DNA from: Amoebophrya sp. A120
Lineage: Eukaryota; Protista; Dinoflagellata
Assembly (NCBI GenBank): GCA_905178155.1
Contig: CAJINV010000011.1
Coordinates: forward strand, 705,982-769,981
Length of the DNA: 64,000 bases
Reading direction: 5' to 3'
Numbering within the stretch: the first letter of the stretch is position 1; the number at the start of each line of letters is the position of its first letter. Both the position numbers and the translations under genes were made by a program. A model generated the notes under the pieces. That model was not told the DNA's origin. It worked only from the letters and a program-made list of their open reading frames with translations, and ran no database searches. Shown here piece after piece: positions 1 through 64,000 of the stretch.

Positions 1-269
1 AAAAGTTGTGATGCGAAGTTTCCAAATGAAAGCTTTCTGTCATGCATGGAAGGAGTATGGATCTTTCTGATGCAGAGTCTAGACGTATATCGCATCGCTT
101 GCATGACAAGCGCCGCTCTTTCTGGGCCCTTTTGCAATACAAATTTTTGCTATTCACGATTGAAAACCTGTGATGCTGATAGATGCAAGAGCGCGAATGT
201 TTCATTTGGAAAGGTTTGCAATACAAATGCTTTCAAGTTCGGGGGTGGGGGGCATTTTTCATTGTAATA
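1..269. mobile_element. Introner family C, partial copy
   Basis: Near-identical to 48191-48499; ends gggggcatttttcattgtaata; reverse orientation relative to 321-623. Confidence 0.85.
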
Positions 270-3200
270 TCCCCAGCGAGATGTTTTCCGAGAGCCGGTT
301 GGGGAAGTCACCGTTTTGCGTATCGTAAAGAAAAATGCCCCCACCCCCGAACTTGAAAGCATTTGTATTGCAAACCTTTCCAAATGAAACATTCGCCCTC
401 TTGCATGTATCAGCATCACAGATTTCCGATCGTGAATAGGAAAAATTTGTATTGCAAAAGATCGCAGCAAGAGCGGTGCTTGTCATGCAAGCAATGCGAA
501 ACACCACTAGAATCTGCATCAGAAAGATTCATATTCCTTTCATGCATGACAAAAGGTTTTCATTTGGAAACTTCGCATGACAAATTTTTGCAACTTTGGG
601 GGTGGGGGCTTTTCACTGTAATATTGCGTGCGGAAGTTTTTCCGAAACCGGTTCGAGGAGTTGGTCGGGGACATTAAAAGCACGGGCCGCGGGAGTTGTA
701 GGAACGATTTTTCTCCTACCACCAATGGTTGTAGTGGTACAACTAGAATTACCTCCGCTCTCTCCTTCTTGAAGCGCAGTATCTACGAGGCGCGGTTTGG
801 GAAACTGCAAAGAACTTCTGGGATGAAGAATTCGCTGGATAGAGTTAAGGAATTGCAGGAAAGGAGCAAATTCTTATCCCCACTGAGCGTCGTATTTCAA
901 CATGTCCCGGACGCCGACCGAAATGTCGCAGAAATAGAGGCGTATTGGAAAAAGTTGCACGGGCAGAAACAACGACAGCGAGCCTTGCAGCGGCTAAGAC
1001 GACTGTACGCGGCCGGGACGCTGAAAGTGAGAAAGAAAAAAGCTCGAAGTGCTAGTACTCTTGGGAAGATGAAACAAGTGAAGCTGCGAGGTGAAAAGCA
1101 CGAAATTGCCTCAGAAAAAGATGGCGAAGATGCGGGAGATAGAAACAGAAAAAGCAGTACTTGCTCTACCGCCGTCGTTGTCCCCGGCACGAACGTTGTG
1201 TTTGCGTATTTGCTCCTGGGACGAGGTCTACACCTGGAGGAAGATCCTCAACAGCGGAACGTCGTAGCAACAGGCAAAACCTCGAAAGTCGAAGCTGCCA
1301 CAGAGATAAAAGCATCGAAAGCTGCGGCGATAGATGCAAAAAGCAACTCCTCCTCGGAAGACGCTGCGGAAGTGCAAAAAGGTAGGACCGAAATGAGCAA
1401 GAATGCTACTTCTACCGGTGCCACAAAGACCATAAAGAACTCGACTCTGCTTCGCAACTCCGGTTGGTCCACGCTTCTGGACTACCACAGTTTTATTTTA
1501 CCCAGTGTGGAGGATGCACAGGTACAGGAGTCCCTCCAAGAAAGCAACTCGAAGAACGTTGCCGCGGCGTGGATCAAGAAGAACGCGCGGTCCTCATCAA
1601 TCCAGAAAGAAAACCAAGTCTTGGCCGAGCGAGCGTTTGCGAACCTTGTGGACCTTTCCTGGAACGAGAAGCAGCAAGCAGTGTTGGCAGGCTTGGCGAA
1701 GGTGCTCAGCGGGTATTTGCGGCCAATGCGGGAGATTTTTGGCAACTTCGCGGGAAGACGTAGACCAGGTTCCACCGCTAGTAGGTGTGCAATGGACCAC
1801 CACACCACTCATTCATCATCCGCGACAGAGCCGAATACAGAGGAAAATACGCCGTTCTCGTCGCGATTTCAGTTTGAAGATCCGGAAGTGAGCAAACAGT
1901 ACTGGTCGAAACGTTACCGGGACAACGCAAACGACCTCTTCGTCGTGACAGAAAATCAACGAAGCGGCACAACATCAGGAGCTGCGACTTCTGCTTGTTC
2001 CTTTGGAAGTAGTACTTGTACTACCAGTACGACAACCGAGACGGGGTGGGCAACATCAAGTGAACAAGATTTGCGGAAGCGCTTTAAGCCGAAAATATAT
2101 GACAGAGGCGTGGAAATCGAGGACGTGGACTTTGACATCTTGTTCCAACGGTATGATCGGGTCCGGGTGCTCCGGAGTGGAGAAGGAGAACAAACCGCGA
2201 AGTCTGGTGGTCTTCTATCTGATTCCGCCACAGATGTTGAGGCGAAGAAAGTAAACGAACCAACGGACCATGCAATGGAAGCTGATGCAGATCACAAGCA
2301 GGAGAGCATGGACAAAAATGTTTTCGATCACAAAGAACAAGAAACGGCGAAGGAGCTCCCGAAGATGGTAGAAAAAACCAGCAGAAAGACAAAGAATTAT
2401 GCCCCATCAAAAACCAAAACCACCGAGCAAATCCAGTATGAAATTCTACTGGTTCTCTCCTTGCTGAAGACCTTCTTCCTCGACCGCGTTAATTGGTTGA
2501 TGATTTCCGACGCGGAAAAATTAGAGCTGAAAAAGTTCGCGGTGTCGAATAGCATGCCAAATTTGATGATTGTCGTCGGTGGAACAACATCTTCAACGGG
2601 TCATGAAACAAGCAACAAGAACAGTCTTCCACCCGCTTTTCTCATCCCCCAGCACCTCCTGAGCCAGCTTTTCTTTTTCACCCGGGCCTGCGCGCAGGTG
2701 AAAGACTTCAGCTACGCCCCCTACGACCGCCAAGTACCGGACTCCTGGCGCCGGTGCTACCAGATGAGCGCCGATTTGAACGCGAAACTGCGGAAGGCAC
2801 TCGATCCCAGCCTGAGCTACAAGGAAGTGACCCTGGACCACGGCGGGGACGTTGCTGGGTACAGCTACTTCCTCCGGGGGGATAGTGTTTCGCTTGGGAA
2901 GAGGATGGAAATCCAGAACTTGAGTTTGAAAAAGGCGAAATTTTTGCTAGAGCAAGGGCAGCAGCAGCTACTGACGTCAAAAACCACGGGCGCGAACACG
3001 ACTACGAGTAAGACCGCCGCGTCTTCGAAGGATTCTACTTCCCACAAGCACCAAACGGCGGCCATCAAAAACGACCGCGGAAGATCGGTCTTCAAAAACG
3101 ACCGCGGAAGATCGGTCTTCAAAAACGACCGCGGAAGGTCGCGTTCCACTCGTAAAATGCTAGGGGTCCCCGTTACCTCGAATAGCATAGCTACTGCAGT

Positions 3201-6200
3201 ACAGACGGCGAAACAAGCCGCAGATCTTGCAATAGGAGGTGGTGGAACAGCTGCGACGTCTTCTGAGCCATCCTCGACATTGAACAAAGTTACTACAGCA
3301 CCCACGTTGATGCCAGCACTGGTCTCCTCGTCCTCTGCTTCTGCTGCCAATCCCAATGCCATCATTCCCAATCTTGTCGGAGGCAAGAAGCCGCAAGATC
3401 AACACGCGTCACCAGTCAAAAATCAGGAATTCTTTCTGGAAGAAGGCTGCGTCGGGGAGGTTTTAGGTATGAAGTGCGAACTGCACTACTGGGTGATGAC
3501 GGTGAGTGATGATGGCGACGGTACATCGACGGAGGAAGATGTCGAAAATCTTCACAGCGGTACTTTGATGTCGGCTGGTAGAAATAAACGTGAAGCTGCG
3601 ACTTCTCCTGCCAGTACTAAAACGACGAAGTTTTTCTCGATTCCGAGCCACTGTGTCGTGCCCGTGAAAATGAACGACGATGTTGCGACCACTTCCTCGG
3701 CCGCCGACGTAGGTGTTGTCAAAAAAGTTGTGTCCTGCACCTCTCGGGCTCCACGCCCTATCGACGTTGAAAGCGGTAGTATCTGTTCTATTAACCAGGA
3801 GTTTGACATCGGGGAAATCGGTCAAGTGAAAAGAAACAGGAGCTTTAAGAACCACTACGCCTCAGCGATTACAAGAACTTGGACGGTTGTGGACGGTGAC
3901 TGGCTGAACCGAGAACCCGAAACACGTGCGCAACAAGAAGGTCTAGTACAACCCGAGGATGCTAATAAAAATGACAAGCCAAGCCCGAAGCGAGTCAACT
4001 ACAACGTTTTTTCCGTGGGTGCGTCCAATGTGGAAACGACGGAATTGAAGAAGGCGATTAGCATGGAAGGCTGGATCGGGAAAAGCTCTGTGGAAGAGGT
4101 CGACGTCGATTTACTAGAATCTGAAGATGATGACCACGGTGAGGAAACCAGCCGCATGTCATTGCAAACGCTTGGAAACACCGGTCGCATGAGTACGCAG
4201 CGGACGAATAGGACGGAAAATAATAATGACGGATTTTTTGGTTTGAAAATGAAAAAGCAGAAGATTTTTGAGCAGGAGGAGAAAACGGCTTCGAGAGAAA
4301 TGTTCACCAGCGGATCAGCTGCTTCCGGAGTAGATGTTGTTGATCAGGAACAGGGAAAAATACAGAAGAATTCATTGAACAGAATCAGCAAAAGAGATGA
4401 GAAAATCCTCCGACACATCCTACTCGAGGGCCCGGATTTTGTCGCGAGACAGCCGGAAACACCGGGTACTAAAAACAAGGCCGTCGTCGACCTCCAGGGG
4501 AAGCTGTCGACCTTTCCCACGACCTTGCATGCGGCGGACCACGGGATGAACAAGACGAACGGCCTCGGAAACGGAGGAGCTGCAGGCTCTACTGGTGCTG
4601 CTGCTCCTATCGGAAAGGAGCCGTTTTACGAGGAGCAACTACAAAAGTTTGCGGAACAGGGAAAGCTGCAAATGAAAGACGGCGACGTGATTCCCGTTGG
4701 GGCGAAAGTGCGCATCTTGAAAAAACAGCTAGTACCGGTTACGGTGAAACAAGCCTCCGACGGCGCTGTCGTCGATCGGGTGGAGGAGAGCCGCCTACTG
4801 TGCGACCGCGATAAATTGCTCAGGCCGATTGCCGGCAGCTGGAAACGGGATAAGGTGTTTCTGGTCAAGTGGAACCTGCTGTCTTCTACGACTTCTACTT
4901 CGAACAATCATGATCTCACGGATGGATCGTGTGAGGACTCGTCTATTTTTGCAGCGAGTTTTTCCTCCTCGTCCTCTTTCCAGGACCTTGACGAATGGAA
5001 TAACCAGCGCAAGAAAGTTCTTGGCTGTGACGGGCCAGCGAACGCGGGTGGTCCGACTCCTGCACAGAAACAGCAGCAACCGCAAAATGACAATAATGAG
5101 GTCCTCACCACGACCTCCGCGCGCATCGACCACGCTGGGACCTCCACAGCTGCGGCCGCGGTCAACAATGCTCGTTCATACAATTTGAATCTGCTGCAGC
5201 CGGACGCGGTCAAAATGCTGAAGAACAACGAGGATCCGACCGCGAATCTGAGGTACTTGACGAAGCTCGCCGACGGCGCCAAATGCATGAACCGTTTGAG
5301 CTGGGTTCCCGAAGAGTTGCAGGCACTATTGGGAAAGAAGAAGGGGAAGATTCTTTACGACGAAATGGGAGAAAAGAACAAGATCTTCATCAACCAGCAG
5401 CAGCAACTACAGCAGGATGGTAAAAATCCGCGGCTTACTTCTGACTTTTCCTTCGAACATCAATCCGAAGATGACACCGGGCTTACCGGTAAACACCAGC
5501 AAAAAGACATGCAGTTACTGGATTTCCAAGAGCAACTCCATCCGCGGATGCTGTCGCCCATTCCGAAAAGCCGCGACAGCGACGTTTTTGCCCCGGTCCC
5601 GGGTCGCGCGTTGGATAAGCCGACGAGGCAGCACTGGCTGTTGCACAAGTTTATCGTGCGCGAATTGGGGGACCGGCTCGATTTCTCGAAGTTGATCTAC
5701 AATAAGGAGGAGGAGTTTTGTGACGATATAAGGATTCTCGTGTTGCAAGACCAGGAACTGATTTTAAAGCTCGACGACTGCGTGTTTGCAACCGAGGTAC
5801 TGATGAAGTACGAGGGAGTTAATAGTACAACTACCTGCAACTACATGGCAGTACCCGGCGCGCAGGTAGTTGTACCTCCGGCGTCGTCGACTGTCAGTGC
5901 CTTCATGTCGCAGCCTGGAGCGGCCGCCTTTGTTCCCCAGGGTGGTAATCCTGCAGGCAAAGGTTCGAATAAGAACAAGAACAAGCAGATGACCGGCGCA
6001 AATTGTATTCCGCTCGGGGGTCCACCTGGAGTCAAAATTATGCAGAACGGAGCGATGAATGTGAAAGGTGGAAACACGATTTCTGGTGCAGGACCAGCAC
6101 CAGGACCAGCGCCGCCTGTTTTGGGAATAATGAACGGGAATAAAGGTTCATCTTCGAACATGATCCACCTTCCCGCAGGACCGCAGGTCGTCCCGTTTGT

Positions 6201-9200
6201 GCAGCAACAGCAAGTGAATGGAACTACAGACCACTTCCCCACTCGTGCTTGTTCCCCGTCCTCCTGTTCAACATCCGGGTTTTTTTCCTTCGAAGATTAC
6301 AAAATGTTCCGCATCCGCTTCGAACAGGTGCTCGAGCTGCTCCGGTACCGGTTGCAGGTCCATCGTTTCAAGGTGGATAACTTACCCCTTCAAGTGTGCC
6401 GGTTGAAGGAAGTTGATACTGATTTGTTCCATTTTGACCAGGAAAAGGCGCTGCAGCGGTGTGGGGAGAAAGTACCGGGAAAAAATGTGGAGGACTGGGA
6501 AGCGGAGTACGTAGAATATCTGAAACTGGGCGGCGGCGACGATACTGCAAAAACAGCAAGAGGGGACGAGCAACATTTTTCTCCTACCTCCAGAACAAGC
6601 TCCTCGTTCTGTCAGCACGTCAAAAACTACCCTCTGAGCCACTTCGAAGCCTTCACTACGGAAAACGAGAAAATTCACGGTCTTTCCACCCGCACCCAGG
6701 GGTACTACGTGCAGCAAAACCTCCCGAACGAAAAATTCCTCAACCCCTTGGTGCTGGAGGCGTGGCGGAGTCAACAAGAAAGGCAGGTGAAGAAGTTGCA
6801 ACTGGAACAATTCTGTCGTGATCATACTACTGACGACAAGGACGAAATAAACCATTTTCAGTCCTGTCCCGACTTCTGGTTGTCGAAGCAGGAACGAAAA
6901 CTCCTTTCGGAAAAACGGCACAGGAAGCTGCAGCACACGAGGCTCCTCGAGCAGGTGAAGGCGAAGAAGCACGAAAGTCGCCGGGTGTGGGAAGACAAAC
7001 TGGAGGAACTTTTTGGTTTGATGGTGAAACAAGTCCGAGCGGAGGAAGGGAATTACCTGCCGTCCGTGCTCTTCGGCGTTCCTGACGTCCACCGGACTTC
7101 CGGACGCGGCTTTCAGAATTCGCCCTTTCACGACAGTTTTATGCAGCTTAAAACCTTCTGGGGCGGGTTTTTCCCCCGGCTGCAATCGAACTCGAGCGGC
7201 AAGGATACCGTGGAGGACTACTCGGATTTGTTCCTCATCGTGAAAATGTTGAAGTCAGAGCAGGAGGCCAACAACAACCGGGCAGTCAAGAAGTCCAAGC
7301 CGTCGCTGATGAGAGCGGGGAACCACGAAAAGACCGTTTCCCATAATTCCTCGGACGAAGAGGGAGACGACCACCTGGACCGAGAATTCCCCTTCTTCCA
7401 CCACGAAAGAACAAGTCATGCCATTGGTCCTCTTACAACCGTCGAAAGTGTTGTTGAAAATAAACAAGACCTAGAACTAAATCTTCGCTACCCGCGGTTG
7501 ATTTACATCGATCGGGATGGTTGCCCGGTGGTCGAAATGCTGGAAAAGGACCTGCAGTTTATGTACCGCGATAAGCCAAACCTTCTTTACGAGGACTGTG
7601 ACGTGGCGGTGTACCAAAAGCCACCGCGGTGGAATTGCAACACCGGAGAACGGGAGTGGATGATGCTCGCCTACCTCGCCGAGAACATTTCGAGTGCGAA
7701 CGAAATTCACAAGACAGAGAAGCAGGACTTGATTGCGCACTGTATTCCGCGGTTGTTCGACGACTTGGATTTATCGCATCGGCTGGAGCAAGCGGAAGTG
7801 AATCCGATTGCCCTTCGCGCGGAGGGGGGAAGGGGGCTGGTTTTGAAGTCAACAACGAGCGATGATTATCGTAACGACCCATCGACAAGTAGTAGTAGTT
7901 TTGGGTCGTTGAAGAGGGGATTCCTGAATTTGAAAAACGTCGTGAGAACCAAGGATACGACGCCTGCTCTCGCACCAAGAGGCAGGACTTCTTCCGGACG
8001 AGGCCCGTGTGTTTACGAGTACAAGGAGGAGGACTTCATGATCCCGGATAACTATTCGTTCCAAGAACTGAAGAAAACGCGGCCGAAATTCGCACAATTT
8101 GCGCAGGAGTTTACGGAGCCGGACTACCCCGACCATATGGAAGAAATCGTGAACACCAGGGCAAACCCGTGGGAGAAAAAGGTGCGGGCGGGAGAACTCT
8201 ACTACGACGACGAGACCGGATCCGATCCCTGGAACTTCAGCGGTACCACCTGGATTCCGGTTTTGAAAATTCTGGAGACGATGGTGCGGGAGAAAATCCA
8301 GAAGACTTTGGAAAATTTTACGGGAGGTGTGCGGAAGGTCTTGTCGGGGGAGTACAATGAAGGTGTTCATCTGGAGATGGAAGGGAGGTGGAACAAAGCG
8401 ATTCTGGAACAAGATGTGGAAAAAATCAGTCGTGGCGTTAGTAAGAATGCGTCAACATCATCTTCGCAGATGATTCCGTCTTTAGTACTAACGGAAGCTA
8501 ACTCTTCCAGTTTGAATTCAGACGACTGTTTCAAAGCAACTGTCTCAGGTCGTGGAACAAGTTGTACGTCGATGTTGCAGGCGCTTGAGCTACCGAACCT
8601 GAAGCTGAATTCCGCGGATCGTCGTGCACCAGAAGAGCAGCGAACCAGCGTGCTCGCCGATGAAATGGAGGTCGTGCAGGCGGAGGACCGTAATTCGCGC
8701 GAGGTTGTATTTTTCGGCACTGCGAAAGAGCAAGAGCAGAGTGGTTCTCATGTTCTACTTGCGGGGAAGAACCACCTGAAGAACTACATTGCCAGTCCAC
8801 CACAGCCTCAAGAATCACCGGCGCAAATCACGGCAACAAGAAGTTGTGCTAAAACCCTGCTGGACCTGGACCAACTAGACTTTGACGAAGCCTCCGCCGA
8901 GATGTTGAACAAGCAGGAAAGTATCGTCGAAGATGAACAAAGGGAGCTGCAACTGCTGAGCCAGCTGCCGATTTCCAGGAACGAGGTGCAAGAGCGGCAG
9001 CTGCTGCGGAAAATTTCGTTTTTCTACGAGAAGTGGGACCAGCAGCTGCAAATCGAGAAAGCTAGGAAAGAAGTGCAGCAGCAGCAGCAACACATCTTGC
9101 AGTTGCAGCTGAGTCTAAATCTTGCAGCTAAAAACAAACCGACTGGAGGTGCACCAAGCCAACCGTTCACGTTGCCGCCCCCACCACGGCAGATCATGCA

Positions 9201-12200
9201 AAACCCGACGACGACGTCAACCTTTCCGAACGGAGCGATAAGCAACGGCATAATTGATGCAAACTCTACTTCTAACGTTTGCCAGCAACAGTCCTCCTTT
9301 CCACAGCCTTCTGTTCTAAAACCTGCACCACCCGGTAGTAGTACTAGTTGTGCGGCACCAGTGTCCCTGCCACTGCTTGGTAGTACGTTTGGGACCACGA
9401 GCTCGTCGAAAATAGTAGTCCCGACTTCCTTTGTTCCACTTGTGCCGTGCGACAACGAGGGTGTTGATGCTATGATTATCCCGGAAAAGAACTACAGTTC
9501 TCTGTGTACTAGCAATTCTGATGTCCGATCTACGTCCCAACTCTCGCAGCTCATCACGCTGTTCAAACCGGACAACAAAACGAATTACATTGAGCAGCTG
9601 CTCGTGGAGGAGCTGCCGAGACTGATCGCGCAAATGAGCAGCGAAAAAATCATCGAGACCATTGTTGGCACCAGCTCGGCAAAGATTGCTGCAGAGAATC
9701 TTCAAGGTGCGAGCAAGAAGCGCACTGCATCAAAAGGGGCCCCCGCGAGGAAAAGCAAGAAGGACGACAAAATAGTAAGTAGACCGGTAGAACAAGAAGT
9801 AAACGGTGGCAGCACGACAGGGGTTCTTGGCAAGAAAAAGGACAACGTCAAACTGAAGAGCGGTGCTGTGCCCGCCGGATCGTCCTCTGCGCAGCCTCCC
9901 CCGTCTTTGAGCGCAATTCTGCCACGGTTGCAGGCACAGCAGAAGAAGGAAGAGAAAAAAATTTTAACCGCAGGAACAAGCGCTGGCGCAGCAGGAGCTG
10001 TAGTGCCGGGAGCTGCTACTGGCGGTGAGCAGGAGGACAAAAAAGTGGTAGATGGCCATGGCACCACAGCAGCAGGAAGAACCACAACTGCAGTCGAAGT
10101 AGACTTGATCAATGGGAAGAACATGAAAAACGACAAGGAAAATAAGAGCGACACGACAGCAACAGCAAATGTTTTTAAAACGAACAGCACCACTGTTGAA
10201 CATCAAGATCGTGAAGATTCTTCCAGCCATAAATCCCTTGTATCCCCCGCGGAGCAGAGAGAACAGGAAAAGCTGCGATTTCTTCAGCTACTCCCCCGGT
10301 TCTCCTCTGTGCAGTCGCGCACGAAGCGGCGCGGTCCCGCGGAGATCGGGTGGCGGCACTACCAGTGGGTGTTTCTGCACAACATCACGGAAAAGGGGTT
10401 GCGTAAAGAAATCATCTGGACCGCAAAATTCCACAAAACAGACCACCGGAATCCCCGGTCGGCCGGGGACCGGTGGAAGTTTCAGAAACTCTTCAAGTAC
10501 TGTACGGACGCGCAGATGAAACGGGAGGTGGAAAAGATGTATGCGAAAGAGAGCAGCCAGTTCCTGGACCGTTTTCCCCTGCCGGACGCCAACAACTTCA
10601 TGAAAATTTTCGAAGCCAACAAAACGGCCGACAAGGCAAGGAAGGCTACGTTAGAAAAGGACCACTGGGACGTGGAGAGGGACGAGCGGTCCCTGAAAAA
10701 ATACCTCGCGCAGAAGTCCTTGTTTCGGTCCCACAGCGGCAAAGAAGCGTTGGCCGACTTGCACGACGTGCTCGGTCACTACCGCGCCCAGGCCGTGGAC
10801 GAAAGTAAGCCAAGGGTTCTGAGGGCGCAGCTGGAGCAGGTAAAGAATTAAAACTTTTGTTGTTTACCAACGTACAAATGTAAATAAACGATGTAGAAGT
10901 TTTTGTGCACCATGTGAATCTATGGATGATGGGGCCTCGATCAAGAATTTAGTTTTACAATTTTTTCAACAATAAACAAAAAAAGGTCGACCACGCCACG
11001 GCGCTGTTCCAGCCGACGAAGTCGGACATCTACCCGCATTTAACCGACGCCATTCAGTCGAAAGACTGGAAAAGCGCTTTGATTTTTACCTTTGACCTCT
11101 TCCTCGGCGGCATGCTGCAGACCACCTGCGCAGGTACTTCGAAGTCGTCTTCTTCTTTTTCCCGCACATCATCATCTTCGCTGCAAAGCAGCTTCGACCG
11201 GTTGCTGGAGAATTGTGTTTTCATCCAGTTCAGTGCGAAAAAATATGTGGAGCAACAGGAGAAGCTGTTGCTGCGAGGACCAGTCGTGGCGAGGAACGCG
11301 ATGGCCGCTCCGATTCTTCCTTCCAAGAAGCCGCCAGCGCCGTTGGAAACCGTGTCTAAAGCGAGATCCATTTCCACCGCCGGAGCACAAGGTAGTAGTT
11401 CAGAGGATGCTAGTAGCTTGCACATTGCGAAAAGGCGCAAGGTGGACGAGGAACCGCATCAAGGGGGCCAACAGCCAGCGGGCCAACAGTTCATGTCCAG
11501 TACAACCTCATCGTCCACGATGTCGTCCTCTTTTTGGCCAACTACAACATTTCCCCCACCGTCCGTGCTTCCAACCACTACTTTTCAACAGCACACTCTC
11601 CCCTCGCTCGCCCCGACGTGCACGTTTTTGAAGGCCAGCACAAAGTCCAGAACGTGGCAGAAGTTGTGTTTCGCGCTGCGAAAAATGTTCGCGTTCGAGA
11701 AAGTGAACAAGTCCAAGGAAGCAGAAGAAATGGCGGACCACAACATGCAAGCGCCCGACGTGAAGAGTGCGGTGGAGCAAGTGCTCGTGAAAAAGCTAGA
11801 AAGTGTGAAGTTCTTGAAGAACAATGAAAATACTTCGGGTTTGTCTGGTAGTTCATCGGGAGCAGGACCGCGAAAGCAGAACTCTATCGCCGATCAGCTC
11901 CTCGTTCCGGCGGCGGTTGGGGGCCCCCAGACGTCCCAGCAGCTCCGGTCCTCGCGGCTTCTCCCACCCTTGTTGCGGAACGTCGACGTGCGGGACTTTG
12001 CCACGGTGCTGGAGTTCGCGAAGCACTTTGACGACATTCGGAAGCGGAAAGAGGCCGGGAATTTCTTGGACGAAACCAATCCTTTGGAGGTCGCCAGGAT
12101 GTTTCTGGACCGTTTGCCGACCTTCCAGGCGAACTTGTATCCTGAGCAAAAACGTCCCCACCCCAGAGTTGTCATGCAAAGGCGCAATGACATTGACAGG

Positions 12201-15200
12201 AACATTTGTAATGCGCAGCTTCATGAGAGGCATTTCCAATCGTGTTTTGGCATTTGTAATGCTGTAAACAGGATGAGAAAACGACTTTCTCATGCGGCTT
12301 TCCTTGCCAACCAGCACTACACTGCAGAGTGGGACTTGTCATGCACAGCTCCCAAAACTTGGAGATATGTGTTGCCAGATTCCCAGCTTGACTATGTGGT
12401 GGGGACGTTTTTGCTTAGGATAACGTGATTACCGACTTCATCTACATGCACTTTATGATCAACCCGGAGGTGGACGGGCGGCCGCCCACCAAATGTAACC
12501 TGATTCTCCCCGGGGCGGTGAGCATGGTTGAGTACGTGGTCTTGAACCACCCGCTCTGGCGGGTCGGGATGTGCCAACACTGGCAATGCGGAATGAGCCA
12601 CAGGTACTTGTTTTTACCCTGTCATCGTGGGCCTACATGCTAGAGCAGGTGATTTTCATACTTCACGGTTAGATGTGGTCCTCGTGTATCTATGGATAGA
12701 ACCTCTGCCTGCGTGTGATGTGATCATCATGCTAATAGGCGAAGAAAATGAATTTGCTTGCAGCGCAAACCATTAGTCATGTTGAAACAACTAGGTACGA
12801 CATGGGCACGGGTGGGCCGCTTCTTTGGCAGAAGACGTTTGCGGGGCGGGAGATCAACAGTTTAAACATCGAGTCCGCGCGGATGTCCAAGGACTACGTC
12901 TGCCTAGTGCACGGCTCCTTCTCGGAAGCCTGTGCGCGCGGTTGCATCACCTTCCCGCTGGACCAGTTGGCGGGCCGCGCTCTGCGCGTGACGAAGGGGG
13001 AAAACGGGAAAAAGGTGTGCCAGCTGCTGGACGAGATCAAACAGCTCCCCGGCGTGTCGAAAGACCGTACCGCGTACCCCTTTTACTGTTTCCAGAACAT
13101 GCAGGAAACCGCAGCGGTCCGCACCAAGGAAGACTACATCTGTTTGAAGTTTTGGATGATATGCATTGCACAAGCAAATCGTACTTAGTAAAAATTGCAT
13201 TACAAATAAAAAAATTGCATTAAAAATTGGCCCAGCATGACGAATTGAATTTGTAATGCGGATTTACCGTAAGAACTAGATTTGTAATGCGCGTCACTGC
13301 AAGTGCGATACTTTTGCAATGCATAGATGAAGAAACGCGGCGATTCGTCCATGGGTGAATACAATTCCGTGACGCACTACGAGGTGATTCAGCAGTTCGA
13401 GTACAAAAACCGGTATTACTCCCTGGTTCACTGCCGCATTCTTACCGGGCGCACCCACCAGATTCGCGCGCACATGCGGGCCATCGGCCACCCGCTCGTC
13501 CACGACCGGTGCTACGCCCTGCGCGGGGAGCAGGAGCGGCGCGGACCGCTCGCGGCGACCAACGGCATATGGTGTGTAAAAACGTTCCCAACTATGTACC
13601 CAGAGACAATAGGAGGATTTTGCAACACGACAAATCCAGAAGTTTTGGGAGCCTTCACACATGACAAGTTTCCATCTGTAGTTTAGTGTAGTGCGTCGGC
13701 CTAGCAAGGACAGCCGTGCATCACAAAGCCATCTGCTTATCCTGTTTAGAGAATTTGAAATTCCAAAACAGGACTGAGAAGGCCTCCTATCGGGATGCGC
13801 ATTCTTGCATATGTTCCTCTAGTAGATGCAAATCTGCATGACAACTCTGGGCGGGACTTGGGGATGTCTTTACACAGGATACGGCATCCGGAAAGCGGAA
13901 TTTGAGATGATGGACGTGAATCCGACGGGGGAAATCCACCTGTACAAGTACCGCAACAGTTTCTTGTCTATCGTAAGGAAAAACTCCACCGCCCCATATC
14001 GAAAAGAAAATTTGTGATGCTGATTTGTGGTCACAGATCAGCTTTGTCTTGCGTGCAAGGCAAACGGCACCCATGTGGCTCATTGTGCATCGAATCTGTC
14101 ATGCGTTGTCGCCTATGTCAGACTTGTTTCTGATGCTCAGGTGCTAGCCGGATCCGGATCCGTGCCCAAATTTGCCTAGCATATGCCGGCAAGCTCTTGC
14201 TGCAATACAAAGCGCATTTGTGTACACAAATCCAGCAACACAAATTGTCTTTTGCATATGGGGAGGGGGCTTTTTTCACTTTGATATTGTCCGGCACCTC
14301 CCGGTTCCAGTCGATCGAGTCCGAACCGCCCCAGAACTTCCGGGTCTTGCTCTCGAAGCTCAACCCTTTAACCCGGTTCGACTACCGAAGGATCGAGCAC
14401 TACGTGGAAAATCACTCGGAGAACTATGGCTTGCTCAGATGTTACAATCTCAAATCGGTTACCATAGAATCTGAAATTTGTCTTGCATAAACAGCACGAG
14501 TACCATACAGAGCCTTAGGCTTTTCGCAATAGAAATTTCGCCAGATAATTTTCATGAGCTTTGAAGCTCCGAAACTTGTCATGCGCGCTCCTGTGAGAGC
14601 AGGCCAGATGTTGCGCATTTTGCATCACAAATTCTAGATTCCATTGCAACGTTTATCAATTGAGATCGTAACACCTGAGCGGGTTATAAGAACCTTCCGC
14701 TCCTGGGCCGCGATCCGGAGAACATGCAACACCCGGACAGACGGTACTTATAGTGATGAACGTTGGTGGTCATGGTTTCATGTTCCTTAATATCAACATC
14801 GAAGTCCTCTGTTTCTGCAAAGCAATATAATCTTCAAAAGTACATTCATATACTAGGGAAAGCAGTCCGGCCCCTGGCCAGTATAGTTAAAGCAAAAAGT
14901 TACAGACTGAAGGCCGCGGAATTCGTGCGGCTAGCTAGAAAAACCGCGCGCTGTCGTTCGTTCGAAAAATAAAAAACTGCGCGCCAAGATTTTCGTCCAC
15001 ACGCTAAGTCAAAAAGTGCCGTCGGTGTCGTCCAACCGCGCTTCGGCGCCCAGCCCCATCCAAACGTTAAACCAGGGGCCCATCGGGAACGGGCCCCCAT
15101 CGGGTCGTGGCGCCCCCGCCTGGCCCGCGGCCGGTCCCTGCCGCCTGCCGGCCCGCCCGACCCGCGGCCGCCGCTCCCCCGCCCGCCATTCCCCTCCCCC

Positions 15201-18200
15201 GCCAGCTGCTGGCCCCTGTCGCCTGCCTGGCCGGCCCGCGGCCGCAGGGGGGGGGGCGCGGCCCCCCCCACTCCCCGCCCCCGGCAGCTGCCGCTCCCGG
15301 CCGCCTGCCTGCGTGCCCGCGGCGCCCGGCCCCCGGCCGCCGAGGAGGGGGCGCGGCCCCCGCCAGCTGCCGCTCCCTTCCGGCTGCGTGCCTGCCTGCC
15401 CGGCCGCAGGGGGGGGGCGCGGCCCCCCCCATTCCCCGCCCCCGCCCAGGGATCCGGAGAACATGCAACACCCGGACAGACGGTACTTATAGTGATAAAC
15501 GCTGGAGAGTTCACATGGTTTGTTGTTCCTCAGTATCGACATCGAAGTCTGTTTTTGCAAATCAACTACTTACAGAAGAGTTGTGAGAGCAGGCTGCCAG
15601 ATGTTGACTTTCAACCTTCTTACTTATGAAAACCACATTCGTTATCTTCATACCACCGTCCACAATATCCCCAGGTACTTTCTGAGCCTCGACAGGAGGA
15701 GAAGACTATCACACAGAAAAGAGCCGGCAGGTCACACTTGTAATGCAAAAATAAATACACAAAAAAATCTGTATTGCGTATCCCAAACAGCATGCTATGG
15801 GGCCGCCCATGAGAGATTCTTCTGTGTATTCATTTTTGCATTACAAATGTGCCCTGCCAGCTTTTTTCTCTGGGATAAAGACGTCGGTGCGGCTACTCTT
15901 CCAAGTACTTCGGCTTGCCAGAGGTTTTGCCCCCCGACGTGGAAATAAATGTTCCGTTGCAAGATGAGCAACAGCAACAAGGGAACAAATTTTTATCCGC
16001 CGGTGCGCCGAAGATCAAAAAGCAATCGCTGATGAAATCTATGCAAGAAAAAAACTGTTTAAGTGTGAATCTGTGATGCAGGAAATGAAAAATAGTTACA
16101 CTTGTCATGCTGGAAGCGCGTCATGGGCTACTATTCTACGCGTTTCCACGTACTAGCAGCTCATGACAGGTTTTCCCTGTAATGCAAAACGAATTTGTGA
16201 CGCTGCTCTTCCTACAAACTTACACTTACACAGTTTTTTTCCTGGATAAAATCCACGATGGGAGTACTAGCCGAAGCTTCTACCGGGGCTCCACCCACCT
16301 CCACCGGCATGATCGGGTCAGAAGTAGCGACGAAGGTTGCAGAACAGGACGAGAAGAACGTCACTGGTGTTGTCGAGTTTTCATGCAAGAACGAGAAGGC
16401 GATGCAACTAAATCAAGGCAAGAGCAACCCACTTTGCCTGCTCCCGGCGCACGAAGTGCTTGGGAAGGAGGAAGATCATCCGATCTTACAAGTACAGGAT
16501 CCGCGGGGCGGACCGAACGAGCCAGCGAAGAGAAGGAGAGTGGAAGGGCAGACGAACAAAGGCAGGACCACAGACGAGGCAGCGAGTCCACCCGCCTCTA
16601 CTTTGAAGGTGCCGGTGCTTCCGCCGCCGGCACCAGCGCGGAAGAGGAAAGAAGCGCATTTGCAACGGGATAATAGACAAGGCATTAAACAAGAAGCTGA
16701 GTCCACCAATCTACTTGCACCTCCACACGACGTTGTACTAAAAGAAGCACCGTGTAGTACAAAGGAAAATCGAGGGGAGAAAGAACTTGTGCTGCGGGCA
16801 GAGCGCCGTCCTCGACCTGTTGTGCAGGAGAACAAAACTACCGGAGTAGAAGTTGACAAGATGAAGTATCCTCAGAGCGACGACGAGGAAGATCTCCGCA
16901 GTAGTAGAGCTGCCTCCGTCTCGTCTTCGCGCCGATCATCGCCACGCCGCCCACTGGTTCATCGCAATGGTTCCAAGAACTACAGTCCCCGCGAGGAGCA
17001 GGACGCCGGAAGTGAGGGCGGTGCGAAGAAGGACGAAGAGAGGGTGTCGTCGACAGGGAAGAAGATGGTGGCGGGAATAACGCAGGATCGGGATGATCAT
17101 GATCCAGTGTTGAAGCAAACGAAGAAGTTTCGCTTGCCAGTCATTGGCTTGTTGGATACGGATGTTGGCCAAGTACAACACGATAAACAGGATGTTCGGA
17201 ACAAGAGAAGCAAGGAGCGACCGGTATTTGTGAACAAGAGCACGAAAAGTCCAGAGCGCGGCCGGGACGTCGAGAATCTTCACACTACCACCACGATGAG
17301 CAAGTTGTCTCCAGCTGCTGTGGCTGTTTCCTTGTCCGAAAAGCAAGAGGAGGAAGTCCAAGTCGTGCACCAAGATGTTGAACTCCGACCGGCTACAAGA
17401 ACTTCTTCCCTGGTCGAACAAAATAAGATGAAAGACGCCGACGGAGCACAAACTCCGGGAAGCGGTGACTACAGAAGTGAAAGGGTTGGTTCGGAATTGT
17501 CCCGGGGAGGTTTTCGTCCGGATGAAGAACAAATGGGCGACCGAGATGATAATCGGGGACGTTCGAAGGTGCGAACAAATTCGAAGGTGCGTGGGCACCA
17601 TTCGAAGGAACGAGCTGCTTTTCCAACTTACAAGGACCACAGCCGGGAGAAGATGCGGCGTGAAGAGAGTCGCAAGCGGGTGGTGGTTCAAGACGAGGTA
17701 AAAGAAGTACGGAGGCAGCCATCGAAAGTTCGGGATGACCGGGAGAAGCCGCGGCAGCACGACGGCAATGTTGATAAACAGGATCTACCTGTTGTTCCTA
17801 GAGAACCACGACCGGAATTAAAACGGGATGGAAACAAGAAGCGCGAGTCGAACATGAATTCCGGCAATGATCTTCGTGCCCCCGGGCGAAGAAGTGCCAG
17901 TCTTTCCCGCGGAAGCCAGAAGAGGTCAAAATCGCGGTCTATTCCGCGCCCGAGGTCCTCGCCGTCCATTCCCCGCAAGAGGTCGAGGTCGCGGTCCATT
18001 CCGCGCCCAAGATCGCCGTCCATTCCCCGGCCTGGCGGGTTTCGTGCGACCGGCCGGGAACCGTCGAAGGTGCGCGCGCCGTCGCAGGCGCGACAAGGCG
18101 TGCATCTCGGGGGAGAAGAGAACACAAAAAGAGCACTGCAAAATGTCAAAACCCCAACAAAAAGCTGCTCTCCACCCCGCCTCAGATTGCGGCTGGACAA

Positions 18201-21200
18201 CAGGAAGTCCTCCTCCCACCATGGAGGGCATGATCAGCGCGAGACAAATAAGTACAACACCGCCACAGATGTTGTTGACCGGAGTAGGGGTTCTTCCCGC
18301 GACAGGCGGTCGTTCGGGCACTCGGACCGGAACAAAGACCATTCCTTCCGGGGAAAGCCAAAGCGAAAAGACTCACGGTCACGCTCACCCGGCGAAGACC
18401 TACCGCCGGCAATCGGCACGCGGAAAAATCGTTTTTCCACCGGACGCAACAAGGATCGTAAAAGGTCGTCGTCCAGGTCGCGACGGAGCGGAGGTGAGCA
18501 GAAAAAAACAAGCATATGACACTGCACAACTCGTCCCACTCCCCCTTTTTTGCATAGTAAAAGTAATGCAAAATAATCCGAAAAAATCCTATGGTTGCGT
18601 AGGCGTTGTGGCACGGTTTGCAATATACAAATCTCGAAAGAAGTAGCCCAAACAGTACTACGCTGCTTCGGCGCATCAACTTGTCATGCACGGGCTGCAC
18701 AACTTGAGCTGGTGTCTGTATTGCTGTCCATCTTCCGACGACACAAATGAGAGGGTTTGGGGGAGTAGTCGTTCACTCTCATAAAGCACCAGCGGCAGAC
18801 ACAACGCGCGCAGGAGCGGTGACGGCGATAGGAGACACCTCGACGGGCCGCTGGTTGGTATGATGAGGAAATGCGGCGCAAATGAGGACTACAACAACTT
18901 CCGTAGAGGGAACAGCCTTGCCCGGGGCACCGCGGCGAACAGCGTGCCGCTCGGTACTAAGTGGAATTTTCTGGGAATTTGGAAAATTGAAAAAAATTCT
19001 TCCCCGGACGAGGTCGAAGGATTGCAGGCCCAGGTTTTGGCGGTGGTGGCGCGACGGACTATCATTTTCTTACCTCTACTCATGCGAATTTTCTTACCAA
19101 AACTCACAGGTACATGAACTTATCAAAACTCACAGGTACATGCATTCAAAAACATCAAAAACAAGCTGTCATCCAGGTACTAGCACTTACCTCGCGCCAT
19201 TGGTCCACTTCTTGGCGGATGTCCACACACACACACACACACACACAAATCACAAAAGTAGTAGCATTATGAAACAAATCCATCACAAACAAAGGTATCC
19301 AAATATAAAATCAGTCAGTGAAGGAAAACCTCTACGCTGCGGGTACCCCCGCCAGCGTACCCACTCAGCCGTGCCTACGCCAGGTAGTTCAAGACCAGGG
19401 CCTCGCTGTCGTTAGAGAAGATCTTCTGGACGAGGCACACGCGTTGCACCAGGTCTGGTGCAACACGGCCACAGGGCGGCAGGCATCTTGCTCCTGCGGA
19501 TCCGTTAGCTTTCCAGCAGTGGTACAGGGCGAAGGTGCTTATGTTTGGTAAGTTTAATAAGGAGGAACACCTGGTAATATGGTTTTTGATCAATTTGGAA
19601 TGTGTTTCGTGTGCACTATTTTCCTACGAATCCTAATCATCCCCTATGAGCCAAGAATGCTTGAATTCTGTGTGTGTGTGTGTGTGGACATCCGGACAGC
19701 AGGCATCGCCACCTCAGGTACCTGTTAATTTGAGTTATTCTATTTTTTGATGATGACGAGTGCTGGTGTCGTCGGGGCCGGGGCCGAGCAGCAAGCATCG
19801 TGCCGACGCAGGACATCTGGAAGCCCTTCCCGCAGCACGAACAGATCCGGCCGGAGGAGGTTGCCGTAGCTGGTGTTCATTAGCAGGGCCGCGAAGGAGG
19901 GGAGAATTTTTTTCAATTTTCCCAATTCCCAGAGAATTCCTCTTAGTACTTGCCCGGGGCACCGCGGCGAACAGCGTGCCACTCGGAACGAGGCCGGGCG
20001 TATCGAATGTAAAAATGTCTGGGTCTGGAAGGATGCAAGGTTTGTCATGCAGGTTTTCCATGACCCATGAGGTCTGGTATGTAGGACATAGCATGACAGA
20101 TTCTGCGGGACCTTTCTAATGCCTATCCTGCATGAGAAACTGCCTCGCGATTAGGTCAAAAGTGCACAACTTTTGGCAATCATGCAACACAGTTTTTTGC
20201 CTGATTCAGATTTAGCATGACACGTTGCATTCTTCCAGACCCAGACATTTTTACATTTGATAGGGCGGACGGGGGACCGATCTGATGGGTCGCAGCGTGA
20301 ACAACAGCGAGCAGTACCAGATAGCGCACGGTGCGGGCGGTGTTGTGCCGCTCTCTCAAGAAAATCATGTGAACACGACAAGACTGCCTGTTCCTCCACG
20401 GGGGGGCCAACACGTAGCGAAGTACCATCCCAGCCGGATTTCGGACTTGTGGACCCTGAAAGACCATCCGGAGGAGCACAAGCAGTTGTTTGCCTTCGAT
20501 TTTGCGAATTACCAATGCTGGAAAGTCGAAAAGGAGACGGAGCTCGGGTTGGAACCGGGATACCTGTTCGGCTTTGACGTGAAAGAGTTTGAGGCACTGG
20601 AGAAAAAACACGGGGGCGCAAGGAAAGTGGTGGACATGTGCGCGACGGAGGGGCTGATTAACGTGCGACTGATGGGCAAACTGGCCCTGGAAGAGGAGCA
20701 GGAGCAGAAGGAGCAGAAGGAGCAGCAGCAGCAGCAGCAAGCTGGAGTACCGCGGCCCAACATCCCTGTGAACAACAACCCCGAGGACCTGCTTCCACCG
20801 TCGAGACGGATGGCACGAAGCCAAATGCGCAAGGGCGGCAAGAATGACAAAGGCAGCGGACGTACTTACATTTTTGCTGATCGTATATAATGGTTTTATA
20901 GTAAGTGTGGGTTGTTATTTACTAAGAAGTGCCACCAATCATGTTTGTAGTTTTGCTCCCGTGCTGGCGCGTGGTCTACTACTTTTTCCTGCATTTTTTC
21001 TGGGCGAGAACTCGCAACCAGTTATTTTGTCGCGGTGAACAAACAATCTATCCACCCGCTGCTCGGTCTTAAGAGATGGTGTTTATGAAATTGATTTCAC
21101 CTCCTCCTCCTCCTTATGCCACACAGACATGATTATCCTAGTTTTATCCTTTGGGGGAAGAACAAAATCAAAAAAAAAATTTTTCGTTTCAAACATTCTC

Positions 21201-24145
21201 AGGGCGCCGCGGTTCTTCGTTTTATTCGCAATCTCGCGGTGGAGGTGGACCGTACTACCACCCCGGAAAGCTGCAAACAAAAGGCGGTGCTTCCTTCGCC
21301 GCCGCCGCGGCTCCGCAGTTCAAGGCTGCCCGAAGAAGGCCAAAAAACCTTCCTGAAGGCCTTCAGAAGGTTGAGATTCTTCTGAAGGTCCAAAAATCTT
21401 CTGAAGGTTTTTTGCAGCTTTTTTTGAAGCTTGCGAACTCAAAAAGTGTTTTCTTTGACTAAAGCGCCCTGTTTTTTCGATAAAGCGAATGAGTTGACAA
21501 TTGCCAACACTACACCTACAAAAAATTTCAAAAGCTTCCTCTGGATCTGGCGCCCGGGGAAGAGCCCGAAGCCCGCCCCTCGTTGCTGTTTTCGCCACGG
21601 GAAGAAGCCAAAGAAGCCCGATTCAGTAAGCAAAAAGCGAGGCGGCTTTGGCTTTTCGCTTCTTGCGGATCTGGTCCGTCCTCCGAGAAGAGGCCGACGC
21701 TGGCCGCTTATGTAAAGCAAAAAGGAAGAGGAGCGAGCGCCCTCTCTTGCCTTCTTCCGGACCTGGCCCTCGGAAACGTTGCCAAAGCTTTGTGGTTTTG
21801 TACGGCAGGAGGCGTCTCGGCCTTTTTAGCTTTTTCCGACCGACTCTGGCTCTTAAAGGAGAAGCCAGAAGGTGGTCGCTGCCGGCTTTTTCCACATGTA
21901 GTTCCTCCGAGAGAGGCCAAAGGCAGCCACTTTAGTGGAGTTTGGAGATTCTTGAAGGCCAAGCATCGCGCTTGTGCTTGGCGTAGATCTTCGCGCCCAA
22001 TCTAAGACCTACTCTGAAGGGTTTGCGTATTTTTTCCCACGCGGCGCACGCCGCGTGGATTGGTTCTTACTTACTAAGAAGTGCCAACATTTGTAGTTTT
22101 GCTCCCGTGGGCGGTGGTCTACTACTTTGTCCTGCATTTTTTCTACTCGCAACCAGGTATTTTGTCGCGGTGAACAATCTATCCACCCGCTGCTCGGTCT
22201 ACTGAAGAGATGGTGTTTATGAATTTGAATCCCTCCTCAGTATGCCGCACAGACATGATTGTCCTAGTTTCTTCATGTGGGCGTGGAAGAACAAAATCAA
22301 CATCAAAACAATTTTTTTTTTCGTTCCAAACATCCTCAGGGCGCCGCGGTTCCTCGTTTTATTCGCAATCTCGCAATGGAGGTGGACCGTACTACCATTC
22401 CGGAAAGCTGTATGGAGGCGTCAGGATTGAAATCGTCAAACTTGAAATAGTTTGTGATGCATAAACTGCATGACGCGAAATACGTGTGTTGCAGAGCAGG
22501 CAAGTGAGGCCGATTGTGGGCCTGTTTGGCGTTAGGGCTCGAGCTGCTAAAGTAGCATGAGAGAATCAGTCTTCTTTGCCTAAACAGCATGACAAACTGG
22601 ATTTAGGCATCGCCAAAATTTGTCATGCGCCACTTGGAAACTGGGCTCCAACTCCTGGCATCCATTTTATGCATGGCAAATCATTTCACCTTTGTCGATT
22701 TCAATCCTGACACATCTATAAGCTGCAAACAAAAGGCGTTGCTTCCTTCGCCGCCGCCGCGGCTCCGCAGTTCAAGGCCGCCCCGGTTCCCGGTCCCCCG
22801 AGCAAGCTGCCCGGACCACTGAGCAAGGGCGCGAACAAGTCGGGTAGTGCGGAAGGTTGTACAACTGGTAACACTTTCACCACTGGCACCAGTTCTTCCA
22901 GTAAAGGCGCTAGTAATATCAGTGGAGGTAGTTGCACGACCAAGAACACTAAAAACGCCACCATGATGAACATGAAGGGACGAGGCACATCAACGACGGC
23001 AGGACCACTGAGTACTAAAGGAGTACTGACTACTATCGCAAGAAAAAAGTGTTACAGTTACACATTGTCATGCAAGACTGTCAACAGAGACAACCTTTCT
23101 CATGCAGGAAATGCTTCCGAGCCTCTTTTCCTTCCTGTTTTCCCTTATGATCTTCGCATTACAAGTTTTCTCTGCCACACAGAGAAAATTTGTGATGCAG
23201 AAACTCCAACAAATGTGTAACTGTAACACTTTTTTCTCGTGATAACTACAGCAGGGGTCGTAGCGCCGTCCTCTTCGCGGGCAGCAGGTTCAGCTGCATA
23301 TCAAATGTAAAAATGTCTGGGTCTGGAAGAATGCAACTTGTGATGCTGCGTTTGGATTCCAAAAAAATCTGTATTGCATGAGTACCAAAGGGAATGCAAT
23401 TTTTGCTACGCTGAGAAGGCATTTGTCATGCGGAATAGGCATCAAGAAGCGTTCAAAAAATCTGTATTGCTAGGGTATGGATCACAGACATCATGGCTCA
23501 TGCAAAACGTGCACGACAAGTGTCAGAATCTTCCAGACCCAGACATTTTTACAGTTGATACTGCAGTGTCTGCTACAAATCCTCGTGCTGGCGGGGTAGT
23601 AGCTGCTGGGGTCGTAATATCAAAGAAAAAAAGTTCGTCACGATCACTCATGCGCATTTTTGCAATACAAAATTGTTTGTCATGTGTAAAAATGCATCAC
23701 AGCCAAAATACATTAGGGATTTCCCTAGTGTTTCTGCAATACAAGGAAAATTTGTGATGCTAAGAAAATTTGTAATGCAAAACCTGCAAGTTAGTGACTG
23801 TGACAAACTTTTTTCTCTCCATACGTAAGTACGAATTTGAATACAACCACAGGAGCCATGAGTAAAGCGAAATCCGTGATGCTTGCTTCCTCTTCTGCGA
23901 CGGGTGGTACAGCGGCGAACGGCATGGGTAATTTGGGGAACAACAACACAGTTGGCACTTCGACTGGTGCGGCGCCCCCGGCGGTTTCAACTACATCGGC
24001 GCCGCCAGTTCCTCCGAAGACCTCGCCGCCACTCTGTCTTCCAATGCAACACACGCAAAGCAAGGCCGGGGCCCCCGCGCCCCCGGCAGTGAGCAAGGCC
24101 TTCCCACCGCGGGGGAAATCCACGGCTCCGGCACCGCTGGTGTAG
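270..24145 (+). CDS. Giant (>=~5,500 aa, 5'-truncated) multi-exon protein with RluA-family pseudouridine synthase domain and RS/low-complexity C-terminus
   Basis: ORF 628-10851 joins in frame to downstream ORFs via GT-AG introns (10840-10985, 12604-12794, 14744-15674, 20862-22339) and removal of TIR elements. RluA motifs: [14 protein letters not shown] (~7582), [12 protein letters not shown] (~12599-12825, split by an intron), [37 protein letters not shown] (~13444-13506). Stop at 24143-24145. Continuity beyond ~14750 is less certain. Confidence 0.7.
321..623. mobile_element. Introner family C
   Basis: TAT...ATA ends, TIR aaaa(t)gcccccacccc, TSD ttgcg; removal gives SPFCVRKFF. Confidence 0.9.
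3067..3141 (+). repeat. 27-bp coding tandem repeat (KNDRGRSVF x~2.8)
   Basis: aaaaacgaccgcggaagatcggtcttc units starting at 3067, 3094 and 3121. Confidence 0.9.
12138..12422. mobile_element. Introner family B (diverged)
   Basis: TIR tatcctgagcaaaaacgtcccca, TSD acttg/acgtg; frame restored. Confidence 0.85.
12428..14424 (+). CDS. RluA/RluD-like pseudouridine synthase catalytic core (exons of the giant gene)
   Basis: HRxD motif with catalytic Asp, KxYxxLVxG and GRTHQIRxH...GHPL..D motifs assembled across one GT-AG intron and three TIR elements. Confidence 0.85.
13160..13325. mobile_element. Short introner (166 bp)
   Basis: TIR tatgcattgca/tgcaatgcata, TSD gatga; removal gives FWMKKRG. Confidence 0.85.
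13568..13881. mobile_element. Introner, family B-like
   Basis: Imperfect TIR tatggtgtgtaaaaacgttccca, TSD cggca; removal gives TNGIRK. Confidence 0.8.
13969..14286. mobile_element. Introner family D (C-related TIR)
   Basis: TAT...ATA ends, TSD ttgtc; termini related to 28606-28927 in opposite orientation. Confidence 0.85.
14425..14688. mobile_element. Introner (unique TIR)
   Basis: TIR gctcagatgttacaatctcaa / ttgagatcgtaacacctgagc, TSD agaac; frame restored. Confidence 0.85.
14822..15450. other. GC-rich foreign insert between duplicated exon-end/intron-start
   Basis: 14712-14821 is duplicated at 15451-15561 (first 46 bp identical); insert has long G/C runs. Confidence 0.8.
15707..15877. 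mobile_element. Short fold-back introner (171 bp)
   Basis: Almost wholly palindromic, TAT...ATA ends, TSD aagac. Confidence 0.85.
16040..16248. mobile_element. Introner (209 bp)
   Basis: TIR tatgcaagaaaaaaactgt, TSD aaatc; removal gives LMKSTMGVL. Confidence 0.85.
17923..18033 (+). repeat. Coding RS/RP repeat (SRSIPRPRS-like x4)
   Basis: Repeated tccattccgcgc / SIPR units. Confidence 0.75.
18515..18783. mobile_element. Introner (diverged TIR)
   Basis: tatga...tcata ends, TSD aagca; removal extends ORF 16258 in frame into ORF 18860. Confidence 0.75.
18955..19948. mobile_element. 994-bp TIR element with 38-bp target duplication
   Basis: 50-bp TIR (4 mismatches) tactaagtggaattttctggg...; flanking direct repeats 18917-18954 and 19949-19986 (1 mismatch); internal inverted (CA)n/(TG)n blocks. 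Confidence 0.9.
20001..20262. mobile_element. Introner family A
   Basis: TIR tatcgaatgtaaaaatgtctgggtctggaa, TSD gggcg; reverse orientation relative to the 56736 copy. Confidence 0.92.
21332..22054. other. Insert between ~420-bp duplicated intron-end/exon-start
   Basis: ~20907-21331 is duplicated at ~22055-22783, the second copy carrying an introner. Confidence 0.8.
22411..22720. mobile_element. Introner (unique TIR) with in-window empty site
   Basis: 30-bp TIR, TSD agctg; the paralogous copy at 21269-21273 has a single agctg. Confidence 0.92.
23034..23244. mobile_element. Introner (211 bp)
   Basis: 33-bp TIR ...agaaaaaagtgttacagttacacatt, TSD actac. Confidence 0.9.
23299..23560. mobile_element. 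Introner family A
   Basis: Family A TIR, TSD ctgca. Confidence 0.92.
23618..23823. mobile_element. Introner (206 bp)
   Basis: TIR ...agaaaaaaagtt.gtcac, TSD cgtaa. Confidence 0.85.
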
Positions 24146-25930
24146 TATTTCGCTTCCGTCGGCGGAGGCAGCAGGTGGAGGAGGCGTAGTTGCGAATCGG
24201 AACAGTACAAGACACATGATCATTCAGATAAAGTGACCAGACCACAACCTAGAGTTCCGTCTTTGATGTTTCTAAATAAAAAGATCCGTACGTATCTTGT
24301 GCTAAAAATTCTACTTTTTGCGGTATTGAAACTGATTTTGGATTCAAAGAATTGAAGTAAAATAGAGGAAACTGGGTTGATGACTTCTGTTGACTCGCTT
24401 TCGCAGACAGTGCAAATGTTCGTTTTTTTCAAACATGCAGTTTCAGCCAAGCAAAGCACCACATGCCTGCGATATTTTCATCTTTTCGAAGCTAGTTTTT
24501 CTTTTCGTCAGATTGTTGTGAATAAAGTGCTTTTATTCGATTTCGACGACTAAGTAGACATCAAATGTTATCTTATAAAAAATCGCGAGTGAGCAGCTAA
24601 TCTCGTCGAGATAAATCACTTCTATTTGAACTTATTGTAGAAATACACAGCGAATAATAAGAAAAGTAATTTTTCAGGCATGATCAGCATTTATTATTAT
24701 TTTCTTCCTTCTACACCGGATTTGAAGTCCTCCGGCGGGATCGTGCTTCGTCTCTGGAAAGAGACCAATCACGATCCTGCCAAAAGTACAACATAAAAAA
24801 TGAAGCGTTTTTAAAGCTAAGTACTCTAGCTGTACTTCCTGTTGTTTTAGTACTGCTCCACGAGGACATCACATTTCTACTTCTCGGAAGAGATTTTTTT
24901 GGTTAAAATTTCGTCTTCTCACGGAATGAACAGTCGGTTTGTGTTTTCTTCAAGCGACATTGTTTTTCACACAATTATTTTTCGCGCACTCAACAACATC
25001 CAATTGCAAGCAGAAGCAGAACCTTTTGTGTCTGTTACACAGCTCTTCATGTACTTACTTTACGTAGGATTTTTATTTGAAAGCTGCGAGAAACATAAAT
25101 GTACCTGAGAACGTCGGCCAGGTTCGAGTGCGTTCTAGCACAAAAGCGTGGTGGTTCTCGCTGTACTTCTTAGCACTATCAATCAATGACAAACTACACG
25201 ACGACACGACCAAAAATTTTTTGAAATTACATAAAATGAAAAAAATACAAGTTTCGCTCCTGGGTGGAAGAAGGTCAACTAGCAGTTGCTCTCGCAGCTA
25301 GTGCTTCTTGTGCGCAGTTCCAGTTGGCATTGCTGGTTGTGGGTACACAGTTCATCCCCGTGAGAAATGAAGACCCAAGATACTTTATCAAATGCAACAA
25401 AAAAATCACTTTTCATTTTTTTCGCAGAAGAGGACTCCTTTCCTTGTCGTCGTGCTGTCGGTCGGTAAAAAATCTCCAGGTTGATGATCCACCACGTCTA
25501 TAATTTTCGTTTTAATTATTGTTCTCAAACACGAAGATCAAATTCACTCTTGACGACCGAGATCTTTGAAGAACCTAGTGTTCTTGTTGCCCTTGGTGGT
25601 GGAGGTCCGTGTGCTGTGAATGATGAAGATCATGTTCAGGTCGGACCCTATTTCCATTTTTTCAACAATTACCGCATAATTTTTCATCTTCAAACTCGGT
25701 TTATTGCGACCAGTGACGACAGGACGAGGGGGTTGCTGGCCAGCGCATTTCAATCAATGTAGTCATTTGTTCAGTATTGTGTATGTTGATCTTGAGCCGT
25801 AACTCTCACTAGCCTCTCACTCTTGTTTTGTTATTAACAAGCAGTGCAAAAAGTTGACAAATCATGCTGGTCGCGGCCTAGTTGATCGACCCCACCGCAA
25901 GAGTCTTAGCCACGAAACAAATTTGAGAAG

Positions 25931-28900
25931 ATGAGGGCGGCAAGAAGAGATGAACACAGTTCATGCACAAGAAGGCCCATCTCCATTGTTCTGGTCGCGC
26001 GGCTTCTCGTCACGGCCGTCGGGGTGCAATGCGGCTTGTTTTACTACTTTGCTTGTCGACAGGCGGCGGGGAATAGTGCGCAAATTCGGCTGGACAACCT
26101 GGGGATTTCGGTTGTTTCGCTTTTTTTTCTCCCTCTCGCCGCGATCGTGGTTTGCTGCAGTTTGCGGAAGGTGGAGGCTTTCGACGTCGAGGGGAATAAA
26201 CGGATTGAAAACAGACCATCTTCTTGTTCGCCGCCAGCAGCACATCACTTGAACAACATCAACATGATCAACCTGCCTCTGGCACCAGGGATTACCTCTT
26301 TCCTCGCCGGAATTCTGCTGTGGATTCTGGCCATTTTCTGCACCGGGGGTGAGCTGCCCTTCCTGTGGCCGCGGCTACTGTTTGCCTATTTTCCCGCCGC
26401 GGTGTGGTCGGGGGTCGGAATTTTTCTACTCGTTGTACGGCTCCTTCGGACAAGAACGTGCTCCTCTAGAGCAGGTAGTACTCTTCCAGCACTGGTGCAC
26501 CAGCGGAGCTGGCAACTACAGGGCGGGGGCGAGGACCACCACGATGAGGCTTTTTACAACTTCGCAGAAGAAAGCGCGAGCTGGAAGGGAAATGAAGAGG
26601 ACCAGACGATGTTGACTACTTCGCAGGAAGGACGACCGTCTGGTGGAGAAAATAGTATTAAACTTCTACCTTCGCGGGGGGGAGATGAACGTGAACACGA
26701 CCAAGCTGGACTCTACTCCTCCTACAGCCGGTCAGCGAGCCCGCTGCTGTGTTCCGCCAGCAGCGGCACAGGTATGTATAGTGGTTCCTACTACGAGTCT
26801 GACCTGCAGCCGCACCCCCGACTGACGGAGATGTCGGAGATGAAGAGCGGCTGGTCGACGGCGTCCTCGTCGAAAGAACACGAAGTGGAAAAAGAACTAC
26901 ACGACCAACAACTCCACCCTGCTGGTGAAGAAGACCATGAAAACCATGGCCGCGCGAGCTTTGACTCGGCGCACCACGATGAGAATTTTCCCGGCGCACG
27001 AACGAATGCGTCTTCGCACCTCGGGGACCCGGACTGGGATTTTTTAGACGAGCAATTTGTGCTAGTGTCCTCCGGAAAACATATCAATTCGTCCTCGACT
27101 TCCTGTTCTCACTCTCAAGGCGCACCACCTCCAGGTTTCCACACGGGCAGATCCTCCGCCAGCCACCATAATACCTCGGACGAGGAGGAGTTTTTTTACA
27201 GCGGGAGTGGAGGTCCTCACAGCAGGAACAGCACCTCGGAAGGACGATTATTCCAGAGTTGCAATGAAGATTCTATTGTGTCTTTAACCAAAGCGAAAGA
27301 CGAAGGGTCTTCGTGTAATAAAAATCTCGCGAACAACTACCGTGCGAGGACGAGCAGCGCCCGAGGGCAGTGCCAAACCACCTGGAAGACCAGAAACAAG
27401 AACACTGCTACGAATAATACTAAAGCTGAGGCGGACAGCACCAGAGCAAGTATGATAAGTAACACGACGGTGGAAAATTATAACCCCGCCGACCACTACT
27501 TCGGTGTCGCACTATCCACCGTCCAGCATCCATCAGTAGCTCCGAGAGGAGGTGGAGGTCCGCAGCTACCGGTTCAGTTTCTACTGTTCTGCCTCGCCTT
27601 TCTCTTCGCCTACCAAACGATGCTTGCGTCGGACCAGCACTACGAAAAAATCAACGTACTGCTGACCGCTGAAATGTCGCGCATCGCGGAGATGGTGTTT
27701 TTGAATAGTACTACAAAGGGAAGAAAAACAAATACGGATCCTGTTGATGCAGCCTTAAGCGTCTTGCAAAAGTACGCGATGCTACCAAAATCAGTGTTTG
27801 TCGTGCCAGTGACGAGTTACGTGAACCTGGTGCTTGGAGTTGTGCTCCCGATCCTGCTGCTGTTTTACAACAACTTCTGGGGCGGCATGGTTTGTTTCGG
27901 GACAAGAAGACCGCACGACTCTTCTTGCTGCGGAACATCAAGCAGGAGAAGTTGTAAAACCAGCCGAGTAGTAGATGAACAAGAAGAACACCTTGACCAG
28001 AGCGGCCGACGGCACCCAAGAAGTACTATAACGGAGACGATGAGAAGTAAAACCACTAAAATAAACGACCGTGGTCGAGAAATAAAATCGGCGCAGGGAC
28101 GAGGACCACGACGAGGGAATAATCATTCAACACCGCATGGTGCACAGAAGCCCACTACTTCTCCTTCCACCTGCGGCAGAATCTGGAATTTCCTCGTCCT
28201 TTTCCTCGTACTAACCATTCTGTTTTGCAACTTTCTGCTTTGGGTCCCCTGGTTCTGCTTCGGGATCAATTCCGCGCCGGCCATCACTGCGCACACGCTG
28301 ACTCGCGTCGACCCGCACGTCGCTGCGGTTGTCCGCGGGGCGTTAGAGAGTGCAGCATTCTTGGATCCGGCGGTGGACAATTATGCTGCAGAACTTCCAG
28401 AAGGACGAGTTACAGGAACTGGCGTTGCGGATGGAGAAGAAGACGGTGATGATATAATAATGCCACTAACTGAAGATACTGATGGTGTTGAAGATCGCGA
28501 TCCCGTCGACCGTCTGACCAGCGACATCCTGCAGCATTTCTTACTGCTCCTGGACGCGATCACCGCCAACGCTGTCACCGAGCGACGAGGGGATGGGTAT
28601 CTGGATATCAAAATGAAAAATCCCCCCTCCCCATATCGAACACGAAATTTGTGATGCTGGACTTGCGTACACAAATCAGATTTGTCTTGCTAGAGAGGAC
28701 TGCAGGCCCACATCAAGCCTGAGTGCAGAGGTTTTGGTCTAGGCGCTTAGCATGAGAAACGTCTGCGCTGTAGGCCCAACAGCACGACAAACCGCCTGCA
28801 TAATACGGCGAAGCCTGTGGAATTGCCTTCTTGCAAGACAGACATGATTTGTGATCGCAAATCAGCATTGCAAATTTTCTGCGCCGTACCTTTTCGATAT

Positions 28901-31900
28901 GGGGAGGGGGGATGTTTCCTTACGATACTGGACTTGGCAAACTGGCAGGGCTGGGGATATTTGATGTACGACTTTGTATCCTGAGTAAAAACGTACCCAC
29001 ACCAGAGTCAGGATGAGGATTTTGCAACACAAACCTAGGAGTTTTGTGAGTCACGCATGACAAGTTGCACTATGCAGTGTAGTGCAGGTTAGCAAGTGCA
29101 GCCGCATCACAGATTCATCTGCTCATCCGGTTCACAGCATCACAAATTCCAAAACACGATTGGAAATGGCTCTCATGGGGATGCGCATTACAAGTCTTCC
29201 TGTCTTTGCAAATCTGCATTACAACTCTGGCGTGGGTACGTTTTTACTCAGGATACTTTGACGCTAAAAGTCACGATCTGCACTTTTTCGCCCAGCAGCC
29301 AAAGTATTCGCTGTTGGAACAATGGAGAACATCATCGTCAGAAGAGTCCTCCGCAGCGGACCCGTCTGGCCCTTCACCATCACCTCCGGACGGGGAGAAT
29401 AATTGGCTAAGGGCCGTGAAGAAGAGTCTCCGACGAGAACAAGAAAATACTGAATTCCAACAAGAAGAATCAGCAGTAGTTCTTCAACCCGGAACAACAG
29501 GAACAACATCTGCGTTCTTCTTGCCCTCCGCTGCGGACTTACAGTTGCTAGTCGCGGCTCCTCCAGGTGTTCAACAACATACAGCACCCCCTGCTGCGCC
29601 GACGCTGGCGGAGAAGATTTTGCCGTCTTTCCTGCTCTTACTCGTTACCAATCAAAGGAAGCCAGCGGATAGTACTAACTATTCGTTTCAGCAGCGACGG
29701 AAGATAAACACGGGTAGCAGTAGTGGTACGGATCAGAAGATATCGGCGGACGCAGTTGTGGCCAAATTGGTACAAAACGTCGTTGCCAGGCAGGGAGGTG
29801 GACGAGAGGATGATAGTAACACTAGTACAAGTAGTGCAGAAGCAGACTTTTCAAACGTCGCTAATACAACTACCTCCGGGAGTCGGGGATCGAATTCCAT
29901 CTGGCCGTCGCGCACGATGTCCTTCGCTTGTCCGGTAATGTCCCTACTGTCCTGCTTTCTCGCACTTGTTTTGCTTAGAGCGGAGTGTAGTTCCGAAGCT
30001 CGGAGGGATGAAGAAGAATTCTATGCAGCTGCGAAGACGGGGCGCAAAAGGAACAGGCGCGGCGCAAACACTTTTTCCACCTCGTGGTCCGCGAGGAGGC
30101 TTCGGTCTTCATCCTCCGTCTTTGACAGCGAATTTGAAGAATCAGAGGAAGACGAAGGAACAACGACGAGCGACATTGACGAGGATGACATTATCAAGAA
30201 TCGGCATTTAGGTGGTTTATCGCCGCACCGCGGAGACGAGGAGTACGCAGACGTCCGGAAAAATGACAGTCGTAAAAATTCCCACCTTTCCCTGTCTGCG
30301 ACGAAACTCCGGAGGCTCTCGCACAGCAGCGCGGGGGGGTACAAAAATCGAAGCAGTACACCTCACCTCCGCATCCCCTGTCGCAAACAGCCGTATCGTC
30401 CCTCTTTAACCAACGAGTTATCCTCTCCGCGGGCAAGGAATTTACAGAACGTCGAGAAGCGGATTCGTGGGAAACTTTTCAACAAACAGCACCATCGGGA
30501 CATGTTTGTGATCAAGAAGATATCCTGAGTAAAAACGTACCCACACCAGAGTCAGCATGAGGATTTTGCAACACAAACCTCGGAGTTTTGGGAGTCACGC
30601 ATGACAAATTGCACTCCGCAGTGTAGTGCTGGTTAGCAAGTGCAGCCGCATCACAGATTCGTCTGCTCATCCTGTTCACAGCATCACAAATCCCAAAACA
30701 CGATTGGAAATCACTCTCATGGGGATGCGCATTACAAGTCTTCCTGTCTTTGCAAATCTGCATTACAACTCTGGTGTGGCTACGTTTTTACTCAGGATAG
30801 AAGAAGGACGTGCGTCGCATCTCCGAGCTGGAGGTATTAGTCAAGGAAAACGAGCTATCCTGAGGAAAAACGTACCCACACCAGAGTTGTAATGCAGATT
30901 TGCAAAGACAGGAAGACTTGTAATGCGCATCCGCATGAGAACCATTTTCAATCGTGTTTTGGAATTTGTAATGCTGTAAACAGAATGAGCAGATGGATTT
31001 CTGATGCAGCTGGCCTTGCGAACCTGCACTACACTACGGACTGCAACTTGTGATGCGTGACTCACAAAACTCCTAGGTTTGTGTTGCAAAATCCCCATCC
31101 TGACTCTGGTGTGGGTACGTTTTTACTCAGGATACGAGCACTTGCTACCGCCCGAGGATTTGCAAAACTACGTCATCGACGAGTTTGGCTCCGCGGAATT
31201 GTGCTACCTGCGGTTGGCATTGCATATGCATTGCAAAAATGTCTGGGTCTGGGAGGATACAACTTGTGATGCTGCGTTTCGAGTCCAAAAAGACGCTGTA
31301 TTGCAAGAGCAGCAAATGAAGTTCTGTTTTTGATGCTAGGCGAAGAGGCCATTTGTCATGCGGATTAGGGATGAGGAAGCGCTCAAAACCTCTGTGATGC
31401 TAGGGCATGCATCACAGACATCATGGGTCATGCAAAACGTGCATGCCAAACAAGTGCACTCGTCCAGACCCAGACATATTTGTATTTGACATTGCAGAGC
31501 CCGGACGCAAAAGTGAGTGTCTTGTTCGAGCAGTTGAGGGTGTTGGTGTCGCATCGCAAAGAAAATCCAATCAGGTCCTGGTGCCGACTCGGCCTGAAAC
31601 AGGGGTCGCAACTCGGCCCCGTTGAGGACCTCGAGGGGAACTACGATCGCGACGACGACCCGGAGGACCCGAAAACCCTTTCTACAAGTGAGGGAATCGA
31701 TTTGCAGAAATTTTTCGACTGGGATCGCAGGACCGAGCACCTAGTGTCGACGACATTTTCTTGTTCTAGCAGTTCTGCATCTGATGGTTGTACTTCTTCG
31801 CAACAAAATCATTTTGTCCCAGCAAGCGCGGCAGACCGGGAGCAGATTACAAATATGATTGACGGAGAAAGCGCTGATCTCCGCATTTCTGACACGGAGG

Positions 31901-32879
31901 AGCCAATGCCAAATTTTCCTCCTGGTCCAGCGGTGACGTCGAGTCCTGTTGTGGTCGACGACAGAAGTGACCACGCTGCTATTAAACGGAAGAGCGACGA
32001 CCGGCTGGCCGTGCACCAGCAAGAACTACACCCTGAAAAAGCGGTGGCCACGTTGAAAATTCTGCTGCAGGACAAGTGGACCCCGACCATCGGGCTGCAG
32101 CCGTTCGTATGAAATGCAAATATGTCTGGGTCTGGAAGGTGACAACTTGTCATGGTAAATCTGAAGCATGCAAAAATCTGTGTTGCATGAGTGCCGAAAG
32201 CTGTCCACCTTTGACCAAGTTGAAAGGGAGTTCAGTTTCTCATGCAGGATAGGCATGAGAGAGATTGCGCAGAATCTGTCATGCTAGGTCCTGCATTCCA
32301 GACGATAAGTATAACTCATGGAAAATCTGCATGACAAGTTTACACTTTTCCAGACCCAGACACTTTTGCACTTGATAGCTCGTGCGCGCGGGCGTGTGGA
32401 TCGCGGACGACGGGATCCCGATCGAGGCGTGGGACACGCGGTTTCTCCGCAGCTCGGAGTGCCTGCGAAAGTTCAAGATCGACGATATTCAGGAGGCCGC
32501 CAAGCTGTGGTTCGCGTGCCGGAACGAGCAACTGCGGAAGCTGAAGGCACCCGCCCCCTACGTGATCTTCAACCTGAAGGGCCTGCGGTTCTGGGCGGTG
32601 TTGGCGCAGCAGCTGAGCCACAAAAAAATCGCCGAGATGGGGCTGCAGCTGCAGCCGTTTTGGCCGCACTCGCACCTGAAGGCGATCTTCGCGGAAACCC
32701 CGGACTGGGTGCGCACCTCCTGGACCTGGGTCGGGAAATACATCGTGCAGCCGGTGGAGGGGACCGTGGAAATGACGGATCTAACCGTGTACGAAATTTT
32801 CGACCGCCTGTGCTCGGACCCGTCGGAACGCTCCAGGTTCCGCCGGGAATTCGATGCGCACTACGGGCCCGCGGTGTAG
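25931..32879 (+). CDS. Multi-pass membrane protein with C-terminal CRAL-TRIO/Sec14-like lipid-binding domain
   Basis: ORFs 25931, 29206, 31423 and 32382 join in frame after removing six TIR elements. Hydrophobic segments in the N-terminal half. C-terminal VIFNLKGL...LQPFWPHSHLKAIFAETPDWVRTSWTWV resembles CRAL-TRIO. Confidence 0.65.
28606..28927. mobile_element. Introner family D
   Basis: TIR containing tccccctccccatatcgaa, TSD ctgga; removal gives GYLDLANW. Confidence 0.88.
28977..29255. mobile_element. Introner family B
   Basis: TIR tatcctgagtaaaaacgtacccacaccagag, TSD ctttg, 279 bp. Confidence 0.92.
30521..30799. mobile_element. Introner family B
   Basis: Same TIR, TSD gaaga, 279 bp. Confidence 0.92.
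30856..31134. mobile_element. Introner family B, opposite orientation
   Basis: Same TIR, TSD cgagc, 279 bp; reverse complement of the 30521 copy. Confidence 0.92.
31225..31491. mobile_element. Introner family A
   Basis: Family A TIR (3' end gaca), TSD ttgca. Confidence 0.88.
32108..32377. mobile_element. Introner family A
   Basis: Family A TIR, TSD gttcg/gctcg. Confidence 0.88.
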
Positions 32880-33445
32880 TTGTGAAGGGGAGAAAGTTCT
32901 TCGAACGTAGCGAAAAGGGAGGACTTTACAGGAAATAAAGCGTACAACTGCTAAAGCGACTACGACTTCTACAAGCGACCACATAAATCTGAAAACGACT
33001 ATGACTTCTGACATGAAGATAATTTTCGCTACTGATACGCACTGAGCTGCTAGTCCACGCGCGCATGCCTTATGATTGAACTCCAAAAATATCAGCGCGG
33101 CACGGTGACAGTTCCGCTGACCTTCAAAATGTTTTGAACGGCAACTGGCTCTACTTGCAGCCTGTGTTATTTGAGTAGAACAACTGCTTTGGCTCGTTGC
33201 TAACTCGCGTTCAAGCGGAAGCAGGAGGAAGTATTTGGTGTGAATAAATAACGGGTTCATGTTGCTTGTTCAAATGGGTTCATTTTCATGTTGTGCAGCT
33301 TCATCGATCTCTTAAAATTTTGTAGTGGTTTGCGTTCTTTGCTATACAAATAGAACCAGCAGTAGCAACAACCGTTGTCAACGGTCTAGCAGATTTTCAT
33401 CAAAAAAAGGCGGTTTTATTGACTTTCTGCGCGACTACTTCCAAG

Positions 33446-34575
33446 ATGTCATCCGCACGTCTCCACGGTGTTCGAAACACTTTATGTACCCGACTCCGTG
33501 GCGCGCAGCAAACGATTGGTCGTGTCTGCGAACTACAACCAGGGAATAATCTTGCTGGTGTCCACCTTAAAAAGAACCCAGCAAATAAGCCAACATCCTC
33601 GGCGACCGCATTTACGCTCCGGTCCTACAGCTCGGGCCCGGTGGGCGCGGCGTTGCAATATCTCGGTTTGTATCAAATGTAAAAATGTCTGGGTCTGGAA
33701 GAGTGCAAACTTGTGATGCGCATTTCAGAACACAGAAAAATCTCTCATGCATAGGCAACAAAAGTTCCCACTTTCTGTCACCAGAGTCAGGAATTTGTCA
33801 TGCGGATTCGGCATTGCGGAGGCTTCTCGAAACCTGTCATGCTAGAGCTTCCATGCCAGACCTTCTGTGTCATGCAGAAACAGCATGACAGTTCCAGACC
33901 CAGACATTTTTACATTTGATAGTTTGCAGTCGGCCCCGACCAAGGAATCGGAAGAAGGGGCGAAATTTTTGGAGAAAAACCGGAAACAGCCGGGGGTGGT
34001 GCGGTTGCCCAGCGGACTGCAGTACAAGGTGTTGAAGGCCGGGGCGGGGAAGGAAACGCCGTTTTGGTCCACGCCCTGTTCCTGCCACTACGAGGGACGA
34101 CTGCTCGACGGAACGAAATTCGACTCCAGCTACGACCGCGGACAGCCCACAACCTTTGCGCCGAATCAGGTAAGTTTAGAGGAGTTGTTTTTGGATATTA
34201 TGCTTGTATCGAGTATTATAGTCATTGCATAGTGATAGGCTTAGGCACACCACCAGAAGCGTCAAGAGCGTCCGTGTAAAAATGCAGTCGTTTGCACTGC
34301 AGTGCCAGTGTGAGTATGTAGCTCTTCCCACGAGGACTGCACGACGAAGCCAAGCAACGTCTCTCATGGAGAAAGCCCATATAAAATGGCAGGTAATTCG
34401 TGGTTGGACGGAGGCGATGCAATTGATGGTGGAAGGGGACGAGTGGGAATTGTACATTCCAGCGGAGCTGGCCTACGGACGGGCAGGCGCGGGCAGTGCG
34501 ATTCCGCCGGACGCCACGCTGATTTTCAAAATGCAAATCGTGAGGATCATGGGACCGGGGAAGGCGAAGGAATGA
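33446..34575 (+). CDS. FKBP-type peptidyl-prolyl cis-trans isomerase (Mip-like), possible mitochondrial presequence
   Basis: GAKFLEKN...LPSGLQYKVL...HYEGRLLDGTKFDSSYDRGQP...NQ/VIRGWTEAMQLM...LYIPAELAYG...IPPDATLIF. TIR element 33671-33921 and GT-AG intron 34170-34392. R/S-rich N-terminus ending LRSYSS. Confidence 0.92.
33671..33921. mobile_element. Introner family A
   Basis: Family A TIR, TSD gtttg, inside the FKBP gene. Confidence 0.92.
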
Positions 34576-34649
34576 AGCTAGAGGAAACGTTACGGATTGC
34601 AGTTTTTTAAAGCAGAAAGACGCGCGAACGTTTCTTACTGGGTATTTGG

Positions 34650-36419
34650 AAGTAGGAGGTGAATGTCAATGAGCCGAAGCACGACGTGCTTGGAGAGCAA
34701 CAAACTCAGCAGAAGGCACTGCTCAACTCATGTTGGTTTGTTTGTTGATGGTGTTCTCTACTCGTGTAAGTATTGCGGCATTTGTTTTCGTGAACAGCGC
34801 GGTCGCGACCGTCGTGGCTGCGTTTAGCTCCGTGACTTCATCTGTGAATGTCATTGACCCGGTTTCACTTGTGGAAGTCCGTGGCGGAGTCATGCGGCTG
34901 ACTTGTGGAGGTCCACGCCGTGCCGCGCAGTGAGCACGCGCGAGGTTGGCCCACATGCTGCGGCTGGGCCTCGTCGCGCCGTATCTGGCCGACAAAGTGG
35001 AGGGCCGGCATGAAGACCCGCAGCCGCGTGGCGCGTCAGGCGGCCACACAGCAGCGGAGCACGCAGAGAGTGAGAGCCAGCGAGGGCCTTTGGGCGGATT
35101 CAATGGGATCGGGCCCCTTGCGGGCAGTCGAGCCGAGGGCGGCGATTGTCGTCTACGATGCCGGACAGGGCCGATACCCTGACAGGCCGACACGCTGACA
35201 GGCCAGGCGGCGAAAGCCCCGCAGAGGAGCAACAAACGGCGCCGCCGTAGGGGTCAAAACTAACCCGATCTTCACGCGGTGGATAATCCGGGCGGCCTTC
35301 GTTCGTGGGTTTCGCCGCCGGCCTGCCCGCCCCGCGGCGCTTCGGTTTTTCTGTGGCGCGCGGGTGTTGGGCGGCGCTGCCCGTATGCCATGCGATGCGC
35401 CGACCCCTGGCCCAGCCGCGTGCATTGCGCGGGCCCAAAACTGGAAACGGTAGGCCCAGTGTAGTTGTTGGATGGGTAGCGCGGTGCTGTCGTGAGTGTG
35501 TCACTTCCTTCAAATAACAGAGCGAGGCGGGAAAATGGAAAACGAAAACACGGCCGGCAAAACGCGGCGCGCCTCATTGTGGCCATCTGCAACGCATCAG
35601 CGGCGGAATTGCCGGAGGGGCTGCAGCCCTGGCCGCGATGTCGCCAAGACATCTGATCTGGCGGACGCAAAACGGGCCAAGCGGGCCAAAAATTCGCGCA
35701 GTGCGCCCCCCAATAGCAGCGCCAGCAGCGCGTCTGCGTCCGTGGGGCCCTCCGGGCTTGTCACTGAGATCCTCGCGTCCCCAGTGAAGCAGCGCAAGAC
35801 CCCGGAACCGCCCCCCGTGGCTTGTGGGGCTCATGCGCCCCGCTTGTTCCGCCCTGGCGACTTCGGGGCCACGGCGCGCCGCTGCCGGGACCCCCTAGGT
35901 TCCCTTGGGGCTGCGGGTTGCGCCGCCCCCCCCCAGCGAGAGTTCTGGGCGAAGCTCAAGCCCCCGGAGCTTGCCGACGCGGCCGAGCTCGGCGAACAAC
36001 TCACCGCGTGGAGAACGTTGGGCGGCACCTGCGCAAGCTGATGAGGGAGCGCGGCGCGACAATTCGGAAATGGGCCCCCGACTGGATCCCGCGGGTGGGG
36101 TGGGCATGCCGCACGCGCTTGCCTGCCATGCCTCCGCCGTTGGCGTGCAACCAAGCACTCGCAGGCGTGGCCCTTCGGGGGGCTCCCTCCCTCGCGGCGG
36201 CCATCGGCCTGGCGCCGCCAACTGTTCTCTGCGCGCGGGCGAGACGCAGCCGGGCGCCGGCCGCGTGGTCGCGCGCCGCCCATTTCTTTGTAGATAGTGG
36301 ACGTGGCGCCCTGGCCTGGGCTGTGTGTCGCAGGTGTGTGGACGCACCAGTAGACCGGAGGCAGGAAGAGCCCGGGGCGCGCCCGCCGGTCCTCTTGGGT
36401 TGGTAGCTACCGACCCCGA
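34650..36419. other. GC-rich intergenic foreign insert
   Basis: Abrupt GC rise; flanks gtttcttactgggtattt (34630) and gtttcttaccgggccattt (36420). Confidence 0.6.
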
Positions 36420-37439
36420 GTTTCTTACCGGGCCATTTCGTTGGATTTCGTACGTACTTGAGAACGGCTTGCCGCTGTTTTTTTTCGGCGAATAGACTTG
36501 TTCCAGGGTGAGCAGACCTTTTGTGTGATAGATTTAATCTGAAGATCAGTTTTTGCTGAGCCGAGTTCCAGCAAAGGTTTTTTGTTTTACTCGCCGCTAT
36601 TGCACACTCATTTCCTTCGCGTGGTCTGTCAGTGGTGATTTTATGCATTTTTTTTTGCATCACTCAACAACATGCACATAAGATCATCAAGAGCGGACGA
36701 CCAGAAGAAAGATCAATCCATTCCTTCGCGTAGATGTTGCTCCGCACAGTAGGACCGCTTTAAGTTCGTACTTTGGTAGAAGAGTTTGCCACTTTGTACT
36801 TTTCCGTGCCGGTGATTAAGGTGATCGTCGATCTAGTCTGTTTACTGCTGGCACTTTCTTGTTCCCAAAATGTTTTGATGGAAGACAACATCCGATTTGA
36901 GGTTCATATGAAATTATTTCTCGAGAGCCAGTTCATAAAATATCAGCGAGGCCAAGTATTTATTCAAGGGTCCTGGGTTCTGTAAATGTTCAGTAGCCTT
37001 GCCTCTTCTCACTGAAGATTTTCGATCCACCTCATAATTTTTGATTCTTGCGCTTTTCATGATTTCCTCGACCAAAGTGAACTTGTCAAAACCATAGTTT
37101 CAGTACAGCTCTGTAGTGTAAGCTTGACACGCCAAAAGTATTGTTCTACGTAAATGCACTTGACGACGCAAGTTTTTGTTCCATTATTATCTTCGCGACC
37201 ACTTCAAAAAGACAATTTTTCATCTACAAACGACTGTAACTCTAAATCGATATTATCCACCCCGACGGCACGACGCGACGATCGCTTATCTGTTATTCCT
37301 ACACACTTCACGCCTTATAAATCTCTTTCTTGTAAGTACCTACAACTTTAATATCTCGTCCATGGTAAGTAGCGGTCGCGGGGTTTTTTATTTTTCCACT
37401 TGATTTACTTCTATTTTTACCAAATTATCTATCACGACG

Positions 37440-40400
37440 ATGTCGAACGAAGCGAGCAAAGTTTTCGTGGGTGGCCTGCCGTTGCAGGCAACCAAAGAGG
37501 AGCTGCAGTCCTATGCGGCAGAGTTCGGCGAAGTCAAGGACGCGGTATTATGATTTTTATTTACCATGCGAGCAGGTTGAAGATCGATGATCAAAATTTA
37601 GAACTACTCATTCGCCAGCACCTCGACCTCCTACTTCGAAAACGAAAAAATAAACTCACCCCCGCCTAGACCTACTCAATGAAAATACAAATCAGGTGAT
37701 CATGCTCGATAGGCTAACGAAGAACTCACGTGGCTTTGGTTTTGTCACCTTTGTGGAGGTGGAAGCGGCGCAGAGGTGCCTCGGCAAGACCGAGCCGCAC
37801 ATGCTGGCTGGCAAGCAAATCGAAATCAAGCCAACAGAATCTGACAAAGACGAGAACCCAGAATGGAAATTGTTCATCGGAGGGCTGGAAGAATCAGTAT
37901 AGTGCAGTGCTTATCATTTGTGCCTTCAAAAAATAAAATGCATGATTGCAAATACTACAAATATCGTCTCGGCGTCTAGGTCCGGGACAAAGTCGGAACT
38001 TGTAATGCTTGGCTTGCATTCCTGCCAGTAGAAGCAGTACTTTGTGTATGTAAAAGTCGCGACCCACAACTCCAAATTTCGCAGGTGAAGGACGAGGACT
38101 TGAGGTCAAAATTTTCCGAATTTGGCGAAGTGAATTCTGCTGTGGTGATGATGCGCGACGGAGTCAGCAGAAAGTTTGGATTCGTCAGCTACAAAACCGA
38201 GCCCGAATTTGCGGCGGCCATCATATGTCCGCACGTGGAGATAAATGGCAAGAAGATCGACGTGAAGGTGGCACAAATGCCCCGGGGACAGCACTTCCCC
38301 ACGGAAGGCAAGCTCTACATTGGCGACCTCGGCGAAAGCATGACCAACGACATGCTCAAGGAATACTTCTCCAGTCTCGGCGAAGTGCTCAGCGCAACGG
38401 TGATGATGGACCACGGCACCCAGAAAAGCAGTATAGAAATTTTTACTTCATCTCTTATTTGGACGCCGGGCACGACGGCGAGTTGGTGTGTTTTAGAATT
38501 TGAGAAGTATTTGTTCTATTAGGTCCTGGTGGAAGAAATTGAGTAAAGTTGTACTATGATCGTCCCGCCGTGATGAAGAAATAAGGGATATCCTATAGAA
38601 ACGAACCAAGTTGTTCTTCTCAGTGTCACAAGAAAATGTGGGAATGGGCCACAAAATTAATAAATGCAATGTGGTACTGACAGAAATTTCAATATATCTG
38701 TTGAAAGACGAAGATCAAAACCTAAAACAGAGGGGTTTGGTTTCGTGCAGTTTTCAGAGCCGAAGCAAGCCTACGATGTGATGCGCAAGCCACACATGAT
38801 TAACGGCACACAAGTGGTAGTCAAGTCATCAGCCAACAACGCACCGGTGGGGAAGCAAGGGAAAGGGTACAGAATTGTTTTCGAATTTTCATACCACGTA
38901 CGGTAATCCTGATAAGGATAGCCATACCGTTCAGAAGTGAGAATGATCCGAATGATGACTCCGCAAGGAGATAACAGGACGACGCGTGTTTTTATCGCAC
39001 ACTCTTCTTCTGCGTCCGCCGAATTTTTATAAAAAACCCATCATCTACCGAAAAAAAATCCCCAAAACACAGGAAAGACGGCAAGGACGGTAAGGGTGGG
39101 TACGGCAAGGGAGGGTACGGTGGTTACTACCCACCAGGCCAGGGCAAGGGCGGGCACCAGGACTGCACGAACAAGATCTTCGTGGGCGGGTTGCCACCCT
39201 CGGCCAACAACGAGACCATGAACCAATTTTTTTCGCAGTATGGACCAGTAAAGGACTGCATCGCGATGTACGACAGAGAGACAAGTATAGTTTTATAGTC
39301 TATAGAATGATACGAACTTGACTCAAAGGCTGTAGAGGAAAGTTCTGAGACCCTTAAACAGCATTAGAGATTGCGGCTCAACCTGGAGCAAACCTGGGGC
39401 AAACCCCTAGGGCTTTTCAAACTGGTTCTTTTCATATTGGCTAATACGCACGGCAGAGACTCAAAAGATAAAGGTCGAGCCGTAGGAAACGACCAAAAAC
39501 CACGACAAACGAGACGTCTGTGCACACACTGAATCACCACGCTACTACGGCAAAAGCTGAAGCTTTTCTGGAGCGCGAGCTCTAGAACTTTTCCAGTGTG
39601 TCTCCGCTTTTTTTCTTAAAGTGCATGCTACTGCGAAAATATTTCCGACAAATTCTACGGCTTAAGCTGTAGCCAAGCCGTGGATGCTTGGTGGCGGTGC
39701 AGCACGGTGGCCAGCACTTTCATCCCCTGCTTGGCCACCAGATGCTTGGCCGCCATGTTGGCCGTGCCTGCGAAAGCTCCTGGTGGCACCTCTTTCCCCT
39801 GCGTGCTGGCGCCTGCCTCTTAGCCCTGGCAGCTTTTCTTACCTACCCTGTGCGCTAGGTCTTGCCCCTCGCGGTACATCTTGTCCCCCGCAATACATCT
39901 TGCCCCTCACAGTACATCCCGCCCCTCGCAATAGATCCTGCCCCTCGCAGTACATCTTGCCCTTCGCAGTACATCTTGCCCCTCACAGTACACCTTGCCC
40001 CTTGCAGTACATCTTGCCCCTCGCCGTGCATCTTGCCCCTCGCAGCACATCTTGCCCCTGCGCATACGTCTTGCCCCTGGTAGGACTTCTTGCTCCTTGT
40101 AGTACTAGCGCCTCTTGTCCATCGCAATACAATCTCGCCTCGGCAGGCGCATGCACATCCTGCGCCGGATAGAACTTGCTTCTTGCCCCTGCTGGTAGGG
40201 CCTCTTGCTCCTGCTCCTGATAGCACATATAGGGTCCGCCTTCCAATACCCCCAGCGCCCTGCCGGCAAAGACCTAGCCGCCCCGCCCCGCCCTCGGGGA
40301 GCGAGCTAGCGAACAACCTCCACCGCCCCCAGGTTTCCCGCCGTGTGACTGCCACCCCGGCAGGCCCCGGGCCGCCCCTTGTTGCCCTCGCGGCGCATGC

Positions 40401-41704
40401 GTGCCCGCAGGTGCGCCCCCCGCTCCTCCAACGCCCGCGCGGGAACGTCCACGGGCCCTTTTTTTCCCCGCGCCAGCCATTTTTCTTCTTCGGTGTGCCA
40501 AGGCGGTGAAGGAAGGGTCCGCGCGCCAACTATAAACAGACACGCAGGCGCAAGCACAAGTAGGCAGCTGCCAAAGTCGCGGCCGTAAATTAATATCCAC
40601 TCGGGGCATGTTGCCGCTATCTTGCGGCGACTATGCCGAGGCCCGCTGCTGTCCGCGCAGTATGGACCAGTAAAGGACTGCATCGCGATGTACGACAGAG
40701 AGACAAGTATATTGCTAACTTATCGTCGCGAAGAAAAAAGTTTTTTTCACCGTAAAATCAAACTTGTGATGCATAAAATGGAAGAACACACGACACATTA
40801 GTGTTTGTCTTGCTAGTTGTACACATACAAAAAAAATTCATCCCTAAAATGAACTATCACAGCAAAACCACGAGGCTTCGGGTATGTAACGTTCGCAAGC
40901 GAGCAGGCTATGTATGCGTGCCTGCAGGACAAGGAGCGGCACTACATTGACGGCAAATACATCGACTGCAAGAGAGCGACGAATCAGCACGACCGGTCCG
41001 GTGGTGGCTATGGCGCGGCGCAGTACGGCCAGGCAGCAATGGGCGCGTATGGAGCAGGTATTGGAAGTGACAACTTTTATTTGCCTTACATCTTCTCCAG
41101 CGGATGGGTAATTCGAATTTTTGGGAAGCGGCAAAAACATTGTGTACTTTACCCATGATGATGATGATGATAGAACAAGCGAGCGAAAAGAGCTGCAAAA
41201 AATTATAAAGACAATCCTTCTGGAATTTGAATTTCAACGACTGTTGAAACAATAAACCACAAATAACAACATCAGCTTATGGCTACGGTGCGACCCCCGC
41301 CGCGTATGGGTACGCAGCACCCGCTTACCCGGCCTACGATATGACCGCCATGGACCCAAACTATGCAGCAGGTATTTATAATGTTCTCGACCCCACTGGG
41401 CAACAAGCTGCCGCAACTGCAGGTAGAAAGCACGACTGCTAAATTTCATGTGTTATTTCCTGTTTGATTTTTTCTGGAAGTCGAAGTAGCAAGCACATGA
41501 AGGCATAAAGATCAAAATCTTGCATCATTCATGTCTATAAAACAAACATCCAAAACAGCCGCCTATCAGCAGTACTACGCAGCTGCGGCTGCCGCCCCCC
41601 AGGCTCAGTACGCACAGTACTACGCCGCGGCCGCTGATCCCAACGCAGCAGCTTACGCGCAGCAGTACGCTGCCCAGGCCGCGGCGCGGCCAGGACCCTA
41701 CTAG
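37440..41704 (+). CDS. Four-RRM RNA-binding protein (hnRNP A1/Musashi/DAZAP1-like) with Ala/Tyr/Gln-rich tail
   Basis: RNP2 motifs KVFVGGL, KLFIGGL, KLYIGDL, KIFVGGL. RNP1 motifs RGFGFVTF, KFGFVSY, GFGFVQF, RGFGYVTF. GT-AG introns 37545-37695, 37897-38084, 38431-38730, 38867-39072, 39285-40862, 41058-41275 and one ending at 41558. Confidence 0.9.
39290..40655. other. 1,366-bp foreign insert between exact 56-bp direct repeats
   Basis: 39234-39289 is identical to 40656-40711; insert contains a minisatellite and a GC-rich right half. Confidence 0.85.
39861..40107. repeat. 19-bp minisatellite, ~13 units
   Basis: Consensus cttgcccctcgcagtacat with no spacers, degenerating at the 3' end. Confidence 0.9.
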
Positions 41705-43754
41705 ACGCCGGGATAAGCACAGCGGAGTCGTTGAAAAGCATCGATTGAGAACTGAACCGTGTTTCCGCATGATCAAGGAGCCGGATTATATGAGAAAAAT
41801 CGCAATAAAAAAATCACACACAGTCATCTTTAAAGTCTATACTATCGTTTCACTAGTTTGGTCTAGACTATCTACAAAGTTTATTACGTACTGATGTAAC
41901 CGCACAGAAGACAATTTTAACTTGAAGGCGTAGCAGAGGAGGCGGATGAGATCGTTTATACTGAAAGCAGGATTGATTAAGGTAACACCAGCAGTAGTAG
42001 ACGAAGCTGCTGTTGTTAACGATTATGGAAGTAAGAAGAACGCCGGATGCACAAGACACCTGCTCCCAAGAGCACCGAAGAAAGAAAAGGATTTCAGACC
42101 TTTAACTACGCCTAGCGAGAGATTGAAATAGAATAGATCACGGTAAAAAGAATAGCGCGCGCGCACCACCTTAAGATTGATTTAGATTCACGAAAATTAT
42201 CACAAGATACGTATAGCGAGTGGAGTCTTGGGAGATTGAGGCGGTCTTTTGGGTCATTGTGCCTCAAGATCTGAAGCACCATCCGCGCTGGTAGCGTATC
42301 CAGGTATTCAGACGAAAAAATCGACAGGTAGGCGCTGGACTTGTGATATACTATCGCTAGTACTATGTATCACCTGATCAGCACTACTAGATACAACTCC
42401 GGACGACGAGTTGTCACTTTATGCGTTTTTTTTTTTGTGTCCGTTATAATTTTCTCCCGTCCTAGTGGCACCAGACAGAGAGAAAGTACAAGACGGTGAA
42501 CGAAAAGAATTTGCAGGAGCCACAATTATATCAGCGACACCTACCAGGTTTTTCGAGCCACTAACAAAGGGCGAAAGTTAGTACCGAACTCAACAGTACA
42601 CGTACAGAGTACGCAGCCGCGTACGGTACTAGTGACACACGTATGTTTCAACGAAGAACTTCCCACTGACCACGCCAATGCAGTTCACTGTTTCTGTTAT
42701 CTAATGTAGCAGAAATATTGGGTCGTGATTTTTTCTACGCAGAACAATTATATCAGAACCCATTTTGACAAAACGCACGTCATTTACGACTGTAGATAAG
42801 TACTTCGACCCGCGAATGATGTTTTTGAAAAAAACGCAAGAAAACTCCGCTGCTCTCCTCACGCGACTGTAGGTGTTGCAGGGAATAAAATATGCCGTGC
42901 AACAGCCAGAGCCAACAGATTGTTCGCCATGAGTGTACAACTTTCCTCGGTGCTCGAGTATGTAATTTCATTTTTCACCTTCTGCATTCGCTCAAGCTGA
43001 AGCACGGAAAATGTTTCGACAACTCTTCACGATCTCGAAAATCCATGTTTGCGTCCATGGGTCCGGTTTTTTTTCGGTACTTACTGCAATCGGTCTCATT
43101 TATTTGCTTGGCATGTTTAATACATAGGAGTCAAACTTCCCGAGTTCTGGTGGGCAAGAATCTTGTAAGTAGTCTATTTGCGTCAGCAAGCAATGAGATT
43201 GAGGACAACTTCTACGGGCGGGGGGGGGGGAAATGTAAGTAGCATTATGGATACATGATAAGTTTAAGTCGATACACAGCCGATCACAGCAAAACAATTA
43301 TGTCGTTCGTGTGCATCCATCAATCCTCTCGCACAGCCTCTCTCCATTGAATCCTTTCCTCATAATTATGAAGTTGTCCCCTGGTCGTTCAATGCCTTTG
43401 TACGCAAAACCATAGAAAAATAACCATGAATGCTTCTGACTCTTCGGTGTTCATGTGTGTGCAACGTCGGATAAATGACAGCACCGCGATCAATATTCCT
43501 ATTGTGACAGCACGTTCTACCTCCTGCCGCCTCGCGGGGCGACAGAAACTGCAATGCGGCCGCCTAGCAAGGTAGATTTGCTTTATTCCTCAAGTAAGCC
43601 TTTACCTTCTTGTCCTGGTCCTGTAGCAATACTAGCCAAAGCGAAATTTGTTCGGAGCAGTCGCTTCTAGATTATCCTGCAAAAATTTAAGAAGCGCCAG
43701 AGTTCGAGTGCTTGTTTGTACTATCGAAGTGGCCTCTAGTATCTCTATCACAAT

Positions 43755-44078
43755 ATGGGCCCCGCACTTTTCGCCGCCCTGGCTGCGAGCGGTCGCACCT
43801 ACGCAAAGAAGCGACAGCAGATGCGGGAGGGGGAAACGCTGGGCGTGCCGGCCACGAATGCTGAGGGGAGACAGCGCAAGCCCTACGACGTGTCCGGACT
43901 AACCAAGCACCCGATGTGCTGCTTTTTCGCCATCTGCTGCTGCATGGCGTTTTTCGGCCGCAGCACCGATCTGTACAAACGGGATGTGGATGTAGACGCA
44001 GCGGCGCGAGAGGCCCGGGAAGATTTTGACTCTGAGTTTGACTACAACGATCCCGAGCTCCGCGGGGCGCTGTCGTAA
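43755..44078 (+). CDS. Small hypothetical protein with one Cys-rich hydrophobic segment (107 aa)
   Basis: ATG-initiated GC-richer ORF in AT-richer flanks; hydrophobic MCCFFAICCCMAFF followed by an acidic tail. Confidence 0.55.
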   Translation: MGPALFAALAASGRTYAKKRQQMREGETLGVPATNAEGRQRKPYDVSGLTKHPMCCFFAICCCMAFFGRSTDLYKRDVDVDAAAREAREDFDSEFDYNDPELRGALS

Positions 44079-45060
44079 GTAAATCAATCGGATGGGTTCT
44101 TGCAGCTGTGCTGGTAGTCTGTCTCGTCCCAGACTTCTGCTGCATCCGCATCTGTGTCGTATAATTTCCAAGAAATATTTATGATGAAATTGATTCGCCG
44201 TGGTTCTCCCTGAAAGAGCATTTCAAATGCTCTGAAAGATGTTGACAAAGAAGCGTTTTGTATAATGTCGATGCCTGTTTTTATTTTCGAGGAGAGCGCA
44301 GCAGCAGCTCTAGCTCAATGCGGAAGACCAAAACGCAATCGCTGATTTTCATTTTGCTACCTTGTGTTGATGATGCCATGATATCATTGTCGGTGATACA
44401 ACAACCTTGATGTTGTCTACCTAACCAGTCTCCGAGGTCGTCCTTAAAAAATTTTCGTTTTGGTTTCACAACTGAGCCTGGCTACATTACAAGATCGTAG
44501 CCAGAGTAGAGGCTGTTGTTATTGAGTCAAAATAAAACTGCACACTCGGGAGGTAGTTCTTGTCGCTTATACTGTTTGTTTTTGTTGCACAACAGGACGA
44601 ACAGTGTATGTGTATCGTGCTCGCCGTGGAAAGTTGATCTCGCGAGATCGTTCTTTCCCCAAAAATTTTCGTGGGCAGCAGCAAGGGTGCAATCGAAGTC
44701 GTCTTCGGGTACAATTACATCAAGATGCTCAGCTCAATAGTGGGTCCCTACTACCACGTTCCAGACATGTCCGTTTGATCCCGAATGGGGGGGCGGATGT
44801 GTCCTCTAAATAGAATTTTTGGTAACGCGCATGCGTACGAGCTTCTGACCAGCACAATGCCCACCGTCAAAGAAGAGTAGAAACGGGAAAAAATACGCTT
44901 CTTCGTTCTACTTCAGACGAAAGTGGGATCTGATCTAAAGCTGTCGCTGATGATGAATATTGGGGCTACAAAATCGATATAGAAACTACAAAAACACCCT
45001 GAGGACTGAATAAGCTTTGAGGATAAGCCTGAAAATTCAGAGAAAGAACATGCTTGTATA

Positions 45061-48000
45061 ATGCGCAAAAATCGCAATTCGATTGGCGCGGGGAAGCCCC
45101 TGCTGCTCCTTCTTTTTGCAGGCAGCTGCAGCACTACAACCAGTTTGGGGCGCGAAACTGTGTCTACTTCTTCCGCGAGGAATGCTGATGCTGATGAAAG
45201 AACCCCGGACGAAATGAAGGCCGGCGTGGGCCTGCATGACACGCCTTCCTCGGTGCCGCGACGTACGCATCATAGTGCTTTGCGCGGAGGGCTTCACCGA
45301 GCTGGTGCTGGTTTGACGGATCAGGAAATAACATCTGCAGGCAATCCGGGAGGTGTGGCGAATGGTGGTGCAATTAGAATTGTGCCAGCAACCTTTTCCA
45401 TCTCCGAATCAGGGGAGCACGAGCAGGACAAGAATTGGCGGAGCACCGCAGCCGACGCTCGTGTTGCTACTTTTCCATCAGTAGAGCTTGGCTCCTTGTC
45501 CTCCACCGCGTTTCTGGAAGATCACAAGACGGCCGCGGGTGCGGACATCGAACAAGCCGCGGTGCGGGACGGGGCGGATCATCCAATTGCGAGCGAGGAC
45601 GCACACGCAGTGGACGAGATGGACGAGGAAAGGTTGGTGAGCAGCAGCCCGCACGAAGAAGAGCATGTCGAAATTATGGCGCATCCCGCACAAGATGCAG
45701 CCGTTCGACCGGCAGGGCAGGAGCAAACAGGTGCTGATGAACAAGTGGGAGGTAAGTACGAAAAGAAAAATTTGGAGGCAAACATTTTTTTTTGCACCAC
45801 ATGGCCAGTCTGCTGATCGCACCATGATGTGGTTACCATTTGATATAATGTCGGCTGCATTTATTATTCATGGAATTGACAGTCGAGAGATTTTTGCGCT
45901 TGATTTGCCTCTTGTTACAACAGGTGATGGAGAGGGAACAAGCGGGAAAAACATAAACACGACCGACAGCGGAGCAATCCCAATCGCGATCGCAGGAGAA
46001 CGAGAACCGAAAGCCTCCGCACAACAGCAACAAGCGCTGGATAAAAATCTTCTTCCCGATGTAGAACAACCCGTGTCGACCACAGCAGCTTCCCTGGTTG
46101 AACAGATGGGGCGCATGGAGGCGCGGTTTCAAAAATTGGAGTGGGAGCACGAAGCCGAGATCGCACGACGGAAGAAGGCGGAAGCGGTCGAGGCGCAGTA
46201 CCGGAAAATGACGGATTCCCGGTTCTACAATGTGCGGAACGTGGACGTAACGAGCGAGTTTTATCCACTGCAAATATGTCTGGGTCTGGAAGAGTCGGGG
46301 TTTGTCATGCACGTTTTGCATGATCCGTGAGATTAGTGATGCAGGTCCTAGCATCACAGATTTTTTGAGAGCTTCTTGATGCGTATCACGCATGAGAAAT
46401 GCTCTACTCTCCGCGTGCCAGGAACTGGACTCCTCTTGTTGCTCATGCAACACAGATGTTTTTAGAATTCGCAGACAGCATTACAAGTTCCACTCATCCA
46501 GACCCAGACATTTTTGCAATGCATAAGTTTATGGTGCAGACCATGTTTGGCCACGAGATCGACCTGATCCAGCAGGTATGAATTGCAAATATGTCTGGGT
46601 TTGGAAGAATACAAACTTGTGATGCGCATTTCAGAAGACAGAAAAATCTCTCATGCATTGGTAGCAAAAGGCGCCTGCTTTCTGTCACCAAAGTGGGGGA
46701 CTTGTCATGCGGATTCGGCATTGCGGAAGCTTCTCGAAACCTGTGATGCTGGAGCTTCCATGCCAGACCTTCTGTGTCATGCAAAAACAGCACGGCTCTT
46801 CCAGATCCAGACATTTTTACATTTGATAGCAGGATTTCACCATCGCGCTCGTGTTTCTCTCCGTCGGGTACCTGGCCGTGCTCATCGGGATTTGTCTCCC
46901 CATAAGTCTGGTGTTTAACCCGACGCGCGTGTACCACGAGGCCGGTGGGGGCTTTGTGAAAATGGACGACAGTAGCACGGATGAACATCTTCAAGACGAG
47001 GGTCTTCACCATTTCACTGCGGGACAAGAAAATGAAGCAGGTGGCACTACGCCGGCGGCGAATGAGGTGGAAGAACATTTGTACTACCTCCTGCCGTACG
47101 ACTTTGTCTTGCAAGGAACCTTGTCCTCGATCACGCAAGTGCACGGGTCGGCCGAGGGGAAAATTTGGACGGCCTGCTTGGTGGTGTATTCGGTGATGGC
47201 GATTTTCAGCCGATACACTTTCAAGGTGCACCAAACCTGGTTATAGCGGGCACAGAATCTTATTTTTTCGATAATTAAAAAGAAAAAAACGTTCAAGGTA
47301 TTTTTTAGGCTTAAACGCCTTGCTACGCTATGCAAAACCTAGTTAGTTTTCTATCGAGGAGCAACAAGGTAGGTATGTTTAACTAGCTAAAGAGAAGTCC
47401 ACCGACGGCATAGGCGGAGATGCAGCTCTGCGGATTCGCCCGAATCCGCGCAGCAACAGGTCGCGGAAGCTGGCGCGGGGACTTCTCTTTAGCTAGTTAA
47501 CTAACTACCAAGATTGCTCCTTCTTTTGTGATAGAAAAACATAATCTGTAATGCATGTACACAAGCTGCGGCAAAAAATATCTTGAACGTTTTTTTTTTA
47601 ATTTCTGAAAAAATAAGATTCTGTGCCCGCTATACTGGTGCACCGCCAGTGACAACGTGTACGAAAGCCGGAATGACCAGCTGGCCTTCGCCATGGGGTT
47701 ACCCGACTCGGAGGCGCCGTTGCGGGTGCTGCTGCGCATGCTCTGGCTGCTGGTGCCGAACTTCTGTCTGATTCTGGTCGCGGCCGCCCCCTCCACGACC
47801 TACGACCACGACGACGAGGAGGATCTTGCCTTGGATCGCGCAACAGCCCAGTCCACCAAAACCGGTAGTTCCACCTCGAACGCTATCAACTGTAAAAATG
47901 TCTGGGTCTGGAAACTTGTGATGCTAAAATGTCCATGATGAAAACACTTCCGAATACAGTCCGGCATGACAACTTCCCATATCGCTTTCTCATAGGCAAT

Positions 48001-50062
48001 CCGCATGAGAGGCTGCGTTTTTGCATCACAAAAGAGGCTGCGGCTTTTGTTGGTTATGCAATACAGAATTTCTAGGTATGGAAAGCTAGCATTACAAGTT
48101 CCAACCTTCCAGACCCAGACATTTTTACAATCCATAAACGCAGAAAAGACGCAGCACGCACAGAAGTCGCACAAAACACGGACCCAAAAATATCACAGTG
48201 AAAAATGCCCCCCACCCCTGAAATTGCAACAATTTGTGATGCGAAGTTTCCAAATGAAAGCTTTTTGTCATGCATGAAAGGAGTAAGAATCTCTCTGATG
48301 CAGATTCTAGTCGTGTTTCGCATCGCTTGCATGACAAGCACCGCTCTTGCTGGGATCTTTTGCAATACAAATTTTTGCTATTCACGATCGGAAATCTGTG
48401 ATGCTGATACACGCAAGAGGGCGAATGTTTCATTTGGAAAGATTTGCAATACAAATGCTTTCAAGTAGTTCGGGGGTGGGGGCATTTTTCATTGTAATAA
48501 AAAATGGTTGATCTTCATGCACCGCGCGGCCGCCCCGATTGCGATCCTGGCCATCGTCTTCTTTGAGAGCTACCAATTGTGCATCGGCGAGGGCATCGAC
48601 ATCGGCGCGGCCCTGTTCGGGTTCTCGACGGAGAGGCAGGAAGAATTGCGTTTGCAATTCTACTTCCAGTTTTTCGTCTGCGGACCCGCCGATCTGCGTC
48701 TGTTCCACCACCCAAAGTACTACTTTGCGCGAGGCCTCTGGCTGGTTTTCTCCTGGGTTTTCGCTGCTGGCTTTCTGGGGTTGGCGGTCACACTCAAATT
48801 CAAGTCAGACCGCGCGAAAAAAGAAGCACGTCGCGTCAAGCTATTAGCGAGCAACAGTGGCTTAGACCAGGACGGCGTAGAGAAGTCGGAAGGGCTGGAA
48901 GAGCCGCAAGTCTTGGATTCTATCAAGCGCAGATATCTATCTGGGTCTGGTGAAAAAGTCGAAATTTGTCACGCAGCTTACGCATGACCTCCCAGAGCAG
49001 AAGATCTGGCGTGCGGCTTTGGCATCAGAAGTTTTGATATTAAGGGTCCTCAATTCTTACTCCGCGTGAGAAATGTTACCTTCTGGTATCACCAGAATTT
49101 TTGGGCGCTTTTGCTGGTCATGCAATCTTCAATACAGACTTTTGTCGTGTCGATGATCAGGCCTAGCGTGACTCTTCCAGTAGACCCAGACCACATATTT
49201 GCAATGAATAAATCCCAAGTCCTTCGGACCTTTGGTGCGACGTGCGGGAACCAACCTGTGGCTGCCGCGGACGGTTTTCGTGTTTGAGCTGCTCTGCATG
49301 CTGTTTTCCTTTTCGTTGCCCTTTGTCGCGTCCGTCCGGCCCATGCTGGATGACAGACGCATTGCCGAGGATTGGCGTTCGTCCGCTTTCGAGCTCCGAT
49401 CCCTGTTCGTCCCAACGGCCACGAAAGTGAGCAAAATGTACTGGTACTATTGGGCGGGGCGCCTACCGCCCTGTGGTTTTTACTCCGATTACATTACGCC
49501 GGAACGCATCGATATCAAATGTAAAAATGTCTGGGTCTGGAAGAATGGAACTTCTCATGGTAAATCTGAAGCATGCAAAAATCTGTGTTGCATGATTACC
49601 AAAAGTCGTCCAGTTTTGACCAAGTCGGGAGGGAGTTTCTCATGCAGGATAGGCATGAGAGAGATTGCGCGGAATCTGTCATGCTAGGTCCTGCATTCCA
49701 GGCTTCATGGGTCATTGAAAAGCTGCATGACAAATCGCGCATTCTTCCAGACCCAGACATTTTTACATTTGATAATCGACCCTGCAGTTTGCGATGAGCA
49801 TCTGGAGTGGTTCAAGGAGCCGAGTGACGAAGCGGGCCGGGAAATACGACGGAGAGGGGAGGAGAATTTGATCAATGGGGCTGACGAGCATAATCTGCTG
49901 AAAGAGGAAATAAATCGGTTTCAGCAGCTCAACCAATCTGTAGATGTAGAAGCACGAGCGGGGCCTTTGGGAGCGAGTGTGGTCGGGGAGGTGGGAGATG
50001 AGGCTGGAGGAACGAGTCCAGCGACCGCGGCGCAGGACGCCGTAGTCCTGGTGGAACAGTAG
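45061..50062 (+). CDS. Signal-peptide-bearing multi-pass membrane protein, possibly Frag1/DRAM/Sfk1-like
   Basis: Frame restored by GT-AG intron 45752-45923 and removal of seven TIR elements. About six hydrophobic segments with LSSI...AEGKIW, MHRAAAPIAIL and FVFELL motifs reminiscent of Frag1/DRAM; family call tentative. Confidence 0.6.
46262..46525. mobile_element. Introner family A
   Basis: Family A TIR, TSD agttt; reverse orientation relative to the 23299 copy. Confidence 0.9.
46577..46828. mobile_element. Introner family A
   Basis: Family A TIR, TSD gcagg; exact removal possible as GT-AG intron 46576-46832. Confidence 0.92.
47242..47634. mobile_element. Introner (393 bp, long TIR)
   Basis: ~60-bp TIR tatagcgggcacagaatcttatttttt, TSD ctggt; removal gives QTWCTAS. 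Confidence 0.9.
47884..48136. mobile_element. Introner family A
   Basis: Family A TIR, TSD aacgc. Confidence 0.9.
48191..48499. mobile_element. Introner family C
   Basis: Family C TIR, TSD aaaaa; removal gives TQKWLIF. Confidence 0.9.
48921..49210. mobile_element. Degenerate introner family A
   Basis: Decayed TIR (tctgggtct / agacccaga), TSD gattc/aatcc (3/5); removal restores frame. Confidence 0.7.
49513..49774. mobile_element. Introner family A
   Basis: Family A TIR, TSD atcga. Confidence 0.92.
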
Positions 50063-50886
50063 AAGAAGCAGATGAGTAGCGAAAAACCTTGTACCGTGGT
50101 ACGAAAAAGGATAAACAACACATTTTGGATTTCAGCTTTATTGTAGTTTACCCGAGGAATAATGTAATGTATGAAGTAGATGAAGACGAAAATTCGAAAA
50201 AGTAGAGCAGTTTCAAATACCGATCGCAGGCTTGGTCGCACGTTCTTGCTCGTGATTTGTAAATAATGCAGTGACAAGAAGAAGAAGTTGAATGGCAGTT
50301 GCAATAAAATTTAACCGAGAGCGTGCGTGCATACATTCCAGTTGAAATTTTGATTAGGCTCACAGCTGGTGTAGAAGAGGAGTTTATTCCAGCCGTAGAT
50401 CTTTCAGCAGGGTAAAGAAAAAATGAACACATCACGGCGACAGAGTTGTTCGTTGCGCGTCTGTATCACGTAAAGATGTCATTCGTAGCGGAATTTTTCT
50501 GGATGAAACTCCTGAGTGACGGAGACTTGTCCGGACTCGTTTCCGCCTGATGGGTCGCGAGCGCATTCGTATCTATTCGTATTCGAGAGAGGAGCGAAAG
50601 CGACTCTGCTTTGTCCTCTTTTCCCTGCTGGTAGCTGTCCACCTGCTCGTTTCAAGAAGCTAGATAGAAGTAAAGCAGCGCGTAGTTGCTTTACCTGTCC
50701 GAATTCAAGATCGATTGACCAAGAAGAGCGAATGGAAAAAGTATGATTAAGTCGGACGAGCAAAGAACTACTTCTACGTGTTGCCGACTAGTACCGAGGA
50801 CCTTTGGAGGTGTCTGTCGCGACAGTTGTACAGCACTTTGCAAAGAAGAATAAGATTTTTGCGAAAAAGAACACTACAGAAACAGA

Positions 50887-53800
50887 ATGTTCCGGGGTTC
50901 CCGCGGCCCCGGTGCGCGTGGGGCGAACCACCTGCTCCGCCTAAACTTCGACGGAGATAATGAAAATCCTGACCAGCGAGGTCCACCCGCCAAGGAACAC
51001 CAGAACCTCATGCTGAGCACCGTTCCGGAGGAGCCGGATCTGACCGGCTGCGGGTCTCCGTCCCACCGCATGAACTACATGGACGCGATGCCTAGTCCGA
51101 CGAGAAATCGCAATGCCGAGAAATTCGAGCAACAAGCTGCGACGAGCACTTCGAGTAGTTCGAGCAGCAAGCCGAAGAACATTCGATCGAATTCGAATTC
51201 TGTCAAGGGTGGTTTGCTGCAGAAAAAGCCACCGGGCGTAGTCCTCGGAGGTATGAGCAGAACTACTACCGCTTCGACAGGAGCGGCCACGCTGTTCTAC
51301 TCGGACCAGAACGCGGACCTCGTTGGGCCGCCTGGTCCTGAAACGCAATCTTCCGAGCACGAGACCTACTCGGACGACTTCGAGAGCAACACGTCGACGA
51401 CCATGAACACGAATCAAAGGGGCGAAAATAACGACACCTTCTCCGAGCGGGTACGGCTAGCGGCGGGGTCGGAGTCCGGTCACATGCACCGCTTCGGCAT
51501 GGAAAATAACTTCTCCAGAGGCAACGGTGCTCCTGGTCGCTATGAAGACGTCTCCTACCCTCTACGAAACAGCGACAGGGACAGTGGCGGTTTCGGATCA
51601 TACAGCAATAATTATCCACAACACGACGCTGCAGCAGGTGCTGTCGCTTCATCAGGTGAAGGTGTTCCCTCGTCGTCCGGAAATAAGATCCTGTACCCAA
51701 ATGCCTACATGAACACGAACACGAGCAGTAGTTCTACTACTCGTAATATGCATCAAATGCATCAACCACAGCAACAACACGGTCAACAACAGCTCCCACC
51801 GATGTTGACGACAAGCACGAATTATAACTCGTCTCCACATCGTCCTGCCGGCGGGGTGATCGACGCGGTGCGGCAACGGCGGCTGACCGGACGTTTTCCG
51901 GTCTCTGCAGAAGAAGCGGAGCAGGAGAACCGAGCCAGAGAGGGGATGGACCGTCTCAGTCCGGACATTTCTAATCCTGGTGCGCGGAGTTATCCGAATC
52001 AACAAAACTATCACGACGTAGACCCGGGTCCTCCGATTCCGAACCGGGGGCCGAGTTTCGGACCCATGACGCACCTCGACGAAATGTTCAAACTCAGTAG
52101 CGAAGAGGAGATGCTCCTGCAGCCACGACAAGAAGAACAGGAAAATTTTAAACGACAACAAGCTTCATCAACATCCTCAGCCGAAGGAGCTGCACAACAG
52201 CTGGATGACTCGCAGCACGGCATTGAGATGAGCCGGTTCTGGATCAATATGGCGGACAAGTTGGAGAGAGAGAAGCAGTTTTTTGTGCAGAACGAGCAGT
52301 TTGAACCGGCGCTGCAGAAGCACCGCGAGCTGATGGGACTCAAGATTGCCCGGGAAGAATTCTCGCGCCGCCACGGCGCGTTGTCCGGGCACCGATCGCG
52401 GTTGCGGAACGAGCTATTGCAAATGATCGAACAGGAACGGTACCAGACCTGCATCCGTTTGAAGCGGAACGAAACCGAGCTGGAGCACTCGCTGGAGGAA
52501 CTGCGACTAGCGGAGACGGAGTGGCGGAAGCGGGTAGAGGGGAATTTCCGCCTGCTGGCCGCGATCGAGCGCAATCCCGCGAAGATGCTGCCGCCGATGA
52601 GTCTCCCGGGGTTTTTACTGTCGGCAGGCAGTGGAGGACGTGGAGGAGAGGGCGCGAACAACAGCAGCAGCGACGAACAGTACTACGACGAGAACGACTC
52701 CACCAGCTTTTCCGGGGTGGAGCACGATTACAGTTACGGCGGAACCACGACAGCAGCAAGTCCGGAGGATTTTGGCGGTCGGGGAAGTTTTCCCGCAGCG
52801 GCGCAGCATCTGCGAAAGCAACCGGTCGGGCGAAGTGGCGGTGGTGGGCAGCATAGACCTCCGACCAAGGGAGCTACAACAGCAGCTTCGAATTATCACA
52901 AACGCGCGACATCAAACTCTGCAAGCGCGAATCGAACGACGAGGAGTAGAAATGGTGGCCTCTCTACTACCGCGTCGGTGTCGCAACGGATGTCGTACGT
53001 TTCGACCGCTTTGGAGGAAGACTCGGACTCGGAGGAGCAAGAATTTTACTACAACGACAACACCGTCAGCTCTGCGAGCCAGTTCGTCTACACAAACATG
53101 CACACAAATAGTAACCGAAACGCAATATCCACTGGTGGAGCACCTCCGCTCGTTACGAGGCCGCGTCCTGCGACGGCCGGGCCGCGGGGGAGGGAAGACC
53201 GGCGCACCGAAACTGCAAATTCGAATTCCAACGTTCCGCCAGTCGCGGCGCCACGACAGCGGCCGCAGAGCGCGAGAGCTGCCAGCCAGGATTCCCGACC
53301 GCGCAGTTCCTCCGCGAGGGTTCTGGATCACGCGAGCACGACTTTGTCCGAGCTGTTCAGCACGACCACGAAAAACACGGCTAGCACCTACCGCGTTACG
53401 CGCCCGGGGTCCGCGAAGGCCTACCCGGCCTACGAGCAGGTGCGGAGCTCCGTCGGGAGCAAGCGGAAGCAGTCGCTGGAGCGCACGCGGCTGGCCGCGT
53501 CGGCGCTCGCGGCTCAGCAGATCAAGCACTTTGACCGGTTCCAGCAGAAGCAGGCCCGGGCCGACCGGGAACGGAGCAACTCGCTGCGCCGGCAGGCGGA
53601 CTGGAACGCCAGCCAGTACGTGGAGCGGGGCCCGAGTCCGACGACGCGGGTGTACATGAACGGGCAGATCGCGGAGAAGCAGCGGATTCTAGACAAAGAA
53701 CAGCAAGCCGTGGCGGAGATCTCCGTCATGCGGTCACGACAATCGCTTTACAACGACAGTTTTTATCAACAAAAGCATCCTGGCTCCACCCGCACTACGC

Positions 53801-56800
53801 CCCGAGGAGGAGTTGGTTCCTCGTCGCGGCCGGGGTCCGCGCCAGCACACAGAATCATGATCGGGTCCTCGTCTTCATCGCAGCTACACTCGGCTAGCAA
53901 GATTTCCCTCTTCTCCAACCGCGGCATGACAAGCCGTTCGAAGGGCAGGGTGTACGTGCCCCGACCTAAATATGACCACGTGAAGTCCCGCCTGTACCAG
54001 CCGACCGCGGCGTTTCTGTCCATGGAGGCGCAGAACAAGGGCTATCAATTAGTGCCGAAACAGGAGAAACGGAAAACCAGAGAGCAGATTCTGTTGGACA
54101 AGCTCCCAAGTAAGACGCACCACGACAAGAGCTTTTCCGAGACGAATGGGCTGCTGAAGCAGTGGAAAGGCGTGAATCCGGTGATCGACGAGATTCTGAA
54201 CAAAGACTCCTTCTACCCGCGCACGAACCAATCCAGATCTCCCTCGCCCCGCATGCTGCTGGAAGTCGGGCCGCCGCCCCTCAACGGCGGGAAAATAGCG
54301 AACGGGGGTCAACAGCAGGGGAGCGCCAACAAGTTCAGCACCCGACCGAGAAGGAAGCGACCAGTTTTGGGTGGTGGTGCGCAAAACAACAACTACAACG
54401 CGGCGATGATGACCCAGAAATTACCCCTGCCGGCGCAAGAACTACCAGCTCCGTTCGCCCAGCGATTGCCCGCTGCAGGAGCCGACGAACTCGACACCGC
54501 GCAACCGAGTCCCGCCACCACGATTGTCAGCGTGGCGACGCCTGATTTCGTTGCGGCACCGAAACCGATCTTTCCACAGAGTGTTGCTGAAGAACAGGCT
54601 GTTTCTGTGCAACAAGAGGATGTTAAAAAAGCAGTTATCCCGCTCGACCAGGACAAGTCCTCCTCTTCCGATGACGAGGAAACGAATGCGCAACAACTGG
54701 AGCTAAACCCGATGGCGAGCGACACCGCCTCCCTCCGCCTCGCGATCAAAAAGTTGAAGTTGTGGAAAAAATTGTCCAAAGCGACGATAGGAGGGACATA
54801 CACCTTGAAACAGGACGTTGAGAAACCGTTATTCCCCTTCTTCCTCCGCACTTTGCGTGCGTTGCACAATTTACAAAACTCTTCCTTCAACACCCGGATG
54901 CTGTCCGAAGCGGAATTAGGGTCAAAATCCGAACAGGAAAACTTCGCCGAGGGGGTGCTCGCGACTATCGCATTGTTTCAAAACTGGGGGAGTTCTGTAC
55001 GGAAGACGTTACTGCCCAGTTCGACACAACTCGTCACGGGGGAGAACCTGCCGGAGCCGCGGACGCGGCGGGCGCTGATGGCGTTATTGTGCATCGCGGA
55101 CATGGAATCGGTGGTGGAGATGTTCTTTCCACACAACGAGGACACTAACGGGAGTTCCGTTCCTAGTGGTAGTCGTGACTTGTCCGAAGCCAAAATCCTA
55201 AATCCCTCGCAGCAGATCAAGCGGGCCTGTTACGAGCTGTTCTACGAACTAGACTACGACGCGGCGAAGAGTTTGCTGAGGGTGGAGGAAAGCGAGAAAA
55301 TCAATTCAACAGTTTTCTGGCTCGGTGTCGACGCGGTGCTGCAACTGAACCACGTGGAGTCTTCCTCATCCGCTGTGGCGTATGACAGAGAGTGGATGCT
55401 TTTGCTCGTCCGCGCACACTGTGAGAAGATGGAGGTGGGGAGAATCCGGGAGTTGTTTCAGATTTCCTCTTCTAGAGAACAAGCAGCAGCTCTCGCGGAT
55501 CAAAAGCAGCATTCTGGTCCGTCAATCCATTCTTTGTCCAGTGCCTCGTTGGAGCAGGTGAGCTCCCCGGTGCCGATTTTCGCCGCGGAGGGAAAGAAGG
55601 TGCCGAGTTCCGTGGTGTCGGTTGTGGAGTCAGAGGTTATTGTCGTGTCTGGCTCAGCGGGCGGGACAAACACGGGCACGGAAAGCGAGGAGCAACTGTG
55701 GGGGAACATCAAATTGGCGAACAAAGATAAAAATATCGTTGCAGCTCCGGTAAAACAGCCCAGCCCCGCAGACAGTGAGCAGAGCTTCGAAACCAGGGCG
55801 AAGACGTTTGGGGAACAGAAGGGCGTTGTTGGGTCGGTGCAGAGAGAAGAGGACTTGCATGACCACGACGGTGATTTTGACAAAAAAAGCAATTACGAGG
55901 AGGACGCGTTTGAAACGGCGTCGAACGGGGAGCAAAATGATAAAGTAGAAGCCTTCAGCGAACCTCCGGGAACATCATCGAGTAAGAACAGTGCGGACCA
56001 CTTGAAGATACTACGGCCAGAACCAAGTACTCTTCAAAACGAGTCAGAAGATCCAAAACGACCCGGCGAGGAAGCAGAAGCAGATGAACCCGTATCCGAA
56101 CAAAATTTCCCCATGTTTCACTCCGACACGGATCGCGGTACCATATCTTCGAAAAATTCCAGCAAAGAAACGCCACTGGTGAACCTTTTGCAACCTCCAG
56201 GAGCTGCTGCGCCACTTTCTCAGCAAGAAGACGATGACGAGCCGGACATTGTGGCCACCAACTTCGACGCGGATGAATCACTGATGCGGACGGAGGGCGG
56301 CAAAGCGTTTTCCTCTTCAAACGCCCCGTCCTCTGTGGAAGAGGAGCCACAAGCCGCAGCGGAGTATCCGGGGACTGCGGAGGAGGAGGCGGTGGAAACA
56401 AAGCCGGTTGTAGTTCAACATCAAGTCGCTCCTGTACAACAACAACCGCAAAAAATCAAAGAAGTGTTTTCCGACGCTGGGTCGAGTAACCTCCCCGGGT
56501 TTAAAAGCTCCTCGGCGAGAAGTGAAAATGATGAAAACGATAACGATGATGTTGAAAGAGGAGGAAGCCAAACGAAAACCGGCTCCCCCGGTGCAAATTT
56601 CCTGAACATGCTGAACACCGCCGGAGAACAAGAAGAGACCACGCAAAATACACATCAGTACACAAATAAAGCGGATGACCCGGAAAAAGACAACTTCGAA
56701 ACATTGGGGTCGCAGTTTGGACGAGCGCACGAGGATATGGATTGTAAAAATGTCTGGGTCTGGAAGAATGCAACTTGTCATGCTAAATCTGAATCATGTA

Positions 56801-58720
56801 AAAATCTGTGCTGCATGATTACCAAAAGCTGTCCACTTTTGACCTAGTCGAGAGGCAGTTTCTCATGCAGGGTAGGCATGATAGATAGATCTCTCACGGA
56901 ATCTGTCATGCTCTGTCCTACATGCCAGACCTCAGGGGTCATGGAAAATATGCATGACAAACCCGGCATTATTCCAGACCCAGACATTTTTGCATTTGAT
57001 AGAGGAGAGCAAGCGATCGTCTGGTAGGTCCGGATCCTACGACGAAGACGATTTTCACAGCGACGCGCTGCCGCTACCAGGTGGGTCTTCGGAACAGGAG
57101 GAAGCCTCGGAAGAAAAACCAGCATCGGCAGGTGCGGCAGAGGAAGAAGCTGCAGCTCCGAGGGGGGAGGTACAGTTGATGTAGGGTTTTTTTATTCTAT
57201 TTACGGCACCGTCGCTGACTCGTAACGCTTTCGCTTTCCGAGTTTTATTTGGGTTTGTCCGAATAAATATCTGTACCTCTTCGTCGCAAACGCAAACGCC
57301 AATGCTTTCTGTTTGTTCTGCATGCACAATCAGCTTGGAGCAACATGGCCTGTAAAATTATCAGGTTGAAGTCCGGGGCAGTATGCAAGTTCCAGAAGAC
57401 GAGCAATCCGCGTCCGCCAGTAAGGAGAGCGTGAGCAGCAGCCTGTTTGGCCCGTCGTCTTCCGAAGCTGCTGGGGTTGAGCGGTTTGACCAGAATACTA
57501 CCCAAGGACAACAAGAAGGTGGAACACCAGCACCAGAGGAGCAACGCGAGACGAGTCCAACACGAGCAGAATCTACTTCACAGAATGACCCTTCGTCGAC
57601 AACATCATTGAACGAAGCGTTCATCCCGTCGCTAGAGTTGTCCCCCCAAGCAGCGCTTCGGGAGATCATGAACTCCTCCGCGATTCAGTCGTCCCTAAAA
57701 ATCAACTACTTGTCCGAGTGGAAAAACCGGAAAAGCAGTGTGACAGAGGAAGAAACGTTAAGGCCGAGAGAGAATTCTATTTATTCGGAGGATACAGGAC
57801 CAGCGCCACTCGTGCGACCGCCAACTTTTGCTTCCTCTTCTTCCAATGTTAACACTGGGGAGGGCATGATGAACACTACCGCCACACCAAGCACAAGCCT
57901 CCCGATCGGCGGGCTCGGGCCCTACCAATCCGCAGCGCCAGCAAACACAGTGTACCCCCAGATGATGATGATGAACAATAATTCTGCTGACAACAATTTT
58001 TCCGCGAAAGCCGCCGCCCCCCAGCAGCCCACGGTCCGCCCTCTAATCCCGCCTGCGGCGGACGCTGCGCAGAAACCTGGTTCCCCCTTTTCCAACATCC
58101 GGAGCCTCGTGCCCCCGCCCGCCGTGCCGAAACTCCCCAACGAACTGCCCTCCATGTTGTCCGACGACGAGGAGGCCGGGGTTTACGAGGACGATTTCGG
58201 CAGCGATGAGGACCACGACGGTGGCCAGTTTTCCGAGGAGGAACACTTCAAGGAGCCGCCACTGCAGTCGTCGGATTCTACTCTCGGCCTGAACTCGTAC
58301 GGGTCGTCGGATGTGGGCTCCGGGACAGTGTTTGGGAGTAAAAGAACGGTCCTGCTCAATGAGGAAGAAGAGCATGATCCCTTCGCGGGGCCGGTGGGTG
58401 GGAAGAGCGTCATGTTTCCGACTGGCGGAGGGGGTAGTACTGCTGGGGGTCGTGGTAGCAGTTCGTCCTCGAGAGGCACTACAGGTGCGCCGGGTAGGGG
58501 TAAGAACTTTGCCAACGCAGGCGGTGCAGCACTTCCTGCTTCCAGGTCCTTGTTGCAGAACATCGAGGACACCGAGAGCGACGGGTCCTCCTCCGCGGGC
58601 ATCGATATCGACACGTCATTGGAGAGCATTGAGAACATCATTAAGGAGGCGAGGAAAAAGCGCGCCGGGGGTGGCGGCGGCGGGGAGAAGGAAGACGAGG
58701 AAGGGGTGACGCTACAGTAA
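50887..58720 (+). CDS. Large (~2,450 aa) low-complexity/coiled-coil protein with two UVR-like motifs
   Basis: ORF 50887 continues through TIR element 56736-57001 and GT-AG intron 57170-57364 into ORF 57383-58720. KLEREKQFFVQNEQFEPAL and LLQMIEQERYQTCIRLK resemble UVR coiled-coil motifs. Confidence 0.7.
56736..57001. mobile_element. Introner family A
   Basis: Family A TIR, TSD gagga; removal gives AHEESKR. Confidence 0.92.
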
Positions 58721-59209
58721 GCAAAAGTTGCAGTTTGTGTATTGATGAAATGAAACAGAATGTCCATAGTCGTGATTGTTCACTTGTTGTGCTACTCATG
58801 TATCGAAAAAATTTAGTGAGAAACCGCGAGAACTAGTACCGTGTTGTCAACACTCTCTTGTCCCTACTTTTTGTTTGCCCAAGATTTATTTCACCATTTA
58901 CCGCGTCCATTAACTTGGAGTAATGCTATTCTTGAACTTGTTTAACCGCTTATTCTCTTTGAATTTGGTAATAACCTTACAACAGACAAAATTTTTTACG
59001 CGTTCGAGCGTCAGCTTACAAAAGAGCACAAGAAGATGAAATCTGTTTCAGACTTTCCGCGTTTCAAGGTCAAACTTTATCGGTTTCTGTTAGATGAGCT
59101 GGGTGGAAGAGAATACAGCTGGCATTGTACAAGTAGCACAGTTGTTGACGAAGATTGATCCAGAAGGCGTCGACCACGAACTCTTTAGACAACAGTGTTC
59201 GGAGATAGA

Positions 59210-61232
59210 CTGGATCAGCACCGACATCGGCGGGGCATATGACAGTGCTCAGGTCGGAAAATTGTTTAGAGGCGTGCCGCGAAATGGGGGGCGCCCCAGC
59301 ATGTGGGCGCTTCGTCCGCGCCTGGATGGTAAGCCGCGCAAGCCCGGCGCGTTTTGGCGGGAATGCCTTCACAGGCAGCGCCTGCATCATTGGGCTAGCG
59401 CGGGGCGGAATTGCCTCGCTCGCTGCGTGGGGCCTGTTGGTTGATTCCTTGCCCAAGCTAGCGCCTCCGGGGAAGAAGTTGCGGCTGCGGGCAGGCGGGG
59501 GCCGCGCGGGTGGGCTTCTACGCAGACGACAGGGCGCCTATGATGGCCGCAACCAACCGCAAGAAGCGGGCCGGGACACTTCGCAAAAGAGCGACGGCAC
59601 TGCGCGAAGAACGGGAGGCGCTCGGCCTCGGCCCCGACAGGGCCGTGCCAAGGGCCCCAGCCTCGTCGGCGCCCATGCCCGTGAAGCGGAGGCTCGAGCA
59701 GGCAGGACGCCGGCAAGCCCCCTGTGTGAGTGTCTGATTGGGTGGGCCGAAACATTGCCCACGCGCGCCAGCCGTCGGAGAGCAGCGCCGCCCCGTTTGG
59801 GCCGTTGGTTTGCCAAGACTGAAGGCGCGAGGCTATTTGTTGCGATGCAGCCTGCCTGCCCCCCACTGCGCCGGCCGCTGCGCCCATGCCCCAGAGGGCC
59901 CCTACGTACAGGCACGGCAAGCGGCCACGCATCGGTTGCGGCGCGGGCAAGAAAGCCGGGCGGGGCCCCTTCCCTCGGGGGCGGGGCGCGCGCGCCGTGT
60001 GTTTCGGCGTGGCCCCGCATCGCTGCCGGCGCCAGGGGGGCCGGGCGGGGGCGCGGGCTAGATTCCTCGCCCCGGGACAGCCAGGGGGCCAGGCAGCAGA
60101 CCGGCGAGAGAATCCAAACCCCCAAGATGGCACTGGTGCAGATCTATGATGGTGGAAGTGCCGGGCGTCGGGGCCCGTAGGCGCGCGGGGGAGGGCGGGC
60201 GCAAACGGCACGCGGCCCCCTGGTTGCCTGTAGATCGTCCGGAACCGTGGAAGACAGGCCGAGCCGTGTCGCAGCGAGTCTGTTAGTTTTTGACTTTTTG
60301 ACTTTTTGCGCCATGTTGTTTGGCTTTTTCCCTTTCCCACAGGCCCCGGAATTTTTAGCGCATGGCCCCTAGCCTAACGGCCCCCATCTGTAGCGGGTTG
60401 GGGGAAATAAAACGCGCGCCGGGGCCTCCGAGATTCATTGCGCCGGCACCGCTGCGCATCCGCGGCATGTATGAGGAAGAGGCGGGCCCCCTGTTTTGCC
60501 TTGGGGCGTGCTGCCCGCACCACCGAGCTTGGCGCTTTGCATGGTTTCGCGCCTCTTTGTTTGCGCAGCAGCTTCGGCGATGCTGGAGCGTCCGGCCAAC
60601 AAGGGCCACGGCGGGGGGGGGCTTCGCGGGGGATGCGAAAATAAAAGCAGGGCGCGCCGAACGCTCGAGATGCAAAAAAGCAGATGAAGGCGCCCGCCCC
60701 TACCTTTTGAGCAAGTGCCAGGAAGCCGCGGAGACGGCGCGCGCAGCTTCAGGAGATTCGGGGCGCGGGGCGCGGGTTTCTCGGCAGCGGCGGCCGGCCC
60801 TTCGGGGGCGCTACGTAATAGCCCCCCCCGGCGGGCGCGGGCCCCCGGGGCCGTTACTATAGGGGGCCGGTCGGGTGGGGCCGTTGGCTTTTCAGAAAGA
60901 ACCAAGCCAGGGGGCGGACTGGCCCGCCACCATAGCATGCGAGGGAGGGGAGGCGCGTGGGAGAGCGGCTGCCGCCGCGCCAGGCATAGGCCCGCCGGCC
61001 AGTTGGACCCAAAGGAGAAACCACTGGGGCTGTCGGGAAAACAATGACGCCGCTTTGTTGGGAAGGTCCGGGAACAGCGTCGCGGGCGAGCAAGCGCGAC
61101 AACCAGTCGCGGCCGGAAAAAGGTTGGCCGATATGTGGCCCCAAGTGGATAGATATGGCAGCGTGGCTGCGTGTGTCGTAGGCACAGACCAAATGACATT
61201 CCGCTACGGTGTGTTCAGCTCGATATTGGTGT
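59210..61232. other. ~2-kb GC-rich intergenic foreign insert
   Basis: Imperfect ~40-bp direct repeat cgtcgacc..cacgaact..tagacaacagtgttc at ~59168-59209 and ~61233-61278. Confidence 0.7.
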
Positions 61233-61865
61233 CGTCGACCTCCACGAACTGCTATAGACAACAGTGTTCCAAAATAGAAGCACTCCTGAGCCGCACAGCG
61301 CGGTTTCTTCTGTGGATCTACGTTTTTGGAAGCTTTCAAGCACGATCTCCTTCGCAACTCTTTTTTGGATCTAGTGATCGCTTTTTGAATTTGAAGATCG
61401 CGTTCAGGTTACGGATAAAATCTGGCACATCTTCTTCGTGTTGCGCTGAAAAAAAAGATCGAGTCGAACCATAATACCCTGCGACCTTGTGGCCGCAAAA
61501 CATAAAAAAAAGCCATGGAGATGCATCCAGGAACCGACCCACCTCACCGTAGCGGGGTCGAATTCTACGGCGGGCGAGCTTATGGTAGTTCTAGTTCCAG
61601 GTCATCACCAATGGGATTTGACGACGAGGAAGACATCACGAGAAGACGACAGCAGAGTGGCTGTCTTTCGCACAGTTACACAGGCGCAACAACTTGGAAG
61701 TCTCGCTTCAGCTGTAGAAGCTGGCGAAACAAAGGCCAAGAAGCTGTGAATGTGGTTACTGACAGACGACACCGTTTACGCACAAGCGCTGTTCCTTCTC
61801 GGAGACGTCGCAGGTTGGATTCGCTCTGGTGCAATGCAGGAGCACAGCCCGGCTTTGGGGTCACG

Positions 61866-64000
61866 ATGATGGCAGGTGGAAAGATGAAACTCAAATTTTT
61901 CATCGGTATCGCCTTCGTGCTGGCCATACTAACCACTTTGACTTTCCTTACATCAACGCTGTACTCACCCTCGTTCCTTCTCCCGGTCGTTTCCGCGATT
62001 CCCTTCATCGACGGTCCGCACCCGCTGCATTGTCCGGAAAAGTTCGAAGAGCTCTATGAGGCGGTGCAGATGGGCGCCAATCTGTACAACCAGAACGAGA
62101 TCCGCCAGGCTAAGCAGGTTTTGACCACCTACATCCAGAAGTGGGCGAACACCGACCCGTTAGTGGGGATGGAGTGCGCTTTGGGTATGGCGTCTGCGTA
62201 CCGAACGCTCACCTTCAGCTACTGTGCAAACCCGAGGACGAACAATAGGCGCGCGTACCAGATAGGACTGAGGATACTCCACCAGGCGATGAACTGGATC
62301 ACGCACGTGTTTGTGAAGTCGCAACACGACGCCGACATGATTGACGGGAGTAAGTGGCCGATAACCATCCAGCAGATCAACGACGAACTGACGATCATAC
62401 AAAATGTGTTGAAGCAGGACGGTATTCAGAACGGGCACCAGATCCATCCGCGGTTCGCGCCAGGGTTGATCCCGCTCTCGTTTCAGCCGAAGAGCGACGC
62501 GGGCTGGGTGTCAGCGGGGAGCACGCCGAAGCACAACATCAGAATCGTCAGCCTTTGCGCCTACCCGGACGACCACGTGTTGCCAAGGTATAGGATTGGT
62601 TTATTGATGAAATCTGAACGTTGGTGAACAAAAAGCTCGAGGTGAAGGTCGTGAAGAAAGCTGCGTCGATCGATCAATCGCGCAAGGACCACAGGTTATG
62701 CTCATTCAAGATCGCCTTCGCCGCACAACGCGTTGCATCATGCAGCGCGTTTTTGTGCATGTGCGTCTTTGCATGAAGCTTAGACACAAGAACCAAGACC
62801 ACCAAATTACATCAGGTACGCCACGTCAAATCACCAGATCTATGCGAAGAAGCACGGCTACAGCTACTACGTCGAGAAAAACCGCTTAGACCCCAACCGG
62901 CCGCACGCGTGGGGCAAGATCAAACTCGTCGAGCAACAACTTTTAGAGCCGAACGGCCCGGAGTGGGTGATGTGGTTCGATTGCGACACCTATTTCATGA
63001 ACATGACTGTCACCATCGAGTCCGTCCTGTACCGCTACGCCGGGATACCGAAGGACGAGCTCAATCAGGTGAAATCCAACCAGCCGCGATTCGAAACGAA
63101 AGCAAAGATCCACAACACCAACGACATCATCCTCGACCCGAGTGTGCACATGATCATTGCGGAAGACAATGCGATGCTGAATTCCGGGACCTTTTTCATC
63201 CGCAAGTCCGAGTGGAGCATCAATCTGATGCGGACGGTGTGGGGGGACGCAAAGACCAGTCCCTGGGTAGACCACCCCTGGTGGGAAAACGCGGCGTTGA
63301 CATGGTACGTATGAAGGGTTATGTTGTTTATTTCGAAAAATGCATCCTAACCTCCCCGCCTCTCATTTGCGGAAATTTTTCTTGACAAAATCAAACCGAA
63401 AGTTCAGTGAGGCCTAAACACGCATTGAACATTCAAAAACAAAAACAGGAACTTCCTCAAAGACGTGCCCGTCACGTTCGTAGAGGACGAATCACTGGAA
63501 ACGTGGCCCACCCTGTCCTCCGGTGGAGCAGCGGGAATCCAACTGGGCGGCGCGATGAACAACGCGCCGCAACAAAGAAGCTTCTCCTCCCTTCCCGAAG
63601 AGGAACGAAACTACTGGATATCCAAGGAGATGGAGAACATTTACACGCCGGAAGTCCGCATAGCCCCCCAGCACATCTTCAACAGCTACCACCCAGTAAC
63701 CAGCAGGTTTCAGCACGACACCTGGGAGGCGGGAAAGTACTTTTCGGGTTGTGTGGTTTTATTGCATGAGAGATTTTTGCGCCATGGGAGTTTAGCATGA
63801 CAAAGACAAGTTTTTACAACCTCTCAAACACAACTGTATCAGGTACGTGCTTGCGTTCAACGGTGTTCTGAGCTCCACCAGCCCCACCGTGATCCGTATC
63901 CTGTACGGAAACTATTACCGGGAGGCCTGTAAGCTCAACAATGTAGAATCCGAATGCATACCGGTGGTCGAGACCCTCCCCTGGCTGCAGAGTCACGAGT
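61866..64000 (+). CDS. GT34 (GMA12/MNN10-like) glycosyltransferase, type II membrane protein, 3'-truncated
   Basis: N-terminal TM anchor; NHQIYAKKHGY, HAWGKI, EWVMWFDCD (DxD), LNSGTFFIRKSEWS, WWENAAL, FNSY. GT-AG introns 62588-62815, 63305-63448, 63737-63842. Confidence 0.85.

Follow-up and report, generated by a model that had tools for sequence, protein, structure and literature searches.

We analyzed a window of 64,000 nucleotides from contig CAJINV010000011.1 of Amoebophrya sp. A120. A scan for TAT or TGT ends, an inverted repeat, and flanking 5-mers recovered the 29 TAT...ATA elements of 166–393 bp (one with an ACA end) that the initial annotation had described between positions 321 and 57001 (Table 1; elements are named by their first position). 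Read inward, 57 of the 58 ends begin with TAT and one begins with TGT (31225, which terminates in ACA). A 5-bp target site duplication (TSD) had been claimed for all 29; we found it to be perfect for 26 of them and imperfect for 12138, 32108, and 48921. A strict scan gave 26 matches in the window, as compared to none in 19 of 20 resampled windows and one in the remaining one. The first reading had missed an incomplete 30th copy at the start of the window and a 994-bp element with TAC...GTA ends (the TAC element).

Table 1. Features of the window. X1 is a transcript-like assembly and X5 is a DNA-like run.
Feature	Position	Strand	Basis and remarks
Partial 30th TAT...ATA element, 321/48191 family	1..270		90% identical to both; ATA end near 270
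Introner, TSD TTGCG	321..623		Scan; 95% to 48191, opposite orientation
Host gene, pseudouridine synthase domain	10953..25245	+	X1 record 2 (6936 nt); PF00849
Introner, imperfect TSD ACTTG/ACGTG	12138..12422		Left base 3 kept; X1 piece ends 12135
Introner, TSD GATGA	13160..13325		5' edge at 13154 in X1; spanned by X5 contig
Introner, TSD CGGCA, 12138 family, opposite orientation	13568..13881		Bin depth 7.71 predicted = observed
Introner, TSD TTGTC	13969..14286		Scan
Introner, TSD AGAAC	14425..14688		Scan; bin depth 1.76 predicted = observed
Introner, TSD AAGAC	15707..15877		Scan; contig arithmetic
Introner, TSD AAATC	16040..16248		3' edge at 16249
Introner, weak inverted repeat, TSD AAGCA	18515..18783		5' edge at 18509; folding z -0.6
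38-bp direct repeat, left copy	18917..18954	+	37/38 identical to 19949-19986
994-bp TAC...GTA element, ~52-bp inverted repeat	18955..19948		46/52 complementary; 999 nt gone from contig
38-bp direct repeat, right copy	19949..19986	+	33 nt remain in contig; encodes an 11-residue tandem repeat
Introner, TSD GGGCG	20001..20262		3' edge at 20263
Introner, TSD AGCTG	22411..22720		Scan
Introner, TSD ACTAC	23034..23244		Scan
Introner, TSD CTGCA, opposite orientation to 20001	23299..23560		Scan; equal-length shifted GT-AG present
Introner, TSD CGTAA	23618..23823		3' edge at 23824
Introner, TSD CTGGA	28606..28927		Scan
Introner, TSD CTTTG	28977..29255		Scan
Introner, TSD GAAGA	30521..30799		94% to 28977
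Introner, TSD CGAGC	30856..31134		Inverted relative to 28977 and 30521, same gene
Introner ending ACA, TSD TTGCA	31225..31491		Scan
Introner, imperfect TSD GTTCG/GCTCG	32108..32377		Scan
Introner, FKBP-type isomerase gene, TSD GTTTG	33671..33921		Scan; domain match
Introner, TSD AGTTT	46262..46525		Scan
Introner, TSD GCAGG	46577..46828		Sole exact GT-AG among 29, at register 4
Introner, TSD CTGGT	47242..47634		Scan
Introner, TSD AACGC	47884..48136		Scan
Introner, TSD AAAAA	48191..48499		Scan
Introner, imperfect TSD GATTC/AATCC	48921..49210		Scan
Introner, TSD ATCGA	49513..49774		Scan
Introner, TSD GAGGA	56736..57001		Scan

By their interiors, the 29 elements form 16 single-linkage groups (sizes 9, 5, and 2, plus 13 singletons). 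All 29 share the same layout at their ends: TAT is followed by seven less conserved bases and then, at positions 11–15, by an A tract (A in 43–56 of the 58 ends at these positions). The elements are multicopy in the genome, as the summed X5 depth in element bins is far above the flank depth, and many copies are young (relatives are 94–95% alike). When compared to shuffled sequences, 28 of the elements fold with z of -3.8 or lower; the exception is 18515, whose ends hardly pair and whose inverted repeat is weak, yet it is absent from the X1 contig. The longest stop-free stretch inside the elements is 95 codons, none of the TAT or TAC elements in the window was found to carry a transposase, and a plasmid search with element 20001 gave no match. 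Given that the families have the same type of ends, a 5-bp duplication, and an internal motif, TGT(C/G)ATGC, in common, a single mobilizer for all of them is a plausible candidate.

Every one of the 29 elements lies in a plus-strand open reading frame that opens once the element and one copy of the duplication are removed, so our check bears out the coding location and frame restoration that were originally reported. If retained, 27 of the elements introduce an in-frame stop and the other two shift the frame: retention of any of them breaks its gene. The host gene with the pseudouridine synthase domain contains 13 TAT elements, the TAC element, and three GT-AG introns, and its modeled transcript is open over 2093 codons. 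Nine long ORF pieces were compared to Pfam, and no domain was found in any of the nine; a protein search likewise gave no match. For the exon at 62820–63245, the best named match is from Amoebophrya sp. A25 (72%), while named core dinoflagellates are at 48–54%. The ordinary introns annotated in the window start with GTA in 16 of 16 cases (GTAY in 13).

The X1 contig that carries this gene covers 13 of the 29 elements (32108 and 44000–57500 are outside the read coverage), and its net loss at these 13 fits the element plus 5 nt each. X1 was classed as RNA by an automatic guess and by the absence of GT-AG introns. Removal is deduced from lengths and depth arithmetic on this one contig, with the junction sequence itself unseen (the joints are swamped by repeat copies). 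Three of the four gaps in the contig, with 11 elements, equal the summed elements with 5 nt each plus one GT-AG intron, with a residual of 0. The ends of contig pieces coincide with six element edges. Modeled and observed depth are equal in seven of the ten bins examined and observed depth is above the prediction in the other three; in the clean bins, depth inside the elements is zero. The raw RNA runs X9 and X10 gave only partial repeat matches to the window. Two pairs of opposite-orientation relatives (12138/13568 and 20001/23299) are inside the covered gene, and removal acts on copies of one family in both orientations. The ends, the direct repeats, and the absence from the contig at non-canonical sites (13 of 29) support the original identification of these elements as Amoebophrya-type non-canonical introners. 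Ribosome hopping was dropped as an explanation, as the elements are missing from the contig itself.

In X5, by contrast, contigs span 13160, 13568, and 18515 and enter elements by 24–86 nt at eight further edges, at a depth of 42–45, like the flanks. (X5 is a single DNA-like run of unspecified life stage, and contigs drop rare forms.) Because the elements are retained in this run, removal is most likely on the RNA level, and the precise DNA excision that had been suggested, similar to that of the internal eliminated sequences (IESs) of ciliates, is disfavored.

What signal would such removal use? The claim that only 46577 permits exact removal with GT-AG was correct: the other 28 elements cannot be removed in this way, which departs from the GT/GC-AG ends of U2 introns. 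Registers with AT-AG, GG-AG, GA-AG, or AT-AC are available in six further elements. G is the last base of the duplication in 8 of 29 elements, as originally counted, and the first base in 8 of 29 left copies, rather than 7. For 18 of the 29 elements, cryptic GT..AG pairs that preserve the frame are found nearby; besides the exact site at 46577, they keep the exact length only at 23299 and 49513, and the shifted pair at 23299 offers an alternative site. We found no branch point or U-rich acceptor tract in common with ordinary introns, and an A at -5 that might resemble a branch point showed no enrichment (10/16, p = 0.10). The idea that ordinary introns pair their own ends was also rejected (mean duplex -7.13 versus -7.22 permuted, p = 0.55, 16 introns).

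Perfect direct repeats mask the true cut site from RNA-seq, while mismatched or overlong duplications expose it, and two such copies in the window agree on a narrow register. The fourth gap in the X1 contig leaves a residual of 999 nt, or 994 + 5, on the assumption that 18515 and 20001 are removed exactly. If the TAC element were removed along with 38 nt, then the contig would be 6903 nt instead of the observed 6936 nt; the 38-bp repeat was not collapsed (999 nt removed, not 1032). Bin depth at this element is 5.72, which is the value for registers 3–4 (5.72) rather than for registers 0–2 (5.62), register 5 (5.79), or a chance GT-AG intron (2.58); a chance 999-nt GT-AG intron at 18858–19856 was rejected on this basis. 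No two-intron GTA..YAG solution for the 999-nt loss exists. A 993-nt GT-AG intron would agree with this depth as well, provided that the 5' edge of 20001, which was not seen, had lost a further 6 nt. At 12138, the third base of the left copy is retained, and the X1 piece ends at 12135, rather than at 12131 as expected if the right copy were kept.

From these two elements we infer that the left duplication is cut behind its third or fourth base (registers 3 and 4 are not separable) and, by analogy with the host's GTA donors, probably behind the fourth. At register 4, there are GT donors for 8 and AG acceptors for 3 of the 29 elements; this register gives a GTAC donor for the TAC element and the exact GT-AG of 46577. 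An N-TAY donor, which is near-canonical, is present at one register and was overlooked by the initial annotation. Because the contig loses the TAC element plus 5 nt and not plus 38, and mismatches between the two copies of a duplication do not prevent removal, the proposed guidance by the direct repeat is not supported. These two elements on one contig suggest instead that the cut is set by a fixed distance from the element ends. The proposed guidance by a hairpin of the terminal inverted repeats (TIRs) is partly weakened, as 18515 is removed despite its poor folding and the stem may not be strictly needed.

Our preferred explanation, with a probability of roughly 0.55, is that a relaxed spliceosome removes the elements from pre-mRNA by cutting a set number of nucleotides away from the terminal repeat. 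Short inverted-repeat insertions in coding sequence would stay in the DNA and leave from the pre-mRNA, and the position of the cut would depend on the terminal repeat and not on a match between the flanks. The intron would begin with N-T-A-Y, which resembles the host's GTA donors except at +1, and would finish 4 nt beyond the terminal RTA, with no fixed acceptor dinucleotide. As the signal would sit within the terminal inverted repeat, it would operate in both orientations, and removal of the element plus 5 nt would exactly cancel the 5-bp duplication. The elements probably spread by means of a putative transposase of the retroviral-integrase type (Ginger or IS3EU-like) acting in trans. Nearly all spliceosomal proteins, and not the U1 snRNA, were reported for Amoebophrya (Farhat 2021, PMC7789003), and the top nine non-canonical classes given for A120 in Table S4 of that paper all have T at +2. 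These classes may reflect aligner convention. The same study calls the placement of splice sites with respect to the hairpin variable, and it did not find a transposase in A120. On the other side, GT donors and AG acceptors are few at register 4, a difficulty for a spliceosome, and a stem would hide donor positions +2 to +4; given the weak pairing of 18515's ends, the stem is not clearly the landmark. A specific rule is more tentative, at a little under even odds: A120 splicing might read a terminal TAY...RTA, ignore GT-AG and flank homology, and cut 1 nt before and 4 nt after the element in either orientation.

Removal from RNA at the same offsets might instead be due to a spliceosome-independent nuclease and ligase that recognize where the terminal stem begins. 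Such a route has been proposed for the nonconventional introns of euglenids, which are released in circular form. We consider this to be possible if somewhat doubtful. It would account for the absent acceptor consensus, the scarcity of G at +1 (8 of 29), the orientation independence, and the strong folding of 28 of the 29 elements; the undetected U1 snRNA (PMC7789003) and the euglenid precedent, as outlined in PMC11282704, also fit. However, the allowed register reproduces positions +2 to +4 of the host donor, 46577 and the TAC element gain GT donors at that register, 18515 hardly folds and is still removed, and the Fritillaria precedent outlined in the same source is spliceosomal. Steering by homology between the direct repeats, as first suggested, is improbable. 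Although 26 of the 29 duplications are perfect and removal regains the pre-insertion sequence, the 38-bp repeat is uncollapsed, the 5-mers at the cut of the TAC element match at only 3 of 5 positions, and the youth of the copies explains perfect duplications without selection. (Because many copies are young, selection on duplication identity is not demonstrable.)

It is very improbable that the junctions are template-switch artefacts of reverse transcriptase at hairpins with direct repeats, with the genes handled in some other way. A hairpin with a flanking direct repeat and no canonical site is among the hallmarks of this artefact that are given in PMC10275267, and the RNA evidence is from cDNA-derived contigs. 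But all 13 covered elements are absent from one unbroken contig, without internal depth in the clean bins; every ORF would be disrupted if the elements were kept; 18515 is gone as well, despite its weak folding; and use of the 38-bp homology and retention of the right copy at 12138 would be expected, and neither was seen. We give equally little credence to precise DNA excision at some life stage. Ciliate IESs are short TA-bounded transposon relics in coding sequence that are removed scar-free, and the TA-type ends and scar-free removal here resemble them; also, a single DNA-like run whose contigs drop rare forms might miss excised copies. Yet X5 contigs retain the elements at flank-like depth, the TAC element leaves 33 extra nt and so is not removed precisely, and Amoebophrya is not known to have a separate germline nucleus, without which excision would purge the elements.

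If the fixed distance holds, it would explain why random transposon insertion into exons is nearly harmless: insertions by a transposase that makes 5-bp duplications and has such ends would be ready-made introns, and longer in-frame duplications would write tandem repeats into proteins. If the test of mismatched or overlong duplications were applied to the genome and RNA data already available, it could establish the rule for splice sites across the genome and distinguish between the spliceosomal, nuclease-ligase, and artefact models. The 2021 paper and a 2024 review both called the removal route of the tens of thousands of Amoebophrya introners open.

The element class itself is already known, because introners with the same TAT-N7-AAA ends were published for A120 in 2021. 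Those introners (Farhat et al. 2021, PMC7789003; Gozashti et al. 2025, PMC12130899) have the same TAT, seven looser bases, and A tract, 3–5-nt direct repeats, many families, and RNA-seq-supported non-canonical introns, and the family lengths that are listed (160–165, 208–209, 252–261, 278–279, 304–305, and 314–322 bp) match lengths in the window. Nothing distinguishes our elements from them, as likened by description and lengths rather than by consensus sequence; we found no fixed cut register, orientation test, or long-duplication case in either paper. As outlined in PMC11282704, the non-canonical introns of Fritillaria borealis are MITE-derived, share the TIR and TSD, and use an adapted U2 spliceosome, with AG-AC and AG-AT dominating, whereas our elements show no preference for an acceptor dinucleotide. 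Euglenid nonconventional introns, from the same outline, share the terminal pairing, TSD-like repeats, and non-canonical junctions; their junctions follow a pyrimidine|purine consensus, and the excised introns are circular. Unlike ciliate IESs, which are similar as TA-bounded relics in coding sequence, these elements are retained in the DNA-like run and are flanked by 5-bp duplications. Among transposons, Ginger2/Tdd and IS3EU/GingerRoot (PMC2836005, PMC10045372) have TIRs with integrase-type ends like those of our elements; TDD-4/5 make 5-bp TSDs, and IS3EU/GingerRoot have TA..TA ends. An entry in the published A120 supplement annotates family 38 as "Ginger, 5-bp TSD, TA/TA termini." Ginger ends are TGTNR, while TGT is at just 1 of 58 ends here, and its 4–5-bp TSD agrees with the 5 bp that we see; IS3EU/GingerRoot TSDs are usually 6 bp, as compared to 5 bp in all 26 perfect cases, and their TA..TA termini fit.

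We scanned the window for inverted-repeat elements with flanking 5-mers and identified 29 elements of 166-393 bp, which make up 12% of the sequence and sort into 16 groups by interior similarity. Read inward, 57 of the 58 element ends show TAT, and positions 11-15 are an A tract. A strict scan found 26 elements in the window versus none in 19 of 20 resampled windows. The initial annotation gave every element a 5-bp target site duplication (TSD). This duplication is perfect at 26 of the 29, with one mismatch each at elements 12138 and 32108 and two at 48921 (elements are named by their left coordinates). The list of 29 was also incomplete, as it overlooked a 994-bp TAC...GTA element with a 38-bp direct repeat (the TAC element). 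As had been claimed, excising each element with one copy of the duplication restores the reading frame: long plus-strand ORFs open up (e.g., 1747 codons over six elements and 787 codons over seven), while retention introduces a stop in 27 of 29 cases and a frameshift in two. Element 46577 is indeed the only one that GT-AG sites could remove exactly.

To ask where removal happens, four runs were compared with window positions 10500-30499; the RNA evidence covers 13 of the 29 elements, and the other 16 lie outside usable coverage. Run X1 has a 6936-nt contig that spans 11399-25245, and six element edges coincide with the ends of the listed X1 pieces. In three of the four gaps (11 elements), the length lost is exactly the sum of the elements, 5 nt more per element, and one GT-AG intron (residual 0). 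Because these GT-AG introns are absent from the contig, X1 behaves as spliced RNA (its type is otherwise an automated guess). A model with full removal, which leaves out bins swamped by contigs of other copies, matches X1 depth in 7 of the 10 bins examined, and the modelled transcript stays open for 2093 codons. In the other three bins, depth is above the prediction, which we ascribe to contigs of other copies. The DNA-like run X5 retains one GT-AG intron, spans three elements, and continues into the element at eight other edges with a depth like that of the flanks. The joints recovered are all repeat-to-repeat and all from X5; removal in X1 is read from lengths and depth. Since X1 lacks both the elements and the GT-AG introns while X5 retains elements and one GT-AG intron, removal most likely acts on RNA. 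Of the two routes originally proposed, RNA-level removal is thus supported by the X1 contig, whose lengths fit loss of element plus 5 nt rather than retention in transcripts, and excision from DNA is disfavored by X5.

What sets the cut? The fourth X1 gap leaves 999 nt over and contains the TAC element (46 of 52 terminal bases complementary; flanking 38-bp repeats 37/38 identical). If the direct repeat guided removal, as had been suggested, then 1032 nt would be lost and the contig would be 6903 nt. The observed length requires loss of 994 + 5 nt, so that the protein carries a tandem repeat of 11 residues. In bin 18504-19170, the observed depth is 5.72, as modelled for cutting behind base 3 or base 4 of the flanking 5-mer; bases 0-2 would give 5.62 and base 5 would give 5.79. 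At 12138, the X1 piece ends at 12135, versus 12131 if the left third base were lost, so this base of the left copy is kept. By length and depth arithmetic on two elements in one contig, a cut after duplication base 3 or 4 fits. A chance GT-AG intron at the fourth gap was rejected (modelled depth of 2.58 in the same bin). The bin depth is also compatible with a 993-nt GT-AG intron in place of element plus 5 nt, provided that the 5' edge of element 20001, which is unseen in X1, lost another 6 nt. The missing elements might instead be artefacts of template switching, whose hallmarks they carry (PMC10275267, accessible part), but both the 994 + 5 nt lost at the TAC element and the third base kept at 12138 argue against this.

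All 16 annotated ordinary introns (12604-63842; picked by eye, with frames checked in three genes) begin with GTA, 13 of them with GTAY, and end with YAG. These introns have T-rich 5' ends (41%) and A-rich 3' ends (43%) without a pyrimidine tract, and the following exon begins with GT in 9 of 16 cases. With a cut after base 4 of the left duplication, introners begin with N-TAT, the TAC element begins with GTAC, and 46577 becomes an exact GT-AG intron; the acceptors have no consensus (AG in 3 of 29). In the accessible part of Farhat et al. 2021 (PMC7789003), every one of the top nine non-canonical classes of A120 is NT-NN and every top A25 class is TT-NN, which may be a product of aligner convention. 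Relatives in opposite orientations sit in one spliced gene; because both orientations are removed, the signal should be symmetric and is likely located in the terminal repeat. The proposed guidance by a hairpin agrees with the good folding of 28 of 29 elements but not with 18515, which folds poorly (z = -0.6) and is nevertheless removed in X1, so the terminal sequence may be more important than the stem.

As to the machinery, a relaxed spliceosome would excise the introners from pre-mRNA. We favor this putative activity (probability roughly 0.55) because nearly all spliceosomal proteins were found in Amoebophrya while U1 snRNA was undetected (Farhat et al. 2021, PMC7789003, accessible part). 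Removal by a separate, putative nuclease-ligase seems less likely; the accessible part of PMC11282704 holds precedents for both.

Other features of the window, with their behavior in the X1 contig where applicable
Feature	Position	Details
Intron with insertion between duplicated exon/intron segments	14712-15496	offset 739; X1 jumps from first donor to last acceptor
Intron with insertion between duplicated exon/intron segments	20944-22410	offset about 1135; X1 jumps from first donor to last acceptor
Intron with insertion between duplicated exon/intron segments	39234-40711	offset 1422; perfect 56-bp repeat, 19-bp tandem array
TAC element with flanking repeats	18917-19986	CA/TG microsatellites inside the element
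RRM-protein gene	37440-41705	seven modelled GT-AG introns, zero TAT introners
Very long low-complexity ORF	622-10848	3409 codons; zero Pfam matches
Very long low-complexity ORF	50854-56844	1997 codons; zero Pfam matches
GC-rich intergenic block	about 34900-36450	without clear terminal repeats
GC-rich intergenic block	about 59200-61250	without clear terminal repeats; 27-nt imperfect direct repeat on both sides

For one exon of the window, the best named relative comes from Amoebophrya sp. A25 (72%). In the accessible part of Farhat et al. 2021 (PMC7789003), A120 introners (29,850 copies) have ends with TAT, seven looser bases, and at least three A, along with 3-5-nt direct repeats. Gozashti et al. 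2025 (PMC12130899, Dataset S2, among 40 of the 58 A120 rows) includes families with matching lengths, and A120 family 38 is labelled Ginger with a 5-bp TSD and TA/TA termini. Because end pattern, repeats, and family lengths match by description, the elements belong to a known, published class, and the source strain is probably A120. They also give a lead, open to testing, on how such elements are removed. The fixed-offset rule, the orientation test, and the long-duplication case were not found in the accessible parts of the non-subscription literature, including PMC7789003, PMC12130899, and PMC12787238; Figures 3 and S19-S25 of PMC7789003 (repeat positions around splice sites) may bear on these.

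All families share their ends and the 5-bp duplication. The motif TGT(C/G)ATGC recurs among them, with 64 copies in 7,786 element bases versus 9 in the remaining 56,214; a cut-off copy at 1-270 accounts for four of these nine. Its position is often 32-45 nt inward of the element end. Two ordinary introns, near 40765 and near 63802, carry a single copy apiece. Spanning otherwise unrelated families, it is a candidate site for a transposase or a splicing factor. Given these common features, one putative kind of transposase fits all families; Farhat et al. 2021 looked for an A120 transposase and found none (PMC7789003, accessible part). The closest transposon groups are of the integrase type, and none is a full fit. 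According to the accessible parts of these sources, TDD-4/5 have 5-bp TSDs, as at the window elements (PMC2836005), and IS3EU/GingerRoot share the TA..TA ends, but their TSDs are mostly 6 bp instead of 5 bp (PMC10045372). The TSDs of IS481EU-type elements fall into distinct size classes (about 4, 15, and 25 bp; PMC10045372, accessible part), and by analogy, we speculate that the 38-bp duplication might be the product of a long stagger.

Follow-up and report, generated by a model that had tools for sequence, protein, structure and literature searches.

The inserts that interrupt the 64,000-nt stretch of Amoebophrya sp. A120 DNA analyzed here (the window) are probably non-autonomous transposons native to the parasite, which entered by a one-ended route that is not canonical. 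We put the probability of this reading at roughly 55%. A sequence-only reading of the window had proposed five foreign inserts (ins1 to ins5), each bracketed by a duplication of its target, with host dinoflagellate chromatin as a possible donor. Ins1, ins2 and ins4 are instead multicopy, non-coding, GC-rich native repeats and not host DNA, and each is a half element, natural at one end and truncated at the other.

Inserts and flanking repeats in the window

The GC islands lie where they had been reported, with a GC content of 0.79 at 15001-15500, 0.68 at 35001-36500, 0.65 at 40001-40500 and 0.66-0.72 at 59501-61000. Two insert borders shifted slightly, as ins1 had been placed at 14822-15450 and ins2 at 21332-22054 (Table 1). 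We judged the flanking direct repeats by local alignment against 100 shuffles, and four of the five reported repeats stood above the shuffled sequences. The ins1 copies were identical at 101 of 118 positions (85.6%; score 149, shuffle maximum 26) and those of ins4 at 56/56, while the ins5 repeat, of about 46 bp, matched at 38/46 (83%; score 50, shuffle maximum 28). The ins2 repeat has a main part, 20910-21273 versus 22062-22410 (313/378 identical), and a remainder, 21268-21331 versus 22720-22783 (97%). In contrast, the repeat claimed for ins3 was at chance level: the best match was 12/13 bp (score 21, shuffle maximum 27), and extending the search further into the flanks did not improve on it.

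As the earlier reading had stated, the five inserts share no mutual similarity, and we found no terminal inverted repeats (TIRs), poly(A) tails or coding signal in ins1-ins5. The best end-to-end inverted match was 6-13 nt, neither ins3 nor ins5 had codon periodicity, and all open reading frames of ins3, ins5 and the ins4 family were rich in Arg, Ala, Gly and Pro and overlapped one another on the two strands. Searching the window and three element loci against Rfam returned no family, so neither a hammerhead nor any other ribozyme points to Penelope-like elements or retrozymes. We rejected a 279-bp repeat at 28977 and 30521 as a target duplication; a small inverted-repeat element occurs there twice.

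The window also holds a sixth event, a complete 994-bp element of a low-copy family whose matches listed at other loci span terminal stretches only. As this element carries TIRs and yet is flanked by a 39-bp duplication, the route would not be bound to one transposon type, a point against the one-ended reading. Another small element (22411-22719; 309 bp, TAT...ATA ends, 5-bp AGCTG duplication) was inserted into the right ins2 copy after the ins2 duplication, and the left ins2 copy doubles as its empty site.

Table 1. Positions of the inserts, their flanking duplications and the intron enlarged by ins4 (window coordinates).
Feature	Positions	Strand	Description
ins1, left duplication copy	14712..14841		14712-14825 vs 15451-15565; weaker likeness to ~14841
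ins1	14848..15446	+	Left-end half of family F1; starts ..ATACTAGGGAAAGCAGTCCGG; cut within GC-rich tandem repeats
ins1, right duplication copy	15451..15580		Alignment to left copy
Sixth event, left duplication copy	18916..18954		39 bp; 18917-18954 vs 19949-19986, 97%
Sixth event, complete 994-bp element	18955..19948		51-bp TIRs, TACTAAG...CTTAGTA, 92%
Sixth event, right duplication copy	19948..19986		97% vs left copy
ins2, left duplication copy	20910..21331		~420 bp; local alignment
ins2	21332..22069	+	Right-end half of family F2, left truncated; matches share right end
ins2, right duplication copy	22070..22783		Split by later small element
ins3	34850..36419		GC-rich non-coding island, nearly unique, without supported flanking repeat
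ins4, left duplication copy	39234..39289	+	Final 51 nt of RRM exon and donor site GTATA
Enlarged intron	39285..40862	+	1578 nt; ins4, second repeat copy and original 156-nt intron
ins4	39290..40655	+	Left-end half of family F4, right side cut off; 19-bp tandem repeats inside
ins4, right duplication copy	40656..40711	+	Now intronic
ins5, left duplication copy	59168..59209		Local alignment to 61233-61278
ins5	59210..61232		2.0 kb, non-coding, 67% GC
ins5, right duplication copy	61233..61278		Local alignment to 59168-59209

Ins1, ins2 and ins4 match native repeat families

A search of the parasite genome placed ins1, ins2 and ins4 in repeat families of 10-24 hits, named F1, F2 and F4. The first base of ins1 is also the start at eight other loci, two of them 100% identical over 325-327 bp, and other F1 copies continue past 15446, where ins1 stops. 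Similarly, other loci match ins4 from its first base and extend beyond its last; full-length F4 is 2.8-2.9 kb with a GC content of 0.60. F2 measures about 1.06 kb at full length, and its copies have a common right end and differing left ends; in ins2 this right end consists of a hairpin, CCACGCGGCG-CA-CGCCGCGTGG, followed by about 12 nt. Since each of the three inserts ends exactly at the natural terminus of a parasite family, host chromatin has to be dropped as their donor, and the label 'foreign' falls with it for these three. The sequence-only reading had named high-copy fragments of known parasite LINE or LTR families as a finding that would speak against it; this was borne out in part, in that parasite repeat fragments were found, from families that are neither LINE nor LTR.

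F1, F2, F4 and a further family, F5, are non-coding, 1-3 kb long, about 60% GC and free of TIRs. We read the ends of three of them, which showed no terminal inverted repeats: F4 runs TAGTTTTATAG...GTGCAACATA, F2 runs AATAGAAGG...GGTTCTTATGT(AC) and F5 runs TAGCCAAGAG...CCCCAAAT(A). In full-length copies, a strong GC hairpin lies 11-12 nt short of the right end (F4, -18.7 kcal/mol, z -4.9; F2, -12.6 kcal/mol, z -2.5), while the left ends of F4 and F2 are unstructured and fold no better than shuffles. No flanking repeat was found around complete copies of F4 (loci L035-L037), F2 (L022, L023) or F5 (L067, L068), where a 2-bp TA duplication is possible. Judged from occupied sites, most copies appear to abut a host T with their left end and a host A with their right.

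Half elements behave differently from these complete copies. About 14 insertion events were read in all, leaving out N stretches in L026-L029 and L069. Left-end halves are ins4, L039, L040, L042, L043, L044 and L017, and right-end halves are ins2, L021, L063 and L066; in F4-type and F2 elements, the intact end may be either one. The repeats flanking truncated copies measure 70, 45, 44, 46, 26, 70, 42, 58-67, 31 and 149 bp. The earlier proposal of a process that recurs genome-wide is supported, as the same families occur at other loci with flanking duplications of 26-149 bp.

That one end is truncated, that the duplications are long and variable and that the truncated joint has microhomology would also fit target-primed reverse transcription, in which 5'-truncated, SINE-like RNA copies would be inserted by a LINE whose target duplications are long, like those of Dualen in Chlamydomonas. 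Such duplications are documented for LINEs (PMC9977147), non-LTR elements have been reported for the genus (PMC7789003), and the hairpin tail, which different families share with 100% identity over 31 bp, resembles a LINE/SINE 3' tail. We nevertheless consider this origin improbable: the intact end is not always the 3' end, full-length copies lack any duplication, the 994-bp element is complete and retains its two inverted-repeat ends, and poly(A) and simple-repeat tails are absent. The same comparison holds for the LINEs with very long duplications, Dualen and the rotifer R9: variable long repeats around truncated inserts and microhomology at the truncated joint are alike, whereas the usage of either end, the duplication-free full-length copies and the missing tail repeat are not.

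A proposed one-ended route joins one natural end to the target

In the non-canonical events, one natural element end is joined to the target, often after ..TA, and the other joint lies tens to hundreds of bases away. In ins1, ins2 and ins4 this second joint is made by an internal end, either broken or not copied to completion, and otherwise by a nibbled end or, in the 994-bp element, by the second natural end. If the two joints lie on opposite strands, filling in the stagger would duplicate 26-420 bp of target. An HUH Rep-helicase may be the enzyme, or else a different nickase; the exact sequence in which nicking, copying and joining take place is likewise part of the model.

The junctions have a repair-like appearance, in line with the repair process proposed earlier, with microhomology of 0-5 nt, filler of 3-14 nt or eroded ends. 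Filler lies at the 'intact' ends of L042, L044 and L017, and the F5 copy L065, which has lost 3 and 8 nt from its ends, is flanked by a 42-bp repeat, unlike complete F5 copies. These filler and eroded ends count against the one-ended route, as they resemble host end-joining and not a clean enzyme transfer. They would be explained if transposon DNA existing free of the chromosomes, as excised, rolling-circle or broken molecules whose own ends are the natural ends, were ligated or template-switched into staggered breaks, with no transposase at the target. Microhomology of 1-5 nt, a likeness of 8-10 nt that the element end bears to its target in ins2 and L039, and the occurrence of one signature in two transposon types, hairpin-ended and inverted-repeat-ended, also favor this pure repair capture. 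However, most natural ends are base-exact and junctions favor a host T followed by a host A, which suggests that an enzyme is involved; capture alone offers no explanation for breaks staggered by 26-420 nt, and no clearly non-transposon insert was seen, ins5 aside. Thus, we regard pure capture as rather unlikely, and retain the one-ended route as the preferred reading.

Comparison with Helitrons and other HUH elements

Several traits of the families resemble those of non-autonomous Helitrons: the ends are not inverted repeats, full-length copies lack a target duplication, a GC hairpin precedes the 3' end by 11-12 nt, some copies are truncated or one-ended, and the Amoebophrya genome contains intact Rep-helicase genes as well. 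In that genome we found seven Helitron_like_N matches in open frames of 701-2028 aa. One frame, of 1565 aa, combines Helitron_like_N with PIF1 within a 6.1-kb element that has a 99% copy elsewhere. In contrast to Helitrons, F4, F2 and F5 lack 5' TC and 3' CTRR termini, the insertion site appears to lie between T and A rather than between A and T or T and T, and the flanking duplications are long, which is not a canonical Helitron feature.

The Rep-helicase element at L069:2879-8967, the only one read, has different ends, with no termini in common with F1, F2 or F4 and no strong terminal hairpin. Its likeness to the F2 left end (a short ATAGA..TGTAAG) was not counted, nothing else being shared. 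No autonomous element with the termini of F1, F2, F4 or F5 was found in the comparison with this one Rep-helicase element. The missing autonomous partner and the missing 5' TC and 3' CTRR also count against the one-ended route.

Replitron-1/N1 and the non-canonical Helitrons of Chlamydomonas reinhardtii share with our inserts variable target duplications, made there by HUH copy-and-paste elements (PMC10288648, PMC9977147). The variable-length duplications of Replitron-1 and several Chlamydomonas Helitron families are left unexplained (PMC10288648). The duplications described there vary in length, one being of 2 bp, and the insertions also carry extra terminal letters whose cause is unexplained (PMC10288648, PMC9977147). 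Unlike the 'fuzzy' right ends of those insertions, the truncations here remove hundreds of bases, the duplications span 26-420 bp and half elements predominate. Replitrons are characterized by a Y1 Rep transposase and short direct repeats at both termini; by eye, F2, F4 and F5 have no obvious shared terminal hexamer.

Splicing removes ins4 from an RRM transcript

Ins4 is removed by splicing from the upstream copy of the duplicated donor. In a transcript-like contig, the exon ends at 39284 and resumes at 40863. After a computed join of the two exon ends flanking ins4, the frame encodes the RRM motifs IFVGGL and RGFGYVTF. The earlier claim that intragenic inserts can be spliced out is thus demonstrated for ins4, and for this insert only. 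At ins1, a donor-like GTAAGT lies on the minus strand at about 15573-15578, within the right duplication copy. In the model, a duplicated stretch that includes a donor site would lead to usage of the upstream copy, so that the insert leaves with the old intron, as observed for ins4.

We also scored donor proximity with a crude AG/GTRAGT match. A score of at least 4 was present within 20 nt at 5/12 intact-end junctions, compared with 16% of random window sites, and at 2/12 truncated-end junctions; we take this as no more than suggestive, since the donor of ins4, although proven, reaches a score of only 3.

Introners (PMC9860276), including those of Amoebophrya (PMC7789003), are similar in that a transposon is spliced out via a splice site in the target duplication. 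However, Amoebophrya introners have TAT...ATA ends and a 5-bp duplication, like the element at 22411-22719, and ins1-ins5 lack such ends. The inserts here are also larger (0.6-2 kb) and have no splice sites of their own, relying on a duplicated host donor and the old acceptor.

The spliced transcript also bears on the quality of the assembly. An assembly that combines nanopore and short reads (PMC7789003) might duplicate flanks around misplaced sequence during gap filling, and three of the repeats (ins1, ins2 and ins5) match imperfectly, with small gaps. We mapped short reads, from a DNA run probably made on the assembled sample, over 34800-40799. A 5366-bp contig covered 34800-39263 with 0 differences at a depth of 43, crossing the right border of ins3, and the depth over ins3 was that of its flanks. 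A 70-bp contig at a depth of 45 crossed the left junction of ins4, whose interior was at single-copy depth. Ins3 and the left junction of ins4 are therefore backed by short-read contigs. As many other loci also have this architecture, their junctions coinciding exactly with family-specific ends, an artefact is hardly credible.

Ins3 and ins5

No family was found for ins3 or ins5, and ins3 has no repeat; these observations count against the one-ended route. The sole genomic match of ins3 is a 117-bp piece (35932-36048), 85% identical to another native repeat, and no further copy of ins5 was found in the genome, so a foreign origin of ins5 keeps a small probability. Captured host dinoflagellate or other foreign DNA would in any case concern only ins5 and most of ins3, whose GC content of 66-67% exceeds the window background of about 50%. 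Native families are equally GC-rich, however (0.60 in F4, 0.74 in the ins1 insert), codon periodicity is missing, and ins3 has the read depth of its flanks and a piece in common with a native repeat. A search with one exact 29-mer of ins5 gave no match in a metagenome collection, a weak test. The loss of the ins3 repeat fits an old event with a decayed family, and the 83% identity of the ins5 repeat suggests an old event too, its family having perhaps decayed. Thus, we judge foreign capture to be very improbable.

Discussion

We tentatively propose, as a possibility that falls short of being probable, that Amoebophrya has an undescribed pathway in which single ends of Helitron-like or inverted-repeat transposons are joined to the target and the second joint is made at a distance of about 40-70 bp (up to 420 bp), so that the target is duplicated. 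This pathway may prefer sites just within introns.

If real, this would be a mode of transposon integration undescribed for Helitron-like or inverted-repeat elements, yielding half elements with target duplications tenfold the usual length. It connects with the unexplained variable duplications of the Chlamydomonas HUH transposons, and for three of the five inserts (ins1, ins2 and ins4) it disposes of the more exotic proposal that host chromatin was taken up. The compact parasite genome would tolerate kilobase-sized intragenic inserts because the duplicated donor lets the old acceptor remove everything. If the pathway is true, donor duplication would render an insert harmless at once while enlarging or creating an intron. 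This would be a new route to intron growth and exon-end duplication in Amoebophrya, and a concrete, testable source of larger introns and duplicated exon ends.

Long duplications flank mostly native repeats

The sequence-only reading had placed five inserts of foreign DNA (ins1-ins5), with host dinoflagellate chromatin as a possible donor, between long direct repeats, and the GC-rich islands it described were found at the stated positions. When the flanks were tested by local alignment against shuffled controls, the repeats of ins1, ins2, ins4 and ins5 scored far above the shuffles. The claim did not hold for ins3, where the best repeat matched at 12 of 13 bases, under the shuffle maximum, and a broader flank comparison gave no improvement. 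A sixth event, an inverted-repeat element, was found additionally.

The foreign origin did not stand for ins1, ins2 and ins4. Searching the whole genome (115.5 Mb, 401 contigs) returned 24, 24 and 23 matches, respectively, at 66-100% identity and on many contigs, identifying these inserts as multicopy native repeats (families F1, F2 and F4). In the same search, ins3 matched only 115 bp at two loci and ins5 only itself; their apparent uniqueness would be explained if each were an old insertion whose family had decayed. No credible reading frame was present in the elements and families of ins1-ins5 examined, and codon periodicity was absent from ins3 and ins5 (period-3 power ratios 6.5 and 0.7, versus 220 in a transposase frame and 42 in host coding sequence). 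Parts of the ins3 interior (34847-35535 and 35916-36165) are covered by transcript-like contigs at low depth (~3x), reflecting either weak transcription or DNA carry-over.

The three native inserts are partial copies. Other loci match ins4 from its first base and extend beyond its last, so ins4 is the left-end half of F4, whose full element measures 2.8-2.9 kb. Conversely, ins2 keeps the right end common to F2 (full length ~1.06 kb) and is truncated on its left side, while ins1 keeps the left end of F1 and stops within GC-rich tandem repeats that run further in other copies. Runs of N break up several of the compared loci (L026-L029 and L069:2685-2784), chiefly in these F1 repeats, and the comparison used the sequence on either side. 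Within ins4, a 19-bp unit (CTTGCCCCTCGCAGTACAT-like) is repeated in tandem about fifteen times, and this array is present in every F4 copy with a varying number of units.

Repeat identity ranges from 100% (ins4) through 97% (994-bp element), 86% (ins1) and 83-97% (ins2) to 83% (ins5), ins3 having no repeat. The ins4 repeat is perfect, yet its closest relatives are only 81-90% identical, and read depth revealed no second near-identical copy; thus, the source copy is probably missing from this strain's data. The opposite applies to ins1, whose repeat has diverged, yet which matches two other copies at 100% across 325-327 bp, and which may itself be a source copy. Within the ins2 duplication, a 309-bp element with TAT...ATA ends occupies the right copy alone; the left copy retains the empty site (21268-21273), so this insertion postdates the duplication.

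Inserts, repeats and element copies (window positions unless prefixed)
Feature	Position	Details
ins1	14848-15446	repeats 14712-14825, 15451-15565; 101/118 columns identical (local alignment)
ins2	21332-22069	repeats 20910-21273, 22062-22410; 313/378 identical; also 21268-21331, 22720-22783; 97%
ins3	34850-36419	
ins4	39290-40655	repeats 39234-39289, 40656-40711; 56/56 identical
ins4 tandem repeats	39827-40111	
ins5	59210-61232	repeats 59168-59209, 61233-61278; 38/46 identical
Sixth event	18955-19948	994 bp; 51-bp inverted ends; bracketed by 39-bp repeats (window self-comparison)
TAT...ATA element	22411-22719	5-bp AGCTG duplication
~260-bp element	20001-20262, 23299-23560, 31225-31491, 32108-32377, 33671-33921, 46262-46828, 47884-48136, 49513-49774	TATCAAATGTAAAAATGTCTGGGTCTGGAAG ... 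reverse complement
TATCCTGAGTAAAAACGTACCCAC element	28977-29255, 30521-30799, 30853-31135	inverted repeat
Full F4 element	L036:724-3630	
Rep-helicase element	L069 (G000:C5:4562000-4571999) 2879-8967; second copy C10:649433-655491	6.1 kb
L039	 	F4-type, truncated, left end kept; 70-bp repeat
L040	G000:C5:1205000-1208800, stack 1438-3297	F4-type, truncated, left end kept; 45-bp repeat, three copies round two stacked inserts
L042	 	F4-type, truncated, left end kept; 44-bp repeat
L043	 	F4-type, truncated, left end kept; 46-bp repeat
L044	 	F4-type, truncated, left end kept; 26-bp repeat
L063	 	right end only; 70-bp repeat
L066	G000:C5:4693684-4696714, stack 350-2913	right end only; 58-67-bp repeat, three identical copies
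L054	 	right-end fragment; adjoined by 149-bp repeat pair
L017	 	F2, left end only; 31-bp repeat
L021	 	F2, 136-bp right-end fragment; 15-bp repeat

Two smaller inverted-repeat elements also populate the window: the ~260-bp TATCAAATGTAAAAATGTCTGGGTCTGGAAG element, which is introner-like and present in nine copies, and the TATCCTGAGTAAAAACGTACCCAC element, with three copies, two of them 95% identical and 1.5 kb apart.

The ins4 insert is spliced out

Read support covers the ins3-ins4 stretch. In a DNA run, probably from the assembled sample, 98% of sampled words of the stretch were present; a single 5366-bp contig (depth 43) spans 34800-39263 with zero differences, contigs at depth 45 cross the ins4 left junction, and depths of 43-54 indicate a single-copy interior. 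The proposal that intragenic inserts can be spliced out was borne out for ins4. A transcript-like contig (depth 141) with four GT..AG introns departs from the DNA at 39284 and resumes at 40863, which defines an intron, 39285-40862, comprising ins4, the second repeat copy and an old 156-nt intron. The joined frame reads IFVGGL...RGFGYVTF, corresponding to two RRM motifs.

Complete copies resemble Helitrons and lack duplications

Neither inverted-repeat ends nor flanking repeats were found where F4 (three loci), F2 (two) or a further family, F5 (L067 and L068), is present as a complete copy. On the right, these copies have a strong GC hairpin 11-12 nt from their end (F4, -18.7 kcal/mol, z -4.9; F2, -12.6, z -2.5), whereas folding on the left does not exceed that of shuffled sequences. 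Genome-wide, a 31-32-bp version of the F4 hairpin has 25 occurrences, against 0 in the reversed control, and is common to several families. The flanking bases would be compatible with insertion between a host T on the left and a host A on the right. This layout agrees with that of Helitrons, although the canonical TC and CTRR termini are not present.

Helitron_like_N has seven matches in the genome, in open frames of 701-2028 aa. One frame of 1565 aa, which also encodes a PIF1 helicase domain, lies within a 6.1-kb element that is apparently an intact Helitron; its second copy, 99% identical on another contig, suggests recent activity. The ends of this element, the one Rep-helicase locus compared, are not common to F1, F2 or F4.

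Duplications accompany damaged copies, probably through non-concerted insertion

Across the genome, long duplications accompany incomplete or damaged element copies. The most telling comparison is offered by F5: with ends intact (L067, L068) there is no flanking repeat, while the same element lacking 3 and 8 nt at its ends (L065) has a 42-bp repeat. At two loci (L040, L066), three copies of one 45-67-bp target segment, 100% identical at L066, alternate with two different inserts; either one site was struck twice or a single complex event came back to the same point. Of 12 events scored (window, L017, L039-L044, L063-L066), 5 had a donor-like GT site no more than 20 nt from the intact-end joint, versus 16% of random positions, most clearly ins4 (a proven donor), L039 (GTGAGT), L042 and ins1 (GTAAGT). 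Target preference, selection or chance could account for this.

We favor a non-concerted insertion, because either end may be intact, complete copies lack the duplication and the inverted-repeat element carries a similar one. One natural element end would be joined to the target, the second joint would arise separately on the opposite strand, at a distance of tens to hundreds of bases, and fill-in of the interval would create the duplication. Target-primed reverse transcription of one RNA does not fit, since the intact end of a family can be either of the two and no duplication accompanies its complete copies, and the same long duplication at the inverted-repeat element speaks against a single transposase geometry.

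Partners share 0-5 nt at junctions, filler of 3-14 nt occurs at the intact end in three cases (L042, L044, L017), and 8-10 nt of the target are similar to the element end at ins2 and L039. Host end-joining of free element DNA could have made the first joint, as filler and eroded element ends would suggest; termini that are intact and the apparent T|A pattern favor an enzyme. We lean slightly towards non-concerted insertion in which a Rep-type enzyme makes the first joint (probability roughly 0.55) and consider pure repair capture less likely. There are precedents for variable or very long duplications: PMC10288648 describes unexplained duplications of variable length for Replitron-1 and several Chlamydomonas Helitron families, and PMC9977147 describes very long ones for Dualen LINEs.
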